IMG/VR virus record: IMGVR_UViG_3300045988_184127
Direction: 5' to 3' (one strand)
Source: a virus
Length of the DNA stretch: 64,000 nt
Below are positions 1-64,000 of this stretch, piece after piece. Positions within the stretch are counted from its first letter, which is position 1. Every line of letters begins with the position of its first letter. Both the position numbers and the translations under genes were made by a program. The notes under the pieces are model-generated. The model did no database searches. It was not told where the DNA came from and saw only the letters and a list, made by a program, of their open reading frames with translations.

Positions 1-314
1 ATACAACCGTTACTACTGGGCGATATGTTGAAGCATACATCAATGAACAGAAATGCAAAACCATAACGCTGCCGGTCATTGAGTTTGAAGAACTCGAATA
101 TCAAAAAAACGGACGAGTGCCTTATCATGTCGTTTGTGAGCGAGGAACGCAAGACGGTATCAGCCGGGCACTAGGAAGCAAAGTTCTCGATTTCAAGGAT
201 TTTGACAACATCCCAATGCCAGCACATAAATACGACGACGACGGAATTCGCCGCGATGGGATTAACCCATTGACGCATAATGGATACAATGAAGAGGAGA
301 TGGATGACCAATGA
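1..314 (+). CDS. hypothetical protein, C-terminal portion (5-prime end lies outside window)
   Basis: Frame open from window start to stop at 312-314 (track ORF 117..314 is its internal Met); no recognisable motif. Confidence 0.35.
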   Translation, partial: TTVTTGRYVEAYINEQKCKTITLPVIEFEELEYQKNGRVPYHVVCERGTQDGISRALGSKVLDFKDFDNIPMPAHKYDDDGIRRDGINPLTHNGYNEEEMDDQ

Positions 315-613
315 TAGCGATTCGAGTATGTCCAACCTGCAAGCGCAAGTTTGAAGCTCGTGTGGGAGAACCCCAAACTTATTGTGAAGAGTGTCTTGAA
401 CTCAAAACCATGAGTGAATCGTCCGTGTGTTCTTGGTTCTTTGATGACGATGACTTCGATGACGATTTCGATATCTCAGAAGCTGGAAAAGAAGAAAAGG
501 CGGAGACACAAGATGGAAAGCAGAGTAGACAAGTATTTGACTTGATTCCGCCGCACAAGGAAAAGACAAGACGCATGGACAACGCTTTCTTCCAGGAAGC
601 ATTGAAAGGTTGA
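311..613 (+). CDS. small acidic zinc-ribbon-like protein (CPTC...CEEC)
   Basis: Two CxxC pairs near N-terminus, Asp-rich middle; overlaps upstream stop by 4 nt (coupling). Confidence 0.35.
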   Translation: MIAIRVCPTCKRKFEARVGEPQTYCEECLELKTMSESSVCSWFFDDDDFDDDFDISEAGKEEKAETQDGKQSRQVFDLIPPHKEKTRRMDNAFFQEALKG

Positions 614-844
614 CAGAAGGGTTGATGGAGCTACTTCAACCTCTCGTCTGGCAGGCTGGCAACACTTTGACCGCTAATCGTGAACTTTCATTTAACAAAC
701 CGGCTTCCAAATTGAGAAAAAGTGCAATTTATGGTATAATGCAGATATAGAAAAGAAAAATTGTACATACCTCTGACCACAAATCATTCAGATGCAATCT
801 AATCAAGGTTTGAGGTTATCTAAATCAAATCGGAAGCATGTCCT

Positions 845-1513
845 ATGAAAAGAAAGTTTTTAATTCCATACGCTGCAGCAACACTTGCAATGGCAGCCGC
901 AATCTGCACTGCCGGAATACCTTCCGTTGCTTTAGCAAGGACCTATGAGGGCTATAATGGAATGAAGCGTAGCTCGACGGCAGAAGAGACATTCCAGGAA
1001 ATCAAAGTTCCTGCCTTTGCCTCCATCAAAGAAGTGACGGCGGAGGAAGCACGAAGCGTAGCTGATGGCATTATCGTTTTTGCATTTCCTACCTGCCCTT
1101 ATTGCCGGAACCTGATGCCGGAACTTATCGAGACCGCAAAAGAGGAGGGAAAGCCCCTCTACTATTGCCAGATTGATAACTACCGCGACAAGTATGAATT
1201 TGATGAGACTCTGAATGGCCCGGTCATGACCGTGGCTCCCGAAAAAGGGTATTATGAGCTTCTTGACTGGCTGAGCGATTATCTCATCGACTATACTGTG
1301 AAAGACGAGAACGGCGAAAGCATCAGTATCGGTGAAAAGAGAATCGGAGCGCCCACCATAATTACAGTCCAGAACGGGGTTCCTGTATCCTCCTGGAAGC
1401 TGAGCATGGTAGAGAATGCCGAGTTCCCTGACAATGCGTATACTCGTTGGAGCCAGGAAACGCAGGAAATCGTATCGGAGTCACTGCATCAATATTTTGC
1501 TGAGGAGGCATAA
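845..1513 (+). CDS. secreted thioredoxin-fold protein (thiol-disulfide oxidoreductase-like)
   Basis: N-terminal hydrophobic signal/anchor; CPYC active-site motif (FPTCPYCRNLMPEL) typical of thioredoxin fold. Confidence 0.6.
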   Translation: MKRKFLIPYAAATLAMAAAICTAGIPSVALARTYEGYNGMKRSSTAEETFQEIKVPAFASIKEVTAEEARSVADGIIVFAFPTCPYCRNLMPELIETAKEEGKPLYYCQIDNYRDKYEFDETLNGPVMTVAPEKGYYELLDWLSDYLIDYTVKDENGESISIGEKRIGAPTIITVQNGVPVSSWKLSMVENAEFPDNAYTRWSQETQEIVSESLHQYFAEEA

Positions 1514-1516
1514 GTC

Positions 1517-1741
1517 ATGTCGAATATCACTGTTGGTCGAATCTTGCTTCTGGACCTTGTGTTCCTTGTTAATTCTGCTTTAACTCTTGTTGTTTTCAAG
1601 TTCGTTGGTCTTTTGGATGTTATGTCTACATCGGCCTTGTTCTTTCATTTTGTTGGTTCTTATATTATCCTGGCATATTTCATGTTTTGGATTTATCCGC
1701 AGATTCTGGAAGACCGGGAAAACAACGACGACGATAAATAA
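1517..1741 (+). CDS. small hydrophobic membrane protein
   Basis: 74 aa, two predicted TM stretches, starts 4 nt after upstream stop. Confidence 0.3.
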   Translation: MSNITVGRILLLDLVFLVNSALTLVVFKFVGLLDVMSTSALFFHFVGSYIILAYFMFWIYPQILEDRENNDDDK

Positions 1742-1985
1742 CCTGGTCGGAACCGTAGGCGCTTGAAACCGTAGGTACTTGCCTAAAGTTGAGCGAAATG
1801 TACTTGCGGGAAGCGTAGCCGCAATAGACTACTCCGAAAGTACCGTAGGCCCGCATACCGTAGGTCATACAATGAAGCGTAGCTGTTTGTAAAGAAATGA
1901 AAGACGGATGACGAAAGCGTAGCCGCTGCCCGGTAACAGGCTGCCGGTTGCGTAGCTGCCATTCGTCTTTTTGGGCTTAGAGGAG
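1741..1985. repeat. cluster of short direct motifs (A/G)CCGTAGG x4 and (A)AGCGTAGC x4, plus GTACTTGC x2
   Basis: Read directly: ggaaccgtagg, gaaaccgtagg, gtaccgtagg, cataccgtagg; gaagcgtagcc, gaagcgtagct, aaagcgtagcc, ttgcgtagct. The 13-mer ATGAAGCGTAGCT also occurs inside the upstream CDS (~962). Confidence 0.6.
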
Positions 1986-1993
1986 AGACGAGA

Positions 1994-2227
1994 ATGGTAT
2001 ATGAGGTAATCAGTCCACGCCCACATGGTTCAGAAATATTCGTGGGATTGCATACAGAATACCCGGAATGCATCGACCCGTTGAGTGTGCAGGAAGCAAT
2101 GCTCAGCGGCGGTAACAAAATCACATTCAAGGGCACTGAGAAAGAATATGAGGCGGTCAAGAAAAAGCTGGCAGCCAAAGTCAAGGTGACCATCATCAAA
2201 GAACAGAAAACGAAGAAAGAAAAATAA
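1994..2227 (+). CDS. hypothetical small lysine-rich protein
   Basis: 77 aa ORF with RBS-like GAGGAGAG upstream. Confidence 0.35.
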   Translation: MVYEVISPRPHGSEIFVGLHTEYPECIDPLSVQEAMLSGGNKITFKGTEKEYEAVKKKLAAKVKVTIIKEQKTKKEK

Positions 2228-2228
2228 T

Positions 2229-2978
2229 ATGGTAAAGACTGATTTCAAGAACACTTATGAAGCATTTATGCATTGCGATAAAAACAAGCTGGCGAAAGAA
2301 TTTGCTGCCATGTATTCCGATAACGAGGAACAGGCGGCAGCAGTCAAGGAAGTCGATAGAGCATTTGCCAGAATGGAGACCGTCACGCCGAAAGCGGTGA
2401 ACCCGGATGAACAGAGTATCATTGTGGTTTGCAAGGGATTTGGCGATGAGGGGGATGACACTGTCTGCATCGAAGTGGAAGACCTCCGTAAATGGAGAGA
2501 AGAGCACCTGAAAGAATCTGAGCCCATCAGTGATGAGATGCTGACCTTTATGAGCACGGACGAAATCGAGAATGCAGTGATGAAACAGGACCTTCCCACG
2601 AAATATGCTTTTGAGCTCAGTGCTTGGAATGAAATTCTTAGCTGGAAACTGGCACCATCCAGCATCTACATCTATGGCCTTGAATTCTGCCTGTCCCGTG
2701 TGTTATGGGAAATGACATTCTTCGGAGTGGATGAATCCGGTGTGGAGTTGGAAAAGGAAAAGCTCGATACGAGATTTGAGGAAGCGCAGAGGTTTTTTGA
2801 TGAAAACAAGGAACCTCAAATCGGATTCTCGATTGAAGACATTGCTAAGAAGCTTCTCGGCGATGATTATACAGAAGACTGGTATCCCGAAGAGGAGCAG
2901 GAACGCGACCGCCGAAATATGGTTATTTCCTCCTATAAGGACAACAATGAAATGGAACGGCTGCTCATGATGCTTTAA
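2229..2978 (+). CDS. hypothetical protein
   Basis: 249 aa ORF immediately following previous gene (operon-like packing). Confidence 0.4.
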   Translation: MVKTDFKNTYEAFMHCDKNKLAKEFAAMYSDNEEQAAAVKEVDRAFARMETVTPKAVNPDEQSIIVVCKGFGDEGDDTVCIEVEDLRKWREEHLKESEPISDEMLTFMSTDEIENAVMKQDLPTKYAFELSAWNEILSWKLAPSSIYIYGLEFCLSRVLWEMTFFGVDESGVELEKEKLDTRFEEAQRFFDENKEPQIGFSIEDIAKKLLGDDYTEDWYPEEEQERDRRNMVISSYKDNNEMERLLMML

Positions 2979-2997
2979 GAGAAAACGAGAAGGGGAG

Positions 2998-3843
2998 ATG
3001 AGGATGAGCGAAATCTTCGTGGCGGGAGATATCCATGGAAACTATCAAGGATTGATGGAATCTCTCAATGCAGCAGGCTGGCAGGAAGGCGATACCATCA
3101 TCTGCGTGGGAGATGTCACCGACCGTGGAAAAGATAATGCCAGAACGGTGTCTTTTCTGCAAGAGCATGAATGTGATGTGAGATTGGTTCAGGGCAACCA
3201 TGAGCTTCAACACAGGAAGATGCTTCAGTACTATCATGTGTTAATCAAAGTCCCCCAAATTCGGTTGTTTGCGGCAGGAATATTCAGAACATACAAGGCA
3301 GGATATACTTATCCCAAAACAAAAGAAGAACTCAAAGAGTATGAGTGCAGTGCTGATAAACGAATCGAAATTATTCGGGGGAAGCCAAAGACTTTCTATG
3401 CATTCGTTCGTGCCTTTATCACCTATACGATAGCATGGGAAGACGATAGCCTTTGGAAGATTATTCTGTACTTGCTGGAAGTGATGTGCGGCAATCCCTA
3501 TGATGCCGAAAGAACTATATACGAGTATCTCTCCTGTACAAGGAAACAAAGAGCATTATTTGAATGGCTTTGGAATCAGACGGTTACGGAGGTTAATATA
3601 GATTATACAGAGCCATATAGATATCAGCATATAGTGATTACGCATAACAATCCTTTTGGAAGATATTACAGTTACGACCTGGATGAGTTACGACCTGGAC
3701 ACGATAAGACGCTCTATATCTTTGGACACATCCCGCATTCCGAAATTGTGAGATTCGACAGGGATTGTTCCGGATGCACTTATCTGGACATTGACACATC
3801 TCCGAACTCGGTTGGCGTCATTAAGCTGAGCGATTATCTCTAA
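2998..3843 (+). CDS. calcineurin-like metallophosphoesterase (Ser/Thr protein phosphatase, lambda PPase-like)
   Basis: GDIHGN...GDVTDRG...GNHE metallophosphatase signature motifs in N-terminal 70 aa; alternative start ATG at 3004. Confidence 0.8.
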   Translation: MRMSEIFVAGDIHGNYQGLMESLNAAGWQEGDTIICVGDVTDRGKDNARTVSFLQEHECDVRLVQGNHELQHRKMLQYYHVLIKVPQIRLFAAGIFRTYKAGYTYPKTKEELKEYECSADKRIEIIRGKPKTFYAFVRAFITYTIAWEDDSLWKIILYLLEVMCGNPYDAERTIYEYLSCTRKQRALFEWLWNQTVTEVNIDYTEPYRYQHIVITHNNPFGRYYSYDLDELRPGHDKTLYIFGHIPHSEIVRFDRDCSGCTYLDIDTSPNSVGVIKLSDYL

Positions 3844-3849
3844 GAAAGC

Positions 3850-3897
3850 ATAAGCACCATAGGGGCACAGAGCCTCTGTGGTGCTTTTTCTTTTTGC
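3850..3897 (+). terminator. rho-independent terminator
   Basis: GC hairpin gcaccat..cacagagCctctgtg..gtgc followed by tttttcttttt. Confidence 0.6.
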
Positions 3898-4404
3898 ATG
3901 GGTAAAGTTTCCTTGCTCATACGAAAACGATGCGCAGGTAAGGGCTTTCTGACGGCTGTGAGGAGGTAGAGCAATCAGTCCAAAGTCTGGTTTCATAATG
4001 TTCATCAGAACGGATGGCCTGGTCAAAACGAATCTATGCCAAGGCATACAGATTTCTCAGCAGAGCGCAGTCGTCCCAATAAGATAGGTTCAGAACGTCT
4101 GCAGGGCCTTGTGACAACTGCCAGCTTGTCTTTTTGGCTACCCGGTTGTCTCAGCAAACTCTCCTGTAACCAAAACCAGAGACTTGGCTATTCGGCTTTG
4201 ATAAAAGCAGTTCACAAAGCGGACTTCCCATTGTATAATAGTGACATACATTTGAGTTTCGCAGGACTGATATCAGGTGGAGCAGATGGGCAAGAATCGG
4301 ATGAGCCGCAGGGAAGCGTGAGCAAGGAAAATCACAAAGACCACAAATATAATCTTGGCAGAACGGGAAAATACCGATATCATTCAAGGAGGGAGGAATG
4401 TGAT

Positions 4405-5802
4405 ATGGAACGAACGATTGACGCAGAGACGGAGGAGCTCTCAAAGCGGGAAAAGTATCGTGAACGGCGTGGTGAGGAGTATGATGTTGTCTCAAAAGTC
4501 GCTTTCCTTATTGGCGTGCCAGACTCTCACTGGAAGAGCCAGTATACGGGTTTGGATTCAGATATTTATGAGCAACTCAGCGATAACCGAGATGCTCGCA
4601 TCATCCGAAACCTCTGTGGCTTACGAACCGAGATAGAGCGCAACTTCAAGCACTTTTCAATGTTAATTCTGATGGAGCTCAAGAACCTGCATACGATTCC
4701 TCAGACACAAGGCATGGTTAATCAGCTTCGAAAAGATGGAATCGATATCATAAAAGCGAATCCAAAGCTGGAAGAATACCTGCCAAAAATCAACACTCTC
4801 TTACAGCAGCATATCGATGCTTGCAAGTCTCTGTTTCCAATCTGGGTCAACTGGGAGTTCGTGCGGCAGCTGTTTATCATCCCTGGCGGCAACAGCACAA
4901 AGAAGTCCAAGGAAGTCTTCGAGTATTATATGGAGAACCTCGAACGCTATCCGTATCGCATGTTCATTAACTGGCGCTGGAGCAAAGATGAGGAAGGAAA
5001 TCTTCTTTATAATGACGAAAAGTTTCTGAGCAGACTTTATCAGCAGAATGGTGAGGTATTCACCGGCTACTCCAATGTCAGAGGAGAAGGAAGAGAAACC
5101 AAGAGAAACATTTATGGATTTGTGGATGCCAGCGAACAGACGGTTGCTCTCGTTGACTGCGAAAACTGTGACCCGCTGAAACTGTGTGCGGCTCTTCAAA
5201 GTATGCAGCCGGAAACGCTTGCTAAAATCACAAAAATCATTTTGTACAATGATGTTAATGCTTCTTCTGCCTGGAATCTGCTTCAGAAACACACAAGGGC
5301 GGTTATTGAACATCAAATGTCAGAACGAGTCCTTACCGGGAAAAGCCTTGTGGATGTGATGCTGGTGGCGGGGTGCTGCAAGGAGCACTATGTCAACAAG
5401 GTGGACAGTTTCCTGCTGTTTTCATCGGATTCCGACTATTGGGGGCTTATCAGCTCGGTGTCCACTGCCAAATTTCTCGTGATGGTTGAGCAAAATAAAG
5501 TCAGCAGCGAAATTGTACAGAAAATGATTGACAGTGATATTCCCTTTTGCTATCTGGACCAGTTTTGCCAAGGTGGGCAATCTCACAAAATGAAGGTCGA
5601 TGCACTGCTCAGTGAATGCCAGCGCTTTGTCGGCAGGCACTTTGAAAGCTTCAATGTCAAGGAAATGATGAATGTAGCTTATCTACAAACCCGCATCGAG
5701 CTTTCGAAGGCTGAGGAAAAACAGTTTTATGAACGATATATCAAAACCATGCGCATCAAGATTTCAGCGGATGGTTCCGTAAATATTGAGTTCGGAAGCT
5801 GA
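4405..5802 (+). CDS. NYN (PIN-like) nuclease domain protein
   Basis: C-terminal region has LabA/NYN-like motifs VALVDCENCD ... LLFSSDSDYWGLI; start chosen at MERTIDAE with GGAGGGAGG RBS rather than track start 4036. Confidence 0.55.
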   Translation: MERTIDAETEELSKREKYRERRGEEYDVVSKVAFLIGVPDSHWKSQYTGLDSDIYEQLSDNRDARIIRNLCGLRTEIERNFKHFSMLILMELKNLHTIPQTQGMVNQLRKDGIDIIKANPKLEEYLPKINTLLQQHIDACKSLFPIWVNWEFVRQLFIIPGGNSTKKSKEVFEYYMENLERYPYRMFINWRWSKDEEGNLLYNDEKFLSRLYQQNGEVFTGYSNVRGEGRETKRNIYGFVDASEQTVALVDCENCDPLKLCAALQSMQPETLAKITKIILYNDVNASSAWNLLQKHTRAVIEHQMSERVLTGKSLVDVMLVAGCCKEHYVNKVDSFLLFSSDSDYWGLISSVSTAKFLVMVEQNKVSSEIVQKMIDSDIPFCYLDQFCQGGQSHKMKVDALLSECQRFVGRHFESFNVKEMMNVAYLQTRIELSKAEEKQFYERYIKTMRIKISADGSVNIEFGS

Positions 5803-5807
5803 AGACG

Positions 5808-6179
5808 ATGCACAATGATAGCAAGGAGGGTAAATACCAAGTGATACCGATTGTATGTGTCGATGACCGATTCGGCATGGCGTTCAACAAACGGCGCTGC
5901 AGCTCGGATGTGGCCATCCTCAAAGATATTCTTGGCAGAACGGATAATGCCAAGCTATGGACCGACTCGTACTCTGCAAAACTGTTTTCACCTGAATCTG
6001 AGATTCTAGTGGATGACAGGGCTTTTGAGAAAGCCGAGGCAGGGGAATATGTGTTTTGCGAGCGAGTAGACCCAGGAAAATATCAGGATAGAATCGAGAA
6101 AGTCCTTGTGTATTTCTGGAACCGGAATGCCAGAGCTGTTCGGTCGAGATACTTCCGTTCTGGAAGGCTCATTCGATAA
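5808..6179 (+). CDS. hypothetical protein (may be 5-prime part of a frameshifted gene with 6106..6519)
   Basis: 123 aa ORF overlapping next ORF by 74 nt in another frame. Confidence 0.3.
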   Translation: MHNDSKEGKYQVIPIVCVDDRFGMAFNKRRCSSDVAILKDILGRTDNAKLWTDSYSAKLFSPESEILVDDRAFEKAEAGEYVFCERVDPGKYQDRIEKVLVYFWNRNARAVRSRYFRSGRLIR

Positions 6180-6519
6180 GGACGGCCTGCCCGATAACTG
6201 GGCGGACTTTGTTGGCAGGCTGAAGGATTTTCTCCAGGGCCAGAGCCTCGGGATGCTGTTCGACTCTCGCGTGTATAGCAAAGTATTGAGAAAGAGCAAT
6301 GAGGTGGCTTTTTGTGGTATCGATGGCGTGGTGAGAACACGCTATTACCGCTGTGGGGACGAAATCTGCGAGGGAGATACGGTCGTGGTCCCGACACCGA
6401 TGAAGCACACATTGGCTATAGGACGGGCTGTCGAAATTCGGTATTGTCCCAAAGACAAGATTCCGAAAGAGATGGCGCAGGCACAAGAGATTCTGGGCCT
6501 TGCCAAAGAAATAGAATAG
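6106..6519 (+). CDS. hypothetical protein (possible 3-prime part of frameshifted gene)
   Basis: 137 aa ORF; followed by bidirectional terminator. Confidence 0.3.
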   Translation: MCISGTGMPELFGRDTSVLEGSFDKDGLPDNWADFVGRLKDFLQGQSLGMLFDSRVYSKVLRKSNEVAFCGIDGVVRTRYYRCGDEICEGDTVVVPTPMKHTLAIGRAVEIRYCPKDKIPKEMAQAQEILGLAKEIE

Positions 6520-6523
6520 GGAA

Positions 6524-6566
6524 AAGAAAAAAGAGGGGCTTAGAACAGCTCCTCTTTTTCTTATTG
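6524..6566. terminator. bidirectional rho-independent terminator
   Basis: aaaaagaggggct..agctcctctttttc hairpin between convergent genes. Confidence 0.6.
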
Positions 6567-6568
6567 CC

Positions 6569-6958
6569 TTATTCTTCCAAAACCTCTCCGAGCGAAAGGA
6601 CCGCATTGCGGACACATTCAGGGCAGGGACACAGAACTTTGCCGGTTCCAATGCCTTTCAGGTCCTTGCAGATGGTAGCACCGCATTTACGCTCGAAATT
6701 CTGTACAAGCTCTTTGGAAATACGGGGCGTGCCTTTGCCATCTGTGAGAATGCCTGCCACCATGACAGCGCCAATCAGGGCCCCGCAAGTGCTTTCCATA
6801 CACCCCATCCCGGCAGCGTATCCCGCCGTCAGCTTCATCAGCGTTTCATCATCGATAGGTAGTTTATCCTCAAACACCTTGACCACAGACTGTGTGCAGT
6901 TGCATTTCCCGGTCGCCTTCAGTTCAGCAGCCACCGCTGCGCGTTCCTCAATACTCAT
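6569..6958 (-). CDS. C_GCAxxG_C_C family putative redox-active protein
   Basis: GMGCMESTCGALIG core and C-terminal CPCPECVRN cysteines typical of C_GCAxxG_C_C family. Confidence 0.7.
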   Translation of the reverse strand: MSIEERAAVAAELKATGKCNCTQSVVKVFEDKLPIDDETLMKLTAGYAAGMGCMESTCGALIGAVMVAGILTDGKGTPRISKELVQNFERKCGATICKDLKGIGTGKVLCPCPECVRNAVLSLGEVLEE

Positions 6959-7077
6959 ATTTTACACTCCTTTTTCTTTCCAGTATACCACAAAAAGACG
7001 GGCACAGGCAAAAAAAGAAAGGAGCCGCCCGAAGGTGACTCCAATAGTTTAGGTTCCTGTTTTAGCCGTGAAAAGCA

Positions 7078-7551
7078 TCAGGCGGCAGACGGGGTATCCG
7101 TTGCTGCGTCAAAGAGCAGTGTGCCTTCGCCGTTATAGCTTGCGTCGTTCAGAGCGGCGTAGATGTAGTCAATGAAATAGCCATCATCACCATTGTAGGT
7201 GGACTTCATGGAGACAAGATTGCCGTTGTCATCATAGGTGTTCTCGAAGGCCTGTTCGAAGTTGCCCATCGTAGCATCTTTGCCCTGCTGTTTGGTCATA
7301 TTACCATGCTCATCGTATTCGGTCGAGACATCACTGCCCTGACCAAAATAATAAGTGGTCTTGTTGTCGCTCACGCGCTTGTGATACACAATGTCATCTG
7401 CACCATCTTCGCTGACAGTCTCGATATACAGACTATCGACGTCCATCGTATCAAAGTCACGAGTCGTGGTCTGAACGCCACTGTCATTCGTGATGACCTC
7501 CTTGACACCTCCCACGATTGAAATCGTGGGATTCCTGGGCGGCAGCTGCAA
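7078..7551 (-). pseudogene. YD/RHS-repeat protein fragment; its N-terminal codons are supplied by the IS right end
   Basis: Repeated YDxxGN motifs (YDDNGNLVSM, YDEHGNMT); first residues PPRNPTISIVGG are encoded by the IS terminal palindrome, so the ORF is not an intact gene. Confidence 0.4.
7506..7531. repeat. IS right-end palindromic hairpin
   Basis: cccacgattgaaatcgtggg. Confidence 0.7.
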
Positions 7552-7766
7552 GGCTCATCACCATGCAGCATGCCAGGTAGCGAGTTATGCGGTTTCCCAC
7601 AAAAAGCCACGGGTGTGGCTTTCCATGAGTATCCAGCCTTTGCAGGTTGACCAACACACTTGTCTGCGTTCCCAGCTTTTTGAGTGCATCCTCCTGTGAA
7701 GTTTCACCCCTTACGGGGCAGCTCTCTTACGAGGGACGTGTCGAGACCCCCGGAAAACTATTATTT

Positions 7767-9503
7767 TTAGAATCCAACGCTTGCAGGAAGATAGCTTTCA
7801 GCTTCCTGCAGGCGCTTTTTTGTATTTTCATGCATCTTCAAAAATGCAGGAAAAGCAGCTTTAAGAGCTTCGGTATCGTATTTTAGAGTTTCAGTATTTA
7901 TATGGGCGAGCAGAAAAGCGGAATACAGGTCACGCTGAACCACTTCTCCGCTGCTGAGATGTGCCATCCGTTCAGATAGTTTCTTCTTGGTATAGCTTTC
8001 ATCCGTATGGTCAAACTGAGAGGCTTTCGTCTCAAAAGTATCTACCTTGATAACATTGCCGCCGTTGTGGACAGCTTTGTTTGTAAGAATCGTGATAAAC
8101 TTCGCGGGAGCACAGCGACTTAAAGATTTACCGAAACGCTTTTTCGTATGTGCTCTACCGGTTTTTGGATTGACTTTCGTTTCCTTGCTGCGCTTCTGCA
8201 AGGCTTTGTAGTTCATATCTTCAGCCACGAACTCGTTGCCATGCTGCAGCAATTCGTTAGCAAGGATGTTGTGCTCCATCTTGCGGATATCCCCCAATCG
8301 GCGGTTTAAGTCACGCAGTTTTGCTTTCAAACGGAAATAGCGCTTGCTGCACTTCCAGTCGCGCTTTTGCTTTTGACCGTGCTTGCACTTCAATCGTTTT
8401 ATCGTGCCATCCGGATTATAATATTTCGGATTCGTGGCGCGACGGGAACGGTCCATTGCTCGCATGGTGCATGTAATTTCGTTCACAAGGCTTTTAGCTT
8501 GCGCTCTTGCCGATGGCGCGAGCACCCTCAAATCGCAGATATCATTGCTGCTGATGGCGAGCGTCTGTGTGCCAATATCAAGGCCCACACGGCCTTGATT
8601 GACGGGATACCTCATGACGCCGTTGCTATCGCATTTGACGGGAGGATACCCTTCCAAAACAAGTTGAGCATAATACTTCCACTTATTGCGAACCCATTTA
8701 CGGGTGATACGGCAATACTTTACGCCGCATTTGAGGGCTTCCTGCTGATATCTTCCCGTCTGAGTGTTAGGATTACGCACCACAACGGGAAATTCATGGT
8801 CGCCATACACTATGCGCAAAGAGCCTTCCCCAATAGACAGTTTGACTTTCGCAACGGCAGCGACGATATCGGCTTCCATTTGCGGTATTACAGCATCAGG
8901 AAGAATGACCTTTTTATCATCTTCAGGGTCAGGCTGTCCGTATGCTTTATAGTATCGCTGCTCAATAGCCTTTTGCTTTTTATTTTTTGCTGACCTTATA
9001 TTGCTCGTTGTGAGATTTGCCGGACGAAGCACAATGCCGGTGGCGTTATTCTTGCCAGAGATAGAAGTTACATCCTCAAGCTTTTTATAATGGACGGCCT
9101 TTCCTTTGCTGAAGAAAAAGCCTTCCCAAGCCGTCCAGACAGCAGATGCAACTTTCTGTGCTACATGAGAGTGGATAGCAAAGTGCTTTGCGTACGGCAC
9201 AACCAACTTATGAAAAGCATCTTCAGAAAAACGATATTCTTTAAGCATCTTTTCGCGCTGCTTAAAGAGTGTTTTTTGCTCATCGCTGTCGGGAGTTGCT
9301 TTTGCAATAGCTGCCATCAACTCACGATACTTGCGCGTCTTGCGCAATTGATGCCACATTTTTGTAGTCACACTCACAAGCTGATTGTAGATGACACCAC
9401 ACTTCTTGAACTCCTTATACAGATAGTCTTGCTCGTTGAGACTTATATCAAGAGGCAATGTCAATACAAATGATGGCGTGCTATTCTTGCTCCCGAAAGC
9501 CAT
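7767..9503 (-). CDS. tnpB: TnpB-like RNA-guided (OMEGA) RuvC nuclease, IS605 OrfB family
   Basis: RuvC-I VGLDIGTQTLAISS, RuvC-II FVAEDMNYKAL, RuvC-III-like RDLYSAFLLAHI; arginine/lysine-rich linker; unusually long (578 aa). Confidence 0.8.
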   Translation of the reverse strand: MAFGSKNSTPSFVLTLPLDISLNEQDYLYKEFKKCGVIYNQLVSVTTKMWHQLRKTRKYRELMAAIAKATPDSDEQKTLFKQREKMLKEYRFSEDAFHKLVVPYAKHFAIHSHVAQKVASAVWTAWEGFFFSKGKAVHYKKLEDVTSISGKNNATGIVLRPANLTTSNIRSAKNKKQKAIEQRYYKAYGQPDPEDDKKVILPDAVIPQMEADIVAAVAKVKLSIGEGSLRIVYGDHEFPVVVRNPNTQTGRYQQEALKCGVKYCRITRKWVRNKWKYYAQLVLEGYPPVKCDSNGVMRYPVNQGRVGLDIGTQTLAISSNDICDLRVLAPSARAQAKSLVNEITCTMRAMDRSRRATNPKYYNPDGTIKRLKCKHGQKQKRDWKCSKRYFRLKAKLRDLNRRLGDIRKMEHNILANELLQHGNEFVAEDMNYKALQKRSKETKVNPKTGRAHTKKRFGKSLSRCAPAKFITILTNKAVHNGGNVIKVDTFETKASQFDHTDESYTKKKLSERMAHLSSGEVVQRDLYSAFLLAHINTETLKYDTEALKAAFPAFLKMHENTKKRLQEAESYLPASVGF

Positions 9504-9507
9504 AAAG

Positions 9508-9909
9508 TTACCCTCCTCTCTTTTTTTGCTGTTCTACATAGTGTTGAATCGTAGCGGTAGACACATCTCCGGCAGTGCTTACAAAATAGCTGCGTGTCCA
9601 CATTTGCATAACCGTGTCAGGAAAAAGCTCTTGCTTGAGTATCTTGCCGGTGGTTCCTTTAATAATTTTCATGATTTCTGCAGCACTTAATGTAGGCGGA
9701 GCATTCACGAAAAGATGACAATGGTCTACATGACATTCCATTGCCAGTATCACAATGTCGTTTTGCTCACAAATTTGAGTTACAAGTTCCTTGAAACGAG
9801 CTTCAAACCCATCCACCAGAAATAATTTTCTTCGATAGCGTGGGCAAAACACAAAGTGATAATTTATCATAGAAACGGTTGCTTTTGTGCGCCTATAATC
9901 TTTTTTCAT
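9508..9909 (-). CDS. tnpA: IS200/IS605 family HUH (Y1) transposase TnpA
   Basis: HVDHCHLFV HuH motif and conserved catalytic Tyr region (MWTRSYFVST); 133 aa. Confidence 0.85.
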   Translation of the reverse strand: MKKDYRRTKATVSMINYHFVFCPRYRRKLFLVDGFEARFKELVTQICEQNDIVILAMECHVDHCHLFVNAPPTLSAAEIMKIIKGTTGKILKQELFPDTVMQMWTRSYFVSTAGDVSTATIQHYVEQQKKRGG

Positions 9910-10016
9910 GTATCTATTATATCATATTTTAGATGCCATGTTGTTACAAACACATGAATATATACAAAGTTGTTTTGAAATTTCTCCCAAAGTAACTCTA
10001 AGGTGCGGCCTTTCAT

Positions 10017-10042
10017 CCCACGATTGAAATCGTGGGCTTTCC
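10017..10042. repeat. IS left-end palindromic hairpin
   Basis: cccacgattgaaatcgtggg upstream of tnpA. Confidence 0.7.
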
Positions 10043-10167
10043 CGGCCTTCGTTTGGTAACTGCTCTGTGCGAACACTGAAAACCACAGGATTTCTTCGAT
10101 GACTTCCGGTTGTAGTGTATTTGATTGGACTTCCAAATTCTATTTTGCTCGCACATATTGCAACTTA

Positions 10168-10200
10168 CGGTTGTATTTGCTATACTAATAACAACCAATA
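10168..10200 (+). promoter_or_regulatory. sigma-70-like promoter for Y-family polymerase operon
   Basis: TTGCAA-17 nt-TATACT ~60 nt upstream of ATG 10261; followed by AACAACCA direct repeats and GAGGAGG RBS. Confidence 0.5.
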
Positions 10201-10260
10201 ACAACCAACAAGGCACAAATAACAACTAATAGGTGTTACCGCGAACCGAGGAGGCCAATC

Positions 10261-11529
10261 ATGGCAAGCGAAAGAACCATTCTTCATTGTGATATGAACT
10301 GCTTTTACGCCAGCTGCGAGATGGCCTACAATCCAAAGCTGCAGGGAAAACCAATTGCGGTATGTGGTGACCCGGAAAGGCGAAATGGCATCGTGTTGAC
10401 TGCCTCGTATCCGGCCAAATGGATGGGCGTGAAAACCGGAATGCCTCTATGGGAAGCACAGCAGCATTGCCGAGATATCATCTTTGTCCCGGCACACTAT
10501 GACCTTTATACCAGATACAGCGGCTATACCAGAGAAATCTTCCTGCGCTTCACGGACCAGGTTGAGCCGTTTGGCTTGGATGAGGCGTGGCTCGATTGTA
10601 CCGCAAGCCAGTCACTTTTTGGGACAGGGGAAAAGATAGCCAAGAAAATCTCTGATACCGTGAAGGATGAACTCGGCATTACCTGTTCTATCGGGGTGAG
10701 CTGGAACAAAATTTTTGCAAAGCTGGGGTCCGACTATAAGAAACCGAATGCCACCACCATCATATCAAGGTCAAACTGGAAAGATATCGTATTCCCGCTG
10801 CCTGCCACGGACCTTTTGTATGTTGGGTCCAGAACGGGAAAAAAGCTGTCAAACTATTGCATTCATACAATCGGGGATTTGGCAACCTCCAATCCGAATT
10901 TTCTGAAAGAAAAACTCGGAAAAATCGGTCCCATGCTATGGGGATTCGCAAATGGCCTTGATACAGGAGCAGTAGCAAAATACGATGGCAGGGAAGCTCA
11001 AGCACCTATCAAAAGCGTTGGGAACAGTTGGACCACGCCAAGAGACCTCCTAACTGATGGGGACGTCTGGATAGTGCTTTATCTTCTTTCGGAGAGTGTT
11101 GCGGCCCGCCTCCGGGAAAATCATTTCCAATGTCGGGGAGTAGAAGTGAGTCTCCGAGATTCCAGCCTTTTCAGCTTTGAGCGACAAGTCAAGCTGCCTC
11201 AGCCAACGATGCAGGAAAAGGATATTGCGGAGGCAGCTTACCAGCTGTACAAGAAGAACTACCGATGGAGTGAGCATCTTCGCTCAGTTGGCGTGCGTGC
11301 CATTGACCTGCGGTCGGATACCGAGCCGAATCAGATATCTTTTGAGTATAGTGCCGAAAAGCAAGAGGAGACTGAACGACTCGAATCCGCAATCGACGGG
11401 ATACGAAATCGGTTCGGATACTACTCCGTGCAGCGAGCCGTCATGTACAAAGACCGGTTTCTCTCGCATTGCGATGCAAAGGGAGACCACACCATACATC
11501 CACACGGATATTTGCAGGGGAGTATCTAA
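10261..11529 (+). CDS. Y-family translesion DNA polymerase (DinB/UmuC-like)
   Basis: N-terminal ILHCDMNCFYASCE and FGLDEAWLD motifs of UmuC/DinB palm domain; 422 aa. Confidence 0.85.
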   Translation: MASERTILHCDMNCFYASCEMAYNPKLQGKPIAVCGDPERRNGIVLTASYPAKWMGVKTGMPLWEAQQHCRDIIFVPAHYDLYTRYSGYTREIFLRFTDQVEPFGLDEAWLDCTASQSLFGTGEKIAKKISDTVKDELGITCSIGVSWNKIFAKLGSDYKKPNATTIISRSNWKDIVFPLPATDLLYVGSRTGKKLSNYCIHTIGDLATSNPNFLKEKLGKIGPMLWGFANGLDTGAVAKYDGREAQAPIKSVGNSWTTPRDLLTDGDVWIVLYLLSESVAARLRENHFQCRGVEVSLRDSSLFSFERQVKLPQPTMQEKDIAEAAYQLYKKNYRWSEHLRSVGVRAIDLRSDTEPNQISFEYSAEKQEETERLESAIDGIRNRFGYYSVQRAVMYKDRFLSHCDAKGDHTIHPHGYLQGSI

Positions 11530-11532
11530 TTC

Positions 11533-11793
11533 ATGCCAGAACAAAGAACCAAGAAATATGTCGAGGTCGTCGCCGATTTCTCTCCTGAAGGTATTCTGAC
11601 CCCTCAGACGGTCATCTGGGACACAGGTCAGAAATTTGACATCACCTGCATCTCAGAAGTATTGCCGCGTAAATACTCAAAGACCGGCGGCGTTGGGGTA
11701 CGCTATACCTGCCAGATAGGAAGAGCCAAAACATACCTGTACTATGAGGTAGACAAGTGGTTCGTCGAAGCAAAGGAGGGTCACTGTGAATAG
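11533..11793 (+). CDS. small protein co-transcribed with Y-family polymerase (possible YolD-like accessory factor)
   Basis: 86 aa ORF starting 4 nt after polymerase stop; Y-family pol genes in Firmicutes commonly have a small partner; no motif verified. Confidence 0.35.
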   Translation: MPEQRTKKYVEVVADFSPEGILTPQTVIWDTGQKFDITCISEVLPRKYSKTGGVGVRYTCQIGRAKTYLYYEVDKWFVEAKEGHCE

Positions 11794-12340
11794 CAAGTAT
11801 CAAGAGCAGACCTGCTGCTTTGTCGGGCACAAAGATATTCCGCCAGGAGAACAGCTTAAAATATTAGTCAGGGTAGAGCATCGGCTCATTCCACTCATTC
11901 AGCAGGGGGTCACCTATTTTGGCATCGGCGGTTCCTTAGGCTTCGATACCCTCATGGCAGACATGTTAATTTCCTTAAAAGCTGCGCATCCACGGATTCG
12001 GATTATTGAGGTTTTGCCATTTGAGGGATACCGTTCTAAATGGAGCTTGGAACAGCAGCGGCACGCAGAGAAGATAGACAAACAGGTGGATAAGATTGTC
12101 TATGGGGCGAAAGAGCCAAGCAGGGGAGTATATCTTTTAAGAGACCGGCATTTAGTGGATTGTTCTGCCTATTGCATCTCTTATTGTACTAGAAATACTG
12201 GAGGCACAGCATATACGGTAAAATACGCTCTGGAACATGGCGTAACGGTGTATAACGCTTCCAGTTTCGACGTGAGCGCCTTGCTTCAGGCTCAGCCGCT
12301 TGGGAAGAACGAACAGGTAGTGTCTTCGCACAAAATATGA
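11786..12340 (+). CDS. SLOG-superfamily protein (DUF1273/YpsA-like)
   Basis: CCFVGHKD...GIGGSLGFD...TGGTAYTVKYA pattern resembles YpsA/DprA-like SLOG fold; overlaps upstream stop. Confidence 0.45.
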   Translation: MNSKYQEQTCCFVGHKDIPPGEQLKILVRVEHRLIPLIQQGVTYFGIGGSLGFDTLMADMLISLKAAHPRIRIIEVLPFEGYRSKWSLEQQRHAEKIDKQVDKIVYGAKEPSRGVYLLRDRHLVDCSAYCISYCTRNTGGTAYTVKYALEHGVTVYNASSFDVSALLQAQPLGKNEQVVSSHKI

Positions 12341-12384
12341 GGGAGGTTTCCTGGCGTTTGGAGAAATACCCATAGGACTTTGAG

Positions 12385-12418
12385 CTTTGCTGCACAAAAA
12401 CAAGCCTCCGCTCTTTGG
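12385..12418 (+). terminator. rho-independent terminator
   Basis: gcctccgctctttggcgggggc hairpin then tcttcttgtattct. Confidence 0.5.
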
Positions 12419-12860
12419 CGGGGGCTCTTCTTGTATTCTCAAAAACGTTGAATTCAATTTCACTGAATTCCGATTCAGCATTATTTGGCGTGGCTCAGCT
12501 CGATAACTTTATCGACCCTTCTCAGAAGTACCCTGTTATCGCTGTTACAAGCCGTCTGATGAGCACAGGCGTTGATGCCGAGACTTGTGAAATTGTCGTT
12601 CTGGACCTCTGGCCCCGTCCGAAATTATCTATCGCATTGCAGCCAACTATATTCTGGGTTTCTCTGAGGAGCATAACGGAAAGCAGTATAACTTCCGTAT
12701 CTGTAATGCGCTACCCTATGCAAGGGATGGGACGCTGAGCGAGAAGTTGGATGAGTTGTTTTGATAAAACAGTATAGGAATATAGCTAAGCCGCCAAGCG
12801 AGTGAAATCGTTTGGTGGCTTTTCTTTTTGCTATGGAAAAGTAGACATTGTACTTGTCAT

Positions 12861-12921
12861 GAGCTTGTTGCATACTTGCTACGAACTTGCTAAAAACTTG
12901 CTGAGCACTTGCTACGCTTCA
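12861..12921. repeat. four direct copies of ACTTGCT(A/G) including ACTTGCTACG x2 (reverse complement CGTAGCAAGT)
   Basis: catACTTGCTACGaACTTGCTaaaaACTTGCTgagcACTTGCTACGc; shares the CGTAGC core with repeat clusters at 1741 and 39600. Confidence 0.55.
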
Positions 12922-13434
12922 CCTCGAAGCAAGTTCAGTTTTTTGCGCGAAAGAATATCGGATAAGTGACGCTTCCTACTCGTATGACCGAGAGAAAACA
13001 TGCAAAGACTCTACCATTCTGGTAGGGCTTTTTTGCTGCCCAAAAAGTTGGAAAAATGTCGCAAGCGAGCCGCTGAAACCTCAGAATTTTGTCGCAGCCC
13101 TTCCGAATATGAGATGTATCTCACAAAAGCGAAATGCGCTGCTTCGTATCTGTGGTGAGACAATCGGAACAGGCGAATAGCAAAATCTCAGCTGCCGCAA
13201 ATGCTGTCAAGTTCAAATCACAACTCCCAAAAGTTTCGTTTGGGAAAGCCTGCATTAAAAGTTTCGTTTTGGAAAATGCAGAGGGGAAAGGAAAATGTCG
13301 AAGCATATATGCACTGATTTTCTTCTTGCTATTTGTGCAATCCGCTCAAATTGGCGATAAATATTCCCAAAATAAATAAGTCAAAGTGCTTTTGGTGTAT
13401 AATGGCTCTGACAAACAGAAAAAAGGAGAACACT

Positions 13435-14526
13435 ATGAAAAAGGTTGTATCATTAGCACTTTCGACTTTGCTCGTCCTCTCGTTGGCTGCCTGTGGCAAG
13501 GCAGACAGTTCTGCTGCAGCCTCAAGTGAATCCAAGTCAAGTGCTTCGTCGTCAAGTGCTTCGTCAAATAGCACTTCCAATAGCACGCAAGATTACAGCC
13601 CTGACGGGATTAAAGTAGGAGAGACATATACTACAGAAGACGGCAAAACATATGAAAGGGTGTGGAGCGGCACAGGCAGCGATTTACCTACGCCGTCCCC
13701 CGAACCCAAAATTACATACGATAATGATTTCCAGGCACAAACACTTGTTGATAATGAAGAATGCACCATTATCTTGCAGAGCGTTGGCTACGATGATGAT
13801 TATGGCTATTATTGGAAGATTTACTTTAAGAATAAGACATCGGATAAAAAGCTCAACAACTGGTTTGGTTCCTGCACATTGAATGGCGTGGGTGCAAGCC
13901 TTTCGTTCCCGAGTGTTGAGCCCGGTCAAGAGGAAACGGAAGTTTGTCGTTGGAAAAGCGCTGGGCTTAAAATCTATAACATCAATCCGCAGGATATCAA
14001 TACGGTAAGTTTTTATCTCAATGTTTATAACGAATTAGATGATGCTGTCCCACGACATGACCTTGTTGATGACGATTTCGTGGTTTATCCAAAAGGGGAA
14101 GAAAACGCAACCGAGCCAAAGCATGAAACTCAACCCACAGACCTCGTCCTGGTTGATAATGACGCTTGCGCCCTGATGATTTGTGGATTTGACCCCGATG
14201 GTCTGCTCGGTTATACGGCCAAAGCTTACATAGAAAACAAGACGGATAAAGAAATCATGTTTGCCTTTAGAAGCGGAGGCTCTATAAACGGTTTTGAGTG
14301 CTTCCCTGAAACAGATACAATGGGAATCGATGCACATACTAATGTCTATATGGACATCTACTATCGCGATTATTTGGATACTTATGAGGCCAACGGTAAA
14401 GACCCCACCTCTATCACCGAAATGGTGATGCCAATCGTTATAAACAATTTCAATACTCGGGACATCTATGTAGATGAGACTTTCACTATTAACCCTCAGA
14501 CAAATTCCGTGACAACATCGGAATAA
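13435..14526 (+). CDS. lipoprotein with internally duplicated domain (paralog 1)
   Basis: MKKVVSLALSTLLVLSLAAC lipobox signal; extended -10 tgGTGTATAAT upstream; two related modules (DNEECTIILQSVGYDDDYGYYW / DNDACALMICGFDPDGLLGYTAKAY). Confidence 0.7.
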   Translation: MKKVVSLALSTLLVLSLAACGKADSSAAASSESKSSASSSSASSNSTSNSTQDYSPDGIKVGETYTTEDGKTYERVWSGTGSDLPTPSPEPKITYDNDFQAQTLVDNEECTIILQSVGYDDDYGYYWKIYFKNKTSDKKLNNWFGSCTLNGVGASLSFPSVEPGQEETEVCRWKSAGLKIYNINPQDINTVSFYLNVYNELDDAVPRHDLVDDDFVVYPKGEENATEPKHETQPTDLVLVDNDACALMICGFDPDGLLGYTAKAYIENKTDKEIMFAFRSGGSINGFECFPETDTMGIDAHTNVYMDIYYRDYLDTYEANGKDPTSITEMVMPIVINNFNTRDIYVDETFTINPQTNSVTTSE

Positions 14527-14536
14527 TTTGACGCCC

Positions 14537-14566
14537 TCCTGCGATTAAAATTGTTGGCTTTCCCAG
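14537..14566. repeat. degenerate IS200/IS605 end-like sequence (solo end remnant?)
   Basis: cctgcgattaaaattgttggctttcccagac resembles IS end cccacgattgaaatcgtgggctttcccggcc at 10017. Confidence 0.35.
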
Positions 14567-14681
14567 ACTTCATTTGCAATTTTGCAAATAAAGTTTCATT
14601 CTGGAAAACACGGTGGAAAAGTAAAATGCCGAAGCGCTTTTGATGTATAATAGCCTTATACAAAGAAAAAAGGAGAAAATC

Positions 14682-15704
14682 ATGAAAAAGGTTGTATCAT
14701 TAGCACTTTCGGCTTTGCTTGCCCTTTCCCTGGCCGCCTGTAGCAGCTCTAACACTACCAGTACTACTGCCAGCAGTGCAGCTACATCTGATGCTGCATC
14801 CTCCGAGGAAAGCACCAGCGACTCTTCAACGAGTACTGCAAGTAGTGCTGCCGATAATGCAACGGCTGAACCCGACATCCAGTTCGATGAGAGTTTCCAG
14901 CCACAGACGATTGCCGACAACGATACCTGTACCATCATCTTGCAGAACGTGGGTTATGATGACAGCTATGGCTACTACTGGACCGTTGATTTCCAAAATA
15001 AAACGGATGACAAAACTCTTTGCGCTATCACAAGCAGCTCGTCCTTGAATGGAATCCCGGCAGATACCAGTTGGTTCCCGGAAATTGGGCCAGGAGTGAA
15101 AACCACCGAGGTCGTTTCGTGGGATAAAGCAGGACTGGAAATCTATGGAGTGAAACCGCAAGACATCGATACCGTCAAACTTCACATCGATGTCTATGAT
15201 GAAGCAGAATGGGATGTGTCGAATCGTGATGACCCTGTCGATGATGACTTTGTGATTTATCCGAAAGGTGAAGAGAACGCGACAGAACCAAAACACGAGA
15301 TTCAGCCCACGGATATTGTGCTGTTCGACAATGATGCCTGCAGCATGGTCGTTTGCGGATTTTATTCTGATAGTTTCATGGGCTATACGGCGAAAGCCTA
15401 CTGTCAGAACAAGACAGATGACCGTATCGATGTCATTCTGGACAAAGGCTCTATCAACGGCTTTGAATGTACCCCGGAAGGAGCGGCACTACTGGAACCA
15501 CATTCCAACGCCTATGTTGACATTCGTTGGCAAGAATATGCTGAAACTTATGCAGAGAATGGCAACGACCCAACATCCATCACAGAAATTGTAATGCCAG
15601 TTTTTGTGAGAAAAGACACAGGGAACAATACGGTATACATTGATGCCACTTATTCTATTGACCCGCAGGCAAGAACTGCAACGCCGATAGTGAACCCCCA
15701 ATGA
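14682..15704 (+). CDS. lipoprotein with internally duplicated domain (paralog 2)
   Basis: MKKVVSLALSALLALSLAAC lipobox; long blocks near-identical to paralog 1 (DDDFVIYPKGEENATEPKHEIQPTD); extended -10 tGaTGTATAAT upstream. Confidence 0.7.
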   Translation: MKKVVSLALSALLALSLAACSSSNTTSTTASSAATSDAASSEESTSDSSTSTASSAADNATAEPDIQFDESFQPQTIADNDTCTIILQNVGYDDSYGYYWTVDFQNKTDDKTLCAITSSSSLNGIPADTSWFPEIGPGVKTTEVVSWDKAGLEIYGVKPQDIDTVKLHIDVYDEAEWDVSNRDDPVDDDFVIYPKGEENATEPKHEIQPTDIVLFDNDACSMVVCGFYSDSFMGYTAKAYCQNKTDDRIDVILDKGSINGFECTPEGAALLEPHSNAYVDIRWQEYAETYAENGNDPTSITEIVMPVFVRKDTGNNTVYIDATYSIDPQARTATPIVNPQ

Positions 15705-15724
15705 TAGTCGCATGATTTTCCGAA

Positions 15725-15830
15725 GCCAAAAAACTTCTGGAATAGCAGCAAAACTTTTCTGAGTTCAGAAAACTTTTGGCATTTTTGGAAAAAGTTTTCT
15801 GGAATGGGAAAACTCTCCGGCTTTTTGGAA
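15725..15830. repeat. tandem array of ~16-bp motif GAAAA(C/G)TTTTCTGG (5 copies)
   Basis: aaaaacttctggaat, aaaacttttctgagt, gaaaacttttggcat, aaaagttttctggaat, gaaaactctccggct; related AAAAGTTTCGTTTTGG copies at ~13231, ~13259, ~14591. Confidence 0.55.
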
Positions 15831-15841
15831 TGAAAAAATAA

Positions 15842-15880
15842 AAGCGCTCACCATTTTTCGGTGGGCGCTTTTCTTCATAA
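15842..15880. terminator. bidirectional rho-independent terminator
   Basis: aaagcgctcaccatttttcggtgggcgcttttcttc between convergent genes. Confidence 0.65.
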
Positions 15881-15904
15881 ATCAGGGCAAGGAGACCCGC
15901 GACT

Positions 15905-17449
15905 TTAGTCGTGGGTTATTGACTCTTCAGTTTTCTTTTTCAGCCATTGTCTTCTCACAAACGGCGTGACATAAGTTTCATCACTCTTCGGCTCATAGCC
16001 ATAGCTTTCAGCTATCAGGATGGCACGTTCGCTTGCTTTCTGTCCGGCAGGCAGGTGGCGAATGAAACCATTGATGTTCTTGGACGAAGCATCATATTTG
16101 GACTTGTCGAACACCCGCAGCGGCTCGTCGTCACCATTGCCTTTCTTGCGATAATCGCGGGGCTTTCCGCCAATCATCAGACAACGAATCCCGAATGGAG
16201 CATCCGCGTGTGTCACAAACGAAGACCGGAACGACGCATCAGTGGGCAGGACATCCGGCAAATCACAGGCGAGAGAAGTGTACAGCCAGAGAATCAGATT
16301 CGTGACGCTGTCAACCAGCTCTGGAAATTGAGCTCGGTCAGTCAAAATATAAAACCACTCGGTGCTTGTGTTATAGTATCCGGCCAGGTCACCGAACTTG
16401 GTTACGATTTTATACAGACACACAATCTCGTTGTCGCGGCAAGTCTCTTTCAGCTTAATTTCCTGTATCAGCTGGCAGGCATCAAACTGAAACAATGCAC
16501 CGTTGGCGGGAAGAGTTCTGCGGCGATGGTGCAGCGTATCTTTCAGAAACTCTGTCGTATATTTGGGTGAGATGGGCTTTGGCCACCAGGACCACATGTT
16601 CGGAGTATTCTCAATCAGCGGCTTGTCCGGCAGCATGTCCACGGTATACTCGTTCACATAGGTAGCCATCGAAAGGACTGTGTTCGTATACAGATGTGAG
16701 AGCAAAGCGAGGTTGTTGATGCTATCGAAATCTGCAACATTCTCATAGCCATAACGCTTATAGTACGAAAAGACCATATCCAGGCGTCTGTCTTCAGAAA
16801 TCTGAAAATCGCATTTATCGTATGGCCGATTATTGAAAAGGGCTTCACTATAATAGACTGGAACATCCGCAAGGGGATAGGGGTCCCGAATGATGATAGG
16901 CTCATTCTCAGTCGAAATGCCAACAATGTTGTTCACAATGTCAAATTCCTGAGGCTTGAGGTATTCGCTCCCCTGCATCAGCATATCGATTACCGCGTAC
17001 AGGACAGAATCATTACGTTCCATAACTCCGTCAATGGACAATCCTGAATGAACACATTCCTGCGCATAAGCAATAGCCTTGAAATACAGAGCATAGTCCT
17101 TGTTCTTCTTGATGGGCTTTGTGAGCCCCTGCAAAAACTGATGATAGCCTTTAATGAACTTGTCGGGGTTTGCCATGGCAAGCTCTACCTGAGAGCTGAC
17201 GGCCTCAATGATGGGTTTGCACTCCTCAGCTTCACGGACCAGGTGAAAGAGGAAAGTAGATGCTTTCCCAAAATCCATGTCATGCAATGTCGTCGCAACC
17301 TGGCAAGCGCTGGACAGGGTTCTTCTCTGAAATACCCAGATAGACTCGCCTTTGCTCCGATACTTCTTATCCCATACCGGTGCGTATTTATCGACTAAGG
17401 CATTACCGAAATCTTCCTGCACTGCCAAAACACCATTTTCGTTCTGCAC
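15905..17449 (-). CDS. large uncharacterised protein, downstream partner of HD-domain gene
   Basis: 514 aa ORF, 10 nt after upstream gene stop (operon); no recognisable motif. Confidence 0.5.
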   Translation of the reverse strand: MQNENGVLAVQEDFGNALVDKYAPVWDKKYRSKGESIWVFQRRTLSSACQVATTLHDMDFGKASTFLFHLVREAEECKPIIEAVSSQVELAMANPDKFIKGYHQFLQGLTKPIKKNKDYALYFKAIAYAQECVHSGLSIDGVMERNDSVLYAVIDMLMQGSEYLKPQEFDIVNNIVGISTENEPIIIRDPYPLADVPVYYSEALFNNRPYDKCDFQISEDRRLDMVFSYYKRYGYENVADFDSINNLALLSHLYTNTVLSMATYVNEYTVDMLPDKPLIENTPNMWSWWPKPISPKYTTEFLKDTLHHRRRTLPANGALFQFDACQLIQEIKLKETCRDNEIVCLYKIVTKFGDLAGYYNTSTEWFYILTDRAQFPELVDSVTNLILWLYTSLACDLPDVLPTDASFRSSFVTHADAPFGIRCLMIGGKPRDYRKKGNGDDEPLRVFDKSKYDASSKNINGFIRHLPAGQKASERAILIAESYGYEPKSDETYVTPFVRRQWLKKKTEESITHD

Positions 17450-17459
17450 AGTATCCTCC

Positions 17460-18857
17460 TCATAGTTTCAGCTGCCCTACACAGCTCTGCGCAGTGGGCA
17501 GTAGTTTGTGGGTTATCTCGTTGCGGAAATACTTAGGGTCCACGGCCCGCATCCCGAACCGCACACGGTCTAAAGCATCTGCATCCTTGAGAATCGTATA
17601 TAGCAGCCACACCCGTTCTTTGTTTCGAATATTGGATGCTTTGAGGTCTGCAAGAGCTTTGCGGTCGTCTAAGCAATGATATTCGATGAGGAAAGCAGTT
17701 GCCGAATTGCATTCGGGAACAGCATCATGGTAAATGTCATTGGACTTTGCTCCGTGGCTGTCATCGACATCATCGTTTGTCCGCCCAATATCATGATAAA
17801 GAATCGCATCACATAGCTGGTGGGATTCATTTTTTGTTAAGGCAATGCCCTGAACCTGAACCAAAAGCAGCGCATCAAAGAGAACTCGCAGCGTATGCTC
17901 GGCGTCGTGCTCCTCATCATTAGCCCGGCCATAAGCATCATACAGAGTGGAAATGCGGCTCCGATAGTGCTGGTAGAGAGGGTAGAACGCCTGAATTTCG
18001 TCTGTCAGAGCGTTGATACCGAGAAGCACATCGACCTTTACATCTTTTACGGCAGCCGTGGGGACAAGGACCTCTTTTTCCTCATCGTTCGGAAAATACT
18101 CGATAATATCACTTTTGTTGATATGGGCAGTGATGATTCTGCTGTTCTCGAGACTCGGAATGCGGCAGGCGAAGAAACAGGCTGCCTTGTAGCTCGTGGT
18201 CCAGGAAAAGGACTTTTTGTATGTAGTAGACTTGCTGCCTTCCCCACGATAGATGGTCATAATATCCGGCAGGCTGGACAGCTTCTTTTCAGTGTCCTGC
18301 TTTTGCTTTTGAGATTTTCCAGCAAAAACCTTTTGCAGGCCATTCTCACTGAGGGAAGAAAAGCCAAAATCACTGGTGCGATACAGGTCAAGAAAGAGAA
18401 CATATAAGTCCTCACCAGGATTGGACAACTCAATGTATTTAGAAAGAACCGATACACGCAGGCAGTCTTCCAGGGAAAAGAGGTAGCTGCGAATGAAGGG
18501 GGCGTTTCCCGATGAGATTTTCTCGGCCATATCCAGAACTCTCTGCTGAAACTTTTCGTCCGATTCGCCGTTCACAGCCAGACGCTTGTCGCCATAAATG
18601 TTTAGAGAAAGAACGATGGGAATGGCCGGATTATCGAGTTCGCAGTAATAGAGCGGGGCCAACATATTGCGAGCGGCATAAATCCTGGTGATGGGCAGTC
18701 TCGGATACTTCTTAGCGAATTCAGTGGCCGTTATACCGATGCTGTAGCCTTCTTTGTAGTACCGTTCAATATCCGCGCTCGTCTGCACTGCAGTAAGGGG
18801 AAGCATCGTATCAAGACTTGCTTGGTTGATGCTTACAAGAATATCCCCGACCGTCAT
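17460..18857 (-). CDS. HD-domain phosphohydrolase fusion protein with central R-S-E-like (possible ADP-ribosyltransferase) motif
   Basis: C-terminal HD signature EHTLRVLF...ILYHDIGR...LKDADALDR; middle region IYRGEG...SWTTSY...EEKEV reminiscent of ART R-S-E triad (unverified). Confidence 0.55.
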   Translation of the reverse strand: MTVGDILVSINQASLDTMLPLTAVQTSADIERYYKEGYSIGITATEFAKKYPRLPITRIYAARNMLAPLYYCELDNPAIPIVLSLNIYGDKRLAVNGESDEKFQQRVLDMAEKISSGNAPFIRSYLFSLEDCLRVSVLSKYIELSNPGEDLYVLFLDLYRTSDFGFSSLSENGLQKVFAGKSQKQKQDTEKKLSSLPDIMTIYRGEGSKSTTYKKSFSWTTSYKAACFFACRIPSLENSRIITAHINKSDIIEYFPNDEEKEVLVPTAAVKDVKVDVLLGINALTDEIQAFYPLYQHYRSRISTLYDAYGRANDEEHDAEHTLRVLFDALLLVQVQGIALTKNESHQLCDAILYHDIGRTNDDVDDSHGAKSNDIYHDAVPECNSATAFLIEYHCLDDRKALADLKASNIRNKERVWLLYTILKDADALDRVRFGMRAVDPKYFRNEITHKLLPTAQSCVGQLKL

Positions 18858-19280
18858 TGTTTTTCTCCTCCCACAATTCTTTCTAACATAATTATATCAT
18901 ATTTTACAGATGGACGGGCCAAAATCGCAACTTTGTTCATGAATACTTAACCTTTATGCACGAGATTTATTGTTGCCCTAATATATAAAACTAGAGCCCC
19001 GTCATCTTGGATGGGGCTCTTGAGTTGTAGCTGGAGGTGTATCTCATTTTGTGCCAGGGGTATTGTATGGTAGTTTTCGAAAATGAGTGCAAAAAAACAA
19101 ACACCAGAAGTCAAACTCAAAAATATCTTAGTCTTGGCAAGTTTACCCTTGCGCCGCTGTGCGAACCTCATAAAATAGAAATTGTACAAGAGAAACGGCA
19201 AGTGACGTTCATCGCGATTGTAGTTGGTTGCCACGAATCGATGCCGTGTCTGCTTGCGCATAATTACCTCTTTTCGAAGC

Positions 19281-19315
19281 CCACAGGTCATTCTCTCACC
19301 TGTGGGTTTTGTTTA
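19281..19315 (+). terminator. rho-independent terminator
   Basis: cccacaggtcattctctcacctgtggg hairpin + ttttgttt. Confidence 0.6.
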
Positions 19316-19343
19316 TTGCGGAATCGTGCGAATTGCAGACAAT
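19316..19343 (+). promoter_or_regulatory. conserved-module promoter P1
   Basis: TTGCGG-16 nt (aatcGTGCGAATTGca)-GACAAT, then AATTAAAG. Confidence 0.55.
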
Positions 19344-19436
19344 TAAAGACAGAGCGATTGCGAGATGGGGCGATACCGATGCAGTAGGAATGAGAATCTT
19401 AGCAGCTAAAAAACTGAATGTGGAGAAATAAAAATT

Positions 19437-21080
19437 ATGGTATACGTGATTGGAATTGTAGCAGCCCTGATTATTCTCTTTGGATTTCTCTGCTACAAGA
19501 AAGCTCCGCCCACGGAGGCTATCGTTGTAACTGGCTTTGGCCTGTCTAAGCCTAAAGTGGTTTGCGGAAAGGGTACATTTGTTCTGCCCGTTCTTCAACG
19601 GGCTGACCGACTAAATATGCGCCTTTTGAAAATCGATGTCAAGACTCCTGAAACAGGTGTTAAGACGAAGAACGGCGTAAGTCTCTGGATTGACTCTGTT
19701 GTCACGATTCAAGTCTACAGCGAAAACTCTACCGTTCTGGATGAAGAAGTGAAGGCATCCGGTCTGAAAGACGCCAAGGCGTACATCATGTCCCGCCAGC
19801 AGGCAGCCATCTCGAACTTTCTCGGCATGAACGAGCAGGGCATCAATGACAAAGTCAATGACGTTCTGCAGGGCAATTTGCGAGAGATTGTCTCCGATAT
19901 GACCGTTGACCAAATTCTGACGAACCGCAAGCAGATGGCTGTGAGCGTTATCGAGAATGCTCGCCCCGACCTTGCTAAGATGGGACTTGAGGTTGTGACT
20001 TTTAATGTCCAGGACATCAGGGATGCAGTGGATGTTCAGGGCCACAATCACGGCGTTATCGAAGCTATCGGCATCGAACAGGAAGAGCTCGTAAAGAAAC
20101 AGGCTGAAATTGCCCGTGCTCAGGCTGCCCGTGATGTAGCCTGCGCGAAGGCCGATGCTGAGATGGCTGCAAATGCCAAGGAAGTTGAAGCGCAGACTGC
20201 GATTGCAAAACGCAACAATGAATTGCAGCTCGCCAAGGCAAAGCTGAAAGCTGAAGCTGATAAAGCTGCGGCTGACGCAGATGCTGCCGGTCAGATTCAG
20301 ATGAATCTCCGCGCCAAAGAAATCAAAGAAGCGGAAGCGGATGCTGAAATCGCCAAGCAGAAGAAAATGGTAGACCTTGCCGCACAGGAAGCCGAGGTCC
20401 AGCAACGCAAACTGGATGCGGAAGTCCGCAAACAGGCAGATGCTGACCTGTACCGCCGCCAGAAAGAGGCAGAAGCCAAGAAATATGAGGCGGAACGTGC
20501 AGCTGAGGCACAGAAGTTCTCCAAGCAGCAGGAAGCAGAAGGCATTGAGCTTGTCGGTAAGGCAGAAGCTGAAGCGATTCGTCAGAAAGGCTTGGCTGAA
20601 GCGGAAGCCATGAAACAGAAAGCAGAGGCATATAAGCAGTATAACGATGCGGCTGTGGCTGAAATGCTCATCAAGGTTCTTCCTGACATTGCCAAGAGCG
20701 TGGCTCAGCCTTTGTCCAGCATTGATAAGGTTTCTATCATTGGCGGTGATGCCTCCGGCGTATCCGGCGTTTCCGGGAACGTTCCTATCCTGATGGCTCA
20801 AACCATGCAGACGGTGAAAGAAGCGACCGGCATTGACATGGGCGAAATTGTCCGTGCCAACAGCATCCAGGCAAAGACAGACCGCAACATCAACATTATG
20901 ACTCAATGCGAACAGCCTGAGAATAACAAAGAGAAAGGAGGTGCCAAGGCAATGGAACGCGTAGAAGGCGGCTATCTGATTCATGAGAAGAATCTCAACG
21001 GTGAGGAAGTCACTCATTTTCGACCGGATGTGACCGAAGAAGAGAAGGCTATCATGAAAGACAAAAAGGCCAAAGATTAA
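19437..21080 (+). CDS. flotillin-like SPFH/band-7 protein (FloT/YuaG-like)
   Basis: N-terminal TM anchor, SPFH domain, long Ala/Glu-rich coiled coil (AEAEA repeats) typical of bacterial flotillins; 547 aa. Confidence 0.8.
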   Translation: MVYVIGIVAALIILFGFLCYKKAPPTEAIVVTGFGLSKPKVVCGKGTFVLPVLQRADRLNMRLLKIDVKTPETGVKTKNGVSLWIDSVVTIQVYSENSTVLDEEVKASGLKDAKAYIMSRQQAAISNFLGMNEQGINDKVNDVLQGNLREIVSDMTVDQILTNRKQMAVSVIENARPDLAKMGLEVVTFNVQDIRDAVDVQGHNHGVIEAIGIEQEELVKKQAEIARAQAARDVACAKADAEMAANAKEVEAQTAIAKRNNELQLAKAKLKAEADKAAADADAAGQIQMNLRAKEIKEAEADAEIAKQKKMVDLAAQEAEVQQRKLDAEVRKQADADLYRRQKEAEAKKYEAERAAEAQKFSKQQEAEGIELVGKAEAEAIRQKGLAEAEAMKQKAEAYKQYNDAAVAEMLIKVLPDIAKSVAQPLSSIDKVSIIGGDASGVSGVSGNVPILMAQTMQTVKEATGIDMGEIVRANSIQAKTDRNINIMTQCEQPENNKEKGGAKAMERVEGGYLIHEKNLNGEEVTHFRPDVTEEEKAIMKDKKAKD

Positions 21081-21200
21081 AGACAACATGAAAAGAGGGT
21101 GACTCGAAAGAGCCATCCTTTTTTCTGTTGTGACGCAAACGAAAAGTTCATGGTAGCCATCCAATTTGGGTGACTGTCTTTTTTGCATGTTAAGGCTTTG

Positions 21201-21228
21201 TTGCTGAATTGTGCGAATTGAAGATAAT
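21201..21228 (+). promoter_or_regulatory. conserved-module promoter P2
   Basis: TTGCTG-16 nt (aattGTGCGAATTGaa)-GATAAT then TAAAAAC. Confidence 0.55.
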
Positions 21229-21282
21229 TAAAAACAAAAGATGCTTTGTATCAAATCGATTGAAACCGAAGAGGTGAAGTTA

Positions 21283-22086
21283 ATGCTCGGCGTGAGTTTG
21301 ATTATCATAGCAGCGGCTATAGTCTACATGGTCGAAACCTATATCAGCACCTATTACACTATCGAATACATGCACGGAACATCGCTGTTCCTTATCCTCC
21401 TTGCGAAATATGGCACGCCAGTCCTGTTCCTGCTGCTCTGCGCCTACATTGCATATCGCAAATTCCTCAAAAAGCAGAAAGCTGCGGCTTCTGCTGCATC
21501 TGAACGGCCTACAAGCAAAGAAGAGCTGTATACCAACAAAATTCAAACGGCAGTAAAGACAAAAAGCGTCTTCTCAGAGCAGGCTGACCAAATGCTGTAT
21601 CAGGTACGGCGCTTCGGGCAAAAAATGGCCGTTGCCTACAGCATGACCCAGGATAGCAAGACATCCGGGGAACAAGCCAAGTGCCTAACGTTATTGGAAT
21701 CCGCAGAACGTATCTTCTATGACCGACTGGATGACGCGATTCGCTCGGCTTCAATGTTTGATGAAACGGAATACAAGGCTTTCTGTCAAGGCTCTATCTC
21801 GTTTGGAAACAAAGAAGAAGCGCAGAAAAAGAAAGAAATCTACAATGGTATCGTAAGTACCGTGGATAAGGTAGTTTATGACAATGAGCGCTTAATCCTC
21901 CGATTGGATTCTTTAGCATACGCTCTGAACCAACGTTCTGCCCAGAATCCGTGGGATACAGAGGTTGTGCTCGCAATGTCAAAGCTCGATGCTGTCATTA
22001 ACAAGACGACGCAGGATATTGAACAGGATGAAGATATCAGTCGTGAGGCTATGAAACGATATAACAACTTGAAAGGAGAAATTTAA
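21283..22086 (+). CDS. membrane-anchored hypothetical protein
   Basis: Start at MLGVSLIIIAAAIVYM with GAAGAGGTGAAG RBS; two N-terminal TM helices. Confidence 0.45.
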   Translation: MLGVSLIIIAAAIVYMVETYISTYYTIEYMHGTSLFLILLAKYGTPVLFLLLCAYIAYRKFLKKQKAAASAASERPTSKEELYTNKIQTAVKTKSVFSEQADQMLYQVRRFGQKMAVAYSMTQDSKTSGEQAKCLTLLESAERIFYDRLDDAIRSASMFDETEYKAFCQGSISFGNKEEAQKKKEIYNGIVSTVDKVVYDNERLILRLDSLAYALNQRSAQNPWDTEVVLAMSKLDAVINKTTQDIEQDEDISREAMKRYNNLKGEI

Positions 22087-22087
22087 C

Positions 22088-23782
22088 GTGACAAAAAAGA
22101 ACATTTTCCCTGTGGTTGCAACCATTGCTGTGGTAGGCGTTGTTCTCGGCGTGTTTTCGACGACTGTGCTGCGCGACTCGAATGTCAGCATCAGCACGAT
22201 GACTTCCGAGCAGGCATATGCCAACTTGAGCAGCAAGATGAAGCGCATCGGCGTGCAGGAGGTCAAGGTCAATCCTCAGCAGCTGGATGTCTCTGAATTC
22301 CTTGATGCAAAGGATGAACTGCCCGACATTGAATCCTCCTACCCATTCGTGGTCGTAGGAAACGGAGATGTGAACATCGAAATCTTTTCCTCTGGCGAGA
22401 AAGCAGCAGAGTCCGGCTCAGATTCTTTCCTGACCGAAATGGCAAAGAAGTTCAACGCCCAGCACAACAAGACTTCCGGAGACAAGACTATGAGTGTCTC
22501 CCTGCGCTCCATTCCGTCCGGTACGGCGGCTGAGTACATCTCGACGGGAAAGTATCAGCCCGAGTGCTATACCCCCTCAAATACGCTCTTTGGCGAGCTG
22601 GTGAAGAACGAGGGCGTAGAATTGACCGTTGAGGCTGACCGTCTGGTCGGCAATGTGGCGGGTATTCTCGTATCAAAGAAGACAGGGGATATGCTTCGCT
22701 CTGAATACGGTGAAGCTTCTGTTTCTTCCGTTCTGAACGCAACCATCGATGGCAAACTCATGATGGGATACTCGAACCCCTACACAAGTGCTACGGGTCT
22801 TAATTTTCTGCTTGAGGCTCTTGCGAGCAGCGGCAGCGATACGATTGTCGATACGGCTGCTGTTGAGAATTTCCAGAAATTTCAAGCGAACGTCCCTCTC
22901 GTATCCTTCACGACCCAGCAGATGGTCCAGTCGGCAGACAAGGGCATCGTGGACGGCGTTGTCATGGAGTATCAGTCTTATCAGAATGACCCGACCTTAC
23001 AGCGCAACTACGAGTTCATCCCGTTCGGTGTACGGCACGATAATCCTCTGTATTCCATCGGGAATGTCTCTGCGGAGAAGAAGGAAGTTATTGCTGCCTT
23101 CGTTTCCTTCTGCGCTCAGAACCAGGCAGAGGCGACCAAGGACGGATTCAATGGTCTTGACGACTATGCTTATACAGGCAAGGCATACGACGGCAACACC
23201 ATCGCACAGGCTCAGAGTGTCTGGAAAGAAGAGAAGGATTCCGGTATTCCTATTGTGGCAGAGTTCGTTGTCGATACTTCCGGCTCAATGCGCGGCGAAC
23301 CCCTGAATGCCCTGAAAACCGCGATGATAAACACCATCCAGTATATCAATGACGACAACTATATCGGCATCATTGGCTTTGATTCAGATGTCAGGGAATA
23401 CCTGCCCATTGACCAGTTCTCTCTGACCCAGAAAACTCTGTATAAGGGTGCCGTGAACTCCCTCGATGCGAACGGCAGCACCGCAATGTACAACGGTCTT
23501 TGCGTTGCTATGGACCGCATCTACCAGAAATCTCAGGAACTGGGTGGGAATTGCACGCCCATCATCTTTGTGCTCACGGACGGTGACAACAATACCGGAT
23601 ATGGATTCTCCGATACGAAGAACATCATTGCCGGTATGGATATCCCCATTTACACCATCAGCTACAACTACGCAGCGGATAGTCTTTCGGAGCTCGCTTC
23701 CATCAACGAAGCGGCAGCTATCGTCGGCAACAGCGAGGATATCACCTACAAGCTCCGCAACCTGTTTAACGCAGAGATGTAA
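22088..23782 (+). CDS. membrane-anchored von Willebrand factor type A (vWA) domain protein
   Basis: GTG start after AAGGAG RBS; N-terminal TM; C-terminal MIDAS motif VVDTSGSMRGEP...NGSTAMYNGL...TDGDNN. Confidence 0.7.
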   Translation: MTKKNIFPVVATIAVVGVVLGVFSTTVLRDSNVSISTMTSEQAYANLSSKMKRIGVQEVKVNPQQLDVSEFLDAKDELPDIESSYPFVVVGNGDVNIEIFSSGEKAAESGSDSFLTEMAKKFNAQHNKTSGDKTMSVSLRSIPSGTAAEYISTGKYQPECYTPSNTLFGELVKNEGVELTVEADRLVGNVAGILVSKKTGDMLRSEYGEASVSSVLNATIDGKLMMGYSNPYTSATGLNFLLEALASSGSDTIVDTAAVENFQKFQANVPLVSFTTQQMVQSADKGIVDGVVMEYQSYQNDPTLQRNYEFIPFGVRHDNPLYSIGNVSAEKKEVIAAFVSFCAQNQAEATKDGFNGLDDYAYTGKAYDGNTIAQAQSVWKEEKDSGIPIVAEFVVDTSGSMRGEPLNALKTAMINTIQYINDDNYIGIIGFDSDVREYLPIDQFSLTQKTLYKGAVNSLDANGSTAMYNGLCVAMDRIYQKSQELGGNCTPIIFVLTDGDNNTGYGFSDTKNIIAGMDIPIYTISYNYAADSLSELASINEAAAIVGNSEDITYKLRNLFNAEM

Positions 23783-23901
23783 CTCAAAAGCGCGGTTTTG
23801 TCCGCGCAGCTGCTCCAAAAGACAGCCTCCACGCGGCGAGCAGCGGGCAACGGGAGACAGTTCCGGCAAATTGTCTTTGAGACGGAAGGAGGAAGTGCCC
23901 T

Positions 23902-24291
23902 ATGCGAGTACAACAGGTTCCGAACTCACCCTATTTCATCCATTACGACGATGAGGGCTTTTGCTGTATATCCAAAAGCAGAGAAAGCCAAGAACCTATC
24001 CCGGAATCTGAGATGCAAGCGTTCCTTGATGCAGTAGCCAATGGCCTGCTTTATATCGAAAAGGAACGAAAGAGCAGATACCAGCGCATCGACGAGGCCG
24101 AAAAAGCAGCTTTTGCCAAAGGCGAAGCGAAAGGTAGGGAGGATGAGCTCCTTTCCACGGTTAGAGAACTGAAAGAAGTACAAGCGTCAAGAGCAGAGTA
24201 TGAGCGCAAGCTGCAATATGAAGTATATGCTCATCATACTTCGCACACCACGAAAACCGAGTGGGTTCGCCTTGGTCGTGGAGGATGGTGA
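23902..24291 (+). CDS. hypothetical protein
   Basis: 129 aa ORF with AGGAGGAAG RBS. Confidence 0.4.
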   Translation: MRVQQVPNSPYFIHYDDEGFCCISKSRESQEPIPESEMQAFLDAVANGLLYIEKERKSRYQRIDEAEKAAFAKGEAKGREDELLSTVRELKEVQASRAEYERKLQYEVYAHHTSHTTKTEWVRLGRGGW

Positions 24292-24557
24292 TTGACATGA
24301 TGGGAAGCATTCCGATTCCGAATACAAGATTTTATCTGACCAGCATCGATGGAAAAAAGTGGTTCGTAACAGAATACTACAGAACCGCACCATTTAACCC
24401 CGACAAAGAGACCTATGACTTGTACAAGGAGTTTGCGGAAGCATTCAGAAAGAACGAGATGGAGGAACAGGAGTTTCAGGAGGAGCTCAAAAAGGCCGTC
24501 AATAAAGCTTACGGAAACGGCTTATACGCCGGACGGCATAGTATTGATTTCGGCTGA
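24261..24557 (+). CDS. hypothetical protein
   Basis: 98 aa ORF overlapping previous stop; start uncertain. Confidence 0.3.
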   Translation: MGSPWSWRMVIDMMGSIPIPNTRFYLTSIDGKKWFVTEYYRTAPFNPDKETYDLYKEFAEAFRKNEMEEQEFQEELKKAVNKAYGNGLYAGRHSIDFG

Positions 24558-24603
24558 ACCGAACAAGAAAAGAAAAACGGCACAGGAAAGCGGCAGAACG
24601 AAT

Positions 24604-24849
24604 ATGAGCATAGCAAAAATCGAAACTGCATCAGGCGTAACGCTGCTTCTCAACGGCAAAACAGTTTTCGCCTCAGATGATACCTCATACTGGATGCAGG
24701 GGTCTAAAATCATCGACGAAAACGGTTGGATTTGTGGTAACGCCGAGACTATCCGAGATGCCCTGTGCATAGTCTTGGCAAAGTACGGCGGGCTAAAGGG
24801 AAACAGCGCAAGACAAACAAAACCAATAAAGGCGGTGAGAGCATGGTAG
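24604..24849 (+). CDS. small protein, tandem paralog 1 of 3
   Basis: MSIAKIETASGVTLLLNGKTVFASDDTSYW...; shares S/TGV-hydrophobic-NG-KT/S-W...G pattern with next two ORFs. Confidence 0.45.
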   Translation: MSIAKIETASGVTLLLNGKTVFASDDTSYWMQGSKIIDENGWICGNAETIRDALCIVLAKYGGLKGNSARQTKPIKAVRAW

Positions 24850-25034
24850 TATATACGAAATCAGGCGTGACGGTGAATTGCTGCAGTAATCTCTTCATTG
24901 CATCGGACGGCAAAACCTACAACCTCTGCGGCAGGATGCTGACATGCAGTGGCAAGGTCATTAGCTGCAACTGTCAGTCAAAAGAAGAAGCGCTGGGTAC
25001 GGTCGTGGGGCTGTACGGCGGTCGAAGATTCTAG
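24843..25034 (+). CDS. small protein, tandem paralog 2 of 3
   Basis: MVVYTKSGVTVNCCSNLFIASDGKTYNLCGRML...LYGGRRF. Confidence 0.45.
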   Translation: MVVYTKSGVTVNCCSNLFIASDGKTYNLCGRMLTCSGKVISCNCQSKEEALGTVVGLYGGRRF

Positions 25035-25045
25035 GGAGGTACAAT

Positions 25046-25255
25046 ATGCAAACGGTCATGACGAACAGCGGCGTCGAGCTGCGTGTTGAGAGCAACATCA
25101 TTTACACAACCGATTCGAAGGCATTCTGGCGCAGCGGGAACATGCTGGTCGGAAACGGTACGGTCATCAGCTACCAGTGCCGCTCGATGGATGAGGCGGT
25201 CGATATGGTTGCCGCCTTGTACAATGGCAGAAAAACCGAAGCAGCGCAAGCATAA
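25046..25255 (+). CDS. small protein, tandem paralog 3 of 3
   Basis: MQTVMTNSGVELRVESNIIYTTDSKAFWRSGNMLVGNG...ALYNGRK. Confidence 0.45.
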   Translation: MQTVMTNSGVELRVESNIIYTTDSKAFWRSGNMLVGNGTVISYQCRSMDEAVDMVAALYNGRKTEAAQA

Positions 25256-25274
25256 CCATCCTGCAAAAATATAT

Positions 25275-25310
25275 GCCGTTCACCTTTTTGGGTGGACGGC
25301 TTTTTGTTTT
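25275..25310 (+). terminator. rho-independent terminator
   Basis: gccgttcacctttttgggtggacggc + tttttgtttt. Confidence 0.6.
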
Positions 25311-25343
25311 GTGAATACAGCGATTCAGTGGCGAAGCGAGCCG

Positions 25344-25398
25344 ATTTTACCAGCAGTTTGATATTCTGCGGTATGATTTCCAGCGATTTGATATTCTA
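25344..25398 (+). promoter_or_regulatory. two direct copies of TTTGATATTCT(G/A)CGG operator-like motif (third copy at ~32118)
   Basis: ttttaccagcagTTTGATATTCTGCGGtatgatttccagcgaTTTGATATTCTACGG directly upstream of P3; ttttaccagtacTTTGATATTTTGTGG at 32116. Confidence 0.5.
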
Positions 25399-25405
25399 CG
25401 GGCAG

Positions 25406-25433
25406 TTGCACAGCTGTGCGAATTGAATACAAT
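25406..25433 (+). promoter_or_regulatory. conserved-module promoter P3
   Basis: TTGCAC-16 nt (agCTGTGCGAATTGaa)-TACAAT. Confidence 0.55.
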
Positions 25434-25778
25434 GGGAATTGGAGAACAAAAAGAGCGATGCAAGGATGTATTTGCTATAAATATGGCGGCTGTTTTTTGT
25501 ATTCATGAAACAACACGAAATTAAACGAAAGGCGAAGAGGATACAAGAAAAGACGAATGAAATCCGGCTGATGCGGATAAAACTTGCGCCGAGTAGTTTA
25601 AAGTCCGGACAATGGGACAGCTAAAGTGGTAGAATGATACTAGGAATATCTAAAATCAGACTTAATCGGAAAAACAAAAAAACATGAGTGAATGATTAGT
25701 TGCTAAAAAAGTAACTGCTCGCTTATATACCCGACCAAAAGAAATGACCCAAATCTGTTTAGGAAGGATAGACACAAA

Positions 25779-27377
25779 ATGGCACGAAGGAAAGCAAACG
25801 ACTTGGAAAATCAGATGTCGCTCATGGACATGATGGCATCGGAAAGCCCCGAATACACCGAGGAAGGTCCGGAAGAACTCTTGGACCCCGGCGAGGACAT
25901 GGGGGACAGTGAAGGGCAGACGGATAAGCCATTCAAACTCGTGGCGAACAAGACCACGAAGGGAAAGGCGAGCATCTCCACGCAGGCGCTGAGTGTTGTG
26001 AAGGCGATATATGCTGATACGGTCGAAACGAATTGGGAAGAGTTGTTTGACGGGTTCGACAGACTCTATGCTATCACTTTTTCGTCCGGAATCGAGTTCG
26101 TGAATAAGGTCATCAACAAGTTCTCGTATGCGGAAGTCGTGTTCGGATGCGAGAAAATCATCGCCACCGACATCGCTGCCATCATGTCGGTGCAAATCGA
26201 CAGCGTGCAGCAGCTCGCTAAGTCTAAGTCGGCAGGAAACCTTGCGAACCGCCTCGATGACGGGTCCTTACAACTGTATGTATCGCGGGACACGAAATCG
26301 CACGAGAAAATCTTCATCTTGGAGAGCGCTGACCGTAAGCGGGTCCGAGTCATCACTGGCAGTGCGAATATGTCGGCATCGGCGTTTTGCGGCATCCAGC
26401 GAGAGAATATCGTTTGCTTCGATGACGAGGCGGCATTTTCGCATTATAAGGCTCTGTTCGAGACCTTCAAGGAGACCTGCTCCGACAACGTTTCGTATAA
26501 GGCAGTCGTGAACACCATGAATCAGGAAGATTATCTGAAAGAGAACATCAAAGAAGTGCCCGTCTTCCAATCCATTGAAAAGCAGAAGCTTATCTTTTTG
26601 GAACAGGCGCAACCTGAGGACGAGGTAGAATACGAGATAGTCGCCGATGTCAAGAAGATGCAGGAGCTCGTCAAGCCGATTATGCCTAAGATGCCGGTAC
26701 AGGCGAATCGTATTGTGGTGGCAGCGGAACCGATGCGCGTTTTTACAAAAAGGTATACAGAAGTTCGTCGTGTGGCGGCTGAGGCAGTTAAGCAGCTTCC
26801 GAAACTGCATATCGACTATGATGCCGGGACCATGACCTTCAACGACGAGAATATCGACCTCAATCCGAATCTCAGCGAGGTGGCAAAGAACATCAAGAGC
26901 ATCCAAAAGTTCTTCTCAGGCATGGACTACTTTTACGGCGATGTCGAGCAAGCTAAAAAAGACTACTTTAAGTACATGACCTGGTATCTGGCTACTCCGT
27001 TCATGGCATATCTACGGTATTTTGCATCGAGGAACAACTACGATACCAAGCTGTTCCCGATGTATGGCGTTATATACGGCGACTCAAATGGCGGCAAGAC
27101 GACCTTTATCAAGTTCCTTGTCAAACTCATGTGCGGGGAGACCGTAAAGATGAACACAACGGAGGATTTTACAGCCACAAGAATCGATGGTCTCAAACGA
27201 GTTTGCGAGGGACTGCCGCTGAATATCGACGACCTCGCCAAGACCGTTCCTTCCGAGTTGAGAATAAAGCAATCGTGCTTGTCCTTTGCAACATCGATAC
27301 CAACAAAAATCATTTCTTTTTACCTCCGGCGTTTTATTTTACAGTGCTGCTTAGAGCCACACCTCTTTGCTATGTAA
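25779..27377 (+). CDS. PLD-like (HKD motif) nuclease domain + C-terminal P-loop NTPase protein, apparently C-terminally truncated
   Basis: SHEKIFILESADRKRVRVITGSANMS resembles HxK..D..GSxN phospholipase-D nuclease motif; YGDSNGGKTTFIKFL Walker A and LPLNIDDL Walker B ~90 aa before stop (SF3/VirE-like geometry but too short). Confidence 0.45.
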   Translation: MARRKANDLENQMSLMDMMASESPEYTEEGPEELLDPGEDMGDSEGQTDKPFKLVANKTTKGKASISTQALSVVKAIYADTVETNWEELFDGFDRLYAITFSSGIEFVNKVINKFSYAEVVFGCEKIIATDIAAIMSVQIDSVQQLAKSKSAGNLANRLDDGSLQLYVSRDTKSHEKIFILESADRKRVRVITGSANMSASAFCGIQRENIVCFDDEAAFSHYKALFETFKETCSDNVSYKAVVNTMNQEDYLKENIKEVPVFQSIEKQKLIFLEQAQPEDEVEYEIVADVKKMQELVKPIMPKMPVQANRIVVAAEPMRVFTKRYTEVRRVAAEAVKQLPKLHIDYDAGTMTFNDENIDLNPNLSEVAKNIKSIQKFFSGMDYFYGDVEQAKKDYFKYMTWYLATPFMAYLRYFASRNNYDTKLFPMYGVIYGDSNGGKTTFIKFLVKLMCGETVKMNTTEDFTATRIDGLKRVCEGLPLNIDDLAKTVPSELRIKQSCLSFATSIPTKIISFYLRRFILQCCLEPHLFAM

Positions 27378-27379
27378 CC

Positions 27380-27571
27380 TCGTTCTATATAAACCGTCTG
27401 GCGGTATCTAACTGATTAACACTAAAAACAAAGAGCCGTGGTTGGAGCCTTTCCGAAACCGTCTTGCGGTAGGAGGTTTAAACCAATCCACAGCACCTTG
27501 TCTATTGTAGCATTTTGTCCTTGGAGAGGGACTTTAATAACTACTACTTTATAATACGAGGAGTATCTTGC
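27380..27571 (+). ncRNA. candidate omega-RNA region for IscB
   Basis: ~190-nt non-coding stretch immediately upstream of iscB containing imperfect repeats accgtctggcggta / accgtcttgcggta; omega-RNAs are known to lie 5-prime of iscB. Confidence 0.3.
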
Positions 27572-28924
27572 ATGAGCACTTGCGTTTGTGTTCTCAGCAA
27601 CAGTGGTGAACGCTTAATGCCTACCATCCGTCTTGGCAAGGTACGCCGACTCTTGAAAGACGGAAAAGCAAAAATCGTTAAGCATCATCCTTTTACTATT
27701 CAACTGCTGTATGACAGCAAAACGAACACACAACCCATCGAAATCTGCGAAGACGTGGGCTACAACTACATCGGCATCAGCGTAAAAAGCGAATCCCACG
27801 AATATGTGTCTGCCCAGTATGATACATTACAGGATGAGAAAGCCTGCCACGACAGTTGTCGTAAGTTGCGCCGAACCCGCAGAAATAGACTGCGCTACCG
27901 TAAACCGCGCTTCGATAACCGCAAGCGCGGCGAAGGTTGGCTTGCTCCTTCTTTGAGGCATAAGAAAGAACTCAATGTCAACGTTGTCAAGATGTATTGT
28001 GCAGTAATGCCCATTACTCATGCAACGGTTGAGGTTGGTTCTTTTGATACGATGCTTGTAAAAGCAATTCAGGAGGGAAAAGCCATTCCTGAGGGAGCAG
28101 ACTACCAGAAAGGTCCCCGCTACAACTTGGCAACTTCGCGTGAGGCAGTGTTCTACCGTGATAATTACACCTGCCAAGTTTGTGGACGCAAAGTTGCGGA
28201 TGGTGCCATTTTACATATGCACCACATGTTCTACTGGAAAGGAAGACACGGCGACAGCCTGAACGAACTTCTAACGGTATGCGAAAAGTGCCATACACCT
28301 GCCAATCACCAAAAAAGCGGTAAGCTTTATGGCTTCGGAGAAAATGTAAAGTTTGCCGACCTTTCCGGTGCGGCTTTTATGAACACCGTTAGGTGGCAAA
28401 TTGTCAATGAACTCTACGCTGCTTTTGGAAAAGATTTTGTCACCATCACTTATGGCGCAATGACAAAAGAAAAGCGCATTGCGCTTCAACTTGAGAAAAC
28501 CCACAGCAATGATGCGTATGCAATGGGCGAGTTTCATCCAAACTGCCGCTGTACGTTTGAACATTATGAAAAGGTAAGGCGTAATAATCGCATCCTTGAA
28601 AAGTTTTATGATTCTCGCTACATTGACATTCGTACAGGAGAAATAGCTACTGGAAAAGAACTCTTCAACGGTAGAATTAACCGTAACCACAAAAAGGATT
28701 CGGAAAATTTGCACAGATACCGTGGCAAGAGGACATACGCAGGGCATCGCGCTCTATTACGCAAAAAGGTAAACCTTAATCCGGGTGATTTAGTCTCTCT
28801 CAACGGAGAAGTTCTCGTTGTGCATAGCACTCATACCAATAAAAAGGGTGCTGTAAATGTAGAATTCAAAACACCCGGAAAAGCGGTCAAAAATCTGCAA
28901 GCCTTAAAAAACTTAAAATTGTAA
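27572..28924 (+). CDS. iscB: IscB OMEGA RNA-guided nuclease (PLMP-RuvC-bridge helix-HNH-RuvC-TID)
   Basis: N-terminal SGERLMPTIRLGKVRRLLKDGKAKIVKHHPFTIQL (PLMP domain), ICEDVGYNYIGISV (RuvC-I), RKLRRTRRNRLRYRKPRFDNRKRGEGWLAPS (Arg-rich bridge helix), CQVCG...LHMHHM...CEKCH (HNH), HSNDAYAMG (RuvC-III). Confidence 0.8.
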   Translation: MSTCVCVLSNSGERLMPTIRLGKVRRLLKDGKAKIVKHHPFTIQLLYDSKTNTQPIEICEDVGYNYIGISVKSESHEYVSAQYDTLQDEKACHDSCRKLRRTRRNRLRYRKPRFDNRKRGEGWLAPSLRHKKELNVNVVKMYCAVMPITHATVEVGSFDTMLVKAIQEGKAIPEGADYQKGPRYNLATSREAVFYRDNYTCQVCGRKVADGAILHMHHMFYWKGRHGDSLNELLTVCEKCHTPANHQKSGKLYGFGENVKFADLSGAAFMNTVRWQIVNELYAAFGKDFVTITYGAMTKEKRIALQLEKTHSNDAYAMGEFHPNCRCTFEHYEKVRRNNRILEKFYDSRYIDIRTGEIATGKELFNGRINRNHKKDSENLHRYRGKRTYAGHRALLRKKVNLNPGDLVSLNGEVLVVHSTHTNKKGAVNVEFKTPGKAVKNLQALKNLKL

Positions 28925-29095
28925 AAGCAGCAGATTCCATGCATTCTGCATGGGAAAAAATATCTTAATCATTTAAAGAAAGGAGTAGCAAGGTATTTGT
29001 GCTAACTGAGTACACTTCAAATTGCCTCTTGGTTAGCGCATTCCTCACCGCCTAAGTCGCAAGCGACTATAGACGGTGTACCCTGCGCACATAAT

Positions 29096-29737
29096 TTGAT
29101 GAAATGGATTGTGAAGCAAACCAAATCGAAAGGATATGAGTTCACCTTCGATATCGTGAAAGGCAAGGCCGTTATCGGGCAGGCACACTATATCCCGAAA
29201 TTGCTACGGCAGGGTTATGGCATCCGGCTGAATGATTCCAAGTTCCTGCTGCAATACATGCCAGCTGCTGACGCAAGGGCGTACATGCGCGGCATCAACA
29301 CGAAAGATATTCTGAGACACCCTTTTGCTATCCGTGAGAACAACTGCACGGTAGGCGAGATTTCCGTCATCCATACAAAAACCGGATTCCTCCAAGGATA
29401 CAATTCTATCGCCATGCAGCTGTATGGCGAGGAATACCAGAGCTACAAAATTGGTTTTGGAAAAGAAGGAGTATGCTGTCCCGTATTTCTTGGCGGACAG
29501 CAAATCGCCCAAATCAATAAGAGCGCGGTGGTCAAGGACAATCTGGATGAATACCTGATTTACGCGGTCAATGAAATGGCTCTGCTGCCGTCCGTTATGT
29601 TCGCCATTTACATTGACGGGATATACTACGCAAACCGAGGCGTGTATGTGGATGACGCAACGACTATCAACTGCGAATACAGCTTGAACGAGGAAGTCCT
29701 GTCCCACTACGACCCGAATTTTGTCAAAGGACTATGA
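29096..29737 (+). CDS. hypothetical protein
   Basis: 213 aa ORF. Confidence 0.4.
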   Translation: MMKWIVKQTKSKGYEFTFDIVKGKAVIGQAHYIPKLLRQGYGIRLNDSKFLLQYMPAADARAYMRGINTKDILRHPFAIRENNCTVGEISVIHTKTGFLQGYNSIAMQLYGEEYQSYKIGFGKEGVCCPVFLGGQQIAQINKSAVVKDNLDEYLIYAVNEMALLPSVMFAIYIDGIYYANRGVYVDDATTINCEYSLNEEVLSHYDPNFVKGL

Positions 29738-29770
29738 CTCCGATAACTGGTATTCACAGACAATATCATG

Positions 29771-29798
29771 TTGCGAAACTGTGCGAATCGCAGACAAT
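29771..29798 (+). promoter_or_regulatory. conserved-module promoter P4
   Basis: TTGCGA-16 nt (aaCTGTGCGAATCGca)-GACAAT then TAAAAG. Confidence 0.55.
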
Positions 29799-29837
29799 TA
29801 AAAGTGAATGAATTACAAAAGCTACAGAGGATAAACA

Positions 29838-30434
29838 ATGAGCTATGAACCCATTATCACACCGGGCAGGAATTTCTTTCTTGTCTCGACGGAGTACAAA
29901 GAGAGCTGCTCTGCCTGGTGCCGCAAGCAAATTAGAGCGACACTGAGGACCTGTCAGGGACGAGTCATCATCATTGATGCAACGGGCGAGTACGCGGACT
30001 TGGCGCTTGAACATGACAGATTGATTCGAGAGAAAATCCCGTCCATCATTTATCGGTATAAGCTGGTGGACGGGAAACCGTATATTGCTCATGTCATTGA
30101 AGTTGATACGGAAGCAAATGAAGCACCGCACCTGATTGTATACGATATCAGCCGGACCATAATCACCAGCTGGAAGGTCGGCGTAGAGGCAATTGATAAA
30201 ATCCTGCAATCCTATGCCGTGATGCGGGACAGTGAAATCGCGTGGTTGTATGTTCCGCTGGACTTATATACCAATGTCAAGCCTGAAACCGAATCCTGGA
30301 ACATTCTGGAACGAACTATCAAGGGTAATGAAGGCAAGCTCATGACAGTACTGACGACTCGCAAATTCACCATTGGGATGGTCCAGCGCTGTTTGCATAT
30401 GACAAAAAATAAACTTTTGGAGGATAGCAAATGA
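29838..30434 (+). CDS. hypothetical protein
   Basis: 198 aa ORF 40 nt downstream of P4. Confidence 0.4.
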   Translation: MSYEPIITPGRNFFLVSTEYKESCSAWCRKQIRATLRTCQGRVIIIDATGEYADLALEHDRLIREKIPSIIYRYKLVDGKPYIAHVIEVDTEANEAPHLIVYDISRTIITSWKVGVEAIDKILQSYAVMRDSEIAWLYVPLDLYTNVKPETESWNILERTIKGNEGKLMTVLTTRKFTIGMVQRCLHMTKNKLLEDSK

Positions 30435-31318
30435 CCAATGAACAGCTGAGAATCGCATTGACGGCGAATGCCGTTACCAAACAAACCCGAAACCATTTTG
30501 GATTCAGTGACCCGTGTGGAAAAACGCTAGAAGAATACAACAAGTCCGCGATGCTGTGCTGCATGACAGCGGCGCAGAGAATGAACACGCCGGGTTTTGA
30601 GCGTGTTTTGGCTGCGCAGATTTTTCCCTGCTTTACCATTGGCTGCTGGAATCAGACGAAGACGGTCTATGATTTTGACTACGAGTTTCAGAAAATGCTG
30701 ATGGATACGGATGACGTGGCAATTCATCAGGATATCCTGCAGCGACTCCCGGTTCGTGATTTCTTTATCCCGGTGTATGACAGCTACGACTACAACGGTA
30801 TGTTCGTGCATGTGGAATTCGACGAAAAAGAGAAAACCACAGCTTTCGGTATCGTTCTTGTCGGCCCCACTAAGGGCAGCCACGATGATTTCACGTTCCT
30901 GACTCTGCCTGCCTGGGCCAAAGAAAACCAGAGTTTGACGGAAGCAACCCGGAGTACGAAAGAATACCTGGAAAAGGCAGCAGGGCAGCGGCAAGTAAAT
31001 GGTATCAGCGTACCGGCTGTGATGGAAGCAGTTCCTTCGGTCTTTGACGGCGGCACACCTTATGTCCGGCTGGCAATCCTGTGCGCCAACTATCTTGCCA
31101 GCAAGAACCCAGATGTCCGCCTTGAAACTTCCAAAAAGCGTGACCGCCCGGTATTCGTGTTTCAGGGAAAGGCACAGCGAATCAACGTCAAGACATATAC
31201 CGTTGGTGAGAATGCGGCCAAAGAATACAAAAAGAATGGGGAAGGCAAAACCCCCCGCTGGCGGCATTACTGGTGCGGCAATGGCCGGGAACGCCGGGAA
31301 TGCAAGTTTATTTACTGA
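30431..31318 (+). CDS. hypothetical protein
   Basis: 295 aa ORF, 4-nt overlap with upstream gene. Confidence 0.4.
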   Translation: MTNEQLRIALTANAVTKQTRNHFGFSDPCGKTLEEYNKSAMLCCMTAAQRMNTPGFERVLAAQIFPCFTIGCWNQTKTVYDFDYEFQKMLMDTDDVAIHQDILQRLPVRDFFIPVYDSYDYNGMFVHVEFDEKEKTTAFGIVLVGPTKGSHDDFTFLTLPAWAKENQSLTEATRSTKEYLEKAAGQRQVNGISVPAVMEAVPSVFDGGTPYVRLAILCANYLASKNPDVRLETSKKRDRPVFVFQGKAQRINVKTYTVGENAAKEYKKNGEGKTPRWRHYWCGNGRERRECKFIY

Positions 31319-31336
31319 TGGCGGTGAGGGTGAATC

Positions 31337-32044
31337 ATGGCTCCCCATACTTATCAGGACCCGATTGGGTTCTATGAATGGTTCGATGACCTTCCTTATG
31401 CTATCCAGGATAGTATTCTGAAACACCTGCCGCATATGGAAGGCGAGGAATGGCTCATTGTCATTATCCTTGCAGCTCTTCTTCTGATGATTCTGGTTTC
31501 AGCGTATCTGGGCTTTGCAAGACATAATGTCAAAAAAACGAGTGAACGACTCAACGCTTTGAAAGAGCTGAACAACACGACTGAATTCATGCCGGTCGAG
31601 GCGCAGTACCGCTACTATCTACGTTCTGATACGAAGCTGGAATACGAGGAGTTCTCGCTCCCGAAATTCTTCCGCCGCGAAGTGAGAGAAAACTTTAAGC
31701 TGTTCAACACTCTTCTTGGCAATGCTCGGGCAAACACGGTATTGTATGAAACATACGGCCGCGAAATCCAGGAACTCCCGGATTGGACAGAATCGGATGA
31801 CGATTGCGGGCGGCATATCCCGTTCTTTCTCTACCACAACATCGAGAAAGAGTTGTACGATGAAACTGTCCTGGACTGCCCTGTAACGAGCCCTGAGTTT
31901 GTCTGTACGAAAAGCTATCTGCCCAAAGATGCCAAAGAGCCGATTGAGACGGAAGAAACCTATACACTGGAGGAACTGGAAGAGTACATACGCCGCTTGA
32001 AGGTTGCAGCCGATGTCAAGAAGAACAGCCAGAACGCAGGCTGA
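31337..32044 (+). CDS. hypothetical membrane-anchored protein
   Basis: 235 aa, one TM segment (LIVIILAALLLMILVSAYLGF). Confidence 0.4.
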   Translation: MAPHTYQDPIGFYEWFDDLPYAIQDSILKHLPHMEGEEWLIVIILAALLLMILVSAYLGFARHNVKKTSERLNALKELNNTTEFMPVEAQYRYYLRSDTKLEYEEFSLPKFFRREVRENFKLFNTLLGNARANTVLYETYGREIQELPDWTESDDDCGRHIPFFLYHNIEKELYDETVLDCPVTSPEFVCTKSYLPKDAKEPIETEETYTLEELEEYIRRLKVAADVKKNSQNAG

Positions 32045-32239
32045 AAAAAAGTCAGCAGCCATAAGCAAGAGGCAGGGCCCTGTGTTTCATGGTTCCAGAA
32101 CGTCTTCCCACCTTAATTTTACCAGTACTTTGATATTTTGTGGCCATTGACAAACGGCGCAAAAGGTGCTTGGGTTAAAAGCCCTTGCAAAAAAGTGCAA
32201 TATCCATATAATAAGAAATCCAAAAGGGAGATACACATT

Positions 32240-32848
32240 ATGAGTGAACAGAAAGAAAATGCTCAGCTCGAAGCTTATCGGAAGCTCGTTGAAGATTTCA
32301 AGCGCTTCGTCAGTTCTGAAATTCGGGCAGAAGAGAACAGCTACAGGATTGTGGACATGACTTCCGAAGATGCCGAAATCGATGACCCGAGCGTTCCGGT
32401 GACTCAACTGGAGGACGAAAAAGCAGAGAAGCTTGCCGGTATTTGCATGGACCTGTCCAATGCCACGCTGTGGCTCTACTACAACCGTGACAAATTTGCA
32501 AACGTCGAGTTTATGCCCCTGACTGATGAAACTCTGAAAGAATACCAGAAGCAGGCTCAGAATGCTCTGAATGAACCGAAGAGCCCTCTGTATCTGAAAT
32601 CCTGGTATCAGCTCATTGAAATGTTGAGTCAGGAATGTATCCCGCAGCGCTACGAGGACGACGGTCAGCGATATACAGACGTCTATGTGAACACCTATAT
32701 GCTCATGTACCTGACCATGACCCGACTCAAGAACGGCGGAACCTTTACACGCCTTGCAAACGGGCAGGGAAGCGATGCTGTGAAAATCACGACCATCGCA
32801 ATGTACTACTTCTCCAGCCTTTTGACGGTTCTCTGCACTGAATATTAA
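32240..32848 (+). CDS. hypothetical protein
   Basis: Start at MSEQKEN with AAAAGGGAG RBS (track ORF begins earlier at 32138). Confidence 0.4.
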   Translation: MSEQKENAQLEAYRKLVEDFKRFVSSEIRAEENSYRIVDMTSEDAEIDDPSVPVTQLEDEKAEKLAGICMDLSNATLWLYYNRDKFANVEFMPLTDETLKEYQKQAQNALNEPKSPLYLKSWYQLIEMLSQECIPQRYEDDGQRYTDVYVNTYMLMYLTMTRLKNGGTFTRLANGQGSDAVKITTIAMYYFSSLLTVLCTEY

Positions 32849-32856
32849 GAAATTTT

Positions 32857-32897
32857 TTCCCGTGTGAGCAGCGACGCTCATGCGGGAATTTTTTTGT
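32857..32897 (+). terminator. rho-independent terminator
   Basis: tcccgtgtgagcagcgacgctcatgcggga + atttttttg. Confidence 0.5.
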
Positions 32898-32906
32898 AAT
32901 TTTCTA

Positions 32907-32934
32907 TTGTCAATCTGTGCGAATTGCGTACAAT
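32907..32934 (+). promoter_or_regulatory. conserved-module promoter P5
   Basis: TTGTCA-16 nt (atCTGTGCGAATTGcg)-TACAAT. Confidence 0.6.
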
Positions 32935-32966
32935 GAAAAATATAAACCAAAAATATATCTTATCGT

Positions 32967-33003
32967 TGTCCCGCATGAGTTGTTTGTGCGGGACTTTTTT
33001 GTT
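32967..33003 (+). terminator. intrinsic terminator inside 5-prime leader of P5 transcript (attenuator or sRNA 3-prime end)
   Basis: gtcccgcatgagttgtttgtgcgggac + ttttttg located ~35 nt after TSS and 20 nt before ATG 33023. Confidence 0.55.
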
Positions 33004-33022
33004 TGCGGAAAGGAAATGCACT

Positions 33023-33220
33023 ATGTACGGTTTATCAGAAGAAAGCTTAACGATTGTTGGTGTTATTTTGATTGTGGTTGGTGTCGCTATGATTGGTTGG
33101 GGATTTGAATGGAATCAGGACATTACCAATGATAAACGGGTCGGAACCGTTGTCAGAGACATTGGCGTTATGGTTTTGGCAACCGGCATTATATTTGTGA
33201 TGCAGCGGGCAATGAACTAA
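33023..33220 (+). CDS. small two-TM membrane protein
   Basis: MYGLSEESLTIVGVILIVVGVAMIGWGFEW...; GGAAAGGAA RBS. Confidence 0.45.
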   Translation: MYGLSEESLTIVGVILIVVGVAMIGWGFEWNQDITNDKRVGTVVRDIGVMVLATGIIFVMQRAMN

Positions 33221-33231
33221 ATTGAGAAAAA

Positions 33232-33265
33232 GTAAGGCAGGCACATTTCGGGCCTGCTTGTTTTT
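33232..33265 (+). terminator. rho-independent terminator
   Basis: aggcaggcacatttcgggcctgctt + gttttttgg. Confidence 0.6.
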
Positions 33266-33275
33266 TGGGTGAAAT

Positions 33276-35471
33276 ATGATTACAACAAAGAAGATTGACC
33301 CACGGCCATATCAGCAGAAAGCTGCTGCGGCGATTCATAGAGAGTGGGATGCCGGGAATAAGAAAACGCTGGTTGTGATGCCGACCGGAACCGGCAAAAC
33401 TATTGTGTTTGCAAGCATCGTGAACGACCAGGTGGCAAAGGGTGAACACGTTTTGATTCTTGCGCACCGGGAAGAGCTTTTACAGCAGGCAAGCGACAAG
33501 CTCAAGATGGTGACGGGGCTAGAGACCGCGTTAGAGAAAGCGCAAAGCTCGGCGCTCGATTCCGATAAGATGGTCGTGGTTGCCAGTGTTCAGACTCTCT
33601 CTAAGCAGAATCGGTTAATGAAGTATCCGCGTGATTATTTCGGGACTATCATCATTGATGAAGCGCATCACACGGCAGCCAAAACTTACAAGGGAATTCT
33701 CGAGCATTTCATCGATGCCAAAGTGTTGGGCGTGACCGCAACACCCGACCGAAGCGACATGAAATCCCTATCTGATATCTTTGATAGTCTTGCATTTGAA
33801 TATAAGCTCCCGGATGCAATTCGGGAAGGATATCTCTGCAAAATTAACACGAAGACAATTCCGGTCGAGGTAGACATCAGCAAGGTTCATATCAATGCCG
33901 GTGATTTCAGTGCTCAGGACCTCGGCAATGTTCTTGACCTGTATCTGGACACGATTGCGGATGCCATTGTGCGAGAATGCCAGAACCGAAAGACTGTCAT
34001 CTTTACGCCTCTGGTACGAATCAGCAAAAGACTGTGTAATATCCTCAATAAGCGAAACTTCAAGACCGCAGAAGTCAACGGCGCGTCTGCGGACCGGAAG
34101 GACGTTCTGAAAGGGTTTGACAATGGCGAGTACAAGGCGCTGACGAACGCGATGCTCCTGACGGAAGGCTGGGATTGCCCGACCGTTGACTGTATCATCT
34201 GCTTGCGTCCTACCAAGAGCCGTAGCCTGTATGCGCAGATTGTGGGACGCGGAACACGCCTATGTGAAGGGAAAAAGAATCTTCTCGTGCTGGATTTCCT
34301 GTGGCTGACAAAGAAACATAGTCTTTGCCATCCTGCTGATATTTTCTGTGAAGACCCGGAAGTGGCACAAAAGACCACCGATATGCTGGCGGATGCGGCA
34401 CTCACCGGTTCGAATAGCCAGGAGAATTTCGGGAGTCCCGAATTGGGGCTGATTGAGGCAATCGAGGAAGCACAGACTGAGCTGGACGAGGAAAAGCGGA
34501 AAGCACTGTGTGAACTCGAAAAGCAGGATACGATTCAGCGCAAGCTCAAGGCACAGCGTCAAAAGCCGAGAGGATTGGTTGACCCGCTGCAGTACATTTT
34601 CAGCATCGAAGCGCCGGAACTCAACGATTATCAGCCGATGTTTGAGAGTGAGAGGCAGGAGCCTTCCGATGACATCATCGATAGTATTTCGTGCTACGGC
34701 GTAAAAGGGGATGCCATCAAATCTCAGGGCCTTGCCGCTGCAATTCTCAAACGACTCATTGCTCGCAGAGCCAGCGGAATGGCTACCCCGAAACAGATTC
34801 GGTGTCTTGAAAGTTTTGGGTTCGTCCATGTTGGGCGCTGGACATTGCGCTATGCAAGCAGCTTTTTGGACATCATCAGTTCTCATGACTGGAAACTTCC
34901 GAATGGGTTCGACGCATCCACGCTGGACCCGGAAAAGAATACGGCAGAAGACCTCGCCAAGCTGTATCCAGACTACAAGGAAGATGAGACGAAGAAAGCA
35001 CCGCGTGGGGATGCTTTCATCTGCTGCTACTACGATGCAAGCTACAATTTGGCTCGCAAGAAGGTCTGCAACAGTGAAAAAGAAATGTTGAATCTGTATT
35101 ATTCACTGTTCAATACTTGCGAAGCAAAGTACTTCTATTATACGAAGGAAGCTGATGCCTGGATGGCAGAAAAGCAGAATCTAATTGCCAGAAAGACTGG
35201 AACACCGATTCCTGCCACGCAGGCGACAAAGACAGTGCCAACGGCACCACCTCCCTTTGTCCCGGCAGCTCCCGCCAAGAGCCACGAATATTATTGCTGC
35301 CTTGCACGCTGGGACGGGTCTTATATCGGCTATGAAACTTACAAGAGTGAGCAGGCGGCACAGAATGCCCGAAAGCAGATTGCCCGGCGCGGTGAGACGG
35401 CAGTGTATGCCACGGTAGAGGAAGCCGAAGCGTGGGTCGAACGGCAAAAGGCAGCGAGAACCAGGAGGTAA
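33276..35471 (+). CDS. SF2 DEAD/DEAH-box-type helicase (ResIII-like N-terminal core) with long C-terminal extension
   Basis: RPYQQKAA...VVMPTGTGKT (motif I), IIIDEAHH (motif II), VLGVTATP (motif III), QIVGRGTR (motif VI); 731 aa. Confidence 0.75.
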   Translation: MITTKKIDPRPYQQKAAAAIHREWDAGNKKTLVVMPTGTGKTIVFASIVNDQVAKGEHVLILAHREELLQQASDKLKMVTGLETALEKAQSSALDSDKMVVVASVQTLSKQNRLMKYPRDYFGTIIIDEAHHTAAKTYKGILEHFIDAKVLGVTATPDRSDMKSLSDIFDSLAFEYKLPDAIREGYLCKINTKTIPVEVDISKVHINAGDFSAQDLGNVLDLYLDTIADAIVRECQNRKTVIFTPLVRISKRLCNILNKRNFKTAEVNGASADRKDVLKGFDNGEYKALTNAMLLTEGWDCPTVDCIICLRPTKSRSLYAQIVGRGTRLCEGKKNLLVLDFLWLTKKHSLCHPADIFCEDPEVAQKTTDMLADAALTGSNSQENFGSPELGLIEAIEEAQTELDEEKRKALCELEKQDTIQRKLKAQRQKPRGLVDPLQYIFSIEAPELNDYQPMFESERQEPSDDIIDSISCYGVKGDAIKSQGLAAAILKRLIARRASGMATPKQIRCLESFGFVHVGRWTLRYASSFLDIISSHDWKLPNGFDASTLDPEKNTAEDLAKLYPDYKEDETKKAPRGDAFICCYYDASYNLARKKVCNSEKEMLNLYYSLFNTCEAKYFYYTKEADAWMAEKQNLIARKTGTPIPATQATKTVPTAPPPFVPAAPAKSHEYYCCLARWDGSYIGYETYKSEQAAQNARKQIARRGETAVYATVEEAEAWVERQKAARTRR

Positions 35472-35475
35472 TCAT

Positions 35476-36030
35476 ATGCGTACCAATAAGACAGTAAGCC
35501 ATATTTACTACGAACTCGACCATGATGTGCAGGAATATGCGAAACGGCTTTTGGCTAAAAAGATTCTGCACGCGGCACAGCAGGACAATGCCGTTCCGTT
35601 TCCTGATGAAACGGCAAAGAGAATTGCCGAGACGGCGGTGTTTCTGACCGAACGCCTCACGCTTTTGTATGAGCTGAATTCTGGATTCCGAGGCATTCGG
35701 TTCAGCGATTCCGGGAAACAACCCGCTGTTTATACTACCATGGTTCAGCGCAATGCTCCTTTGTACGATGAGCCGATGCTTGGGCGGGCCTACAACCTCG
35801 CCAGCTTCCTTGCCGCTGAAAGTCCCGATATCAGAGAAGTGGTTTTGATGAAGCATGGGGTTTTGGCGGCAATTTATAATGCTGCTGCGCACATGAAAGA
35901 GCGGACTCCGGAGCCGGGAAAAATCTCGGTTCAGAGCCAGCTGTTTGTGTCTACGGCAGTTGAGTTGTTTGATGGTCTTTTGAGTACAGCAGTAGAGAAA
36001 AAGAACAGCGGCAATAAAACCGCCGCATGA
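35476..36030 (+). CDS. hypothetical protein
   Basis: 184 aa ORF 4 nt after helicase stop. Confidence 0.4.
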   Translation: MRTNKTVSHIYYELDHDVQEYAKRLLAKKILHAAQQDNAVPFPDETAKRIAETAVFLTERLTLLYELNSGFRGIRFSDSGKQPAVYTTMVQRNAPLYDEPMLGRAYNLASFLAAESPDIREVVLMKHGVLAAIYNAAAHMKERTPEPGKISVQSQLFVSTAVELFDGLLSTAVEKKNSGNKTAA

Positions 36031-36051
36031 GATAGAGAATAGGAGATTCGT

Positions 36052-36504
36052 ATGATTCGATTCAGAAAAGATACCCCTCGCTACTGGTTTATGAGTAACT
36101 ATTATTCTTGCGAATTTGTGATGAATGGGATTCGTTACAAGAATGCCGAAGCAGCGTTTCAGAGCCACAAGGTTCCGCTGGAAGAGCGCAAACAATTTTC
36201 AGACATGCCTCCGGCAACGGCTAAGCATTTTGGCCGTCATGTGGCTTTCCCTGCCAACTGGGACGAAACCCGGGACGATGTAATGCGCCGCGTGGTGATG
36301 GCTAAATTCGAACAGAATAAAGACCTCAAGCAGCGTCTCCTCGAAACGGGAACGCAGCCAATCGAGGAAGATACCACCAGTTGGCACGATAACTACTGGG
36401 GAAACTGCCATTGCCCGAAATGCCGGAACATCCCGGGTCAGAACCGGCTTGGGATTATTCTGATGGAAACGAGGGACAAGCTAAAAAAACAAACGAGTAA
36501 ATAA
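36052..36504 (+). CDS. NADAR-domain protein (YbiA-like, DUF1768; ADP-ribose/NAD-processing hydrolase family)
   Basis: FSNYY..C.F..NG..Y...E..FQ..K......RK.F.......AK..GR......W.......M...V.AKF.QN..L...LL.TG...IEE....D.YWG pattern of NADAR domain. Confidence 0.7.
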   Translation: MIRFRKDTPRYWFMSNYYSCEFVMNGIRYKNAEAAFQSHKVPLEERKQFSDMPPATAKHFGRHVAFPANWDETRDDVMRRVVMAKFEQNKDLKQRLLETGTQPIEEDTTSWHDNYWGNCHCPKCRNIPGQNRLGIILMETRDKLKKQTSK

Positions 36505-36535
36505 TATTTGCGAGTCATTTCCTTTTTTAAGACAA

Positions 36536-36572
36536 AAGGCTGCCGCCCATCACGGGTAGCAGCCTTCTTTTT
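36536..36572. terminator. bidirectional rho-independent terminator
   Basis: aaggctgccgcccatcacgggtagcagcctt + ctttttttg between convergent genes. Confidence 0.65.
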
Positions 36573-36576
36573 TTGT

Positions 36577-37029
36577 TTAGTGGGTGTCGTGGCACACATG
36601 CTCGAAATCGACGAGCAGCTCATTTGCTGCCTTTTGCACACATGCTATGGCCGGTTCATCCTTGACTTTTTCAGGTAAAAGGATAAGGCACGGACGGTTA
36701 ATATCAGTTGAGCTGCTATAGTGGCAGGAGAGCAACTCTTCTCCAAATTCGTGATTAAGGGCGGAGGCAAGACATTTACCGAGCAAAGCACAATCCTCAT
36801 CTTTCGCCAAAAGCCTATCCGCCTCATCGTAGTTAATGCGGCCGTTATCGAGACATATACGGTCAAGAAATGCACGAACAGAAGCAGATGCGCTCATGGC
36901 ATCTATAGTCTGACGATGATTCTCAAGAAAAATGCAAAATATCGGCTTTTCGATTTCATCCAAGTAAAAGCCAAGGCCGGTAATACGGGTATTGGTATCG
37001 GTTTGTGTCATAGGAAACACCTCATCCAT
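36577..37029 (-). CDS. hypothetical protein
   Basis: 150 aa ORF on minus strand, co-oriented with next gene. Confidence 0.4.
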   Translation of the reverse strand: MDEVFPMTQTDTNTRITGLGFYLDEIEKPIFCIFLENHRQTIDAMSASASVRAFLDRICLDNGRINYDEADRLLAKDEDCALLGKCLASALNHEFGEELLSCHYSSSTDINRPCLILLPEKVKDEPAIACVQKAANELLVDFEHVCHDTH

Positions 37030-37065
37030 TATGGCAGCGAATCACCTTGCCGCATTCAGAACAAC

Positions 37066-38952
37066 TCACTGAACAACTTCGCCAAGGTCATTTGCGTATT
37101 TCGGGTCACACATCATGAAATAGTTGACGGGGCCGTACTCCAGACCGAGCTCCTGCGCGTATGCCTTGATAGCTTCCAGAACGTCCTCTCTCTTGAGGCC
37201 AAACTTGGAATGCAGACGGGCAAACTCTTTGTCAGAGACAGAAACGCAAGAGCAATTTTCTGCATCGGTTTCTTTGCTGCCCAGCATCCCGTCAAAGATG
37301 TCCTGCCCTGCACAGAGAATCGTCTCATTGTTCATCGCATAGGCGATAACGGAAGCCTTACAGTCAAAGTCGCTGTTTTCCACAAGGAAATCCTCAGGGC
37401 GGCCGTGACGTTCAACAACGTTTTCATAGATGTCCCGGAGTTCGATAGGAGCAGAAGGAGCGGTCAGAGCTGCTTTATGAAGGCGCATGAATTCCACAAA
37501 CTTTTCATTCGAGAGGGTATCGGTATAAAAGCCGATGCCGGAAACGCGAACCTTCACTTCGCTGGCAAAGTAATCGTCAATTTTGGAAACGATTTTCTGC
37601 TGGACCCGCTTGTATGCTTCCTGAACATTGGAAGCCGTGTAAAATACCGGGAACTTCATGATGTCGATTCCCTCCGGCAGACTCGCGTCATAGGCCGCAT
37701 CAATGCCGCCCCGCAGCGCCGGAACTGCGTCATGCAGCTCTTTCACAGAAGAAATGTATCCGGTAATGTACAGCTCATCGTTTTTGCTGTAATGCCCGAT
37801 AAGTCCCACATAGAGGGTCTGCATCAGCATCCGCTTGAAGCTGAACCAACAAAGACGAATAGGTAGAATGACATTAGCAGCCGTACCTTCCGCACGATAG
37901 GTGCCGGGGGCAGAGACCTTTTCCAGCAGAATCTGGTCATTCTTGTCGCCGTATTTTTCCTTGAAAAGAGCTTGAAGAATTTCAGTGGACGAAAGAGGAG
38001 TGGACATTGGAATCGTTTCATTCAGAAAAGAGAGGAATGCATCCACATTGTCTTTCTGCCATGCGTCATCAGACATGCTTGCACGCTGCATAGAGAGCTT
38101 GTCTTTCCCGTCGTCAGGCAAGGGCTCATACCCGCAGGCGATACGAAGCTCGTTCTCCGTGACAGCATCCGTTGCGCTTGCAATTTTCTTGATGGTATTT
38201 TCGGTCGGCTGAGCTTTTGCGTTGCCATTCACGAGGCTGCTGATATACCCACGAGTCAGTCCTGCCTGAAACGCAAACTTACCCTGTGTTCGGGTTCCGA
38301 TGGCTTTTTTGACCAGCGATGCCAGCCTTTGAAAGTCGGGCTCTTTGGGAAAGGTGGCCTCCGTATCCTTATTGCTGTTCTTTTCAAGTACCGACTTGTC
38401 CCAACCGGTGACAAGAGAATACCCAATATCCTTCAAGGATTGATAGGCAACCCCGTTCTGGTCAAGAGCCGGGGAGTATGTACCGCTGTTATCTTCCAGC
38501 TGCTCTACTGCGTCACGCACCATCCTTGCTTCGTTCATCAGGATGACGTCCGGGGCTTCAAGCCGGGCAAGACTCTTGTACCGATTATTGAGGCGCTCGA
38601 CTCGTGCGGCCAATGCAGTGATGTTGGCAACTTGGTCTTCCGTTGCATGGGCAGAGATATCTGCACCAAGTTCAAAATGGTTCAGTGCAGGAATATCCAC
38701 GCCTTTGCTCTTGGCGAATTCCACAATGGCTTCCGCGCCATAGAAACGCTTCTCATGGGCTGCGACAACTTTCGTTATCGTGTCGGCCGAGTTGTCCAGC
38801 TCAAGCACTTCACCTTTTCCGGCACCCTCGACATAACACCTGGCGTTGGTGAGAAAGCCTTTCAAAAAATCAGCATCCACATCCAGCTTCTTAGCGATGC
38901 CGGGCAGCTGCTTATAGAAAATCACGGGCGTGGCGAGGTTAACAGAAATCAT
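37066..38952 (-). CDS. large hypothetical protein with central XRE-like helix-turn-helix
   Basis: 628 aa; segment QRLASLVKKAIGTRTQGKFAFQAGLTRGYISSLVNG resembles HTH_XRE DNA-binding motif. Confidence 0.45.
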   Translation of the reverse strand: MISVNLATPVIFYKQLPGIAKKLDVDADFLKGFLTNARCYVEGAGKGEVLELDNSADTITKVVAAHEKRFYGAEAIVEFAKSKGVDIPALNHFELGADISAHATEDQVANITALAARVERLNNRYKSLARLEAPDVILMNEARMVRDAVEQLEDNSGTYSPALDQNGVAYQSLKDIGYSLVTGWDKSVLEKNSNKDTEATFPKEPDFQRLASLVKKAIGTRTQGKFAFQAGLTRGYISSLVNGNAKAQPTENTIKKIASATDAVTENELRIACGYEPLPDDGKDKLSMQRASMSDDAWQKDNVDAFLSFLNETIPMSTPLSSTEILQALFKEKYGDKNDQILLEKVSAPGTYRAEGTAANVILPIRLCWFSFKRMLMQTLYVGLIGHYSKNDELYITGYISSVKELHDAVPALRGGIDAAYDASLPEGIDIMKFPVFYTASNVQEAYKRVQQKIVSKIDDYFASEVKVRVSGIGFYTDTLSNEKFVEFMRLHKAALTAPSAPIELRDIYENVVERHGRPEDFLVENSDFDCKASVIAYAMNNETILCAGQDIFDGMLGSKETDAENCSCVSVSDKEFARLHSKFGLKREDVLEAIKAYAQELGLEYGPVNYFMMCDPKYANDLGEVVQ

Positions 38953-39166
38953 GGTGTACTCCTTTCAGATGTGTCATTTGCTGTATAATAATGTCATCTT
39001 CTGTAATTATAATAGCACATCTCACGCCAAAAAGCAAGCATGAATTTACAATAAATGACAATAAAACACACAAGATGACATATTTGAGCAAAGCAATTGA
39101 TTCTTGAGCTTTCCGGCTTGGTGACGGAACAAGCTCTATGCGCCTTGTCTTTACCACAGTTTTGCC

Positions 39167-39194
39167 TTGTGCATCCGTGCAAATTAAATACAAT
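39167..39194 (+). promoter_or_regulatory. conserved-module promoter P6 (diverged spacer)
   Basis: TTGTGC-16 nt (atCCGTGCAAATTAaa)-TACAAT then TAAAGATG. Confidence 0.5.
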
Positions 39195-39243
39195 TAAAGA
39201 TGTCGAAAGATAAAGCACAACACACAAAAAAGGAAATTTCACT

Positions 39244-39564
39244 ATGAACACCAGTATTTTGAAACTCAAAGCCACTGTAATCCGCCCCAAAGACGATGAT
39301 GAACTTGACGGCCTTGCCGCATCCATCAGCTTTCCCGTCGAATGCGATGATGAAGCAATTGGCGAGGCTCTGGGCGACCATGACCTGATGGCCTATGTTG
39401 TCGGAGAGCTACACGACCTCGTTGTCCGAATGCGTCCCGAATGGCTGGATAATGAGGATACTAGCCTGACCATCAAGGCATTCCTGGACGAAGCTGAGTA
39501 CCAGACGTTCAAGGGCCTTGTCGCGATGAAAGAAGACAGCTACACCTTTGTTATTGAGGGCTAA
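39244..39564 (+). CDS. small acidic hypothetical protein
   Basis: 106 aa, AAAAAGGAAA RBS. Confidence 0.4.
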   Translation: MNTSILKLKATVIRPKDDDELDGLAASISFPVECDDEAIGEALGDHDLMAYVVGELHDLVVRMRPEWLDNEDTSLTIKAFLDEAEYQTFKGLVAMKEDSYTFVIEG

Positions 39565-39599
39565 ACACCACAGAGCAAAAAGCAAACCAAGCCTGCAGT

Positions 39600-39685
39600 A
39601 AAATGCGGGTAGGACTTTTTTGTTTGCGTAGCTGCATCCTTTTGTCCGCAGAAACCGTAGGTGCCAGGATGCGTAGCTGCCGATG
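39600..39685. repeat. second cluster of GCGTAGCTGC x2 / ACCGTAGG motifs
   Basis: gtttGCGTAGCTGCatcc...gaaACCGTAGGtgccaggatGCGTAGCTGCcg; same cores as 1741-1985 cluster. Confidence 0.55.
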
Positions 39686-39689
39686 TGTC

Positions 39690-39717
39690 TTGACCCGGCG
39701 TGCGAATCTCATACAAT
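39690..39717 (+). promoter_or_regulatory. conserved-module promoter P7
   Basis: TTGACC-16 nt (cggcGTGCGAATCTca)-TACAAT. Confidence 0.55.
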
Positions 39718-39723
39718 CAAATC

Positions 39724-39800
39724 TGTACGAAAGATACTATGCACACAATAGAATTCACACTAAGCTGCTCAGTGGCCTTATGGCTATTGGGTAGCTTTTT
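39724..39800 (+). ncRNA. candidate short transcript/leader from P7 ending in weak terminator
   Basis: ~80 nt containing AGATACTA and GAATTCACA motifs shared with P12/P13 leaders; ends gggtagctttttctttt just before P8. Confidence 0.3.
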
Positions 39801-39823
39801 CTTTTGTGCGAACTGCGTACAAT
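39795..39823 (+). promoter_or_regulatory. conserved-module promoter P8 (weak -35)
   Basis: cttttt-17 nt (cttTTGTGCGAACTGcg)-TACAAT, 24 nt upstream of ATG 39847. Confidence 0.45.
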
Positions 39824-39846
39824 AAAAATCAGACGGAGGAACAACT

Positions 39847-40254
39847 ATGAAAAAATTTATTGGGACTGCTCTGGTGCTGTGCTGCCTGGCTCTACCTTTG
39901 GCTGGCTGTGAGGACGCAATCAGCACTGTGACAAGTACCACAATGTCTGAACTCGAAGATATCCCGAACCAGATATTGGCCACACCGGAAAGTGCTGAAA
40001 CGGAACCGGAATACAATTACATTCATTTTCGTTACGACAACATCTGGACTGTATCTGCCCTCGTGAACTACGAAATCGTAGACAACGGCCAAAACATAAA
40101 ATTTGAAATCAACGATAGTCGTTATCGAGACAAGGTTTTTTATACCAGCATGTCGAATGTAGAGCTCGTATACCGAGACGATAGCGTTGATTATCGCACG
40201 GGCTATGCGGTTTATCCGGGGGATGCCTCGAAGCTTGGAAAAGGTGGTAAGTGA
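39847..40254 (+). CDS. lipoprotein
   Basis: MKKFIGTALVLCCLALPLAGCED lipobox; 135 aa. Confidence 0.55.
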   Translation: MKKFIGTALVLCCLALPLAGCEDAISTVTSTTMSELEDIPNQILATPESAETEPEYNYIHFRYDNIWTVSALVNYEIVDNGQNIKFEINDSRYRDKVFYTSMSNVELVYRDDSVDYRTGYAVYPGDASKLGKGGK

Positions 40255-40255
40255 G

Positions 40256-40732
40256 ATGAGCGTAAATTTTGTCGATGGCAATATTTTTTCACGACTTTCT
40301 GCGAGTAAGCCAACTTACATTTGCCAGCAAGTAAATTGCAAAGGTGTAATGGGAGCTGGACTTGCCATGCAAATTTGCATCCAATGGCCGGTGGTATATC
40401 GGCGCTATCTGGAGTTTTGCCATGGAAACGACGGCAACAAGCTCGGTACTTATCAGGAGGTTCTGGTAGAACCGAAGCTGTATGTCGTGAATCTGTTCGG
40501 GCAGAATGGTTATAGCCGAGGTGAAAGGCAGACGAATTATGCTGCACTGGCGGCTGCGCTGTTCTCGTTTTTTAGAGACTGCGCTCAAAAGTATCAGGAC
40601 GTAACTATCCGGTTGCCATATGGTTTAGGCTGCGGACTTGCCGGAGGCGACTGGGACACGGTTCTGGACATCATCAGCGATGCAGCAAAAGCCTGGAATC
40701 TGAATGTTGAGATTTGGGAACTCCAGAAATAA
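40256..40732 (+). CDS. macrodomain protein (ADP-ribose binding / hydrolase family)
   Basis: Start at MSVNFVDGNIF (AAGGTGG RBS); ICQQVNCKGVMGAGLAMQI matches macro-domain N..G.GGV..AI core; C-terminal GLGCGLAGGDW. Confidence 0.7.
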   Translation: MSVNFVDGNIFSRLSASKPTYICQQVNCKGVMGAGLAMQICIQWPVVYRRYLEFCHGNDGNKLGTYQEVLVEPKLYVVNLFGQNGYSRGERQTNYAALAAALFSFFRDCAQKYQDVTIRLPYGLGCGLAGGDWDTVLDIISDAAKAWNLNVEIWELQK

Positions 40733-40737
40733 TAGCA

Positions 40738-40790
40738 ATAAGACCTTTACCGAAATTCGGTAAGGGTCTTTCTTTTTTTGTAGGGATGCA
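40738..40790 (+). terminator. rho-independent terminator
   Basis: agacctttaccgaaattcggtaagggtct + ttctttttttg. Confidence 0.65.
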
Positions 40791-40890
40791 AATATGTACA
40801 GATTGCAAACAAATGGCACCTGCCGTTGCAGAAAAAGCACGATAGTGGGATAATATTAGTAAAGAAACAACAACATCATCAGTAAAGTGA

Positions 40891-41910
40891 GTGAAAAAGC
40901 CTATGACAAACGCAGAACTAAAAGCAATCGTCCAGCGTGAGGAATACGATTTCCTGCGCACCAACAAACACTTGGGGAGCAACATTTTATTCCTAACGCT
41001 TAGCGGCAGTCATGCCTACGGAACCAACGTCGAAGGCTCCGATATCGATATACGTGGCGTGGCAGGCTCACCCGAAATCTTAGGGTTTAACCACTTTGAG
41101 CAGGCCATTGACAACCGGACAGATACAGTCATCTACGCTGTGAACAAGTTTGTCAGCTTGCTTGCGCAGGGTAATCCCAACATTATCGAACTTCTTGGCA
41201 ATGACCCGGAGCTATATGTGAACATGACGCCGGAAGGCCAAATGCTGCTTGACAATAGGGAACTGTTCTTGACTCGGCGCATTGCCTACAGCTATGGCGG
41301 CTTTGCAAACGACCAGCTCAGACGTTTGCAGATGGGTTTGCTTCGCAACAGAGTCTCGCCGGAGGCGCTCAAAAACAAATTCGAGAAGAGGAGTCTGGAA
41401 CGGGCGATTACCGGATGGGGCAAGGATGACATTTTTGAAATCTCCATCAGTAAGGATACAGATGAAGAAGGCAAACATCCGCTCCTGATTTCTTGCAGCT
41501 TGAACGATTATCCAGTCACCTCTCTAAAGCCGCTGCTAAAGAGTCTGACTACGACCATCGACCAGTATGAGCAGCCGCAGCATCCGAAAGCGCAAAAGGA
41601 TGCTGCCCACATCAATAAACACGCAATGCACCTTGTAAGACTGTATTACACGGCATTTGACATTCTGGAACAAGGACGCATCATCACCTGTCGAGACAAG
41701 GAACGCGAGGAATTATTAGCCATCCGCAACGGCAAGTACATGTGCGAGGATGGGTCATACGCTCCCGAATTCTTTGAGTTTGTTGATGCGCTTGAAAAGA
41801 AATTTCAGGATGACGTGAGGAAAACCTCTCTTCCTGCTAAGCCTGACTTTGGAAAAATTGAGGAGCTTCTGGTGGAAATCAACAAGGAATATTTGCGGCG
41901 CGTCATGTAA
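40891..41910 (+). CDS. minimal nucleotidyltransferase (Pol-beta superfamily) domain protein
   Basis: LTLSGSHAYGTNVEGSDIDIRGV = GS..x(n)..[DE]hDh NTase signature; 339 aa; track start is GTG, alternative ATG at 40903. Confidence 0.6.
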   Translation: MKKPMTNAELKAIVQREEYDFLRTNKHLGSNILFLTLSGSHAYGTNVEGSDIDIRGVAGSPEILGFNHFEQAIDNRTDTVIYAVNKFVSLLAQGNPNIIELLGNDPELYVNMTPEGQMLLDNRELFLTRRIAYSYGGFANDQLRRLQMGLLRNRVSPEALKNKFEKRSLERAITGWGKDDIFEISISKDTDEEGKHPLLISCSLNDYPVTSLKPLLKSLTTTIDQYEQPQHPKAQKDAAHINKHAMHLVRLYYTAFDILEQGRIITCRDKEREELLAIRNGKYMCEDGSYAPEFFEFVDALEKKFQDDVRKTSLPAKPDFGKIEELLVEINKEYLRRVM

Positions 41911-41970
41911 TTGACATGCTATCAGCAACAAAATACTGCTCGTCCATTTGAATATGGGCAGCAATTTTTG

Positions 41971-41998
41971 TTGCAAAACCGTGCGAATTGAAGATAAT
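41971..41998 (+). promoter_or_regulatory. conserved-module promoter P9
   Basis: TTGCAA-16 nt (aaCCGTGCGAATTGaa)-GATAAT. Confidence 0.55.
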
Positions 41999-42003
41999 GA
42001 AAA

Positions 42004-42190
42004 TGAAGTTAACGGAAGCAAAGGTGATGCCGATGCAGTAAAAAATATAAATAGTGCAAGATTGAAATGTCACAAAGGACGGCCGACCTGTTACCGGCTA
42101 CCGGTTGAAATAGCAGTCCTTGAGGCTGCGTAAGATTATAAAGAACTCCTATTACTTTTTTGAGTAGTGGGGGTTCTTTTTTCCTCTAAA
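42004..42190 (+). ncRNA. candidate ~180-nt non-coding transcript from P9 upstream of cas operon, containing CRISPR-repeat-tail-like motifs and ending in intrinsic terminator
   Basis: Contains gcaaGATTGAAAT (~42056-42068), hairpin ACCGGctaCCGGT followed by TGAAAT (~42093-42111), GCGTAAGATTAT (~42128), and terminator cctattacttttttgagtagtggggg + ttcttttttcc (U-G wobble stem); the 61-aa track ORF here is not credible. Confidence 0.35.
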
Positions 42191-42338
42191 AACGAAAGCA
42201 TACGCCAAGGTCAATATCTGCAGCCTTAGAAACATGAAACTGTACATCGACTGCGGCTTGATGTTTAACGATATATCATAAAGTAATGCTATCTTTCTGC
42301 CGGAGGGGAAGTCAAGCAATTAAAATTATAATAAACAC

Positions 42339-42366
42339 TTGCCAACTTGTGCGATTCGCATACAAT
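42339..42366 (+). promoter_or_regulatory. conserved-module promoter P10 (drives cas5c-cas8c-cas7c)
   Basis: TTGCCA-16 nt (acTTGTGCGATTCGca)-TACAAT, ~70 nt upstream of cas5c ATG. Confidence 0.55.
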
Positions 42367-42434
42367 CAAGGATAGAGACAGATAAAAGCAAATAACAACC
42401 ATCCGGCAACATAGATGACAAGTGGAGACGTAAA

Positions 42435-43121
42435 ATGATTGAGCAGAAAGACAGTGAAATTTTGGAGCTCGCGGGGTTTGCAGACCGGAACAGAAAGGCC
42501 AGGGAGGTTCATTCAGAGCCTATTTTCGTACAGGTGAACAGCAAGCTGGCAGCCTACACGATACCAGGAATGCGTTCGGAAGGAACGACCTATGATGTTC
42601 CGACTTACTCGGCACTGAAAGGTGCAATGGATTCCATCTACAAACATGTCGGTATGGAAGCGATTCCGACGGCGGTGTACATTCACTCTCCTATAAAAAA
42701 GACACGTATCCTGCTGCGAAATATTGAGAACATCGAAGGAATGCGCTCCCGCGAATGCTTAACGGATGTTTGCTACACGGTCGTTGTACGAATCGTAAGA
42801 ATGGATAACATGGCTTTAGAAAGCGACCTCACAGTGCAGTACAGGAATTTCTTAGAGTATGCTTCCGACAGCTGTGGGATGGGATATCCGTATCTTGGCG
42901 TGATGGAAACACCCATGTATTTCCATCCTGTAACGGAAGCTGAAATCCTTCCGACGCTGCCCATCACATCTGATTTGTGCAACATGCCTCTGACGCCGGA
43001 TTATACGAACAAATTTGAACCGGATTTGGTTTGCAGGCATCTTCGCATCGAGAATGGTGTCATCGATTTTACGAAGGGGGAGTATTTTCGCTGCTATGGA
43101 TATTCTGAATGCGCTGGTTAA
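42435..43121 (+). CDS. cas5c: Cas5c (Cas5d) type I-C Cascade subunit / pre-crRNA endoribonuclease
   Basis: FVQVNSKLAAYTIPGMRSEGTTYDVPTYSALKGAMDSIY matches Cas5d N-terminal signature (..yAlF..P......Y.vPTysALKG..esIY); 228 aa; overlaps cas8c start. Confidence 0.8.
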   Translation: MIEQKDSEILELAGFADRNRKAREVHSEPIFVQVNSKLAAYTIPGMRSEGTTYDVPTYSALKGAMDSIYKHVGMEAIPTAVYIHSPIKKTRILLRNIENIEGMRSRECLTDVCYTVVVRIVRMDNMALESDLTVQYRNFLEYASDSCGMGYPYLGVMETPMYFHPVTEAEILPTLPITSDLCNMPLTPDYTNKFEPDLVCRHLRIENGVIDFTKGEYFRCYGYSECAG

Positions 43122-45042
43122 GCACTATGATGCGATGGCAGCAGCTGGAAATGCAACGCCTTTCGGCTGGACACACAAGTTTGCTCAATATGCCGTCGAA
43201 CTAAACGATGACGGAGAAATCGATAGGATTTTCGCTCTCGGTGATTTATCCGATAAAAAGAACAAAGGCGAGGAATTCAAGATGCCAACACGCAGGCCAC
43301 GGTCTGGCAAGCTGCCGATTCCGTATGTGTTCTGTGATGATGCGGAACATCTTCTCGGCAAAGTCGGTGAAGCGAGCAATCTTGTTCGATACACTATGAT
43401 GCGCGACGCAGTCTTTATGCTGCGTGACCTGTTGGGACATTCTAAAGCCTTAGATGTCGTCTACAAGTTCTACGAAACGTGGGACCCAGAAAAGGCGCTT
43501 GACAATAAATGTGTCAGCGACGTAATGGAGGCGAAAGGCCAGGAAAAGAAAACCTTTATCCTGTTCTACAATGGCGTTCCAGTTTTTGATGATGAGACAT
43601 TTCGCAAAAGCTATGCGGCGATTGTCAATAAATATGGGGAAATGCCGATTGATACACTCAAGGGCGGTGAAATTGCTCTGTTGCCGGAACCTATCAAGAT
43701 TCGAAGCATGATAAGCGGCAATATCGGGTTTAAGGCTCGCTTGTTTCGAGCCATCACGGCATGGGGAAACAAAAAGAATGGCCCTGTCACAAACACTCTT
43801 TTGTCCAACAACAAAGCAAACACCGAGTATTTCGGACGTCAGCAGGGCAACGCCATCCCCATCACAATGCAAGATGAACATAAGATTTACGAAGCGGCTA
43901 CAGATTTGCTCGGCTCCAAACATCGGTTTCCGGTTCCGGCCACTTCACAGTCTCTTTATTCAAAGAATCAAATTATCTGGTCGGATGATATGCCAACAAA
44001 GCTGGAAGACGCGGTCATTGACCTATGCTGTTGCCGCAGTGATAAAGCTAAAACTATCTCTCAGGCAAATGAATCAGGTTCTGAAACCACTATCAGAATC
44101 CTTGAAAAAACAAAACTCTATCAGGGACGAATCACGGTTCTTTCGGACATTGAAAAGAACTTAGTCGTCAACGTCTGGAATCTTGATATGAATAATAAGG
44201 GATGTTCTGCATCCAGCTTTACGCAGATGACGCTTGACGAGCTGCTTGGAAACTTTGCCAAGCATTACACTGACATGGAAATTGACCGAAGCCAGACTTG
44301 CCGAGATGCGGATGGAACCAGCCGAGATTTTGCAAGAGCCATCAACATCTACAACTCACTTTTCGCCAAAAACAGTGATGGAAGCACGAGTTCTTTCAAC
44401 AACGCTCTTTGGAAACAACTGAGTATCAGCATTTATTCCGGAACAAAGTATCCGGAGCAAGTCCTTTCCCTGGCACTGCTTCGGTCCTGCCGTTTGCTTC
44501 AGCAAAATAAGAAAGGCAAAGAAAATCGCATCACGGCGTCTTTGGCCGGTATCACAAAAGCGTTCTTAATTCGCAATTACGGAGAGAATATGACGATGGG
44601 ACTCAACTCAAACAACACCAGCCCTGCTTATATCACAGGACGAATCTTCGCACATATGGAAAGTGCGCAGAGAAAGATTGACCCCAACAACCAAACCACT
44701 TACGCTAAACGGTTCTTTGAGCGAGTTATGATGAACCCGGCCAAAACCATGCCGGAACTTCACAAGAGTTTCCTTCTTTTGAAGAACAAGGCTAAAGCAA
44801 ATGGCATGAGAGGTCTTTATAATTCCAGCGACAAGAAAATTATGGCTCTTATCGATATGCTGGATGGCAACTATCCCGACCATCTATCCGAAAAGCAAAA
44901 AGGTGAATATCTCGTCGGATACTATCAGCAGCGAAGCGCAAACATCAAGGATGCCGAGGAGAAGAAAAACCGGAAAGCCGCCAAAATTGAAACTAATAAT
45001 ACGGATACTGCGACAACCGTTGCAACACAAAAGGAGAAGTAA
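43096..45042 (+). CDS. cas8c: Cas8c (Csd1) type I-C Cascade large subunit
   Basis: N-terminus MDILNALVKHYDAMAAAG...GWTHKF...VELNDDGEI...MPTRRPRSGKLPIPYVFCDDAEHLLG matches Csd1 family pattern (M.L.aL..yYdrl...vP.R..RTsg..p.flcD...Y.LG); ~648 aa; position between cas5c and cas7c. Confidence 0.8.
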   Translation: MDILNALVKHYDAMAAAGNATPFGWTHKFAQYAVELNDDGEIDRIFALGDLSDKKNKGEEFKMPTRRPRSGKLPIPYVFCDDAEHLLGKVGEASNLVRYTMMRDAVFMLRDLLGHSKALDVVYKFYETWDPEKALDNKCVSDVMEAKGQEKKTFILFYNGVPVFDDETFRKSYAAIVNKYGEMPIDTLKGGEIALLPEPIKIRSMISGNIGFKARLFRAITAWGNKKNGPVTNTLLSNNKANTEYFGRQQGNAIPITMQDEHKIYEAATDLLGSKHRFPVPATSQSLYSKNQIIWSDDMPTKLEDAVIDLCCCRSDKAKTISQANESGSETTIRILEKTKLYQGRITVLSDIEKNLVVNVWNLDMNNKGCSASSFTQMTLDELLGNFAKHYTDMEIDRSQTCRDADGTSRDFARAINIYNSLFAKNSDGSTSSFNNALWKQLSISIYSGTKYPEQVLSLALLRSCRLLQQNKKGKENRITASLAGITKAFLIRNYGENMTMGLNSNNTSPAYITGRIFAHMESAQRKIDPNNQTTYAKRFFERVMMNPAKTMPELHKSFLLLKNKAKANGMRGLYNSSDKKIMALIDMLDGNYPDHLSEKQKGEYLVGYYQQRSANIKDAEEKKNRKAAKIETNNTDTATTVATQKEK

Positions 45043-45044
45043 CA

Positions 45045-46007
45045 ATGTCTGAACTCGTTAAGAATCCTATCACCATTGTTCTAGCGTTTGATGCGCAGAA
45101 CTGTAATCCCAATGGGGACCCCGACAACGACAACAACCCGCGTCAGTTTGAGGATGGAATCGGGTACATGTCGTCCGAAAGCATCAAATATAAGATTCGC
45201 AGCTACATCCGTGACAAGGTCTTGTTTGACGGTCTGGAAAAGAACAGCCATGCACTATATTGCAGCCCCGATACTTTTTCCATTGAGCGCAGCGTTAAAG
45301 AGTGCCTGGAGCCTATCATCGGCAAAAAAACCAAAGGCATCCCCGATGACCAGCAGCTGGAGGCTTATAAGGAGCTGTGCCGGTACTACTATGATACTCG
45401 CATGTTTGGGCTTGTGAATACGAGTTATTCCAACTGCAGCCTTCTCAGCCGCATCAAGGGTGCCTGCCAGGTATCTATGCCGATGTCCTATGACCCTATC
45501 GAAATCATCCCGATGACGATTACTCGCTGCTGCGTTGCTTCCGATGCTGAACGCAAAGGCGAAGATAAAGGCGCCAAGAAGGGCGTCAGTATCGACGAAA
45601 GCGACGATGGAGCCGAAAAGAAGACGAAAGACCGCATGATAGGCCGTCGAAGCATTATCAGATATGGGCTGTATCACATGAGCATTCAAATCAACAGTGC
45701 AATGGCACAGCGTAACGGTGTTACGATGGATGACGTTAATTTGTTGATTGATGCGCTGCAGCATATGTTCGAGGAAGATATGAGCTCCAGCAGAGCCCTA
45801 ACGCTGCGTAAGTTGTTTGTCGTTGAACACACCAAACCGATGGGAAATGCTTATCGGGACACCATTGAGCGGGCACTGGCGGCTCGACTGAAGCAACCTA
45901 ATGATGCACCTACATCTTATGAGGATTACGAGGTGACTTATCACCGCGAAATGCTGCCTGATGAGGTCAAGGTGACTGAGTATAATTATAACAGTCAAAG
46001 CGTTTGA
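45045..46007 (+). CDS. cas7c: Cas7c (Csd2) type I-C Cascade backbone subunit
   Basis: ITIVLAFDAQNCNPNGDPDNDNNPRQFEDGIGYMSSESIKYKIRSYIRD = hallmark Csd2/Cas7 N-terminal motif (nsNPNGDP...N.PR.d..tG.g..s..s.KrkiR); 320 aa. Confidence 0.85.
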   Translation: MSELVKNPITIVLAFDAQNCNPNGDPDNDNNPRQFEDGIGYMSSESIKYKIRSYIRDKVLFDGLEKNSHALYCSPDTFSIERSVKECLEPIIGKKTKGIPDDQQLEAYKELCRYYYDTRMFGLVNTSYSNCSLLSRIKGACQVSMPMSYDPIEIIPMTITRCCVASDAERKGEDKGAKKGVSIDESDDGAEKKTKDRMIGRRSIIRYGLYHMSIQINSAMAQRNGVTMDDVNLLIDALQHMFEEDMSSSRALTLRKLFVVEHTKPMGNAYRDTIERALAARLKQPNDAPTSYEDYEVTYHREMLPDEVKVTEYNYNSQSV

Positions 46008-46110
46008 CAAAAACTAATAATTGCTGGTCAACAAAACTGTATAAGATTGAAAACACAATAGTCTGCCTCTTGTTAATACGTTGCAAGTGAGAACCTGCGG
46101 GACTACAAAA

Positions 46111-46140
46111 GTGATGCACTATGCCACATATGATTGAAAC
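46111..46140 (+). repeat. degenerate type I-C CRISPR repeat-like sequence ending in canonical GATTGAAAC
   Basis: GTGATGCACTATGCCACATATGATTGAAAC; compare I-C consensus GTCGCACTCTTCATGGGTGCGTGGATTGAAAT. Confidence 0.35.
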
Positions 46141-46220
46141 GATATTTTGCTATGGTGCGGAAATGCAGCGGCTGCAGGTAACACAACTGCCGTAAGAAAG
46201 GCTACAAAGCGGCCCATGAG

Positions 46221-46251
46221 GTCGCGTAAGATTATGCGCCCATCTGCAAAC
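46221..46251 (+). repeat. degenerate type I-C CRISPR repeat-like sequence
   Basis: GTCGCGTAAGATTATGCGCCCATCTGCAAAC; shares GTCGCG...GCGC...AAAC frame with I-C repeats (GTCGCGCCCCGCACGGGCGCGTGGATTGAAAC) and the 12-mer GCGTAAGATTAT with 42128. Confidence 0.35.
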
Positions 46252-46304
46252 GCGGGTGGACGTTCTTTTTTTGCCAAAAATAAAAATAAAACGTGATAAA
46301 AACC

Positions 46305-46332
46305 TTGCACATCTGTGCGAATCAGATATAAT
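46305..46332 (+). promoter_or_regulatory. conserved-module promoter P11
   Basis: TTGCAC-16 nt (atCTGTGCGAATCAga)-TATAAT. Confidence 0.55.
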
Positions 46333-46415
46333 AACCCTAATAAGATAAGAATTATGCCCTGACGGCATCTGAATTGGATGCTGCCGGGGCATTTTTGTTG
46401 TTAGGAGATATAGCT

Positions 46416-49136
46416 ATGACGCTGAACGACTTGTCAAGCGAACAACAGGAATTCGTACATTTGGCATTGTCGGGAAAAAACGTATTGTGTGACGCCTGCA
46501 TTGGCAGCGGAAAGACATCGACCATCAACGTGCTCTGTGATGCGTACCCTCCAGAACGGCGTATCCTGTACTTGACCTATAACCGATTACTCAAACTTGA
46601 CGCCAAAGACAAAATCAAAAATCATAATGTCTTGGTCCAGAACTATCACGGATTTGCAAGCCTGCTGCTGAACAAAAAGGGAATCCGAAATTGCGGGCAG
46701 GGTGAACAGCTCGCTATGGTATTGGAAAAGAAAATTCCGATTCCGCCGATTGATACTCTTATCATTGACGAGTATCAGGATATCAATGACGAGATTGCGG
46801 AACTACTCAAATATATCCGTTCTCAGAATCCGAGCCTTCAAATCGTCGCAGTGGGCGATATGAAGCAGAAAATCTACGATGATACAGCGTTGGATGTCTG
46901 GACATTCATGCAGGATTTCCTCGGCCGCCATGAACAAGTGATTTTCACAAAGTGTTTCCGTATTTCCCATGACTTGGCAGAACGGCTTGGCAATATCTGG
47001 GGGAAGACCATCGACGGCGTAAATAGCTCCTGTATCGTGGAACAGATGTCGGTCGATGAAGTGATAGAGTTCCTGAATAAGCAGAACCCCAAAAATGTCC
47101 TTTGCCTGGGTGCTCGAATTGGAGCCATGACGAAGGTGCTCAACGACTTGGAAAATCGACCGGGGAACCTCTATGACAAGCATCATGTCTATGCAAGTAT
47201 CGCAGACAATGATGGGAATAAGGCAGTAGCACCCTCCTCGGATGTTGGTATCTTCACGACTTTTGACGGCAGCAAAGGTATGGAGCGGCCTATCTGCGTT
47301 GTGTTTGATTTCACGGAAGAATACTGGTCGTCTCGCACAAGCAAACCGATGGCACGATATGAGATTCTTCGAAATTTGTTTTGTGTCGCAGCAAGCCGTG
47401 GAAAGCAGCGAATCATTTTCGTAAACTCAGACCATCCGTTGAGCGATAAATCTCTGATGACCCCAACTGAAACTCTTCGCGGATTTCCGCATCCGTTCGC
47501 ATTCTCTGAGATGTTTGACCATAAATTCATCGAGGATGTAGATGCCTGCTATAAGCTGTTGGAAGTCGCACCGATTGAACGTAATGATACCACGTCCATT
47601 GATATCCAGACGGCAGATGCAATGATTGATTTGTCTCCCTGCATCAGCATCTACATGCAGGCAGGATTCTTTAATTCCTACGATATAGATGACGCACTTG
47701 CGTATTACATGGACCTGCATAAAGACATGCAGTATTTGAAAATCAAGAAGGGTGCAACGGTCGAGGATAAGGTTCTACTGCTCACAGCACTCGAAACGAA
47801 TCAGTGCAGGTATGTAAAACAGGTCAAGCCTCCTTTTGTGAACGCAAAAGCCAAAATGTCGCTCAGTATGCGGCTTGGAACCGTGTTCACTCCCGATGAA
47901 TATGTTCAGGCACGTGGCGATATCGACATTCATACTAAGGACCATAAAGTAATTTATACCTCGGGCCTTGCGGATGTCGTAAAGAATAATACCGTCTACT
48001 GCATCAAGTTTATCAGCAGCCTGGCACATAAGCATTTTCTGCAGTGTGCGTGTTCCATGATGGCATTGGGGTTGCCGTATGGCGTTGTCTGGAACGTCAA
48101 AAGTAACCTGATGTACAGCGTAAAAATCAAGGATATAGACGCTCTGATTGACGCAATTACCAAGTGCATTACGAAACGGGTTTATGATAGCGCAGATGAC
48201 TACACCTGCAGGAAAGGTTTTGTACAGGATACCGCGTCGATTATCGACCGATGGACTGACGACGGATATGCGGAAGAGCCCACCACTATCACTTCCGGCG
48301 ACGGTATTGCCATCATCAAGCAAGGAAGCCGCTATTTTGTGATGGACGGAGCACGTCGAAACACCCTGAACGATAATTTCGGGATGGGCTTTGCCGATGT
48401 AAAAGATGCTTGCCTTGCTTATGCAAAGAGTTGTGAACTCCAGAAAATCGTGGACCATGATTCTCCTTATTCCGAAGTCGAATTCTGGCTCGACCAGAAC
48501 AAGGCGTTTGAGGAATACATGACGCAAGTAAGCCATGAAATCGAACAGCACAAGGAAGGACCGTATGCAAAGTATAAGTCTTTCGCTGCTCCCGCTGTCC
48601 GAAAGATGCTGGCCGAAAAGGGACTGACCATCATGTTCCCGGAAAAGGTCCTCATCAAGGTCTGGAAGATGCGCCGTGTCGAAGATGCCATGTATCAGAA
48701 AATTGAAGAAGCAAAGAAGCAGAACAGCTCCAATGTACCGCTTGATGAGGCGTTCTTTGACTCTGAACTGGTGGATTCCGTTGAGGGAAGCATCGAAAGC
48801 GCCAAGGCAAAATCCAAGCCCAAAAAGGAATCCGCATTACCGTTTTCCAAGTACTGCGCAGATGAGAAGAAGAGCTATCGTGTCGTGAAAAGCGATGAAC
48901 TCTCAAAGCCCAACCAGCCCCGTTATGTTGTGGTCGAGACCGCTACTGATAAGGTCCTGGACAATGCTAACGGATATGGCTACCTTTCCTATCAGGCTGC
49001 CTGGAAAGGGTATTCGTACAAGAGCAAGCATCATCTGGACGGCACGAAGAAACCGATAAGTAAGAGTGCAAAAGAGCAGGCAAAGAAAAAGGCGGCTTTC
49101 TTTTCGACTGACTCAGAGCAGCTCAGCTTTGGCTGA
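46416..49136 (+). CDS. UvrD/Rep-like SF1 helicase core (N-terminal ~370 aa) fused to ~540-aa uncharacterised C-terminal region
   Basis: LNDLSSEQQEFV...VLCDACIGSGKTSTI (Walker A / motif I), LIIDEYQDIND (motif II DExQD), FTTFDGSKGMERPICVV (motif V/VI-like); start at MTLNDLS with AGGAGA RBS; C-terminal part has weak GDIDIH...K nuclease-like stretch (unverified). Confidence 0.7.
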   Translation: MTLNDLSSEQQEFVHLALSGKNVLCDACIGSGKTSTINVLCDAYPPERRILYLTYNRLLKLDAKDKIKNHNVLVQNYHGFASLLLNKKGIRNCGQGEQLAMVLEKKIPIPPIDTLIIDEYQDINDEIAELLKYIRSQNPSLQIVAVGDMKQKIYDDTALDVWTFMQDFLGRHEQVIFTKCFRISHDLAERLGNIWGKTIDGVNSSCIVEQMSVDEVIEFLNKQNPKNVLCLGARIGAMTKVLNDLENRPGNLYDKHHVYASIADNDGNKAVAPSSDVGIFTTFDGSKGMERPICVVFDFTEEYWSSRTSKPMARYEILRNLFCVAASRGKQRIIFVNSDHPLSDKSLMTPTETLRGFPHPFAFSEMFDHKFIEDVDACYKLLEVAPIERNDTTSIDIQTADAMIDLSPCISIYMQAGFFNSYDIDDALAYYMDLHKDMQYLKIKKGATVEDKVLLLTALETNQCRYVKQVKPPFVNAKAKMSLSMRLGTVFTPDEYVQARGDIDIHTKDHKVIYTSGLADVVKNNTVYCIKFISSLAHKHFLQCACSMMALGLPYGVVWNVKSNLMYSVKIKDIDALIDAITKCITKRVYDSADDYTCRKGFVQDTASIIDRWTDDGYAEEPTTITSGDGIAIIKQGSRYFVMDGARRNTLNDNFGMGFADVKDACLAYAKSCELQKIVDHDSPYSEVEFWLDQNKAFEEYMTQVSHEIEQHKEGPYAKYKSFAAPAVRKMLAEKGLTIMFPEKVLIKVWKMRRVEDAMYQKIEEAKKQNSSNVPLDEAFFDSELVDSVEGSIESAKAKSKPKKESALPFSKYCADEKKSYRVVKSDELSKPNQPRYVVVETATDKVLDNANGYGYLSYQAAWKGYSYKSKHHLDGTKKPISKSAKEQAKKKAAFFSTDSEQLSFG

Positions 49137-49183
49137 TTCAGAAAATCAACAACAGATTTCACGATTAAAAGGAGGAAGAAATC

Positions 49184-49957
49184 ATGGCAGCCAAAAAGGA
49201 TAAGATGATTCCGTCTGAGAAAGAACGGAAAAGAGCACTGAAATATGCGACCCCGGCAGGTACGGGTCGGATGTGGGTAGCAATGGGAATCGCCTTTATA
49301 ATTTTCGGCATTATCTTGCTGCTGATTCCAATTGGCCTTGTTATCTCGGAGGCATCAGCGCAGAGATACGACCCCGAAAGCATCCATACAGCAACACTTG
49401 TATTCTATCTGCTTGGCGCATTTTTTGGTTTCTGCGGATGTTTATGCGTTATCTTTGGTAAGCTTGCCGTCAAAGCATTTGCGAAAATACTGTGCAAGGG
49501 TGAAATTAACTATCCGGTAGCGGAATACAAAACACCTAAGAAACTGCTGCTTCAAGAGGCAGCAGCTATCAACCAGAGTCCTAATGCTCCATTGACAGCT
49601 TCCACATTCGGGAACTGGATTGATTTTGAAGCCGATTGGCAAAACTGCCTTTCCATTCATAATGGCATCTTGCAGAGTCATCAGATTTTCAAAAAACTGA
49701 TTCTTGTACAAGACAATTTTACTTACAAAGAGCTGGACTACGAGAATAACTCGGAGCTCGGCGTCGGAGTCAAAACATTCGCCGCAGGAAGCACAACGAC
49801 CATCGGCAAAATGAAAGGCCACAAGCTCATTTATAATATCGGCATGAATCTTTCCAATGGCAAACTGGGAGTTAACAGCTATTCCATCGATACATTGGAC
49901 GTTACGAATGAAGTACATAAATGGTTAGCTGACCACGGATACACCCGCACAGACTAA
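49184..49957 (+). CDS. membrane protein (2 TM) hypothetical
   Basis: 257 aa; two hydrophobic helices near N-terminus. Confidence 0.45.
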   Translation: MAAKKDKMIPSEKERKRALKYATPAGTGRMWVAMGIAFIIFGIILLLIPIGLVISEASAQRYDPESIHTATLVFYLLGAFFGFCGCLCVIFGKLAVKAFAKILCKGEINYPVAEYKTPKKLLLQEAAAINQSPNAPLTASTFGNWIDFEADWQNCLSIHNGILQSHQIFKKLILVQDNFTYKELDYENNSELGVGVKTFAAGSTTTIGKMKGHKLIYNIGMNLSNGKLGVNSYSIDTLDVTNEVHKWLADHGYTRTD

Positions 49958-49975
49958 GAAATAGCTTTGTTCGTT

Positions 49976-50114
49976 GTCGATACTTCCGGCTCGATGCGCG
50001 GAGAACCTATCAATGCACTGAAAACGGCCATGATTAACACCATCCAGTATATCAATGACGACAACTATATCGGCATCCTCGATGAGTTGCTGGATATTCT
50101 TAACGATAAATAAT
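49976..50114 (+). pseudogene. duplicated internal fragment of vWA gene (MIDAS region) - gene remnant
   Basis: ~113 nt ~88% identical to 23270-23385; in-frame translation FVVDTSGSMRGEPINALKTAMINTIQYINDDNYIGI then novel tail and stop; no start codon or RBS. Confidence 0.55.
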
Positions 50115-50117
50115 TGA

Positions 50118-50160
50118 TTTTTACACCTCCGATGTTACGGCATCGGAGGTTTTGTTTTTT
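50118..50160 (+). terminator. rho-independent terminator
   Basis: cctccgatgttacggcatcggagg + ttttgtttttt. Confidence 0.65.
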
Positions 50161-50170
50161 GGAGGATACT

Positions 50171-51991
50171 ATGAGCAAGGGAATGCGTACAGAGGATGAG
50201 GTTCGTGACAGCGCCAAGCTGGTTCTTGGCTTCGATAAGACCGAAGATGGAGTGCAACAGGGAACAGGGCAAATCACCACCTTCAACCAGCTGGGATTCC
50301 GTGGATGTAATGATAAACCGGATGGCTGGTATCTGCCGGATGACGCCAGCAAACCCGCCATCATTCTGGAGACGAAATCAGAAGCAGAAGGCGTTTCCAA
50401 GGAAAAACATGTCAAGGAACTGTTCAAGAACATCGATGTAGTTGCCAAGAAATACTCCAAGACCATCGGTATTCTTTATAGCGGCAGTGCAATCCGCGTG
50501 TTCAAGAGCAAAATCGAGCTGTCTGATGCGTCCAAGCGCTTAGAGGATAAGAACTACTATATCCGTCTGTGTACGAGCCAGAAACTCGACAGCAACTACA
50601 CCTTCGAAATCACGCAGAAAATCAACAACAGTCTGCATTTCAAGTTCGGCATGACGGACTTGCAGGACCGGATGATTTTCACGGCTTGCGCCCTTGTCGC
50701 CCAGCGTTACAACCCTCAGAACGGTCTTCAAAAACTGAAAGACATGGATTACAGCACCTTCCATAACTGGATTTACAGTGCCCTGTCTAAGGCTCTGGAA
50801 GATGATAAGAAGCAGAATAGCAAGCTGGATGTGCTCTTGGAGGAGTATGCCTCTGTCCGTATGTCTATTACGGAGAATCAGGAAGCTATCAACGATTTCA
50901 TCGACAATGTCTGCCAGATTGCCGACCTCGTCAATTCCGATAACTGGAATGGCGAAGATGTCATGGCTATTTTCTTCAACGAGTTTAACCGCTACCGTGG
51001 TAAGGCTCAGGCAGGACAGGTGTTTACCCCTGACCATATTGCATCCTTTATGTACCGACTCATTGATGTGAATATGAATGACCGGGTTCTGGATGCCACC
51101 TGTGGTTCCGGCACCTTCCTCGTAAAGAGCATGTGCAATATGATTCGTGAGGCTGGCGGCAGCAACACCAGCAAGGCAAAGCAAATCAAGTCTGAGCAGT
51201 TGTTTGGTATCGAGATGTACCGGAAAGTCTACGCTCTGGCATGCGCAAACATGATGATTCACAAGGATGGAAAGACCAACCTTGTGCAGATGGATGCCAC
51301 TTCGGCTGAGGCGACTGAATGGATTCGGAAACAGAAAATCACCAAGGTCCTGATGAACCCGCCCTACGAGAGACGGTATGGTTGTGCAACAATCGTTGGC
51401 AATGTGTTGGACAGCGTCCCTGCAGGTACAAAGTGTGCCCTCATTCTCCCGGATAAGAAGATGGAGAAGGAATCCAAGCTGAAAGCCTTGCTGGAACGGC
51501 ATACTCTGACTACTATCATCAAGCTGCCTGAGAACCTTTTCTTCGGTCTGGGCGTTACTACTTCTATCTTCATCTTCGAGACTGGCAAGCCTCAGAATGG
51601 GCGCAACATCAAGGGTTACTATGTAGCTGATGACGGTCTGGAGACAGTCAAGAACAAGGGTCGCCAGGATGTACATGATAAGTGGCCTGCGCTGGAAGAT
51701 TACTGGGTCAAGGCAATTCAGGATGACAACGATGACCGCTACAACACTCGCCAGCTTATCAATCCGGCTGAACACCTGTCCTATCAGATGCCGGAGAAGC
51801 CTTTTGAATTGTACGAGGAAGATTTCATCAAAACGGTGATGGACTACGAGATGTACAAGCGTGGCATCAACGCCAAGGAGTTCGGGGACAAACTGCTGCA
51901 GAAGGTGCTCTACGGTTCGACTGTTACCGGCACGGAGGAAGGCACAAACATTCTGGTAGAGAAGGGAGAGGACAATAATGGGGAAGATTGA
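50171..51991 (+). CDS. hsdM: N6-adenine DNA methyltransferase, Type I HsdM-like (gamma-class)
   Basis: VLDATCGSGTFLV (motif I, AdoMet binding) and VLMNPPYE (motif IV NPPY); translationally coupled to downstream S-like gene; 606 aa. Confidence 0.7.
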   Translation: MSKGMRTEDEVRDSAKLVLGFDKTEDGVQQGTGQITTFNQLGFRGCNDKPDGWYLPDDASKPAIILETKSEAEGVSKEKHVKELFKNIDVVAKKYSKTIGILYSGSAIRVFKSKIELSDASKRLEDKNYYIRLCTSQKLDSNYTFEITQKINNSLHFKFGMTDLQDRMIFTACALVAQRYNPQNGLQKLKDMDYSTFHNWIYSALSKALEDDKKQNSKLDVLLEEYASVRMSITENQEAINDFIDNVCQIADLVNSDNWNGEDVMAIFFNEFNRYRGKAQAGQVFTPDHIASFMYRLIDVNMNDRVLDATCGSGTFLVKSMCNMIREAGGSNTSKAKQIKSEQLFGIEMYRKVYALACANMMIHKDGKTNLVQMDATSAEATEWIRKQKITKVLMNPPYERRYGCATIVGNVLDSVPAGTKCALILPDKKMEKESKLKALLERHTLTTIIKLPENLFFGLGVTTSIFIFETGKPQNGRNIKGYYVADDGLETVKNKGRQDVHDKWPALEDYWVKAIQDDNDDRYNTRQLINPAEHLSYQMPEKPFELYEEDFIKTVMDYEMYKRGINAKEFGDKLLQKVLYGSTVTGTEEGTNILVEKGEDNNGED

Positions 51992-53045
51992 TACTTCCGG
52001 GTGGAAGGAGTTCCGGGTAGGGGATTTGTTCGATATTCATCCAACCAAGGCATACAAATGTACGAACGCTGAATTACTGGACGGAGGAGGCACCAATGTT
52101 GTTGTAAACTCTGCGTATGATAATGGAATTGGTGGAACGAGTACATTTAGCCCTACAGAAAACGGTAACATGATTACTTTCAGTGATACCGTGGACGCAA
52201 ACACCATCTTCTATCAGAAAAGTCCGTTTGTTGGGTATCCTCATGTACAGGGATTATACCCTGTTGGCAAGTATCAAAATGCTTGGACACAGGAAAGTCT
52301 ACAGTATTTTGTGACAGCTTTTCGGGAACGCGCGTTAGCAGTTGGATTTGATTACGGAAACAAGTTTCGGAGGGATATTGCTGCAAATCTGTTTGTAAAA
52401 CTCCCCTCCACCCCTGACGGTGACCCCGACTGGGCTTATATGGAATCCTACATGGCAGACCTTGAAGCTAAAGTCGCCGAGTCGCTGACTCTGCTGCAGG
52501 CTGCGAAGGATGCGGAAAAGAAAAAGGTGGATACGAGGGAGTGGGGAGAGTTCCGGGTGGGGGAGTTGTTTGATATCAAGCGCCCTGCAGCGAGAAGCGA
52601 AAAGAAATATTGCGAGGGCGAAATCAATTATGTATCGTCAGGAGCATTTAACAATGGCGTTGCTAACAAATTGATGCCATTGCCTAATGAATTACTTGAC
52701 CGGGGTGGATGTATAACGGTTAGTCCATTGGACGGTTCGTCTTTTTATCAAGAAGAGGATTTCCTCGGGAGAGGTGGCTCAGGAGCATCAATTTCAATTT
52801 TGTATAACAGCCACTTAAACAGAAATAACGCTCTTTTCATCTGTTCAGTTATTCGTAGTTCTGCAAACGGATTTGGCTATACAGATTTGTTAAATGGCGA
52901 GAATCTAAAATCTCTCACAATTAAGCTTCCCATGGACAAGACCGGTCAGCCTGATTGGGGGTATATGGAGGAGTATATGAGGAAGGTAGAAGAACGGGTG
53001 AAGGCGACGATGGGGAAATTGGAGAAGAAATGTTATGTTTCTTGA
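51978..53045 (+). CDS. hsdS: Type I restriction-modification specificity (HsdS-like) subunit with two target-recognition halves
   Basis: Duplicated conserved blocks GWKEFRVGDLFDI and EWGEFRVGELFDIK plus DPDWAYMESYMADLE / QPDWGYMEEYMRKVEE coiled-coil spacers; ATG overlaps hsdM stop. Confidence 0.65.
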   Translation: MGKIDTSGWKEFRVGDLFDIHPTKAYKCTNAELLDGGGTNVVVNSAYDNGIGGTSTFSPTENGNMITFSDTVDANTIFYQKSPFVGYPHVQGLYPVGKYQNAWTQESLQYFVTAFRERALAVGFDYGNKFRRDIAANLFVKLPSTPDGDPDWAYMESYMADLEAKVAESLTLLQAAKDAEKKKVDTREWGEFRVGELFDIKRPAARSEKKYCEGEINYVSSGAFNNGVANKLMPLPNELLDRGGCITVSPLDGSSFYQEEDFLGRGGSGASISILYNSHLNRNNALFICSVIRSSANGFGYTDLLNGENLKSLTIKLPMDKTGQPDWGYMEEYMRKVEERVKATMGKLEKKCYVS

Positions 53046-53283
53046 TAAGGAAGAGGATATTATTGGATATCTTACATGCGAATTAAAAAAAGCGACGCCC
53101 TTGTTGTACAACGGAAATTCCTTTAACAAAAAAGTGCTTCGTTGGATAAAGAATATTGAAGTATTCAAAAACAACAGTGGGCATGATGCCTTACCACCCG
53201 ACTTTTACTCAGATGAATTTAGCTGTATGTTCGATGCTATGCGCATAAATGACTCGGAAAAGAAAAAAACTATAACCCTGTGA
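53035..53283 (+). CDS. hypothetical protein (AT-rich islet)
   Basis: 82 aa ORF overlapping hsdS stop; low GC. Confidence 0.3.
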   Translation: MFLDKEEDIIGYLTCELKKATPLLYNGNSFNKKVLRWIKNIEVFKNNSGHDALPPDFYSDEFSCMFDAMRINDSEKKKTITL

Positions 53284-53795
53284 AAATTCGAGAGCGCGTT
53301 ATCGAAAAAGAATTGAAGGATGCGGGGGTCCTCCAGCCTCACATGAAACTGATAGTAAATTCTGAAAGCGATGACCTCCAAGAACACACATACGAACAAT
53401 ATAAAAATAACTGTGGAAGAGTATTAAAACAACATATAACAAAAATTGATATATGGAAAAAAGAGCATCCAACAATTCAATATAAGGGCTTACTTGTGTG
53501 TGATGAAACCGAGTGTTATTTCGAAGGTAAAGCCGTGTACATGGGAGACAGGTCATTTACTTTTTGGGGAAGCAAAAGCACTTTAGAATTGCATAAACCA
53601 TGGATGGATTCTAACTTTGTAGAGAAAGTGTATGATTCGAAATTGGATTTCGTTATATGGTTTTCCCCATACAAGCCACACAGTATTTTACTTCAAAAAT
53701 ATAAAATGACTTATCCAAGTGTTGTGATTCTTGATACAAGATACAAGAGAACGGACTTTGAAAGATACGATACTGAATACTTGTCATCGATGTGA
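53280..53795 (+). CDS. hypothetical protein (AT-rich islet)
   Basis: 171 aa ORF, low GC, codon usage distinct from neighbours. Confidence 0.35.
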   Translation: MKIRERVIEKELKDAGVLQPHMKLIVNSESDDLQEHTYEQYKNNCGRVLKQHITKIDIWKKEHPTIQYKGLLVCDETECYFEGKAVYMGDRSFTFWGSKSTLELHKPWMDSNFVEKVYDSKLDFVIWFSPYKPHSILLQKYKMTYPSVVILDTRYKRTDFERYDTEYLSSM

Positions 53796-53949
53796 TACAA
53801 GTGTTTTAGCCACAGCTTATTCTTGCAATATATTCCATATAAAACGTAAGGGTGTGGTACAAAGAAATGTACTGGATTTTTTAGAAACCTCGACACATAT
53901 CAAGAGTTTGTACATGAAGAAATTATTACAACTAATGGAGGATTACATT

Positions 53950-54525
53950 ATGAACAATCAACCCGCAACACTTTTAACGTTTAAAAGGAAGTTTTCAAAA
54001 ACTACAATCAGTGCAAAAGAGTTGAATGATGCCATTATTACAATAGGAAGCGAGTTATACAGTATGAGAACTGATAGCGCTCTCCTTTATCAAGAGCTGG
54101 TTCTTTTAAAGGTAAAGTTTCCGGAGGGTGAGGCTGATGGAATTGTGTTTGGCTCGGTAGATGATTTCCTTGCAAAAATAATTGAAACCTCAACCGCAAT
54201 GTTTTCTGCAATCATAACAGTTGTTCTTACAGCTGGTGCAACAACAAACCAGCTCGACTTTATGCAAGCGGTCAAAATAGCATGTAAGACTTTTGGGGTA
54301 TCTATAATCGTAATTGGCATCTTTATAGTAGCAAAGAAGCTGATAGCAACAGTGACAAAAGCAAGACCCGTAACAGCGGCTTTTAATACCTCGTTTCGTC
54401 TGCCACTTATACAAACAATATCATACATGCTTATACATCAAAGTGAAATGAATAATATTGATGAAACAGAGCTTCTTGCTATTCTGCGAAGAAATATAGT
54501 CACACAAGCGGAAGAAAAGCAATGA
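53950..54525 (+). CDS. hypothetical membrane protein (AT-rich islet)
   Basis: Start at MNNQPATLL with GGAGG RBS; TM-rich C-terminal half. Confidence 0.35.
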   Translation: MNNQPATLLTFKRKFSKTTISAKELNDAIITIGSELYSMRTDSALLYQELVLLKVKFPEGEADGIVFGSVDDFLAKIIETSTAMFSAIITVVLTAGATTNQLDFMQAVKIACKTFGVSIIVIGIFIVAKKLIATVTKARPVTAAFNTSFRLPLIQTISYMLIHQSEMNNIDETELLAILRRNIVTQAEEKQ

Positions 54526-54643
54526 TATCAAACAGATGTTAATAATAAACTATACACAATTAGCAAGATGAAAAACAATGCTTAATATGAAGAAAACCAT
54601 CCACTAGAACGCTCACAGAAATGAAGCTACTTACTCCTGAACT

Positions 54644-54988
54644 ATGACCACCGTCACCCACAAGACCATCGTGGTCTTCATCCCGGCACTCGATGTCGAG
54701 GTGGATGTCCAGCGTAACCCTGATGCATCCGTCCAGAACGGTTCTGTCCCCGAAGTAGGAGATATTGCTACTGTGAAAGTAGTGCTTGATGGCGGTGATT
54801 ATGCTGCCACCGCTGCCACATTCGTACCCCAGCAGGACAACCGGGAAGACATCCCCGTCACAGATGACGACCTTCTTTTGCTTAATGACGACGAGGAAGC
54901 AGAGGAATGCGACTGGTACAACGAGTCTCTCGCAAACGGTTTTGACAACTTGGAGATTAACCGAATCATTGATATTGGCCTTGCGTAA
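54644..54988 (+). CDS. acidic hypothetical protein
   Basis: 114 aa, Asp/Glu-rich. Confidence 0.3.
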   Translation: MTTVTHKTIVVFIPALDVEVDVQRNPDASVQNGSVPEVGDIATVKVVLDGGDYAATAATFVPQQDNREDIPVTDDDLLLLNDDEEAEECDWYNESLANGFDNLEINRIIDIGLA

Positions 54989-55032
54989 TTTGTAAAGTGT
55001 GGTATAATAAAACTATCACAACAGGTTCTGAA

Positions 55033-55085
55033 CCTCCCATCGTAATCAGTAGCATGCTGACTACGGTGGGAGGCTTTTTGTTTTT
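55033..55085 (+). terminator. rho-independent terminator
   Basis: cctcccatcgtaatcagtagcatgctgactacggtgggagg + ctttttgttttt. Confidence 0.65.
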
Positions 55086-55102
55086 AAGGAGTGAAATAAG
55101 TC

Positions 55103-55933
55103 ATGAAACAAACCACATCAAAACAGCATTATCTGCCAAGATATAGAATCAAATGGTTTCTTCGTCCAAATAACCAGTTTTTCGTCTATGGAAACGGTCG
55201 AAACCGGCATGTAAGAGATAGAGAAACAGGAAAGAATGACAGCTTTTTTGGCGTACAGAAAGACACTTATGAGTTACAGAGTGACTCATGGTACAACTAC
55301 AAAAATCGAATTGAAACCAATTTACTGGCCAATGATGTTGAACCTGAAGACTCCAAAAAAATCGATGCATTTATAAACAACATCGAATCTAATAAAGGCG
55401 TTTCATTAGATGCTACTGAGTGGATGGGAGAATATGCCTCAAGAATGTTATATCGTTCTCCCGCGTATATGAAAGAAATCAAATCATTACCGCTATCAAA
55501 TGACCCCGTAGCATATTGCGCATTTATGAGTTTCACACAGAAAGGTGAACACCCACATCTTACACCGCAAGAATGGGCGATTGCGAAAAGGCGTCTGGGT
55601 TTATATAGTGATGGTACAGTTGTACTAAAAAATCCGCACAATACATTTCTTCTTCCGGATTCCGGACTTGGAATTTGTATTTATGGGAACTCAATGTTTC
55701 TGCTAACGCCATTAACCCCATCGATTTGCGCAATCACATCCAAAGGCCCATGTCCCATTCTAAGACGAATGAATGGAACAGTTGTTGGTGCAACGGTAGA
55801 CCAAGTGTCTACAATTAACAAATGCTTGTTTTTTTGTAGTAACAATGAAGTTGCTTCCTTTTATAAATTGAATAAGTCGTATATTGATGACTTGAAAAAC
55901 TGGTTGAAGGGTAACGAGAACAACGCTAGATGA
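55103..55933 (+). CDS. DUF4238-like protein
   Basis: N-terminal KQHYLPRYRIKWF matches the H-Y-h-P-x-F-Y-L..F start of DUF4238 family; 276 aa. Confidence 0.4.
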   Translation: MKQTTSKQHYLPRYRIKWFLRPNNQFFVYGNGRNRHVRDRETGKNDSFFGVQKDTYELQSDSWYNYKNRIETNLLANDVEPEDSKKIDAFINNIESNKGVSLDATEWMGEYASRMLYRSPAYMKEIKSLPLSNDPVAYCAFMSFTQKGEHPHLTPQEWAIAKRRLGLYSDGTVVLKNPHNTFLLPDSGLGICIYGNSMFLLTPLTPSICAITSKGPCPILRRMNGTVVGATVDQVSTINKCLFFCSNNEVASFYKLNKSYIDDLKNWLKGNENNAR

Positions 55934-56068
55934 GACATTGTCTGCATACCAGTGTTTAGATGGGGTTGATACAGGATTGCTAAAATCATCGCAGCATGGT
56001 ATAATATACTCATTATAAAATCAGTACCAACAACCCAAACAAATCCCATCACGAAAGGAGCCAATACC

Positions 56069-56533
56069 ATGTCCACCCTCAAAAACGGCGAGTTCGGTAT
56101 CGACCTGAACAAGGAGAAAATTCTCTGGACTGACCGAAAACGCCACACCATCTTTTCACTGCCACTGTCCTTTACAAAGTACACCCTGACCGAGACCAAA
56201 CTTATCATCCAACGTGGCTGCTTCAACCTGCGCGAGGATGAGATTCAGCTGTACCGCGTCCGGGACATCGCGTTCAAGCAGAACTTCTATGAGCGTCTTT
56301 GCCGTGTCGGCAGCATCCATCTCTGCTCCACGGATGCCATGACACCGGAAATCGATATCCGTCGTATCAAGAACCCGCGTGATGTCAAGGAAGTGCTTTC
56401 TAAGACCATCGAGGCTTGCCGAAAAGCCAATGGTATCCGCACTTCGGAAATCATCGGGGACCATGGTCGCTTTCCCAAGCCTGACCCGCATGGTATGCCG
56501 CCTGAACCTTGCCACGAACATCTCCACGACTAA
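56069..56533 (+). CDS. bacterial PH-domain (bPH_2/DUF304, YdbT-like) protein
   Basis: EKILWTDRKRHTIFSLP...YTLTETKLIIQRGCFNLREDEIQLYRVRDIAFKQNFYERLCRVGSIHL matches bPH_2 topology. Confidence 0.5.
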   Translation: MSTLKNGEFGIDLNKEKILWTDRKRHTIFSLPLSFTKYTLTETKLIIQRGCFNLREDEIQLYRVRDIAFKQNFYERLCRVGSIHLCSTDAMTPEIDIRRIKNPRDVKEVLSKTIEACRKANGIRTSEIIGDHGRFPKPDPHGMPPEPCHEHLHD

Positions 56534-56936
56534 TACGAAGCCTGTACAGATTCAGTTCTGTGCGGGCTATTTTTTGTTTACAAAGAAATTTTTGGGTGGT
56601 GAGGCAGTTGACCAGCTATGCGAGCGGCTTAGAATTATAAGTGCAATAAGCAAACACACATCGACACAGTCAACAACCCCGCCAAAACCGGCTGAACCAG
56701 TATTATAAGACTGCCACCGGGCAGCGGGTTGCCAAGCGTGTCAACAATGGGGATTTCCCGTACAATGTTTACGATGCCAACGGCGGTATCGTGAAACCCG
56801 AAACCAAGAAAACCAAGAAAGCTGGGTAATGCCATCAACTTGAGTCTTTGCAGCTGTATGGATGTTGCAAAGCTCAGATATAATCCCGGAATTCTGATAA
56901 TACGCATGGAAAATTGTTGCAAGGAGGACGAAAACT

Positions 56937-57212
56937 ATGAATGAATTCAAAGCAAGGAGCACGCTGGGAAGCGAGGCTGTCCCGGTTTTCGACGATGACG
57001 GTGAGCTCACGGAATGGCTGCACCGGGACAACTATACTGTCGAGGAATTGGAACTGATGAACTTTGTCGGCGATGAAAAGCCCGTCATCAAAAAGGATGG
57101 CGTGAAAATCATCCGGGATGGCACGGTCATTCGGAGGACCAACACTGAAACAAGAAAAACTGAATTTCTATTCATCCCGCGCATTGTCACCAGCGAACAG
57201 AAAACGGTGTGA
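56937..57212 (+). CDS. hypothetical protein
   Basis: 91 aa ORF with AGGAGGA RBS. Confidence 0.35.
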   Translation: MNEFKARSTLGSEAVPVFDDDGELTEWLHRDNYTVEELELMNFVGDEKPVIKKDGVKIIRDGTVIRRTNTETRKTEFLFIPRIVTSEQKTV

Positions 57213-57502
57213 GGTGCAACGTGGTCAAAATTTATGGGTCCAGTGACGACCTTGTCTGCCTGGATAATTCCAACTATGGGGTCGATGAAATTGGTTGCTT
57301 CGATGTCAAGGGAGTCCGGCTGTTCTTGGATGATGACACGATTTTGGTAGTGCGCTATACGAACGGTATCTGGCGCATCGAAATCGAGCGAAAGGGTACT
57401 GCACCATATCAGCATGAGGTCTGTGCGGGCAATGATGAGGCCGATTACAGCGATATCTTTTGTACGGAATCCGACATTATTGCGCACGAAATCATTCGAT
57501 GA
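57209..57502 (+). CDS. hypothetical protein
   Basis: 97 aa ORF (GTG start) overlapping previous stop. Confidence 0.3.
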   Translation: MRCNVVKIYGSSDDLVCLDNSNYGVDEIGCFDVKGVRLFLDDDTILVVRYTNGIWRIEIERKGTAPYQHEVCAGNDEADYSDIFCTESDIIAHEIIR

Positions 57503-57516
57503 GGATTGGAGCAGCC

Positions 57517-58182
57517 ATGGCAAAAACTCTTCTGACTCAAAAAATAGAATCAGCGCTAAAGGTTTGGCATCCTGCCAACTATGGTGGATACCGGGTTAAT
57601 TCGTTCCGTCAAGGCTTCGACGCTCTGGAAGTACCTGTCGAGTGCGGTTCGATAAAATCCGGTCTTGTTGACTTCGTTCGGGTCCAAGAGTGCTTCACAT
57701 CAGAAACAAAATGTGGGACCTGCAAACTCTCAATGTACAGGGATGAGGACAGAGACTTAGTTATGCCGTCCGTCCGGCAGTGGACGCAGGAAGTATCATG
57801 CCCTAAAGATATCGCCAACTGGAGTTTTCGTAATGAACCGTGTACGGAACGGTTCTGCAGGCTGTACAAAACGAAACATACATACACCATCGACACCGTC
57901 ATCACCTGCGTGGAAATTAAGGTTTCCGTGAGTGACTTTCACTCTGACCATGGCCACAACTTTGTGGGGCACTGTAACTACTATGCGATGCCGTTAGCAC
58001 TATACAAGAAAGTCAAAGATGAGATTCCTGATGGTATAGGAGTTCTGCTATATTACAACGGCGAAAGTACCTGCGGGATTCGCAAGAAAATCGAATGCAA
58101 GCCCTGCCAACTCTCAGAGAAAACCCAGAAATGGCTCATCATGTCAGTTGCTAAGCGACTGACAAAAATGAGCAAAGCATAA
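57517..58182 (+). CDS. cysteine-rich hypothetical protein
   Basis: Start at MAKTLLTQK with GGAGCAGCC upstream; multiple Cys pairs (CGTCKL, CPKD...C). Confidence 0.35.
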   Translation: MAKTLLTQKIESALKVWHPANYGGYRVNSFRQGFDALEVPVECGSIKSGLVDFVRVQECFTSETKCGTCKLSMYRDEDRDLVMPSVRQWTQEVSCPKDIANWSFRNEPCTERFCRLYKTKHTYTIDTVITCVEIKVSVSDFHSDHGHNFVGHCNYYAMPLALYKKVKDEIPDGIGVLLYYNGESTCGIRKKIECKPCQLSEKTQKWLIMSVAKRLTKMSKA

Positions 58183-58477
58183 ACAATTATTCTGCGAGTA
58201 TCACGATGCCATAAAGATATTCGCAGCGATAAAAATTTTCTAAAAAAGGAGAGAGATATTAAGAATTGGTATATATCGGCCGTGGCAAGTCGGTATAAAA
58301 TGTTTTATAACTGCCCTTGCGGTGACATCTTTGCATCCGCAGCATAAAAGGAGAAATAAATGAAGAAGCTTTTGAAAATCATCATTTTCGCTATCCTGGC
58401 CGGATTTGGCGTTATCTGGTATTCAGAAAGCCAAAAGCGCCGGACCATGATTCCGCTCGAATTTCGAGGCGAGTGAA

Positions 58478-58690
58478 ATGCGAAAAGACATCAAAATTGT
58501 GCTGGAAAGCATCTGGTATCTAATTCTGCCGGTGTTTATTTTTGTACTTAACATTAGATATTGGCATGGGTATCTAGCGAATCCTGGCTGGTCCTTAACT
58601 CACCCGTCGTATATCGTTCTCGGATTTGCCTTGAGCGCTGCACTGTGCTTTGAGATTGTATATATCGACATCAAGTTTGGGGAAAAATAG
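58478..58690 (+). CDS. small membrane protein
   Basis: 70 aa, two TM helices. Confidence 0.35.
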   Translation: MRKDIKIVLESIWYLILPVFIFVLNIRYWHGYLANPGWSLTHPSYIVLGFALSAALCFEIVYIDIKFGEK

Positions 58691-58693
58691 CGC

Positions 58694-58721
58694 TTGCCAA
58701 AATATACGAACGCCGTACAAT
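58694..58721 (+). promoter_or_regulatory. conserved-geometry promoter P13 (diverged spacer)
   Basis: TTGCCA-16 nt (aaatatACGAACGCCg)-TACAAT. Confidence 0.45.
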
Positions 58722-58767
58722 GTAAAGTGTGAACAGATACTAAGCAATCAGTAGGATTCACAATCTG

Positions 58768-58810
58768 TATTTTAAGCGGACTTATCCCATAGCGGGGTAG
58801 GTCCGCTTTT
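58768..58810 (+). terminator. intrinsic terminator within P13 leader, 20 nt upstream of MBL lipoprotein gene
   Basis: agcggacttatcccatagcggggtaggtccgct + ttttttg; leader also carries AGATACTA and GGATTCACA motifs. Confidence 0.55.
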
Positions 58811-58831
58811 TTTGTTGAAAGGAGAAAAAGT

Positions 58832-59992
58832 ATGAAACTCAAAAACAAGCTTTTACGGAGTACAGCGGCAATCATCGCTACGCTCCTAGCACTCAGCTTC
58901 ACCGGCTGCGGTCAGAATCCGATAATATCGGAAAGTCCATCCAGCACCGGGGTCGTCTCAGAAAGCACTGCAAGCAGTGAACAGACGGCTGGCGGTTCGG
59001 TGGACGGCAGCTTTACCATTCACTTTATAGACGTAGGGCAGGCGGATTCCGCCCTTATCACCTGCGACGGCCACTCAATGCTTATTGATGGCGGTAATGT
59101 CGATGATTCTAACCTCTTATATTCTGTTATGCAGCGTGAAACCGATGGGCACCTGGATTATGTCGTTGGGACTCACGCGCACGAAGACCACATCGGCGGC
59201 TTGTCCGGTGCCTTTGAGGCCGTCACTGCGGACATGACTCTATGCCCTGTGACAGAATACGACAGCAAAGCATTTCGGGACTTTGCAAGCTGTGCGGAAC
59301 AGAAAGGCGGAGGCATTACCATACCGGATGTGGGAGACACTTATACTCTAGGGGAAGCAGAATTCACGATAGTTGGTGTTAATTCTGTTCCCGATGATAC
59401 GAACAATACATCGATTGTTTTGCGTATTGTCTATGGAGGCACCTCGTTCCTCTTTACCGGAGATGCGGAACAGGAAGCGGAAAACGTGATACTTGCATCG
59501 GGACAAGACATTCAGTCAACAGTTCTGAAAGTAGGGCATCATGGCTCAAGTACATCTACCTCAGAGGCTTTTCTGGATGCGGTAAATCCAACATATGCTG
59601 TGATTTCTTGTGGCGCAGGGAACAGTTACGGCCACCCGCATCAGGAAACACTCGACAAGCTGCAAAACAAAGGTGTCGAGGTTTATCGCACAGACCTGCT
59701 GGGTGATATTTACTGCACCTCGGATGGCAAAGAGGTAAGTTTCACTTCCGGTGAATATCATGATGAGAATCGGATTGAAGCCGGTTCTGCTGCAGAGTCC
59801 AATGATGAACAAAACAGCAGACCTCTTGTAATAGACGAGACATACGTTCTGAACACGAGCACTATGAAGTTTCACAAACCCGATTGCTCTGCAGTCGAAT
59901 CGATGAGTCAAAAGAATCGAATCGACTATATGGGGCCCCGCGATGAGCTCATCCAGGAAGGGTATTCGGCGTGTGGGATTTGCAAACCATAA
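58832..59992 (+). CDS. MBL-fold metallo-hydrolase lipoprotein (ComEC C-terminal-domain-like)
   Basis: Lipobox LALSFTGCGQN; HFIDVGQADSALI...DGG...GTHAHEDHIGGL...VGHHGSSTS metallo-beta-lactamase motifs; C-terminal Cys cluster. Confidence 0.7.
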   Translation: MKLKNKLLRSTAAIIATLLALSFTGCGQNPIISESPSSTGVVSESTASSEQTAGGSVDGSFTIHFIDVGQADSALITCDGHSMLIDGGNVDDSNLLYSVMQRETDGHLDYVVGTHAHEDHIGGLSGAFEAVTADMTLCPVTEYDSKAFRDFASCAEQKGGGITIPDVGDTYTLGEAEFTIVGVNSVPDDTNNTSIVLRIVYGGTSFLFTGDAEQEAENVILASGQDIQSTVLKVGHHGSSTSTSEAFLDAVNPTYAVISCGAGNSYGHPHQETLDKLQNKGVEVYRTDLLGDIYCTSDGKEVSFTSGEYHDENRIEAGSAAESNDEQNSRPLVIDETYVLNTSTMKFHKPDCSAVESMSQKNRIDYMGPRDELIQEGYSACGICKP

Positions 59993-60020
59993 AAATTGCA
60001 CCTGATTTACTCGACAAGCT

Positions 60021-60048
60021 GTGCGAACTGACTACAATAAAAAATGTA
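60021..60048 (+). promoter_or_regulatory. conserved-module promoter P12
   Basis: TCGACA-16 nt (agCTGTGCGAACTGac)-TACAAT. Confidence 0.55.
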
Positions 60049-60107
60049 CGATAGATAACAAACATCGAAAAAGGCATTCTGCCTTTCGTACAATTCACAA
60101 TTCTGCA

Positions 60108-60147
60108 GACATAAGGCAGACTCACCGTCTTGGTGGGCCTGCCTTTT
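60108..60147 (+). terminator. intrinsic terminator inside P12 leader (attenuator or sRNA end)
   Basis: aggcagactcaccgtcttggtgggcctgcc + ttttttg, ~35 nt upstream of ATG 60183; leader also has small hairpin aaaggcattctgccttt and CAATTCACA motif. Confidence 0.55.
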
Positions 60148-60182
60148 TTGTTTGCGCAACTATAAAAAAGGAGTATAACGCA

Positions 60183-60923
60183 ATGTTCAAAATTCACGAT
60201 GACAAGGTCTACTTCGTCGCCGAAACCCCTAACATCAACAAAGTTATCGAAATCTTCCTACCTAAGGATGACCGTGGCACCATTATGGATTCACACGAAA
60301 TCCGTGTGGACCTGTGCCGTGCCGTCATTCACATGGAGAAGAAGGGTGTCCGTGTCTTGAAGGTCCGCAACATTGAGGATACCAACAAGGCAAGCATCGA
60401 CATCTGGCACATGCCGGAATATCAGGAGGCTGCAGAGTCTCCCGTAAGCGATGTGGTCAATGCCTGCATTGAGTCCTGCTTTGATTCCGGTGCAATGTTC
60501 AATCTGCCATGCAAAGCCAACCGCAAAACCCATGAAGTTTTTGCTGTCGAATGCTGCGCAAGCCCCGATGATGATGACTCGTTCAGCCATGCAGATGTCG
60601 AAATTGACGGGCAGTCCTACCCGCTCAATTTTGTCTCTGACATCATGGATGAGAACGATGTCAACAACGCATTGGATGAGTTCTACCGAATCCAGCAGAC
60701 CGGCGAATATTGGGAAGCGCACGACGGCAAATCGCTCACGGACGCTATCCATGAATGTCGGTGGGCTATCCTGAAGGATGCCATCCAAAAGCGTGGACAT
60801 GAGGCTGTTGCTGATTTTGTCGGGACCGACATTTCCAGTGATACTTACGACCGTGTGATGGATGAAACCGAAGCCCAGATGCCGGACGAAGAGTTCGAGC
60901 GCTTCTGGGAAAAGTACATCTGA
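60183..60923 (+). CDS. acidic hypothetical protein
   Basis: Start MFKIHDDKVYF with AAAAGGAG RBS; 247 aa. Confidence 0.4.
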   Translation: MFKIHDDKVYFVAETPNINKVIEIFLPKDDRGTIMDSHEIRVDLCRAVIHMEKKGVRVLKVRNIEDTNKASIDIWHMPEYQEAAESPVSDVVNACIESCFDSGAMFNLPCKANRKTHEVFAVECCASPDDDDSFSHADVEIDGQSYPLNFVSDIMDENDVNNALDEFYRIQQTGEYWEAHDGKSLTDAIHECRWAILKDAIQKRGHEAVADFVGTDISSDTYDRVMDETEAQMPDEEFERFWEKYI

Positions 60924-60962
60924 CAAAAAACATCTCATACAACAGAAAGGAAGTATACCGCT

Positions 60963-61289
60963 ATGGCTATCAACAATGTTAACGAATTTCTCCGCAAGAC
61001 CTTTTCCAAAACCATCTTCGGCACCCCTGCGCTTCGGCCGATTGCAGTCTGTGCAGACGGCTTCAACCTGTCGATTCAGGCAAGCAGCATGCACTACTGC
61101 AGACCGAGTAAGGACCTGCAGGACGGCGATTACTCCAAGGTCGAGCTCGGCAATCTGTCTGAGACGGTCGAGGAGTTTCTGCCGTATGCCGAGAACGAAG
61201 CCCGTCCGCTATTTACCGTCTATGGGTATGTCCCCGTTGAGACGGTGGATGCAGTGCTTGCCAAGCACGGCGGTATCGTCAACGCGTGA
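60963..61289 (+). CDS. hypothetical protein
   Basis: 108 aa ORF, GAAAGGAAG RBS. Confidence 0.4.
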   Translation: MAINNVNEFLRKTFSKTIFGTPALRPIAVCADGFNLSIQASSMHYCRPSKDLQDGDYSKVELGNLSETVEEFLPYAENEARPLFTVYGYVPVETVDAVLAKHGGIVNA

Positions 61290-61305
61290 GGGGAGGGAAC
61301 TTACG

Positions 61306-61632
61306 ATGGAAGTATTCACTATCGTCGCCAATGAGGTCATTGGCTTATCCGCAACGGAATGCACACTGATGCAATTCAGCTACAATCCGGAGCAAATCCA
61401 TGACCCCGAAACGGTCCTGCGCAGTGCTGTCATGGACTATCTCAAGACGGATGAAGGCAAACGACAGCTGGAAATCAACTGTGGTTGCTGGAACTGGGGC
61501 GATGTCGATGACATTCCCGGCTCGTTCTTCTTGAACTATGGTCTGACTAAAATCGCTCCGCCGGATGTGAATGTTGTCGTCGACCGCAACGAGAACTTCA
61601 TGGACGACTACGAGGATTGCGAGGAAGAATAA
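61306..61632 (+). CDS. acidic hypothetical protein
   Basis: Start MEVFTIV after GAGGGGAGGGA RBS; 108 aa; C-terminal DDYEDCEEE. Confidence 0.4.
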   Translation: MEVFTIVANEVIGLSATECTLMQFSYNPEQIHDPETVLRSAVMDYLKTDEGKRQLEINCGCWNWGDVDDIPGSFFLNYGLTKIAPPDVNVVVDRNENFMDDYEDCEEE

Positions 61633-61650
61633 CAGAAAGGGCATGAAAAA

Positions 61651-62391
61651 ATGCGTATTTATAGCGCAAACAACGTATTCATAGAAGTTACGCGCCGATG
61701 CAATATGTGCTGTGCGCACTGCCTGCGCGGAGATGCCGAAAGCATCGATATTCAGGAGAAGTACATCGATGCTTTTCTCGACAACTTTGAGAAGGGAGCT
61801 TATATCAGCTCTCTTACCTTTACCGGTGGGGAAATCTCTCTGAATATACCGGCAATTCGATACACCTTGAAAGCTGTCAAAGAGCGCGGTATCGCCGTTG
61901 GAAGCTTTTACATGGTCACTAACGGAAAAGCTGTCGATAAGATGGCTGACCTTGCTATGGCGAGTCTGGAGTGGTGGGCCTACTGCGATGAAAAAGATGA
62001 CTATATGTGCGGTCTTTGCATCAGCAGTGATAACTTCCACGAAGCAATCCCATATGAAAGTGAAAGTATCCTTAGTGGCTTGAAATATAACCGTAACGAT
62101 AAGGTAACGGACTTCCATCTGGCTTATTTACTGAACGAAGGGCGTGCTAAGAATCTCGATTCGAATATCTATAAGAAGCGTGAACCTCATGTAGACAAGC
62201 TCGAATACGAATTCAACAAAACCGGCGATATCGACTTTTACAGCGGCGAGCTGTACTTGAACGCCATCGGTGATGTCGTTTCCGGCTGCGATAGGTCCTA
62301 CAAGTCGCAGAAGAAATATCGTTTTGGTAATGTAATGAACAAAAACTGGCTGGAAAACATTTCCAACAGCGAGTTGTACATTGCAAGCTAA
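61651..62391 (+). CDS. radical SAM enzyme (small, with additional C-terminal Cys cluster)
   Basis: CNMCCAHC = CxxxCxxC 4Fe-4S/SAM motif near N-terminus; later CGLCISSD and GCDRS cysteines. Confidence 0.6.
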   Translation: MRIYSANNVFIEVTRRCNMCCAHCLRGDAESIDIQEKYIDAFLDNFEKGAYISSLTFTGGEISLNIPAIRYTLKAVKERGIAVGSFYMVTNGKAVDKMADLAMASLEWWAYCDEKDDYMCGLCISSDNFHEAIPYESESILSGLKYNRNDKVTDFHLAYLLNEGRAKNLDSNIYKKREPHVDKLEYEFNKTGDIDFYSGELYLNAIGDVVSGCDRSYKSQKKYRFGNVMNKNWLENISNSELYIAS

Positions 62392-62411
62392 ACCATATCA
62401 CTTATACATTG

Positions 62412-62445
62412 CCACTGTTTTCCTACAGAAACGGTGGCTTTTTTA
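62412..62445 (+). terminator. rho-independent terminator
   Basis: ccactgttttcctacagaaacggtgg + cttttttag. Confidence 0.5.
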
Positions 62446-62461
62446 GAAAAGGAGACCACAA

Positions 62462-63895
62462 ATGACTGAAGCAAAAGACATGTTTGAACAAATCAGCGCC
62501 ATCTTAACCGATAAGAAAGATAAGCCGTTTTCTTATGAGGAGCTTGCAGCAATGCTCAAAACTGACCCTGATGCCCTCAAAACCTTTGATGAGGTCTATA
62601 AGACACAGGTTCTTGAAAGCGGAGAGCTGCATGAAAATATGCTCCAGTGGGATACAGCTACAGTCAAAGCAATTCTCGACAAAAAGGTCTACTTCCCACC
62701 GGAACTCAATTCGCTCATTGACCGCATCGTCACAGAACTGGTGCTTGAAACGCGTCTGTACATCTACAACGCGGAACACGGTGGCTATTATGTGACATAC
62801 TCTGCCAACCGCGACTTTATGACAGAGGTTACAAACGAGGAGTTGAAACGCTACCCCGAAGAACTCCGTCCGCAGCTCACCGGAAAGTTGATGAAGATTG
62901 ACATTTCTGAGCCGTCGTACAAGGAATTGCTTCAAAACTACGCAGGCTACAAGAATGCAAAGAACGACAGCACAAAAATGTTCTACTACAACATGTTCCG
63001 TCAAGGTCTTGACATCCTCGACCTTGATGACTTCACTTATCAGATGCTTGAGATGAACCCCAACTCTATGGGCTTCTGGTTTCCTCCTCTGGTAGAGGGA
63101 TTGTACGGCAGCGCATTTTTCAAGGTTCCGGACACAAAAATTCTTCGCGTACCTATCACCATGCTGCAGCTTACCCGCCTTGGTTTCGAGACGTTGAATC
63201 CCGTTACAAAGGAAATCGTGAACCGTTATTGCCAGAAAGTCTTCCATCTTGATGGATACGAAGACTATTTTATCAAAACGGGCACGTATTCTTCCAAATA
63301 CGAATTCCGCAACGCTCATATCCATAATCCGAAGGAAATCAATGAGATGGGCGAGTATTTCTTGTTTTTGAATCATCTGACATGCTCGATGGCATCCCCT
63401 CTGAACAATCGCTGCTTCTACGGCGCGAACACCACGAACGAGTGGGTCGTCAGAGAATACATCAAGGACAAAGAAAATAACCCCACCATCTACAACGGTT
63501 TGCCGCTGCACACTGAATATCGCGTGTTTGTGGATTTTGATACAAAGGAAATCCTTGGCGCAAGTCCTTATTGGCGCAGCGATGTTATGAAGAACGAATT
63601 CAAAAAAGTCAGCAGCCCACAGGAACGCCATGATTATGTTGTCTACAAGATGCATGAAGACATTCTGAACCAGCGTTACCACGAAAGCGTTCAAACTGTT
63701 CTGGCTGAGCTGAAGAAGGTTATTCCTCGCATTGAGTTGACAGGGCAGTGGAGCGTCGATGTAATGCGCAACGGCAATGATTACTACATCATTGATATGG
63801 CGCTTGCTGAGAACTCTGCTCTGAATGACTGCGTGCCGAGTAACCGCCTTCGTGCTTATCCGCAGCAGTGGCTGCCGGGTGAATCGAACAGCTGA
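62462..63895 (+). CDS. hypothetical protein
   Basis: 477 aa ORF with AAAGGAGACCACAA RBS; no recognisable motif. Confidence 0.45.
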   Translation: MTEAKDMFEQISAILTDKKDKPFSYEELAAMLKTDPDALKTFDEVYKTQVLESGELHENMLQWDTATVKAILDKKVYFPPELNSLIDRIVTELVLETRLYIYNAEHGGYYVTYSANRDFMTEVTNEELKRYPEELRPQLTGKLMKIDISEPSYKELLQNYAGYKNAKNDSTKMFYYNMFRQGLDILDLDDFTYQMLEMNPNSMGFWFPPLVEGLYGSAFFKVPDTKILRVPITMLQLTRLGFETLNPVTKEIVNRYCQKVFHLDGYEDYFIKTGTYSSKYEFRNAHIHNPKEINEMGEYFLFLNHLTCSMASPLNNRCFYGANTTNEWVVREYIKDKENNPTIYNGLPLHTEYRVFVDFDTKEILGASPYWRSDVMKNEFKKVSSPQERHDYVVYKMHEDILNQRYHESVQTVLAELKKVIPRIELTGQWSVDVMRNGNDYYIIDMALAENSALNDCVPSNRLRAYPQQWLPGESNS

Positions 63896-64000
63896 TACTC
63901 CTAGAACGAAACTTTGATTCGGATTCTTTCAGCAGAAAGCGTTGGAATCAAAATCATACAAATTGATTGTGCGAAAGCAATAGCAATCAAGACCACTACC

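Follow-up and report, generated by a model that had tools for sequence, protein, structure and literature searches.

Sense-strand CGTAG arrays adjoin intrinsic terminators on a common gut conjugative megaplasmid and may be co-transcriptional recognition sites

What is the role of the short repeated motifs that gather in a few non-coding regions of a large gut plasmid? The stretch of DNA analysed here (the window, 64,000 nt; IMG/VR record IMGVR_UViG_3300045988_184127) belongs to a plasmid of 200-390 kb that encodes a type IV secretion system (T4SS) and resides in gut Oscillospiraceae. It is represented by contigs of 200-390 kb in more than 1000 sample blocks of public gut assemblies and is a very common, uncultured gut conjugative megaplasmid. 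Complete contigs of the family include IMGVR_UViG_3300045988_182459 (222 kb), DYBQ01000001.1 (224 kb) and one of 389 kb in lineage L194. It has no relatives in the PLSDB plasmid or INPHARED phage reference sets, and no published description of it was found. Its conjugation genes include those for the T4SS coupling protein (T4CP), VirB4 and an M23 hydrolase. The motifs form only two to three arrays per >100 kb, placed at the boundary between the T4SS gene cluster and a mosaic of defence and anti-defence cargo, and CGTAG units are scattered among the movable cargo modules. The 30 kb upstream of the array that we call A contain T4SS genes, a RecD2-like helicase gene and a 2095-aa ORF; further arrays, a regulator and a NusG-like gene were not found there. 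Gene tables and Pfam scans covered most of the ~115 kb window lineage (the window and ~30 kb upstream), about half of the plasmid, apart from a ~45-50 kb stretch and a few upstream ORFs.

An initial annotation of the window had described three clusters of such motifs, and for two of them, here arrays B and C, the repeats are real. Array B (1751-1959, + strand) lies between a 74-aa membrane ORF (1517-1741) and a 77-aa ORF and holds eight copies, whose CGTAG cores start at 1754, 1770, 1814, 1844, 1859, 1878, 1918 and 1951. Two versions of the motif alternate there in the class order C,C,G,C,C,G,G,G, with ACCGTAGG at 1752, 1768, 1842 and 1857 and GCGTAGC at 1813, 1877, 1917 and 1950. The + strand of the entire 64 kb has 26 CGTAG cores, eight of them within the 200 bp of array B. 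Array C (39626-39680, + strand) is made of GCGTAGCTGC at 39626 and 39671 and ACCGTAGG at 39654; with three copies, it falls short of the four to eight per cluster that had been reported and that array B attains. Array A survives in the window as a remnant (965-1062, + strand), namely two copies of AAGCGTAGC at 965-973 and 1054-1062 in the 5' part of a thioredoxin-like coding sequence (845-1513). The 13-mer ATGAAGCGTAGCT is indeed shared by this gene (962) and array B (1872). When all 6-, 7- and 8-mers were scanned without bias for local clustering, the top ranks window-wide went to ACCGTAGG (four of five copies within 106 bp), ACTTGCT (four of seven clustered) and GCGTAGC (four of eight). Frequency is also above background, as AASCGTAGS occurs nine times in the window against 1.2 +/- 1.2 in shuffled sequence, a count reached in 0 of 100 shuffles. 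The consensus is GAA-S-CGTAG-S'-YGC, with 9-13 nt conserved in the position matrix. Copies of array B are 15-44 bp apart rather than the 10-30 bp first given; over all arrays the spacing ranges from 5 to 136 bp, neighbouring copies being mostly 13-45 nt apart and the smallest values, 5 and 8, occurring in lineage L027. No helical phasing is detectable (Rayleigh p 0.67-0.91 at 10-10.5 bp).

The remaining cluster is outside the CGTAG system. Cluster 2 (12852-12913, + strand) is a separate element, which Tandem Repeats Finder resolves as an exact 11-bp tandem repeat and not as the irregular series that had been described, with exact ACTTGCT units at 12874, 12885, 12896 and 12907 and degenerate units at 12852 and 12863. 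Its link to the other clusters through a CGTAG core is weak, because only two units contain the reverse complement of CGTAG and the ACTTGCT total in the window equals chance (11 occurrences against 9.7). The repeat sits in a non-coding stretch of 1.1 kb, bordered by a YpsA-like gene and a lipoprotein gene; no called gene adjoins it and no par gene stands beside the 11-bp phased repeat. L012 also has a related ACTTGCT array (15149-15208), with other genes around it. The last ACTTGCT unit forms the 5' arm of a terminator-like hairpin (12900-12945, + strand) whose 3' arm is an inverted AGCAAGT (12928), followed by T6, and whose fold is not significant (-14.3 kcal/mol, z = -1.2). The idea that cluster 2 encodes a small RNA antisense to GAAGCGTAGC was rejected, as there is no visible promoter and the copy departs from consensus at +6 to +8. 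Of the repeats described here, only this one resembles the short-repeat operators and centromeres. A shared, conserved motif unites arrays B and C with the two copies in the coding sequence, and it is very likely that one factor or mechanism reads all of these, although not cluster 2, to which the initial annotation had extended its single reader; its interpretation is partly supported overall.

The motif has been retained where the surrounding sequence has not. It is found at the same loci in lineages with DUF6557 proteins that share 53-65% identity with the one of the window, while copy number, spacing and spacers vary between them, and in a fifth lineage reached through a VirB4 that is 86% identical; the expectation that the clusters would be kept in related elements is thus borne out. 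Array B is near-identical in ten close relatives, and in L011, L012, L027 and L194 its motifs are conserved and its spacers are not, the copies numbering from four to eight with differing parity. Array A has 4-10 copies in relatives, spread over the leader and the 5' coding sequence; those in the leader are gone from the window lineage. The in-gene copies, which reach ~270 bp into the coding sequence, are read in the frame K-R-S-S in the window and S-V-A elsewhere, and the window's own S-V-A is encoded without the motif. Array C behaves differently from its flanks: 67 nt, from the terminator T-run through the array with its spacers, are 100% identical in the rearranged relative L025, where the flanks differ and the overall alignment is ~95% identical. 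One variant carries an IscB-type insertion element within array B. The arrays are absent from L026 and L189, different elements with DUF6557 homologues of 44% and 47% identity. Scans of IMG/VR with a triple-motif pattern returned mostly coding tandem repeats and GC-rich noise, and recovered one contig of the family.

What kind of site has these properties? The sense strand carries all 57 copies of a curated set, from which three array copies with non-complementary flanks are excluded, and the bases on either side of CGTAG in this set are G..C in 42, C..G in 14, A..T in one and mixed in none. Flanks of the type G..G or C..C number 0, against ~21 expected if the two positions were independent. 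At one homologous site three lineages have GCGTAGC and the window lineage has ACGTAGT, a double change. Because the bases flanking CGTAG are complementary, the motif can be recognized as the GCGNAGC/CCGNAGG 'mini-hairpin', two sequences known as extraordinarily stable DNA mini-hairpins (PMC13037366), and each of the 57 copies conforms to the GNA rule S-C-G-N-A-G-S', with a closing C:G pair and a complementary outer pair. The G-T-A centre is non-palindromic and occurs in one orientation only, as would suit a sheared G.A pair; a symmetric site in duplex DNA would not fit. Based on the restriction to the sense strand and the complementary flanks around a G..A core, we favour a hairpin in single-stranded RNA or non-template DNA over a duplex site. 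Two considerations temper this view. All array-adjacent genes are on the + strand, so that 'sense strand' and 'one strand of the replicon' are indistinguishable. Furthermore, copies of the C class often lie in adjacent pairs, a 16-bp duplication is reported by Tandem Repeats Finder, and the two flank classes could descend from two founder units spread by local duplication.

A second constant feature is an intrinsic terminator within ~100 nt 3' of every array or single copy, seen after array A in L012, array B in five lineages, array C, and array D in L027. In the window, array B runs into a long imperfect hairpin (1899-1972, + strand) that encloses copies 7 and 8 and ends just 5' of the ribosome-binding site GAGGAGAG; GACGGATG (1903-1910) and CATTCGTC (1960-1967) form its basal stem, followed by a T-run (1968-1972). 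The RNA fold has -35.2 kcal/mol and z = -3.16, the set of fold z-scores for this 3' part of array B is -3.2, -2.5, -5.4 and -4.5, and both sides have changed in seven of the 20 pairs of the five-lineage consensus. A GC-rich hairpin, a U-run and compensatory changes identify this 3' part of the array as a Rho-independent terminator. The consensus fold pairs the two terminator copies with each other in a shifted register that includes G.U pairs, so that some copies may contribute to RNA hairpin structure instead of binding a protein. A single copy at the stop codon of a 257-aa gene is followed by a terminator fold of z = -3.0 to -3.3; the single copy of the T4SS cluster includes the TAG stop codon of its gene. 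The distance from the preceding stop codon to array B is 2-11 nt, unless the two overlap.

Arrays A and B lie 3' of a strong sigma-A-type promoter (712-740, + strand; TTGAGA-17-TATAAT with extended TG), which is also present in L011, L012, L027 and L194. Array A surrounds this promoter in relatives, the copies lying between about +8 and +30 and, in the case of L027, also 5' of it. Arrays C and D are found 10-120 bp 5' of TTGAC(C/G)-16-TACAAT promoters, the nearest recognisable ones. The context of array C (39591-39797, + strand) comprises an upstream terminator (39591-39610 and T-run), the promoter TTGACC-16-TACAAT (39690-39717) and a leader terminator (39762-39797 and T-run) that precedes a lipoprotein ORF at 39847; the stems show compensatory changes in L025. 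A sigma-A promoter in array B (TAGGCC-16-TACAAT) was discarded as absent from other lineages. Directly 3' of array B in every lineage is the conserved 77-aa ORF (1994-2227, + strand), which has a basic tail, no Pfam match, no known family and an unreliable AlphaFold2 model (pLDDT 62.6); we regard it as a candidate partner of the arrays. The window also encodes an HTH_3 protein (37066-38952) and a 100-aa zinc-ribbon ORF (311-613), relatives in the family encode Penicillinase_R, HTH_31 and Mor proteins, and other short repeated operators are present in the same non-coding regions. Rfam 15 has no match to positions 600-2100 at E <= 5, and its sole match at gathering threshold in the whole window is an HDV-like ribozyme unrelated to the arrays.

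We propose, as a tentative reading, that CGTAG arrays are co-transcriptional recognition sites that control termination through a putative factor. The arrays would act in cis and be read single-stranded during transcription of the sense strand: the mini-hairpin could form in non-template DNA within the transcription bubble, or its counterpart could form in the nascent RNA. In each unit the S:S' and C:G pairs would close the loop G-T-A, in which G and A form a sheared pair and T is exposed, a geometry that nearest-neighbour folding does not represent. A sequence-specific factor may recognise the units and alter the behaviour of RNA polymerase at the following intrinsic terminator, the likeliest effect being read-through, that is antitermination, and multiple copies would raise the chance of factor loading. 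At array B, a factor on the last two copies would also directly block the terminator hairpin, because these copies lie inside its stem. The reading also agrees with the well-established occurrence, in Gram-positive conjugative elements, of terminator-rich operons under antitermination or attenuation (PMC8191782, PMC11658703, PMC13401043). Some observations sit uneasily with this reading. Arrays C and D would need read-through or an unseen promoter to be transcribed, and no gene for such a factor, and no NusG/KOW family member (NGN plus KOW), appeared in the Pfam tables and scans of most of the ~115 kb window lineage. The window lineage manages without the leader copies of array A, and one variant tolerates the insertion in array B. 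The two flank classes might reflect duplicated founders, the strand bias might be that of the replicon, and the terminator copies might serve the RNA structure alone.

A close precedent is the ops element of RfaH. In the hairpin formed by GCGGTAGC, which likewise has a C:G pair, the protein reads a flipped-out T (PMC5995543), and RfaH activates the F conjugation operon (PMC7819879). The ops core GCG(G)TAGC and the array unit GCGTAGC are one loop base apart and have in common the C:G closing pair, the loop G and A and the exposed T, which in ops is the base read by the protein (PMC5995543). Action of ops is limited to the sense strand, the strand that carries the array copies, and takes place in leaders of long horizontally acquired operons, among them the F conjugation operon (PMC7819879); termination signals lie 3' of ops, as terminators lie 3' of the arrays. 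The differences are substantial. A single 12-nt copy serves in Proteobacteria, whereas the Firmicute plasmid has 3-10 copies; the loop and hairpin core of the array unit is one nucleotide shorter and its outer pair may be G:C or C:G; the consensus GAA-S-CGTAG-S'-YGC does not match the ops consensus GGCGGTAGnnTG; and no NusG paralogue turned up in the part of the plasmid examined. RfaH is also weak against intrinsic terminators, which are precisely what follows CGTAG arrays. RNA-binding attenuation proteins offer another comparison. TRAP binds 11 (G/U)AG triplets and HutP binds UAG triplets, and the arrays likewise place several short UAG-containing words in a leader, overlapping a terminator, with spacings of 5 and 8 nt in L027. 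However, TRAP and HutP need NAG triplets in unstructured sites with regular spacers of 2-4 nt, while the arrays have a 9-13 nt unit with paired flanks, spacers of 5-45 nt or more and adjacent spacings mostly of 13-45 nt.

Could the arrays be ordinary double-stranded DNA sites? A plasmid-encoded global transcription factor, binding as a monomer or asymmetrically to a 9-13-bp box, might act as repressor or activator at the promoters next to arrays A, C and D, an alternative that we find doubtful though a serious contender. It would account for the promoters 10-120 bp 3' of arrays C and D, for the strong promoter bracketed by array A and for the perfect conservation of array C including its spacers, and the HTH_3 protein of the window, the Penicillinase_R, HTH_31 and Mor proteins of relatives and the neighbouring repeated operators would suit it. 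A duplex site, on the other hand, hardly explains strict flank complementarity around a G-T-A centre that is never inverted; mixed flanks should be tolerated and are found in 0 of the 57 curated copies. Nor does it explain the lack of helical phasing, the absence of a conserved promoter at array B, copies within terminator arms or ~270 bp into a coding sequence, or copies only 5 or 8 bp apart. Omega heptads (pSM19035), ParR-parC, Rco operators (pLS20) and Spo0A boxes similarly consist of boxes of at least 7 nt near plasmid promoters, possibly with one protein bound at several loci, but these sites are contiguous, helically phased or in both orientations and do not need complementary flanks around a G..A core. 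A further view takes the repeats as iterons of a replication origin or as centromere sites for Rep, ParB, ParR or an omega-type protein; the initial annotation had named Rep and ParB/centromere sites beside those of transcription factors. The evidence makes this view very improbable for the CGTAG units. In its favour, the repeats are direct and lie in the non-coding DNA of a large low-copy plasmid, and the 11-bp phasing of cluster 2 is typical of ParR or omega-type centromeres. Plasmid iterons, however, are direct repeats of ~17-22 bp spaced regularly at about two helical turns, and centromeres are 16-bp palindromic parS sites or contiguous or phased repeats by parA or parM, whereas the CGTAG units are short (9-13 nt), irregular and unphased and occur in movable cargo modules, coding sequence and terminator arms. 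The nearby rep or par genes that this view anticipated are absent from the gene tables and Pfam scans of most of the ~115 kb window lineage, as they are from the surroundings of cluster 2.

Two further explanations dispense with duplex binding. The units are quasi-self-complementary (AGC-GUA-GCU; GCGU pairs with GCGU), so copies might pair in alternative registers, as segments of the trp leader and the 'zipper' attenuator do, and make up a factor-independent RNA attenuator; a ribosome that ends translation at the stop codon 5' of the array could cover the first copy and so control formation of the terminator by the last two. We judge this quite unlikely, even though the five-lineage consensus pairs the 5'-arm copy with GGUU and the first four bases of the 3'-arm copy through RNA-specific G.U wobbles, array B starts shortly after or over a stop codon and the T4SS-cluster copy contains one, and pLS20 provides a precedent (PMC13401043). 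Copy number (4-8) and parity differ between lineages, the folds of whole arrays are not significant (z = -1.6 for B, -1.1 for C and 0.0 for D), arrays C and D have no terminator built from motif copies, and pairing alone leaves the strict conservation of the loop T, GAA and YGC unexplained. ConAn of pLS20, canT of Tn916 and the zipper attenuator are cis-acting, orientation-specific, non-coding stretches of long conjugation operons interrupted by intrinsic terminators, some with very long stems (PMC8191782, PMC11658703, PMC13401043, PMC10325885). Each is, however, a single large structured RNA of 100-450 nt at the operon start with no reported short repeated motif, whereas the series of CGTAG arrays begins at the T4SS cluster's distal end and continues in cargo modules; no gene resembling ConAn1 was seen. 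The arrays might instead be signals that are read while the plasmid DNA is single-stranded, in conjugative transfer or in lagging-strand synthesis, such as primase or initiation sites, or nuclease-resistant or SSB-free landmarks on the transferred strand. The motif exactly matches mini-hairpin DNA d(GCGNAGC)/d(CCGNAGG), an identical heptamer class in its GC..GC and CC..GG versions, whose known uses are strand-specific recognition signals: CCGAAGG lies in RSF1010 ssiA, where the primase RepB' reads it, and related hairpins occur in the phage G4 origin (PMC13037366). The element is conjugative, the motif is limited to one replicon strand, and G..T flanks are found in 0 of the 57 curated copies, T..G flanks in one L016 population variant. 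We nevertheless consider such a role improbable. The DNA fold of 1742-1993 is not significant (z = -1.67 for the + and -0.97 for the - strand), unlike the 100-300 nt of strongly folded ssDNA in ssi and sso elements, whose RSB and CS-6 were checked for by eye only; no primase or relaxase was encountered in the DNA covered; two to three arrays per >100 kb are too few to prime a 220-kb strand; and the association with terminators and the placement at promoters and leaders would be left unexplained. The mini-hairpins of G4 and ssiA are single and tip larger ssDNA origin structures that primases read, while these are arrayed, with conserved GAA/YGC flanks, an invariant T and a tie to terminators.

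Other candidates were set aside. An ECF-sigma promoter (GAAC-N16-CGTA) fits the spacing of one copy pair in the window and is not conserved. GAAGCG resembles the Chi sequences of Staphylococcus and Bacillus, and Chi-like sites would not be expected as dense arrays beside terminators. REP/RAYT-type elements combine GTAG with a following palindrome, which most copies lack.

What are the implications of a co-transcriptional reading for the plasmid family? Because the arrays sit at the junction of T4SS genes and cargo, whatever reads them probably decides the timing of cargo expression. A stronger proposition, which we hold to be rather unlikely, is that they are a previously undescribed loading signal in Firmicutes for an elongation or antitermination factor and gate transcription from the T4SS operon into anti-defence and other cargo in one of the most prevalent human gut megaplasmids. 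If the arrays were ordinary operators, they would still define the regulon of the global regulator of this plasmid family. If the mini-hairpin reading is true, it would extend the ops/RfaH principle, in which a very small hairpin with a flipped-out base is recognised on one strand, to Gram-positive conjugative elements in an arrayed format, and would add a natural role to those known for the 'extraordinarily stable mini-hairpin'.

Exact word counts place the words described in the initial annotation in all three of the intergenic regions it named, and an unbiased local-clustering scan of all 6-, 7- and 8-mers ranks them at the top window-wide. On the plus strand, ACCGTAGG starts at 1752, 1768, 1842, 1857 and 39654, and GCGTAGC at 967, 1056, 1813, 1877, 1917, 1950, 39626 and 39671, with two minus-strand copies of the latter at 12911 and 58877; ACTTGCT is found at 12874, 12885, 12896 and 12907. 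The whole 64-kb window contains 26 plus-strand CGTAG pentamers, eight of them within 1754-1955 and three within 39627-39676, and AASCGTAGS occurs 9 times as opposed to 1.2 ± 1.2 times in shuffles of the window, a frequency that does not match background. The geometry originally described, 4-8 copies per cluster at irregular intervals of 10-30 bp, has to be revised: the third cluster (array C, 39626-39680) holds three copies, spacing in the first (array B, 1751-1959) is 15-44 bp, and the second (12852-12913) is a regular tandem repeat.

This second cluster is an element distinct from the CGTAG arrays. Its ACTTGCTA-type units recur with a period of exactly 11 bp, a phase suggestive of contacts along a single face of the duplex, and ACTTGCT is not over-represented across the window as a whole. 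Two units contain CGTAG in reverse complement (GCTACG) and depart from the CGTAG consensus at +6 to +8. The proposal of one protein for all three clusters thus holds in part: arrays B and C share a motif, and the second cluster belongs elsewhere. Paired with an inverted copy at 12928, the last unit of the cluster makes a terminator-like hairpin ahead of T6, and a related ACTTGCT array is present in a different gene context in a related contig (L012). A YpsA-like gene and a lipoprotein gene bound the 1.1 kb of non-coding DNA that holds the cluster, together with two other terminators, another repeated operator-like word and a non-coding helicase gene remnant (12415-12790), whose translation, by eye, looks like the C terminus of an SF2 helicase or HsdR; a strong terminator (12788-12821) lies 3' of the remnant. 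The word AAAGTTTCGTTTTGGAAAA occurs twice in 13225-13275, 5' of the promoter (extended -10 type) that serves the lipoprotein gene at 13435, and L026, an element that is different in other respects, has three copies of it (~1440-1520); this recurrence suggests a second regulator that may be common to several elements.

Aligned in a position matrix, 57 curated copies define the CGTAG unit as G-A-A-S-C-G-T-A-G-S'-Y-G/A-C, with an invariant CGTAG. The flanking bases S and S' are complementary in 57/57 copies (G..C 42, C..G 14, A..T 1) of this set, which omits three array copies with non-complementary flanks; G..G or C..C flanks, expected ~21 times from the column frequencies, are never observed in it, and complementary flanks accompany 20% of the CGTAG pentamers lying outside arrays. 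Since the flanks are complementary and the G-T-A centre is not self-complementary and never seen inverted, a hairpin in which S:S' and C:G pairs close a G-N-A loop would fit the units, and a symmetric duplex site would not. All copies are on the sense strand, the closest 5 or 8 nt apart, and neighbour spacing is without helical periodicity (R = 0.05-0.10 at 10-10.5 bp). GCGNAGC and CCGNAGG have been described as ‘extraordinarily stable’ DNA mini-hairpins, known from the G4 origin, N4 promoters and RSF1010 ssiA, where CCGAAGG is read by the primase RepB' (PMC13037366). The RfaH ops element includes GCGGTAGC, one base longer than the GCGTAGC unit, and folds into such a hairpin in the non-template strand, where C3 pairs with G8 and T6 is flipped into the RfaH protein (PMC5995543).

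Absence from related elements, which the initial annotation had named as grounds for rejecting the clusters, is not what we find. Homologues of the adjacent DUF6557 protein led to lineages with the same gene order (L012, 65% identity; L011/L190, 56%; L027, 53%), and an 86%-identical VirB4 led to a fifth, L194. In all of these the motif is located at the same two places: around the leader and 5' coding region of a thioredoxin-like gene (845-1513 in the window; array A), where it brackets a strong promoter (TTGAGA-17-TGgTATAAT), and in the intergenic region ahead of a 77-aa gene (array B). Statistics and conservation together rule out a chance origin. In relatives, the 5' leader contains 3-4 of the array A copies and the first 270 nt of the coding sequence contain more, with others 5' of the promoter in L027 and L012. 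The motif is constant between lineages; spacers, copy numbers and positions vary. Comparison of sequences indicates selection on nucleic acid rather than protein, because coding copies read S-V-A (AGC GTA GCT) in L011, L012 and L194 and one window copy reads K-R-S-S (AAG CGT AGC TCG), while the window's own S-V-A is encoded without the motif (TCC GTT GCT). The T4SS cluster contains one isolated, conserved copy at the stop codon of a 257-aa gene, which it overlaps; this copy is GCGTAGC in three lineages and ACGTAGT in the window lineage, both sides having changed. Population variants of array B (L006 ~5763, L002 ~5868, L016 ~705), too few to test constraint, alter the loop T (CCGTAGG to CCGAAGG or CCGCAGG) or a flank (ACCGTAGG to ATCGTAGG, yielding a T..G pair). 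Cargo modules carry further arrays: C in the window, D in L027 and E in L194. A 67-nt stretch running from a terminator T-run through array C is 100% identical in the rearranged relative L025, in an alignment ~95% identical overall, and its flanks differ. Array E (20594-20715), the third array of L194, a lineage with a 389-kb contig, is a decayed, incomplete paralogue of the array B terminator, its basal stem and T-run having been lost; the arrays have therefore spread by local duplication. The 30 kb that precede array A are free of arrays on both strands, and more distant DUF6557 homologues reside in other elements, where the motif is absent.

Array B closes at its 3' end with a long, imperfect hairpin and a T-run, immediately 5' of the ribosome-binding site of the 77-aa gene (1994-2227, plus strand). 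Its RNA fold has z = -3.2, -2.5, -5.4 and -4.5 in four lineages, and 7/20 pairs are changed on both sides in a five-lineage consensus. The last two copies lie in opposite arms of this hairpin, and the 3' copy adjoins the basal stem and T-run in every lineage. The T4SS-cluster copy is 3-15 nt 5' of a very long-stem terminator (z = -3.0 to -3.3, three lineages). In array A of L012, two copies are in a hairpin loop; the 3' arm of that hairpin contains the ribosome-binding site and precedes a T-run. Array D is followed ~70 nt downstream by a 15-bp terminator and then a TTGACG-16-TACAAT promoter; array C has a terminator on one side and, on the other, a TTGACC-16-TACAAT promoter, in whose leader there is a 16-bp terminator. 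An intrinsic terminator thus lies at most ~100 nt downstream of every array or single copy, an association that we regard as suggestive because terminators are frequent in these intergenic regions and many in the window have no upstream motif.

The window has no near match among the reference phages or plasmids searched; exact-protein look-ups place it on 60-290 kb human-gut metagenome contigs. The 77-aa ORF has entries in 1025 blocks of the collection, one species-representative ‘genome’ with a relative is a Clostridiales MAG (224-kb contig), and Oscillospiraceae bacterium SCCA1 is the named source of one identical-cluster protein. The element is conjugative, because a T4SS coupling protein, an M23 hydrolase and a VirB4-like ATPase are encoded 5' of the window; family contigs of 84-389 kb are classed as viral in IMG/VR despite a full conjugation apparatus. 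Upstream of the T4SS genes, L201 (4598-10885) encodes a 2095-aa ORF without Pfam match and a RecD2-like helicase. The window itself is a mosaic, almost wholly co-directional cargo region whose modules are shuffled among close relatives, as in L025, where the block from a 106-aa gene to RlaP, including array C, is located elsewhere. It carries type I-C Cascade genes (Cas5d, Csd1, Cas7; 42435-46007) followed by a UvrD-like helicase (46374-49136); Cas3, Cas1 and Cas2 are missing from the gene tables, and the interval 41.9-55.2 kb yielded no CRISPR array. It also contains an NYN gene, an IS200/IS605 pair (Y1 transposase and TnpB-like 578-aa ORF, 7767-9909, minus strand), an IscB-like RRXRR+HNH ORF (27515-28924, plus strand) and anti-defence-looking cargo: AcrVA2-like (30431-31318), NADAR (36052-36504), an orphan N6 methyltransferase with specificity subunit (50114-53045) and Lactamase_B/Apyc1-like (58832-59992) genes. 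A 10-bp tandem repeat (AATAACAACC x4.4, 10187-10231) directly 5' of a UmuC/IMS-like polymerase gene (10261-11529) is probably an operator. An HDV-like ribozyme (Rfam RF02682, HDV-F-prausnitzii; 23809-23878, plus strand; 58 bits, gathering score 44) lies immediately 3' of a VWA-domain gene (22088-23782).

What might read the CGTAG units? Our tentative preference, held at less than even confidence, is that they would be read single-stranded during transcription, as a non-template-DNA mini-hairpin or in nascent RNA, by a putative factor that would bind them and modulate the downstream terminator, most simply by antitermination. We infer this mechanism because the motif is confined to the sense strand and selected whatever the reading frame, its flanks are complementary on either side of a G..A core, the copies show no phasing with the helix and some of them sit in terminator arms, and each array is followed by a terminator. 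By analogy, it fits the terminator-interrupted conjugation operons of Gram-positive bacteria, which are under cis-acting antitermination or attenuation control (PMC8191782, PMC11658703, PMC13401043, PMC10325885), and the F transfer operon, under RfaH/ops control (PMC7819879). The reading has serious weaknesses. No factor gene was found, the NusG/KOW family being absent from Pfam tables and scans covering most of ~115 kb. Arrays C and D are upstream of the nearest visible promoter, and all neighbouring genes are co-directional, so that ‘sense strand’ is inseparable from ‘one replicon strand’. Further weaknesses are the loss of the array A leader copies in the window lineage and an IscB-type element inserted within array B of a variant (L016, ~750-2350), directly after ...ACCGTAGGtcataca.

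Operator arrays for a double-stranded-DNA transcription factor would account for where arrays A, C and D sit with respect to promoters, but leave flank covariation, array B and the coding copies unexplained, and we hold them to be somewhat unlikely. Rather improbable is a factor-independent RNA attenuator built of self-complementary units: the consensus fold has shifted-register pairing with G.U wobbles and array B begins at the upstream stop codon, yet whole-array folds are not significant and copy number is variable. Single-stranded-DNA signals for conjugative priming have the strongest chemical precedent; weak DNA folds, the small number of arrays and the unexplained terminator link make them more doubtful still. 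Unit length, spacing, location and neighbouring genes all contradict the iterons or centromere originally proposed, which we judge highly improbable.

We found no described family for the CGTAG arrays and no Rfam match to them, and each of the closest known kinds departs from them in at least one defining property. On the mechanism that we infer, the arrays would be a variant of the short hairpin signals that act in cis on termination in conjugative elements; a more distinctive identity, that of an ops-like signal arrayed on the non-template strand in Firmicutes, is unlikely, if conceivable. The arrays are real, conserved and unusual, and their host is a very prevalent uncharacterised plasmid.

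Follow-up and report, generated by a model that had tools for sequence, protein, structure and literature searches.

Repeated promoter-like sites with a conserved spacer block along the accessory arm of a gut conjugative megaplasmid

The variable accessory arm of a circular conjugative megaplasmid of about 260 kb, very common in the human gut, carries a repeated promoter with an unusual conserved spacer sequence at the head of swappable gene cassettes, suggesting a control circuit particular to the plasmid and so far undescribed. The window analysed is a 64,000-nt stretch of IMG/VR record IMGVR_UViG_3300045988_184127, and the sites in it are, to judge from their sequence and placement, very probably genuine promoters specific to the plasmid. 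All 13 sites listed in a preliminary description of this DNA are present on the plus strand, each with a 16-nt spacer, and their sigma-70/sigma-A geometry and position 5' of co-oriented genes hold. Most of the listed positions stand as well; P8, however, begins at 39796 and lacks the TTG (its -35 is TTTTTC), the P12 module starts at 60011 (60021 being the start of its GTGCGAAC), and P13 exists with a degenerate core. What had been taken for a decayed copy near 10060 is a bare 9-mer, TGTGCGAAC, with no -10 or -35 in register and a PWM score below 12. This 9-mer adjoins an IS200/IS605 end.

Matches to GTGCGAA-N6-AYAAT with at most one mismatch number 13 in the window, all on the plus strand, where shuffled sequences give an expectation of 0.74 +/- 0.87. 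Scanning with a PWM derived from the 13 listed sites added one strong copy, at 19149, and two weak ones (32185 and 56608; Table 1), with zero matches on the minus strand of the window, and another copy lies about 65 nt past the window end (L012:11604). The copies are without exception (16/16) intergenic and on the coding strand, 13-440 nt 5' of start codons. Their consensus is TTGc-N5-yGTGCGAAT-yGCA-TAcAAT-nAAAA, with a spacer of 16 nt, and the logo of 31 non-redundant paralogues (T-34 T G c ... A-28 ... y G-24 T G C G A A T-17 y G C A T-12 A c A A T-7. a A A A) displays near-continuous conservation from -25 to -7 in addition to the TTG at -34, reaching about 1.5-1.8 bits at -23 to -19 and giving way to free variation at -31 to -26. 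Such position-specific conservation speaks for selection acting on a binding site, since recent duplication would have left evenly conserved flanks. The core is asymmetric and present in a single copy, unlike classic dimeric operators, and its TG stands one base out of register with respect to the canonical extended -10. The quality of the -35 and that of the core are anticorrelated (rho = -0.45, p = 0.011). P6 reads GTGCAAAT in the window and GTGCGAAT in its orthologues.

Table 1. Promoter copies, the cassettes they precede and associated features, in window coordinates
Feature	Position	Strand	Details
HD-domain protein gene	17460-18857	-	weak HD/HDIG matches; arm starts beside gene
Candidate oriT	within 17460..19148		291-bp non-coding stretch from HD gene to first motif copy; candidate by proximity
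Extra promoter, unlisted earlier	19149..19176	+	TTGCGC-N16-TAAAAT, core GTGCGAAC; PWM 33.8
P1	19316..19343	+	directly after terminator-like hairpin 19280-19306 and T-run, which a 19149 transcript would meet; heads SPFH/flotillin gene 19437-21080
P2	21201..21228	+	heads 21241-22086 and VWA-domain gene 22088-23782
HDV-like ribozyme	23809-23878		3' of P2 cassette genes
P3	25406..25433	+	heads PLD/NgoFVII-like nuclease gene 25779-27377; RRXRR-HNH gene 27515-28924 downstream
P4	29771..29798	+	heads 29838-30434, AcrVA2-like gene 30431-31318 (label from Pfam match on orthologue), 31337-32044
Weak/degenerate copy	32185..32212	+	TTGCAA-N16-TATAAT, core GTGCAATA; PWM 20.3; 5' of 32240-32848; also picked up by generic promoter scan
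P5	32907..32934	+	best consensus match; terminator 32857-32888 before, leader terminator 32968-32994 after; heads 33023-33220, ResIII/RadD-like helicase 33276-35471, 35476-36030, NADAR 36052-36504
628-aa protein gene	37066..38952	-	candidate regulator; beta-prime-clamp-like, XRE HTH
P6	39167..39194	+	heads 39244-39564; divergent from 628-aa gene, 215 bp apart
P7	39690..39717	+	predicted to drive short conserved leader alone (boxes 39728-39737, 39751-39760), ending in terminator 39762-39797
P8	39796..39823	+	no -35 (overlaps preceding terminator's T-run), core and -10 intact; heads lipoprotein gene 39847-40254, 40256-40732, RlaP-family gene 40903-41910
P9	41971..41998	+	predicted ~175-nt non-coding transcript ending at terminator 42140-42179; CRISPR-repeat-like remnants GATTGAAAT at 42060 and GGTTGAAAT at 42103
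P10	42339..42366	+	heads cas5d-cas8c(csd1)-cas7, 42435-46007; cassette without cas3, cas1, cas2
P11	46305..46332	+	leader hairpin 46354-46392 and T-run; heads UvrD-like gene 46416-49136 and later genes; IS605-type insertion polymorphism at 46408/46413 (3' of P11) in other contigs
Weak copy	56608..56635	+	TTGACC-N16-TAGAAT, core ATGCGAGC; after terminator 56539-56568
P13	58694..58721	+	degenerate core ATACGAAC; conserved leader (boxes 58732-58740, 58755-58764), terminator 58774-58808; heads metallo-beta-lactamase-fold gene 58832-59992 (orthologues give faint Apyc1-like Pfam match)
P12	60011..60038	+	-35 TCGACA; conserved leader (boxes 60049-60058, 60092-60101), terminator 60113-60145; heads 60183-60923 and later genes up to radical-SAM 61651-62391 and 62462-63895

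The usual order of a cassette is upstream terminator, promoter, leader and genes, and terminators are found in 26 of 77 non-redundant leaders as against 23 of 300 control windows (p = 4e-8). In many cases the cargo is of defence, anti-defence or establishment type, all on one strand: the defence-like genes of the arm include Cascade genes, nucleases and a type I M+S pair, and the anti-defence-type genes include Acr-like genes and orphan methyltransferases, with a UmuC/ImpB-type polymerase nearby. Plasmids that are otherwise about 95% identical differ greatly in the genes lying between copies. The sites mark one unidirectional unit of about 45 kb, from 19.1 to about 64.1 kb, in agreement with the earlier proposal of a single regulatory unit. 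That unit had also been called phage- or ICE-like; it is not a phage, an ICE or a self-contained 40-kb element, but ICE-like comes close because the element is conjugative, with genes for a T4SS coupling protein, VirB4 and an M23 hydrolase directly upstream of the arm. A 2026 preprint describes 'Hodor' plasmids, to which the megaplasmid corresponds, without mentioning promoters (PMC12934698). Homologues of the HD-domain gene beside which the arm starts occur on Bacillota megaplasmids of 200-900 kb, and the gene is possibly the 'short MOBH-like HD relaxase' of that preprint (PMC12934698).

The motif is confined to such plasmids. A genome-wide scan of GTDB (185,579 species genomes) returned 50 stretches, 46 of them on contigs with one stretch each and four on two contigs of one MAG, where roughly 35 chance matches are expected for a pattern of that information content (an order-of-magnitude estimate). 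The MAG with these four stretches bears a related plasmid, and on its 224-kb contig the hits fall only within 144-184 kb. With hits limited to chance-level singletons and one related plasmid, the motif belongs to the element and does not represent a species-wide promoter. Within the megaplasmid, neither the T4SS region nor the 10 kb beyond the last copy contains the motif. Against the explanation preferred below, one 389-kb contig has copies in two distant zones. A second plasmid lineage carries the same motif in flanks without detectable DNA similarity, the proteins shared by the two lineages being 40-80% identical.

In the preferred explanation the sites would be duplex-DNA promoters of host sigma-A type (TTGnnn, 16 nt, TAcAAT), each heading an insulated cassette, and the spacer block GTGCGAAT (about -24 to -17, running into the -10) would be a putative site for a plasmid-encoded protein that joins 15-20 cassettes in one regulon. 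That a dedicated plasmid-encoded factor reads the spacer, which its conservation had been said to imply, falls somewhat short of an even prospect: spacer conservation alone is no proof, and direct reading by host RNAP is equally compatible with it, given the same motif across diverged lineages and the anticorrelation of -35 and core. Of the kinds of factor proposed earlier, an element-encoded sigma factor finds no counterpart in the roughly 84 kb examined, where no classic repressor was found either. The preferred version, which we regard as possible but doubtful, is a repressor whose own operon would be under one promoter copy. The arm would then fire in a burst on plasmid entry into a repressor-free recipient and subsequently shut down, in the manner of the zygotically induced establishment genes of the Bacillus plasmid p576. 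The leader terminator in about a third of the promoters may provide a second control point, by attenuation or antitermination. The asymmetric single-copy core speaks against the classic dimeric-operator reading within this preferred explanation, and the anticorrelation and the lack of a -35 in P8 are easier to reconcile with a core that acts positively, through an activator or by contacting RNAP directly, than with a repressor.

Two candidate regulators are tied to the motif by gene arrangement. Three tandem-HTH (Mor/HTH_7/sigma-r4-like) proteins are encoded by an operon that a motif copy heads just past the window end; as far as gene order tells the layout is autoregulatory, and these proteins would supply the best candidates for the repressor. 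Distant tri-HTH homologues elsewhere likewise lie directly behind a motif copy. The second candidate, a 628-aa protein, is encoded by the sole long gene antisense to the promoter array. A likeness to the beta-prime clamp of RNA polymerase extends over its N-terminal ~200 aa (E = 1.6e-5 vs PDB 8dkc_D), and its best 50 PDB matches are all beta-prime. In a family alignment, the clamp helices that form the sigma-binding site (E. coli beta-prime 264-320) have their homologous counterpart in residues 110-176. An XRE-type HTH at 222-269 and a C-terminal domain without assigned function follow, and the AF2 model (pLDDT 84) has a helical hairpin at 105-153. In each of the two plasmid lineages the gene and a motif promoter are divergently oriented; against its candidacy, the gene is IS-interrupted or missing from this position in 6 of 10 related contigs.

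The foremost alternative, somewhat unlikely in our estimation, dispenses with a dedicated factor and takes the spacer block as a cis element, a long extended -10/spacer element, read by the host RNAP holoenzyme. Such an element would give strong or fast promoters and would be conserved as incoming cassettes compete for host RNAP, like T4 early promoters. Because the motif is unchanged between the two diverged lineages, a very conserved reader such as host RNAP is favoured, and the unbroken conservation from -25 into the -10, the trade-off between -35 and core, the core and -10 that alone remain in P8, and the 84 kb without sigma factor or classic repressor all point the same way. Some chromosomal promoters, however, should then use the element, and none of the 185,579 species rises above a chance singleton; moreover, the TG is off the canonical extended -10 register, and we know of no sequence-specific contact zone of the sigma-A holoenzyme at -24 to -18. 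Less likely again is positive control, in which a plasmid activator or sigma-like protein, with the tandem-HTH Mor/sigma-region-4-like proteins as candidates, would bind the spacer core and recruit or re-target RNAP. These proteins match Mor and late-transcription-activator families and sigma-70 region 4, their genes sit behind a motif copy, such that a positive-feedback switch would result, and the compensation between -35 and core, with one copy lacking a -35, suits an activator; but they have no sigma region 2, most copies possess -35 and -10 hexamers of fair quality, and the spacer at -24 to -17 is not where activators usually bind, their sites normally lying over the -35 or farther upstream.

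It is quite improbable that the module serves chiefly as a signal for recombination or portability, a shared terminator-promoter joint for cassette swapping like the T4 PeSLs, and not as a regulatory site. The very different gene content between copies, the many copies directly after a terminator in a PeSL-like composite layout, and one case in which homology starts within the core (L003 vs window 39176) would agree with it; yet exchange of upstream and downstream context is no commoner at promoters than at control positions 400 or 800 nt to either side, homologous recombination would have little to work with in a shared block of only about 28 nt that includes variable positions, and conservation picks out particular positions instead of spreading evenly into the flanks. 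Last and scarcely credible are a generic host housekeeping promoter, excluded by the genome-wide scan at the stringency used, and Frpo/ssi-type single-strand promoters folding on the incoming T-strand, whose islands (PMC11541004) the leading-region context and one-strand orientation resemble but which are refuted at the level tested by the absence of a complementary partner near any copy (best inverted match 14.8/28 on average vs 14.6/28 at random sites) and of minus-strand PWM matches.

Among known systems, the global kor regulon of IncP-1 plasmids places one operator, bound by plasmid-encoded repressors, inside the core promoters of many operons. Dimers read the palindromic kor operators, which serve a Gram-negative backbone regulon, whereas here the core is asymmetric and the putatively controlled genes are accessory cassettes. 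The Frpo leading-region islands share a one-strand array of anti-defence-type genes beside a presumed transfer origin (PMC11541004), but the present arm also includes defence-like genes, its oriT is a candidate only, and the promoters have no hairpin partner. The T4 PeSLs, composite early-promoter/stem-loop cassettes, are likewise conserved terminator and promoter modules, with conservation beyond the two hexamers, that punctuate hyperplastic regions full of small variable genes; they belong to a phage system, have another motif and demonstrably mediate shuffling (PMC2839356, PMC4122927), whereas on the plasmid junctions are not enriched at the module.

The closest parallels are with the pLS20 family of Bacillus conjugative plasmids, in which the establishment regulon of p576 consists of EGeRS2 promoters and the Reg576 repressor (PMC8708921). 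As here, a conserved promoter-containing repeat of a conjugative plasmid from Gram-positive bacteria precedes variable establishment and anti-restriction operons, one copy belongs to the operon of the regulator (here a candidate), and transient expression after transfer has been proposed (PMC8708921). Yet p576 has four copies and the megaplasmid at least 16 per plasmid over 45 kb, and Reg576 is a ribbon-helix-helix protein, of which none was identified here, with operators that are dual heptamers (TTATCCC-nn-TTATCCC) flanking the promoter (PMC8708921), where the present motif is a single asymmetric block inside the spacer. A search of the present DNA for the Reg576 operator found none. Leader terminators on a third of the promoters are a further departure from p576, and regulation is here predicted only. 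The EGeRS1 elements of pLS20 similarly are repeated conserved sequences before establishment operons in one plasmid sector, with structured 5' regions that block read-through transcription, but they are 420-750 bp long, GC-rich, highly structured and without a constitutive promoter (PMC8708921), whereas the module described here is a promoter of 28-42 nt with a leader of about 100 nt at most.

The best-supported reading of the repeated module is a plasmid-specific regulon of sigma-A-type promoters whose spacers carry a protein-binding element, situated in an accessory arm by the presumed transfer origin. Thirteen sites had been proposed in the preliminary description (P1 to P13, from 19316 to 60048), and the sequence at each listed coordinate contains the module, with corrections to three of them: P8 starts at 39796 and lacks the TTG, P12 starts at 60011 and has TCGACA as its -35 hexamer, and P13 is degenerate in the core, the conserved block at about -24 to -17 of the spacer. 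A supposed decayed copy near 10060 proved to be a mere 9-mer with neither a -35 nor a -10 element in register. Searching the window with GTGCGAA-N6-AYAAT and at most one mismatch yields 13 matches, all on the plus strand, as compared to 0.74 +/- 0.87 (maximum 3) expected from dinucleotide-preserving shuffles, and a weight matrix made from the 13 sites finds no match on the minus strand while adding a strong copy at 19149 and weak copies at 32185 and 56608. A further copy lies about 65 nt beyond the window end (L012:11604), on contigs that are 100% identical to the window.

All copies are intergenic and co-oriented on the plus strand, with the next plus-strand start codon 13-440 nt away. TTGnnn, a 16-nt spacer and TAcAAT or GAyAAT are found in 14 of the 16 copies, the other two having a deviant -35, and the arrangement of -35-like and -10-like hexamers 16-18 nt apart is that of sigma-70/sigma-A-type promoters. 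Among 46 distinct instances pooled from related contigs, or 31 once near-identical orthologues are removed, the 16-nt spacer is invariant, and the resulting logo (T-34 T G c ... A-28 ... y G-24 T G C G A A T-17 y G C A T-12 A c A A T-7 n A A A A) has TGCGA at -23 to -19 conserved equally to the -10 element, with positions -31 to -26 unconstrained. Because conservation is position-specific, it argues for selection on the site and against recent copying. Inspection by eye against consensus sequences placed no LexA/Cheo box, cre or Spo0A 0A box in register with the core, nor any sigma-H, sigma-54 or ECF-type reading of it, and a literature search with the motif string returned unrelated primer matches only.

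A generic host promoter, the housekeeping alternative raised in the preliminary description, is rejected at the stringency tested. The pattern TTG-N7-GTGCGAATTG-N3-AYAAT, run against one genome per species for 185,579 species (GTDB), returned 50 stretches, 46 of which occur as one stretch per contig in unrelated taxa, many of them cyanobacteria; these singletons are near chance level, about 35 chance matches being expected by an order-of-magnitude estimate. The other four belong to a single MAG, Clostridiales bacterium HRGM_Genome_2451, where all lie on one strand (three at 144-184 kb of a 224-kb contig and one on a 37-kb contig); its loci have full module copies, yet only a methylase gene with detectable nucleotide similarity to the window. 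The same kind of scan of IMG/VR gave more than 117 stretches, and among the matches listed there are 127 distinct cores and 117 loci with copies, 116 of which have all copies on one strand and none of which is strand-mixed. Loci similar and dissimilar to the window give practically identical logos (43 and 27 non-redundant sites, respectively), both sets of sites having been located with a window-derived matrix and pattern. The type IV secretion region and the 10 kb that follow the final copy are free of the module, and on several long contigs the copies extend over some 45-50 kb and lie as far from VirB4 as expected. Strict confinement is qualified by the 389,222-bp contig IMGVR_UViG_3300045988_181067, with copies at 51.6-65.6 kb (locus L113) and at 319.9-320.9 kb (locus L155); these zones, more than 90 kb apart, may reflect a composite contig or the presence of two arms in some plasmids.

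The element had been described as phage- or ICE-like, of which the phage part falls away: no phage structural genes were found, and a megablast search of 50,697 phage records yielded a single match, of 320 bp. The region is instead one arm of a conjugative megaplasmid. Genes for a type IV secretion (T4SS) coupling protein, an M23 cell-wall hydrolase and a VirB4-type ATPase are situated 10 kb upstream of the window; PLSDB has no near match to the element, and the Bacteroidales plasmid pMMCAT is unrelated. The element is abundant in IMG/VR, where it is filed as viral (one such contig is 389,222 bp), and an index look-up places the window's exact Cas7 protein in 3,783 assembly blocks. Among the contigs with this Cas7, the longest, 257-280 kb from human-gut metagenomes, have permuted start points, as expected of a circular molecule. 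A February 2026 preprint (PMC12934698) describes human-gut conjugative plasmids named Hodor, of 211-389 kb and 44.6-47.1% GC, formerly misfiled as huge phages, with VirB4/VirD4, an HD-nuclease relaxase candidate, a type I-C system with a degraded array, Rep_3, ParA/ParB/ParM, sortases and a giant surface-protein operon, and lists paired metatranscriptomes (PRJNA492158, PRJNA354235, PRJNA818303). The element studied here likewise comes from human-gut metagenomes, on contigs of more than 200 kb that behave as a circular molecule, has about 46% GC in the window and is filed as viral on many IMG/VR contigs, and it carries the coupling protein, VirB4, a weakly matching HD-domain protein, and cas5d/cas8c/cas7 with repeat-like remnants only. 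Since T4SS genes, cas genes, size, GC and misfiling all fit, it is taken to be a megaplasmid arm, and it matches an arm of a Hodor-type conjugative megaplasmid. The text of PMC12934698, the sole paper on these plasmids, does not mention the module, and the words 'promoter', 'leading region' and 'defense' do not occur in it.

Scans with Pfam, PHROG and NCBIfam resolve 19-64 kb into a series of cassettes, almost purely on the plus strand (see the table), whose content clearly varies among related plasmids. AcrVA2-like, NADAR and faintly Apyc1-like proteins, together with type I modification and specificity subunits that lack their restriction partner, are of anti-defence type, in an array that is nearly all on one strand; their apparent enrichment is judged from the gene list. 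Two minus-strand genes occupy part of the first 19 kb, and the promoter array starts 291 bp from the start of one of them, the HD-domain gene. NCBIfam and PDB sequence searches with its product gave weak HD/HDIG matches only, by which it could not be assigned as a MOBH relaxase; since the sequence matches are weak, the relaxase assignment rests on the structural argument of the preprint and on context. The array is presumed to adjoin oriT, the position of which is predicted by proximity both in PMC12934698 and here. Megaplasmids of Bacillus, Paenibacillus and Clostridium, 200-900 kb in size and typed 'non-mobilizable', carry homologues of the HD-domain protein, and on Clostridium perfringens pJFP838A, too, the HD gene is divergent from a long array of small genes of unassigned function, all on one strand. 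These homologues suggest a shared layout of origin plus leading region and an unrecognised class of relaxase.

Features of the accessory arm and its surroundings (window positions unless marked otherwise)
Feature	Position	Strand	Remarks
IS200/IS605 copy, ImpB/UmuC-type polymerase, YpsA/SLOG protein, lipoproteins	first 19 kb		
HD-domain protein gene (HD465)	17460-18857	-	within first 19 kb
SPFH/flotillin; VWA-domain protein	19-64 kb		cassette genes
PLD-type nuclease; RRXRR-HNH protein	19-64 kb		cassette genes
AcrVA2-like protein	19-64 kb		cassette gene
RadD/ResIII helicase; NADAR protein; RlaP-family protein	19-64 kb		cassette genes
cas5d-cas8c-cas7	42435-46007		cassette genes; without cas3 or adaptation genes
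UvrD-like protein	19-64 kb		cassette gene
Type I methylase and specificity subunit	19-64 kb		cassette genes; without restriction subunit
DUF4238 protein; bPH protein	19-64 kb		cassette genes
Metallo-beta-lactamase-fold protein	19-64 kb		cassette gene; faint Apyc1-like match on orthologues
Radical-SAM protein	19-64 kb		cassette gene
628-aa protein gene	37066-38952	-	sole long antisense gene inside array
Hairpin between copy 19149 and P1	19280-19306		follows copy, precedes P1
Hairpin between P7 (39690) and P8	39762-39797		follows P7, precedes P8
Predicted RNA of about 175 nt from P9 (41971)	end at 42140-42179		followed by P10 and cas genes
Leader hairpins of P5, P11, P13, P12			with T-runs
Leader family members	39728-39797; 58732-58808; 60049-60145		also in related loci L042, L075, L092, L095, L110 and others
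Tandem-HTH genes	L012 11744-13737 (about 64205-66200)		L012 reaches past the window end; AAA ATPase gene next

Many promoter copies follow directly on a terminator-like hairpin of the preceding cassette, as at P1, P5, P8, P11 and copy 56608. Many also have a predicted terminator between themselves and the first gene, or no gene at all. Over all loci, a terminator-like structure precedes the first RBS-ATG in 26 of 77 non-redundant leaders, as compared to 23 of 300 random windows (Fisher p = 4e-8). Some of the leaders belong to one family, in which the boxes A(G/T)AGATAC and ATTCACA(A/T)T are invariant and precede a terminator with a co-varying stem; the family's 21 distinct versions represent both the window's lineage and a second lineage of related plasmids with diverged flanks. 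No Rfam family matched the leaders at gathering score or at E <= 1, and the conserved boxes and stem are those of what may be a new attenuator or antiterminator target.

Conjugative plasmids on which a repeated regulatory module defines a regulon of establishment or accessory genes are already known. The Bacillus plasmid p576 expresses variable establishment operons, the repressor's own operon among them, from a strong promoter with flanking Reg576 operators that is present four times, and on the related pLS20 long structured EGeRS1 elements block read-through (PMC8708921). Here, as in p576 (PMC8708921), a conserved promoter-bearing sequence is repeated before several operons; the Reg576 operator, TTATCCC-nn-TTATCCC, is however absent even with two mismatches, and Pfam scans found no counterpart to the RHH repressor of p576. 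New here are the asymmetric element inside the spacer, the number of copies (16 or more over 45 kb), the coupling to leader terminators, and the different class of plasmid. By analogy with p576, and held loosely, a repressor made from one of the motif promoters is the favoured mechanism, which would entail burst expression upon entry into a naive cell, with the leader terminators as a possible second gate.

The main rivals concern what the core does and what reads it. A positive role of the core at the promoters would account for the anticorrelation of -35 quality with core quality (rho = -0.45, p = 0.011) and for the one copy that exists without a -35 element, and direct reading of the core by the conserved host polymerase would fit a motif that is identical in diverged lineages. 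A recombination role for the module, of the kind played by the PeSL elements of phage T4, in which a terminator stem-loop and a conserved promoter likewise lie at cassette borders (PMC2839356), would agree with the differences in cassette content between plasmids, but is not supported: recombination junctions such as those of T4 (PMC2839356, PMC4122927) are not in excess at the module, where context shuffling did not exceed that seen +/-400 or 800 nt away in a crude k-mer test. The arm also shares one-strand anti-defence genes and methyltransferases with described leading-region islands, but not their Frpo/ssi single-strand hairpin promoters (PMC11541004), as the best inverted match near the copies was no better than at random sites.

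A cognate regulator or sigma factor encoded nearby had been proposed, and the search yielded candidates for the former but no sigma factor in the approximately 84 kb of about 260 kb that was covered. Directly after the last motif copy is an operon of three adjacent genes encoding proteins of 175, 172 and 317 aa with 3, 3 and 6 tandem HTH units, which match Mor/late-activator, HTH_7/HTH_23, sigma-70 region 4 and Cbp1-type domains and the NCBIfam CD3324 family. Every contig covering the distal end of the array has the operon, as do about 30 IMG/VR loci among the matches listed; distant tri-HTH homologues elsewhere likewise stand just behind a motif copy. The tandem-HTH proteins are candidate regulators of the motif promoters.

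A second protein with regulatory features is the 628-aa product of the antisense gene, the N-terminal 200 or so residues of which resemble the RNA polymerase beta-prime clamp. The sigma-binding clamp helices of Escherichia coli beta-prime (264-320; PDB, E = 1.6e-5) correspond in alignment to residues 110-176, and in the family alignment the equivalents of beta-prime R278, P288, N294, E295 and N309 are nearly invariant, N140 and E141 of the 628-aa protein corresponding to N294 and E295. An AlphaFold model (pLDDT 84) contains the helical hairpin, and the 50 PDB entries that match the model best, over about 230 columns, are without exception beta-prime chains. Residues 222-269 then make up an XRE-type HTH, and the C-terminal domain is without assigned family. 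The protein family is confined to these megaplasmids, with about 40% identity in the second lineage, and a literature search on clamp-helix mimics found no described equivalent. Bound at -24 to -17 beside the -10 element, such a protein would present a decoy of the clamp helices that normally hold sigma; that the 628-aa protein reads the spacer element in this way, as a DNA-tethered decoy of the sigma-docking site that captures or pre-positions sigma region 2, is improbable. Counting for it as the reader are R234 and Y236 in the recognition helix, which stay invariant between lineages of 40% overall identity just as the motif does, and the constant divergence of the gene from a motif promoter 215-301 bp away in both lineages, where the intergenic DNA is unrelated. 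Counting against it as reader or master regulator, the gene is dispensable in many natural variants, being split by an insertion sequence in two related contigs and absent from that position in 4 of 10, and its own upstream direct repeats offer the HTH an alternative target. These lineage-specific repeats (window 38953-39166, with equivalents in related loci including L067 and L075) consist of two copies of TGTCAT-N5-CTGTA in the window's lineage and two of TGTATCATT-N-TGTA in the other, and are probably operators distinct from the GTGCGAAT core. Should the decoy exist, it would be a new way to switch a whole promoter set on or off.

Hodor-type megaplasmids are very widespread, and their host, biology and regulation are essentially undescribed. 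A single 28-nt signature on every cassette allows the variable arm, which offers a large number of candidate genes for anti-defence and defence, to be delimited and mined cheaply in thousands of metagenomes, and provides a testable establishment regulon in gut Bacillota, almost nothing being known of such regulons outside Bacillus. If the repressor or zygotic-induction model is true, the p576/pLS20 principle would reach a very different and far more abundant class of plasmid. The most surprising by-products are two unexplored regulatory parts, the family of terminator-bearing leader RNAs and the beta-prime-clamp/XRE protein, with its copy of the clamp on which RNA polymerase docks sigma.

Several smaller observations concern individual cassettes. 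The type I-C genes lack cas3, cas1 and cas2, and in their flanks (examined at 41999-42180 and 46008-46270) repeat-like remnants ending in GATTGAAA(C/T) lie at 42060, 42103, 46044 and 46132, with 'GCGTAAGATTAT' and a terminator common to both sides of cas5d-cas8c-cas7. The unit upstream of the cas genes is under its own motif promoter, P9, and the Cascade genes and this unit could constitute a nuclease-free, guide-programmed silencing device. Directly behind the VWA gene, the Rfam HDV-like ribozyme of Faecalibacterium prausnitzii is matched over its full length (23809-23878, plus strand; 58 bits against a gathering score of 44), which may be a clue to the host range or to processing of the cassette RNA. 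The IS200/IS605-type element (TnpA and TnpB; 7767-9909, minus strand) has polymorphic insertions in related contigs at 37367/37574 and 46408/46413, and the sites vary by plasmid copy, one being in the 628-aa gene and another in the P11 leader hairpin.

Follow-up and report, generated by a model that had tools for sequence, protein, structure and literature searches.

A truncated vWA gene copy beside a 257-aa membrane-protein gene in a mosaic gut mobile element is probably a relic carried in with that gene

We analyzed a stretch of 64,000 nucleotides (IMG/VR virus record IMGVR_UViG_3300045988_184127, hereafter the window) from a large mosaic mobile element of the human gut, which carries an intact vWA gene and, about 26.7 kb downstream, a second copy of an internal segment of that gene. 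With a probability of about 0.8 we conclude that the downstream copy is a dead vWA relic brought in together with a 257-aa membrane-protein gene, and that the two copies are not the ends of one event. This conclusion builds on the repeat itself, four states of the locus among relatives, synteny, the affinities of the vWA alleles and relaxed constraint on the fragment. PHROGs and PADLOC scans left both a phage and a plasmid as candidate identities of the element, and the host is probably Clostridia-like. The relatives used for comparison are without exception contigs from metagenomes, and k-mer assemblers produced several of these; no PLSDB plasmid or INPHARED phage matched positions 49100-50300 by megablast. 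Coordinates of the features are provided in Table 1.

A repeat search of the window returned the two copies as a direct repeat of 109 nt with 92% identity and a start-to-start spacing of 26,706 nt. When the vWA segment was compared with the window by blastn, 100 of the 109 nt matched without gaps (91.7%, E = 1.3e-40), and the runner-up matches span 11-17 nt (E at least 0.16). All nine differences are confined to the first 66 nt and the final 42 nt match exactly. The near-identical duplicate noticed in a preliminary description of this DNA is thus real (E of the order of 1e-40). The coordinates given there (23270-23385 and 49972-50087) point to the right region, but their register is a few bases off and their right end lies roughly 10-14 nt too far; these deviations account for the lower identity of ~88% estimated there. 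Copy 2 is no assembly artefact of the window, since the same junction between the 257-aa gene and the fragment recurs in 26 independent contigs.

Table 1. Position, strand and supporting evidence of the features discussed (window coordinates; features inside the cassette are listed with the strand of the cassette)
Feature	Position	Strand	Evidence
Resident intact 564-aa vWA gene	22088-23782	+	Pfam VWA/VWA_2 above threshold, translation
Repeat copy 1 (vWA codons 392-428)	23263-23371	+	Repeat search, translation, blastn
Left copy of 13-nt direct repeat, TGGCTGATTCAGA	49130-49142	+	Alignment of native locus L037, L021 and window
Left part of putative inserted block: 257-aa membrane-protein gene (49184-49957) with ribosome-binding site	49150-49963	+	blastn of L031, L042, L033
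5-nt filler GCTTT at the joint of 257-aa gene flank and vWA-derived segment	49964-49968	+	Junction alignment
Repeat copy 2, vWA relic (36 complete codons)	49969-50077	+	Repeat search, blastn, sub-threshold Pfam VWA_2
24-nt tail CTCGATGAGTTGCTGGATATTCTT (given also as 22 nt)	50078-50101	+	Common to cassette-free relatives
6.6 kb cassette	50102-56684	+	blastn of L021, Pfam, terminator scan
Terminator-like hairpin with T-run (intrinsic type, predicted)	50125-50150	+	Terminator scan
hsdM	50171-51991	+	Pfam
hsdS	51978-53045	+	Pfam
bPH_2 gene	56069-56533	+	Pfam
3' remnant of 288-aa gene (last 47 codons and stop)	56685-56829	+	tblastn

The resident protein, predicted to consist of an N-terminal membrane anchor, a large extracytoplasmic region and a C-terminal vWA domain, matches Pfam VWA at 2.6e-15 over residues 393-552 (~160 residues). 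Its exact sequence is present on 35 blocks of public contigs; among the GTDB representative genomes there are only homologues of 41-52% identity (Anaeromassilibacillus, Hespellia and Clostridium sp.). Copy 1 encodes the first beta-strand, the MIDAS DTSGS, the first helix and the motif QYINDDNYIG, and is situated inside the intact gene, whose end is ~0.4 kb away. Unbroken homology to vWA orthologues extends to both sides, and hence there is no junction at this copy; of the two copies, only copy 2 lies at a break in synteny. As judged from sequence, the resident gene represents a separate allele with a conserved locus of its own, and the two copies would thus be paralogous by transfer rather than the two ends of a single event.

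Copy 2 is located between the stop codon of the 257-aa gene (49955-49957, 12 nt upstream) and the start of hsdM, and consists of only codons 392-428 out of 564; it is thus cut at both ends. The preliminary description held that it has no start codon. A TTG does exist at 49967, 10 nt past the stop of the 257-aa gene and in the frame of that gene, where it opens an ORF of 48 codons (an ORF of this type is annotated in relative L008 by one gene caller), but no Shine-Dalgarno-like sequence is seen in the sequence upstream of either this TTG or an internal ATG. The 48-codon ORF stays below both Pfam cut-offs (25.5 bits for VWA_2 against 27, and 19.1 for VWA against 23.8), and with 36 homologous residues, against ~160 in the vWA match of the resident protein, it falls short of a complete vWA fold. 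Across the 26 related contigs the fragment has gathered amino-acid-changing substitutions, among them Ser to Leu in the MIDAS, Glu to Val and Asp to Tyr, and some relatives lack the second MIDAS serine. Within the fragment lineage 3 variable sites are synonymous and 5 non-synonymous (8 sites only), against 17 and 1, respectively, among intact vWA alleles (Fisher p = 0.0045). Together with homology to a functional gene and absence from the unrearranged locus of L037/L038, the double truncation, the missing Shine-Dalgarno sequence, the relaxed constraint and the sub-threshold Pfam scores bear out the earlier suggestion that the downstream copy is a gene remnant. We also considered whether the 257-aa protein derives by divergence from the N-terminal half of a vWA paralogue and rejected this, as BLASTP showed no similarity (best E 0.39); the frame that it shares with the fragment, with one TAA between them, is therefore taken as chance.

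Four states of the locus can be distinguished among the relatives. In state A (L037/L038) the UvrD-like gene is followed by an intergenic region and an intact 288-aa gene, and both the 257-aa gene and the fragment are absent. State B (nine IMG/VR contigs) has the UvrD-like gene, the 257-aa gene, the fragment and an undeleted intergenic region of the native type, after which the 288-aa gene is full-length in L047 and L052. A block of ~0.95 kb holding the 257-aa gene and the vWA fragment separates state B from state A; the locus is otherwise collinear with relatives lacking the block. State C (L021/L022) equals state B minus 352 bp, and state D is that of the window, which matches L021 by blastn up to 50100 and again from 56685. 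The 288-aa gene, with its DGQHRL motif, is intact in L037, L047 and L052; in the window tblastn of P0076 finds residues 235-281 at 100% identity (56686-56826). At first sight L021/L022 might seem to turn the fragment into part of an intact, different gene, a finding named beforehand as one that would speak against a remnant, as it lies there in an ORF of 281/290 codons. This ORF, however, is a secondary composite created by the 352-bp deletion, so that the reading as a remnant stands. We also rejected the idea that the 281-aa ORF natively begins with the fragment, since its native homologues measure 288 aa and have a different N-terminus with DGQHRL.

Several short sequences mark the edges of the block. 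The left copy of the 13-mer spans the stop codon of the UvrD-like gene (49134-49136); in cassette-free relatives this direct repeat flanks the block on both sides, and the right copy is gone from the window. Homology of the 257-aa module to L031/L042 stops at 49963, 6 nt short of the fragment. The tail after the fragment encodes LDELLDIL in the frame of the fragment. A possible origin of this tail by divergence from a copy of the 3' end of the UvrD-like gene was rejected, as 1027 of 2000 shuffles score equally well; what is shared in that comparison is limited to the 13-mer and the intergenic region following it. The proposal that copy 2 marks a module boundary is upheld by these junctions, which lie at 49150 (left end of the inserted block), 49964-49968, 50077/50078 (end of the vWA homology) and 50101/50102 (left end of the cassette).

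The origin of the fragment can be approached through relatives in which an intact 564-aa vWA gene follows a 257/238-aa gene, both being on the same strand. This arrangement is seen in three lineages (L024/L029, L031/L032 and L042), with a distance of 1.7-4 kb between the 257-aa gene and the vWA gene; in L031, L032 and L042 the pair occurs in a different, T4SS-side context. Positions 49156-49963 show 84.5-93% nucleotide identity to the 257-aa gene of relatives in other contexts (in L031 and L042, upstream of the intact vWA gene). The fragment itself is most similar to the vWA allele of L030 (98.2%, 107/109), followed by L042 (96.3%), L031 (93.6%), the resident gene (91.7%) and L024 (88.9%), and the whole vWA genes of L042 and L030 are 82-84% identical to the resident gene. 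Given the position of the 257-aa gene upstream of vWA in relatives and the closeness of the fragment to those alleles, a common origin in such a locus follows. Most likely, the fragment would have come with the 257-aa gene from a 257-aa/vWA locus after an internal deletion of ~5 kb. The earlier idea that a second vWA gene once lay at this place is therefore only partly right: the fragment and the 257-aa gene do trace to a vWA locus, but an intact second vWA gene at ~49.9 kb, as had been looked for, is present in none of the 26 contigs with the UvrD-257 arrangement, and a whole second gene at this site was thus never required.

The proposed course of events would be as follows. The native site would have consisted of the UvrD-like helicase gene, an intergenic region of 227 bp and the 288-aa gene. 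The source locus would be one that persists intact in related elements, with 1.7-4 kb separating the 257-aa gene from the 564-aa vWA gene downstream. In that locus ~5.15 kb (L042 coordinates 10949-16101) would have been deleted, so that the sixth base after the stop of the 257-aa gene became joined to vWA codon 392, and a second illegitimate join would have severed the vWA gene after codon 428. The resulting block of ~0.95 kb (257-aa membrane-protein gene, 5-nt filler, 109 nt from the middle of the vWA gene and 22 nt) would have entered directly past the helicase stop codon, between copies of the 13-nt direct repeat. Later, in the lineage of the window, the 6.6 kb hsdM/hsdS cassette would have displaced the intergenic region together with five-sixths of the 288-aa gene, counted from its start. 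We infer that state A preceded state B from parsimony and from the flanking 13-nt repeat. Since no relative shows, at the UvrD site, the 257-aa gene with a whole or half vWA gene immediately behind it, the order of the two truncations, and their placement before or after transfer, are likewise inferred.

In the window the cassette takes the place of 594 bp present in L021, a cassette-free relative in state C, and contains five further ORFs between hsdS and the bPH_2 gene. The hsdM/hsdS cargo is shared by the window, L001 and L003-L006, and an EcoRI-like methylase with GmrSD/HNH cargo occurs at the same left flank in L002, L007, L040 and L050. The site is empty in L043, L045-L049, L052, L053 and L055, and L044 has a junction variant. 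With different cargo between the same flanks, the site is a swappable defence-cassette hotspot.

The direct repeat brackets 26.7 kb of DNA (PLD nuclease, IscB, helicase, NADAR, Cascade and the UvrD-like gene), and it might be argued that recombination between paralogous vWA genes brought in or rearranged this whole interval, the fragment being the scar at its far end. Indeed, the pair of a 267-aa gene and the vWA gene directly follows a flotillin gene in the window and lies elsewhere in L024 and L033, so a rearrangement involving the vWA module did occur, and contigs with hybrid junctions (L023 and L041) exist. This explanation, put forward in the preliminary description, is nonetheless very unlikely, and two observations in particular weaken it: copy 1, inside an intact gene with unbroken homology, is at no junction, and the interval does not behave as a unit among relatives. 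IscB is limited to the window, L011 and L015 among the relatives; the Cascade genes and the 257-aa gene are missing from L037/L038; a TnpB element is inserted in L007/L009, and the small genes after vWA also vary independently. The direct partner of the fragment is moreover the 257-aa gene, in a block of ~0.95 kb within an otherwise collinear locus, and the absence of a GC content step at either repeat copy also counts against movement of the interval. An alternative is that the 109-nt repeats are at present a substrate for RecA-type recombination, which would delete the 26.7 kb block time and again and so truncate the vWA protein to 439 aa, or would homogenize the copies by gene conversion. 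P0063/L023 is the hybrid predicted for such a deletion (vWA residues 1-392, the repeat, LDELLDILNDK and a stop), L041 is a second hybrid contig from another assembly (ERZ779932), and the fragment of L040 has all 9 resident-type bases in a 97.4%-identical background, as in complete conversion. However, L041 and L040 (OPDT01000892) agree completely once the repeat begins (100% over 5,114 nt); an assembler that strayed onto the wrong path at an exact repeat would produce this pattern, and coverage is low (2.3x and 1.55x, the latter that of L040). L023 is a contig of 2.3 kb from a Logan assembly of run ERR12203456, assemblies of this kind being built with k = 31, and the copies share an exact stretch of 42 nt. 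The hybrid junction is found in 0 IMG/VR contigs against 14 with the normal junction, and conversion is seen in just 1 of the 26 contigs. None of the other P0063 cluster members is a hybrid. The few contigs joining the vWA 5' part to the fragment tail may thus be assembly cross-overs, and we consider recurrent deletion or homogenization very unlikely.

A further variant is that the relic is kept as a homology handle, through which recombination with the resident vWA gene would reversibly or recurrently shed the 26.7 kb block and truncate the vWA surface protein. The block holds several defence and anti-defence genes (PLD nuclease, IscB, AcrVA2-like, NADAR, a Cas3-less type I-C Cascade and the UvrD-like helicase; a search around the Cascade genes found no CRISPR array), and such a handle would amount to a built-in switch between loaded and streamlined forms of the element in gut populations, yet we judge it very improbable. 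More doubtful still is retention of the fragment as a translated micro-protein, or as a leader or 3' UTR for neighbouring genes. The ORF is open from the TTG 10 nt past the 257-aa stop and in the same frame, and the segment is kept in 26 of 26 clade contigs regardless of the downstream cargo. Against this, there is no Shine-Dalgarno sequence, and the ORF (48 codons in the window, 104-113 in cassette-free relatives) changes in length and C-terminus with each rearrangement (48, 104, 113 or 290 codons). The substitutions are mostly amino-acid-changing and affect the MIDAS serine, and relatives L037/L038 manage without the fragment. Carriers are all close relatives (257-aa gene at least ~93% identical in DNA), so that its retention requires no selection.

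A dead relic introduced with the 257-aa gene has little significance on its own, but it provides a well-resolved case of short gene relics forming where modules meet, and also of the way they can mislead, as this one suggested that a whole island of 26.7 kb had moved by paralogue recombination. The practical yield is a set of fixed junctions (those listed above and 56684/56685) and the identification of a site for swappable restriction-modification cassettes. It also carries a warning: when elements of this family are assembled from short reads, chimeric contigs are likely to arise at the 109-nt repeat.

The relic does not differ essentially from others that illegitimate recombination has left behind in the mosaic genomes of plasmids and phages. 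Like these, it is a short internal piece with its frame kept and its start signal missing, positioned at the junction of modules with different histories and accompanied by relaxed constraint, filler bases and short direct repeats. What is particular here is the intact paralogue, a different allele, at 26.7 kb on the same molecule, and the relic therefore forms a long direct repeat. Homologous recombination could use this repeat as a side effect: its length of 109 nt, 92% identity and exact stretch of 42 nt resemble the substrates of RecA-dependent ectopic gene conversion or deletion between dispersed direct repeats, as do the one fully converted relic and the two contigs with the predicted deletion junction. 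In contrast to such systems, the evidence here is at the contig level, assembly errors could account for the deletion junctions, and there is no sign of a dedicated or programmed mechanism. Variable hotspots of defence cassettes are known from mobile elements, including, at least as outlined in PMC11541004, the anti-defence islands of plasmid leading regions, and the cassette site likewise holds varied cargo at one pair of flanks. In a further resemblance, the neighbours here include AcrVA2-like, NADAR and Apyc1-like metallo-beta-lactamase genes, with nearly all genes on one strand. Unlike the cargo of such hotspots, the vWA fragment merely adjoins the cassette, 24 nt upstream of its left edge, and is part of neither the cassette nor its exchange mechanism.

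The window contains one long two-copy direct repeat (109 nt, spacing 26,706), as found by a repeat search. With blastn the two copies align at 100/109 identities without gaps (E = 1.3e-40), and no further match to the segment above chance is present in the window. The duplicated vWA segment of the preliminary description is real and far beyond chance. The coordinates given there were slightly out of register and ran past the right end, which accounts for the earlier identity estimate of ~88%. All nine differences are confined to the first 66 nt, the final 42 nt being identical; seven are synonymous and two fall inside one Ile/Leu codon. Across copy 2 (the fragment) runs a 48-codon ORF (MFVVDTSGSMRGEPINALKTAMINTIQYINDDNYIGILDELLDILNDK), opened by a TTG at 49967 that no Shine-Dalgarno sequence precedes, and its peptide stays below the Pfam cut-off for VWA_2 (25.5 bits against 27).

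Positions of features in the window and in related metagenome contigs (L numbers)
Feature	Position	Description
Resident vWA gene	22088-23782	564 aa; Pfam VWA 2.6e-15 over C-terminal 160 residues
Copy 1	23263-23371	codons 392-428 of the 564-aa vWA protein, including MIDAS motif DTSGS
257-aa gene	49184-49957	predicted membrane protein; stop TAA
Copy 2	49969-50077	starts 12 nt past the 257-aa TAA stop; 24 nt come next, before the hairpin
Terminator-like hairpin	50125-50150 + T-run	between copy 2 and hsdM
hsdM	ATG at 50171	downstream of copy 2 and hairpin
Restriction-modification cassette	50171-53045 (+)	hsdM and hsdS, without recognisable hsdR
Alternative cargo	L002 10991-16375	EcoRI-like methylase, GmrSD_N/HNH and HNH genes
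Type I-C cas5, cas8c, cas7, then helicase	42435-49136 (+)	helicase 920 aa, UvrD/GajB-like (Pfam, PADLOC)
IscB-type gene	27515-28924, within 25779-28924 (+)	RRXRR + HNH
Intergenic motif (40-100 nt)	19312-19359; 21152-21254; 41966-42003	upstream of flotillin gene, 267-aa gene and cas genes
Second direct repeat	13408-13498; 14655-14745	91 nt, 84%
IS200-type Y1 transposase gene and 578-aa partner	7767-9909 (-)	partner matches PHROG transposase family
Y1 transposase element copy	L030 11566-14141	83% identical; directly after vWA stop codon
AcrVA2-like gene	30431-31318	
NADAR gene	36052-36504	
Apyc1-like metallo-beta-lactamase gene	58832-59992	
UmuC-like Y-family polymerase gene	10261-11529	
RF02682 match	23809-23878 (+)	full-length; 27 nt past vWA stop codon
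RF02682 matches in relatives	L042 16648-16720; L031 16553-16621; L030 14166-14236; L033 451-519	

Most likely the fragment and the 257-aa gene arrived together, from a locus in which the latter has a vWA gene as neighbour. Three other lineages have the 257-aa gene or a 238-aa homologue upstream of a complete 564-aa vWA gene in the same orientation, with gene orders 238, 86, 95, 267, vWA (L024/L029), 257, 194, 335, 264, 344, vWA (L031/L032) and 257, 123, 141, 335, 264, 344, vWA (L042); L030 has an L031/L042-type locus with its own deletion reaching into the vWA gene. The 257-aa protein of L042 is 94% identical to that of the window, and the window's 257-aa module (49156-49963) matches that of L042 at 93.3% DNA identity, with homology ending 6 nt short of the fragment. 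The fragment is closest to the vWA allele of L030 (98.2%), followed by L042 (96.3%), L031 (93.6%), the resident gene (91.7%) and L024 (88.9%); over their whole length, the vWA genes of L042 and L030 share only 82-84% identity with the resident gene. The differences between the copies are ordinary allelic variation of intact vWA genes, not decay after a local duplication. The simplest history, in an order of steps that we infer, is deletion, truncation and then insertion: an L042-like locus would have lost ~5.15 kb between the 257-aa flank and vWA codon 392, with the 5-nt filler GCTTT at the join, the remainder of the vWA gene would have been removed past codon 428, and the resulting 257-aa/vWA piece would have been inserted behind the UvrD-like gene. 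No intermediate between the intact L042-like locus and the inserted piece was found.

At the UvrD-like gene, relatives sort into four states of one locus. In state A (L037, L038) an intergenic region of 227 bp separates the UvrD-like gene from an intact 288-aa gene, which has a DGQHRL motif; the 257-aa gene and the fragment are absent. In state B (nine IMG/VR contigs) the UvrD-like gene is followed by the 257-aa gene, the fragment and 22 nt, after which native intergenic sequence runs on from the 13-mer TGGCTGATTCAGA; the 288-aa gene behind it is complete in L047 and L052. Because this 13-mer also lies across the UvrD stop codon (window 49130-49142), the insert of ~0.95 kb is bounded by a 13-nt direct repeat. 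State C (L021, L022) is state B shortened by 352 bp. Through this deletion the 288-aa gene loses its promoter, its start and ~86 codons from its 5' end, and what is left of it forms one composite ORF of 290 codons with the fragment and the intergenic region. We at first took this ORF for a complete gene of another kind that includes the fragment, but it is secondary, made by the deletion. State D is that of the window and its closest relatives. Here L021 matches up to 50100 and again from 56685, and 594 bp of it give way to 6,583 bp with a terminator, hsdM, hsdS, a bPH_2 gene and five more ORFs. Of the 288-aa gene, the final 47 codons are kept at 56686-56826 with 100% amino-acid identity.

Nine fragment haplotypes from 26 contigs were compared with the same 108 nt in intact alleles. 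Variable sites are 3 synonymous and 5 non-synonymous in the fragment against 17 and 1 among intact alleles (Fisher p = 0.0045), the non-synonymous changes including MIDAS Ser to Leu, Glu to Val, Ala to Thr and Asp to Tyr. The length of the fragment-bearing ORF shifts with each rearrangement (48, 104, 113 or 290 codons). The fragment is a relic without vWA-type constraint; together with the missing Shine-Dalgarno sequence and the sub-threshold VWA_2 peptide, the relaxed substitutions bear out its description as a gene remnant.

The further proposal, that the ~26.7 kb between the copies was acquired or rearranged by recombination between vWA paralogues, is not supported. Orthologous vWA genes align unbroken through copy 1, so there is no synteny break, and no GC step occurs at either copy. 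Nor is the interval inherited as one unit: the IscB gene is confined to the window, L011 and L015, the small genes downstream of vWA differ between relatives, L037/L038 lack both the Cascade genes and the 257-aa gene, and in L007/L009 cas7 and the UvrD-like gene are separated by a TnpB element. In the window the pair of 267-aa and vWA genes comes directly after the flotillin gene; in L024 it lies elsewhere, and in L033 no vWA gene follows the flotillin gene. Since this pair sits at different places by lineage, the region has undergone heavy reshuffling, though not through one event ending at both copies. Copy 2 does mark a junction-rich spot beside a swappable restriction-modification cassette, which preserves part of the suggested module boundary, though not as a scar of interval acquisition. 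The duplication is an ordinary by-product of mosaic evolution.

It is possible that the copies recombine today, deleting the interval. The public protein P0063 (439 aa) is exactly the expected deletion product, and an exact-junction scan of metagenome contigs added two more contigs: L041, in which the 5' part of vWA runs into the tail behind the fragment, and L040, which keeps the 257-aa flank with a fragment carrying all nine resident-type bases. The latter points to gene conversion of a tract whose surroundings are 97.4% identical. Yet L041 and L040 show no difference (100% identity) across the 5,114 nt that begin at the first repeat base, and their coverages are 2.3x and 1.55x. L023, the contig of P0063, is only 2.3 kb long and comes from a Logan assembly (built with k = 31), and the copies have a 42-nt exact stretch in common. 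The remaining P0063 cluster members contain no hybrids, and IMG/VR contigs show 0 hybrid junctions against 14 normal ones. A cross-over at the repeat during assembly would suffice to account for the deletion contigs.

The left cassette junction is seen cleanly in L044 (GCGATTCTG|AACGATAAATAA). In other relatives the same leader precedes different cargo (EcoRI-like methylase with GmrSD/HNH genes); the 69-nt leader common to both cargoes carries the terminator hairpin and a ribosome-binding site. Public proteins P0007-P0064 include dozens of single-member chimeras, in which the first 40-230 residues of the 257-aa protein are joined to hsdM, bPH_2, the 288-aa gene, RlaP-like and others, reflecting either frequent deletions at the locus in natural populations or frequent misassembly.

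Of wider interest are an HDV-like ribozyme and a Cas3-less type I-C Cascade next to the UvrD-like helicase. The window contains no cas3, cas1, cas2 or CRISPR array, and the helicase is retained in L037/L038 without the three cas genes. At the IscB position, L012-L014 and L016-L020 have a Mor-like HTH gene. The PLD-nuclease gene upstream of IscB measures 532 aa in the window and L015 against 721 aa in other relatives, which suggests a truncation. The intergenic motif, also matched between genes in L024 and L029, could be a shared promoter/regulatory element or a recombination linker. The 91-nt repeat spans the ribosome-binding site and lipoprotein signal peptide (MKKVVSLALS...LAAC) of two adjoining paralogous genes.

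Exact vWA and 257-aa proteins occur in dozens of human-gut metagenome contigs, several of 140-165 kb, and the 257-aa gene/fragment junction also in 14 IMG/VR contigs (25-183 kb). VirB4/TraC-like ATPase and sortase genes adjoin the 257-aa and vWA genes in related contigs, the nearest genome-encoded vWA homologues are from Clostridia (41-52% identity), and PLSDB and INPHARED hold no close matches. On these grounds we treat the element as a large mobile element of gut Clostridia, conjugative plasmid or phage. The AcrVA2-like, NADAR, Apyc1-like and UmuC-like genes and the restriction-modification methylases lie nearly all on one strand; this gene set resembles the anti-defence islands reported from plasmid leading regions (PMC11541004). 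Despite this likeness, contigs of the element are listed as viral in IMG/VR.

RF02682, the HDV-like self-cleaving ribozyme of Faecalibacterium prausnitzii, matches the window with 58 bits (gathering score 44; E 4e-8). Relatives keep the predicted ribozyme, and it goes with the downstream 129-aa gene and not with vWA: L033 has it behind the flotillin gene, and an IS element stands between it and vWA in L030. A chromosomal example has been described upstream of glmM (PMC6765202), so the window copy, being at an operon junction of a mobile element, represents a different setting.
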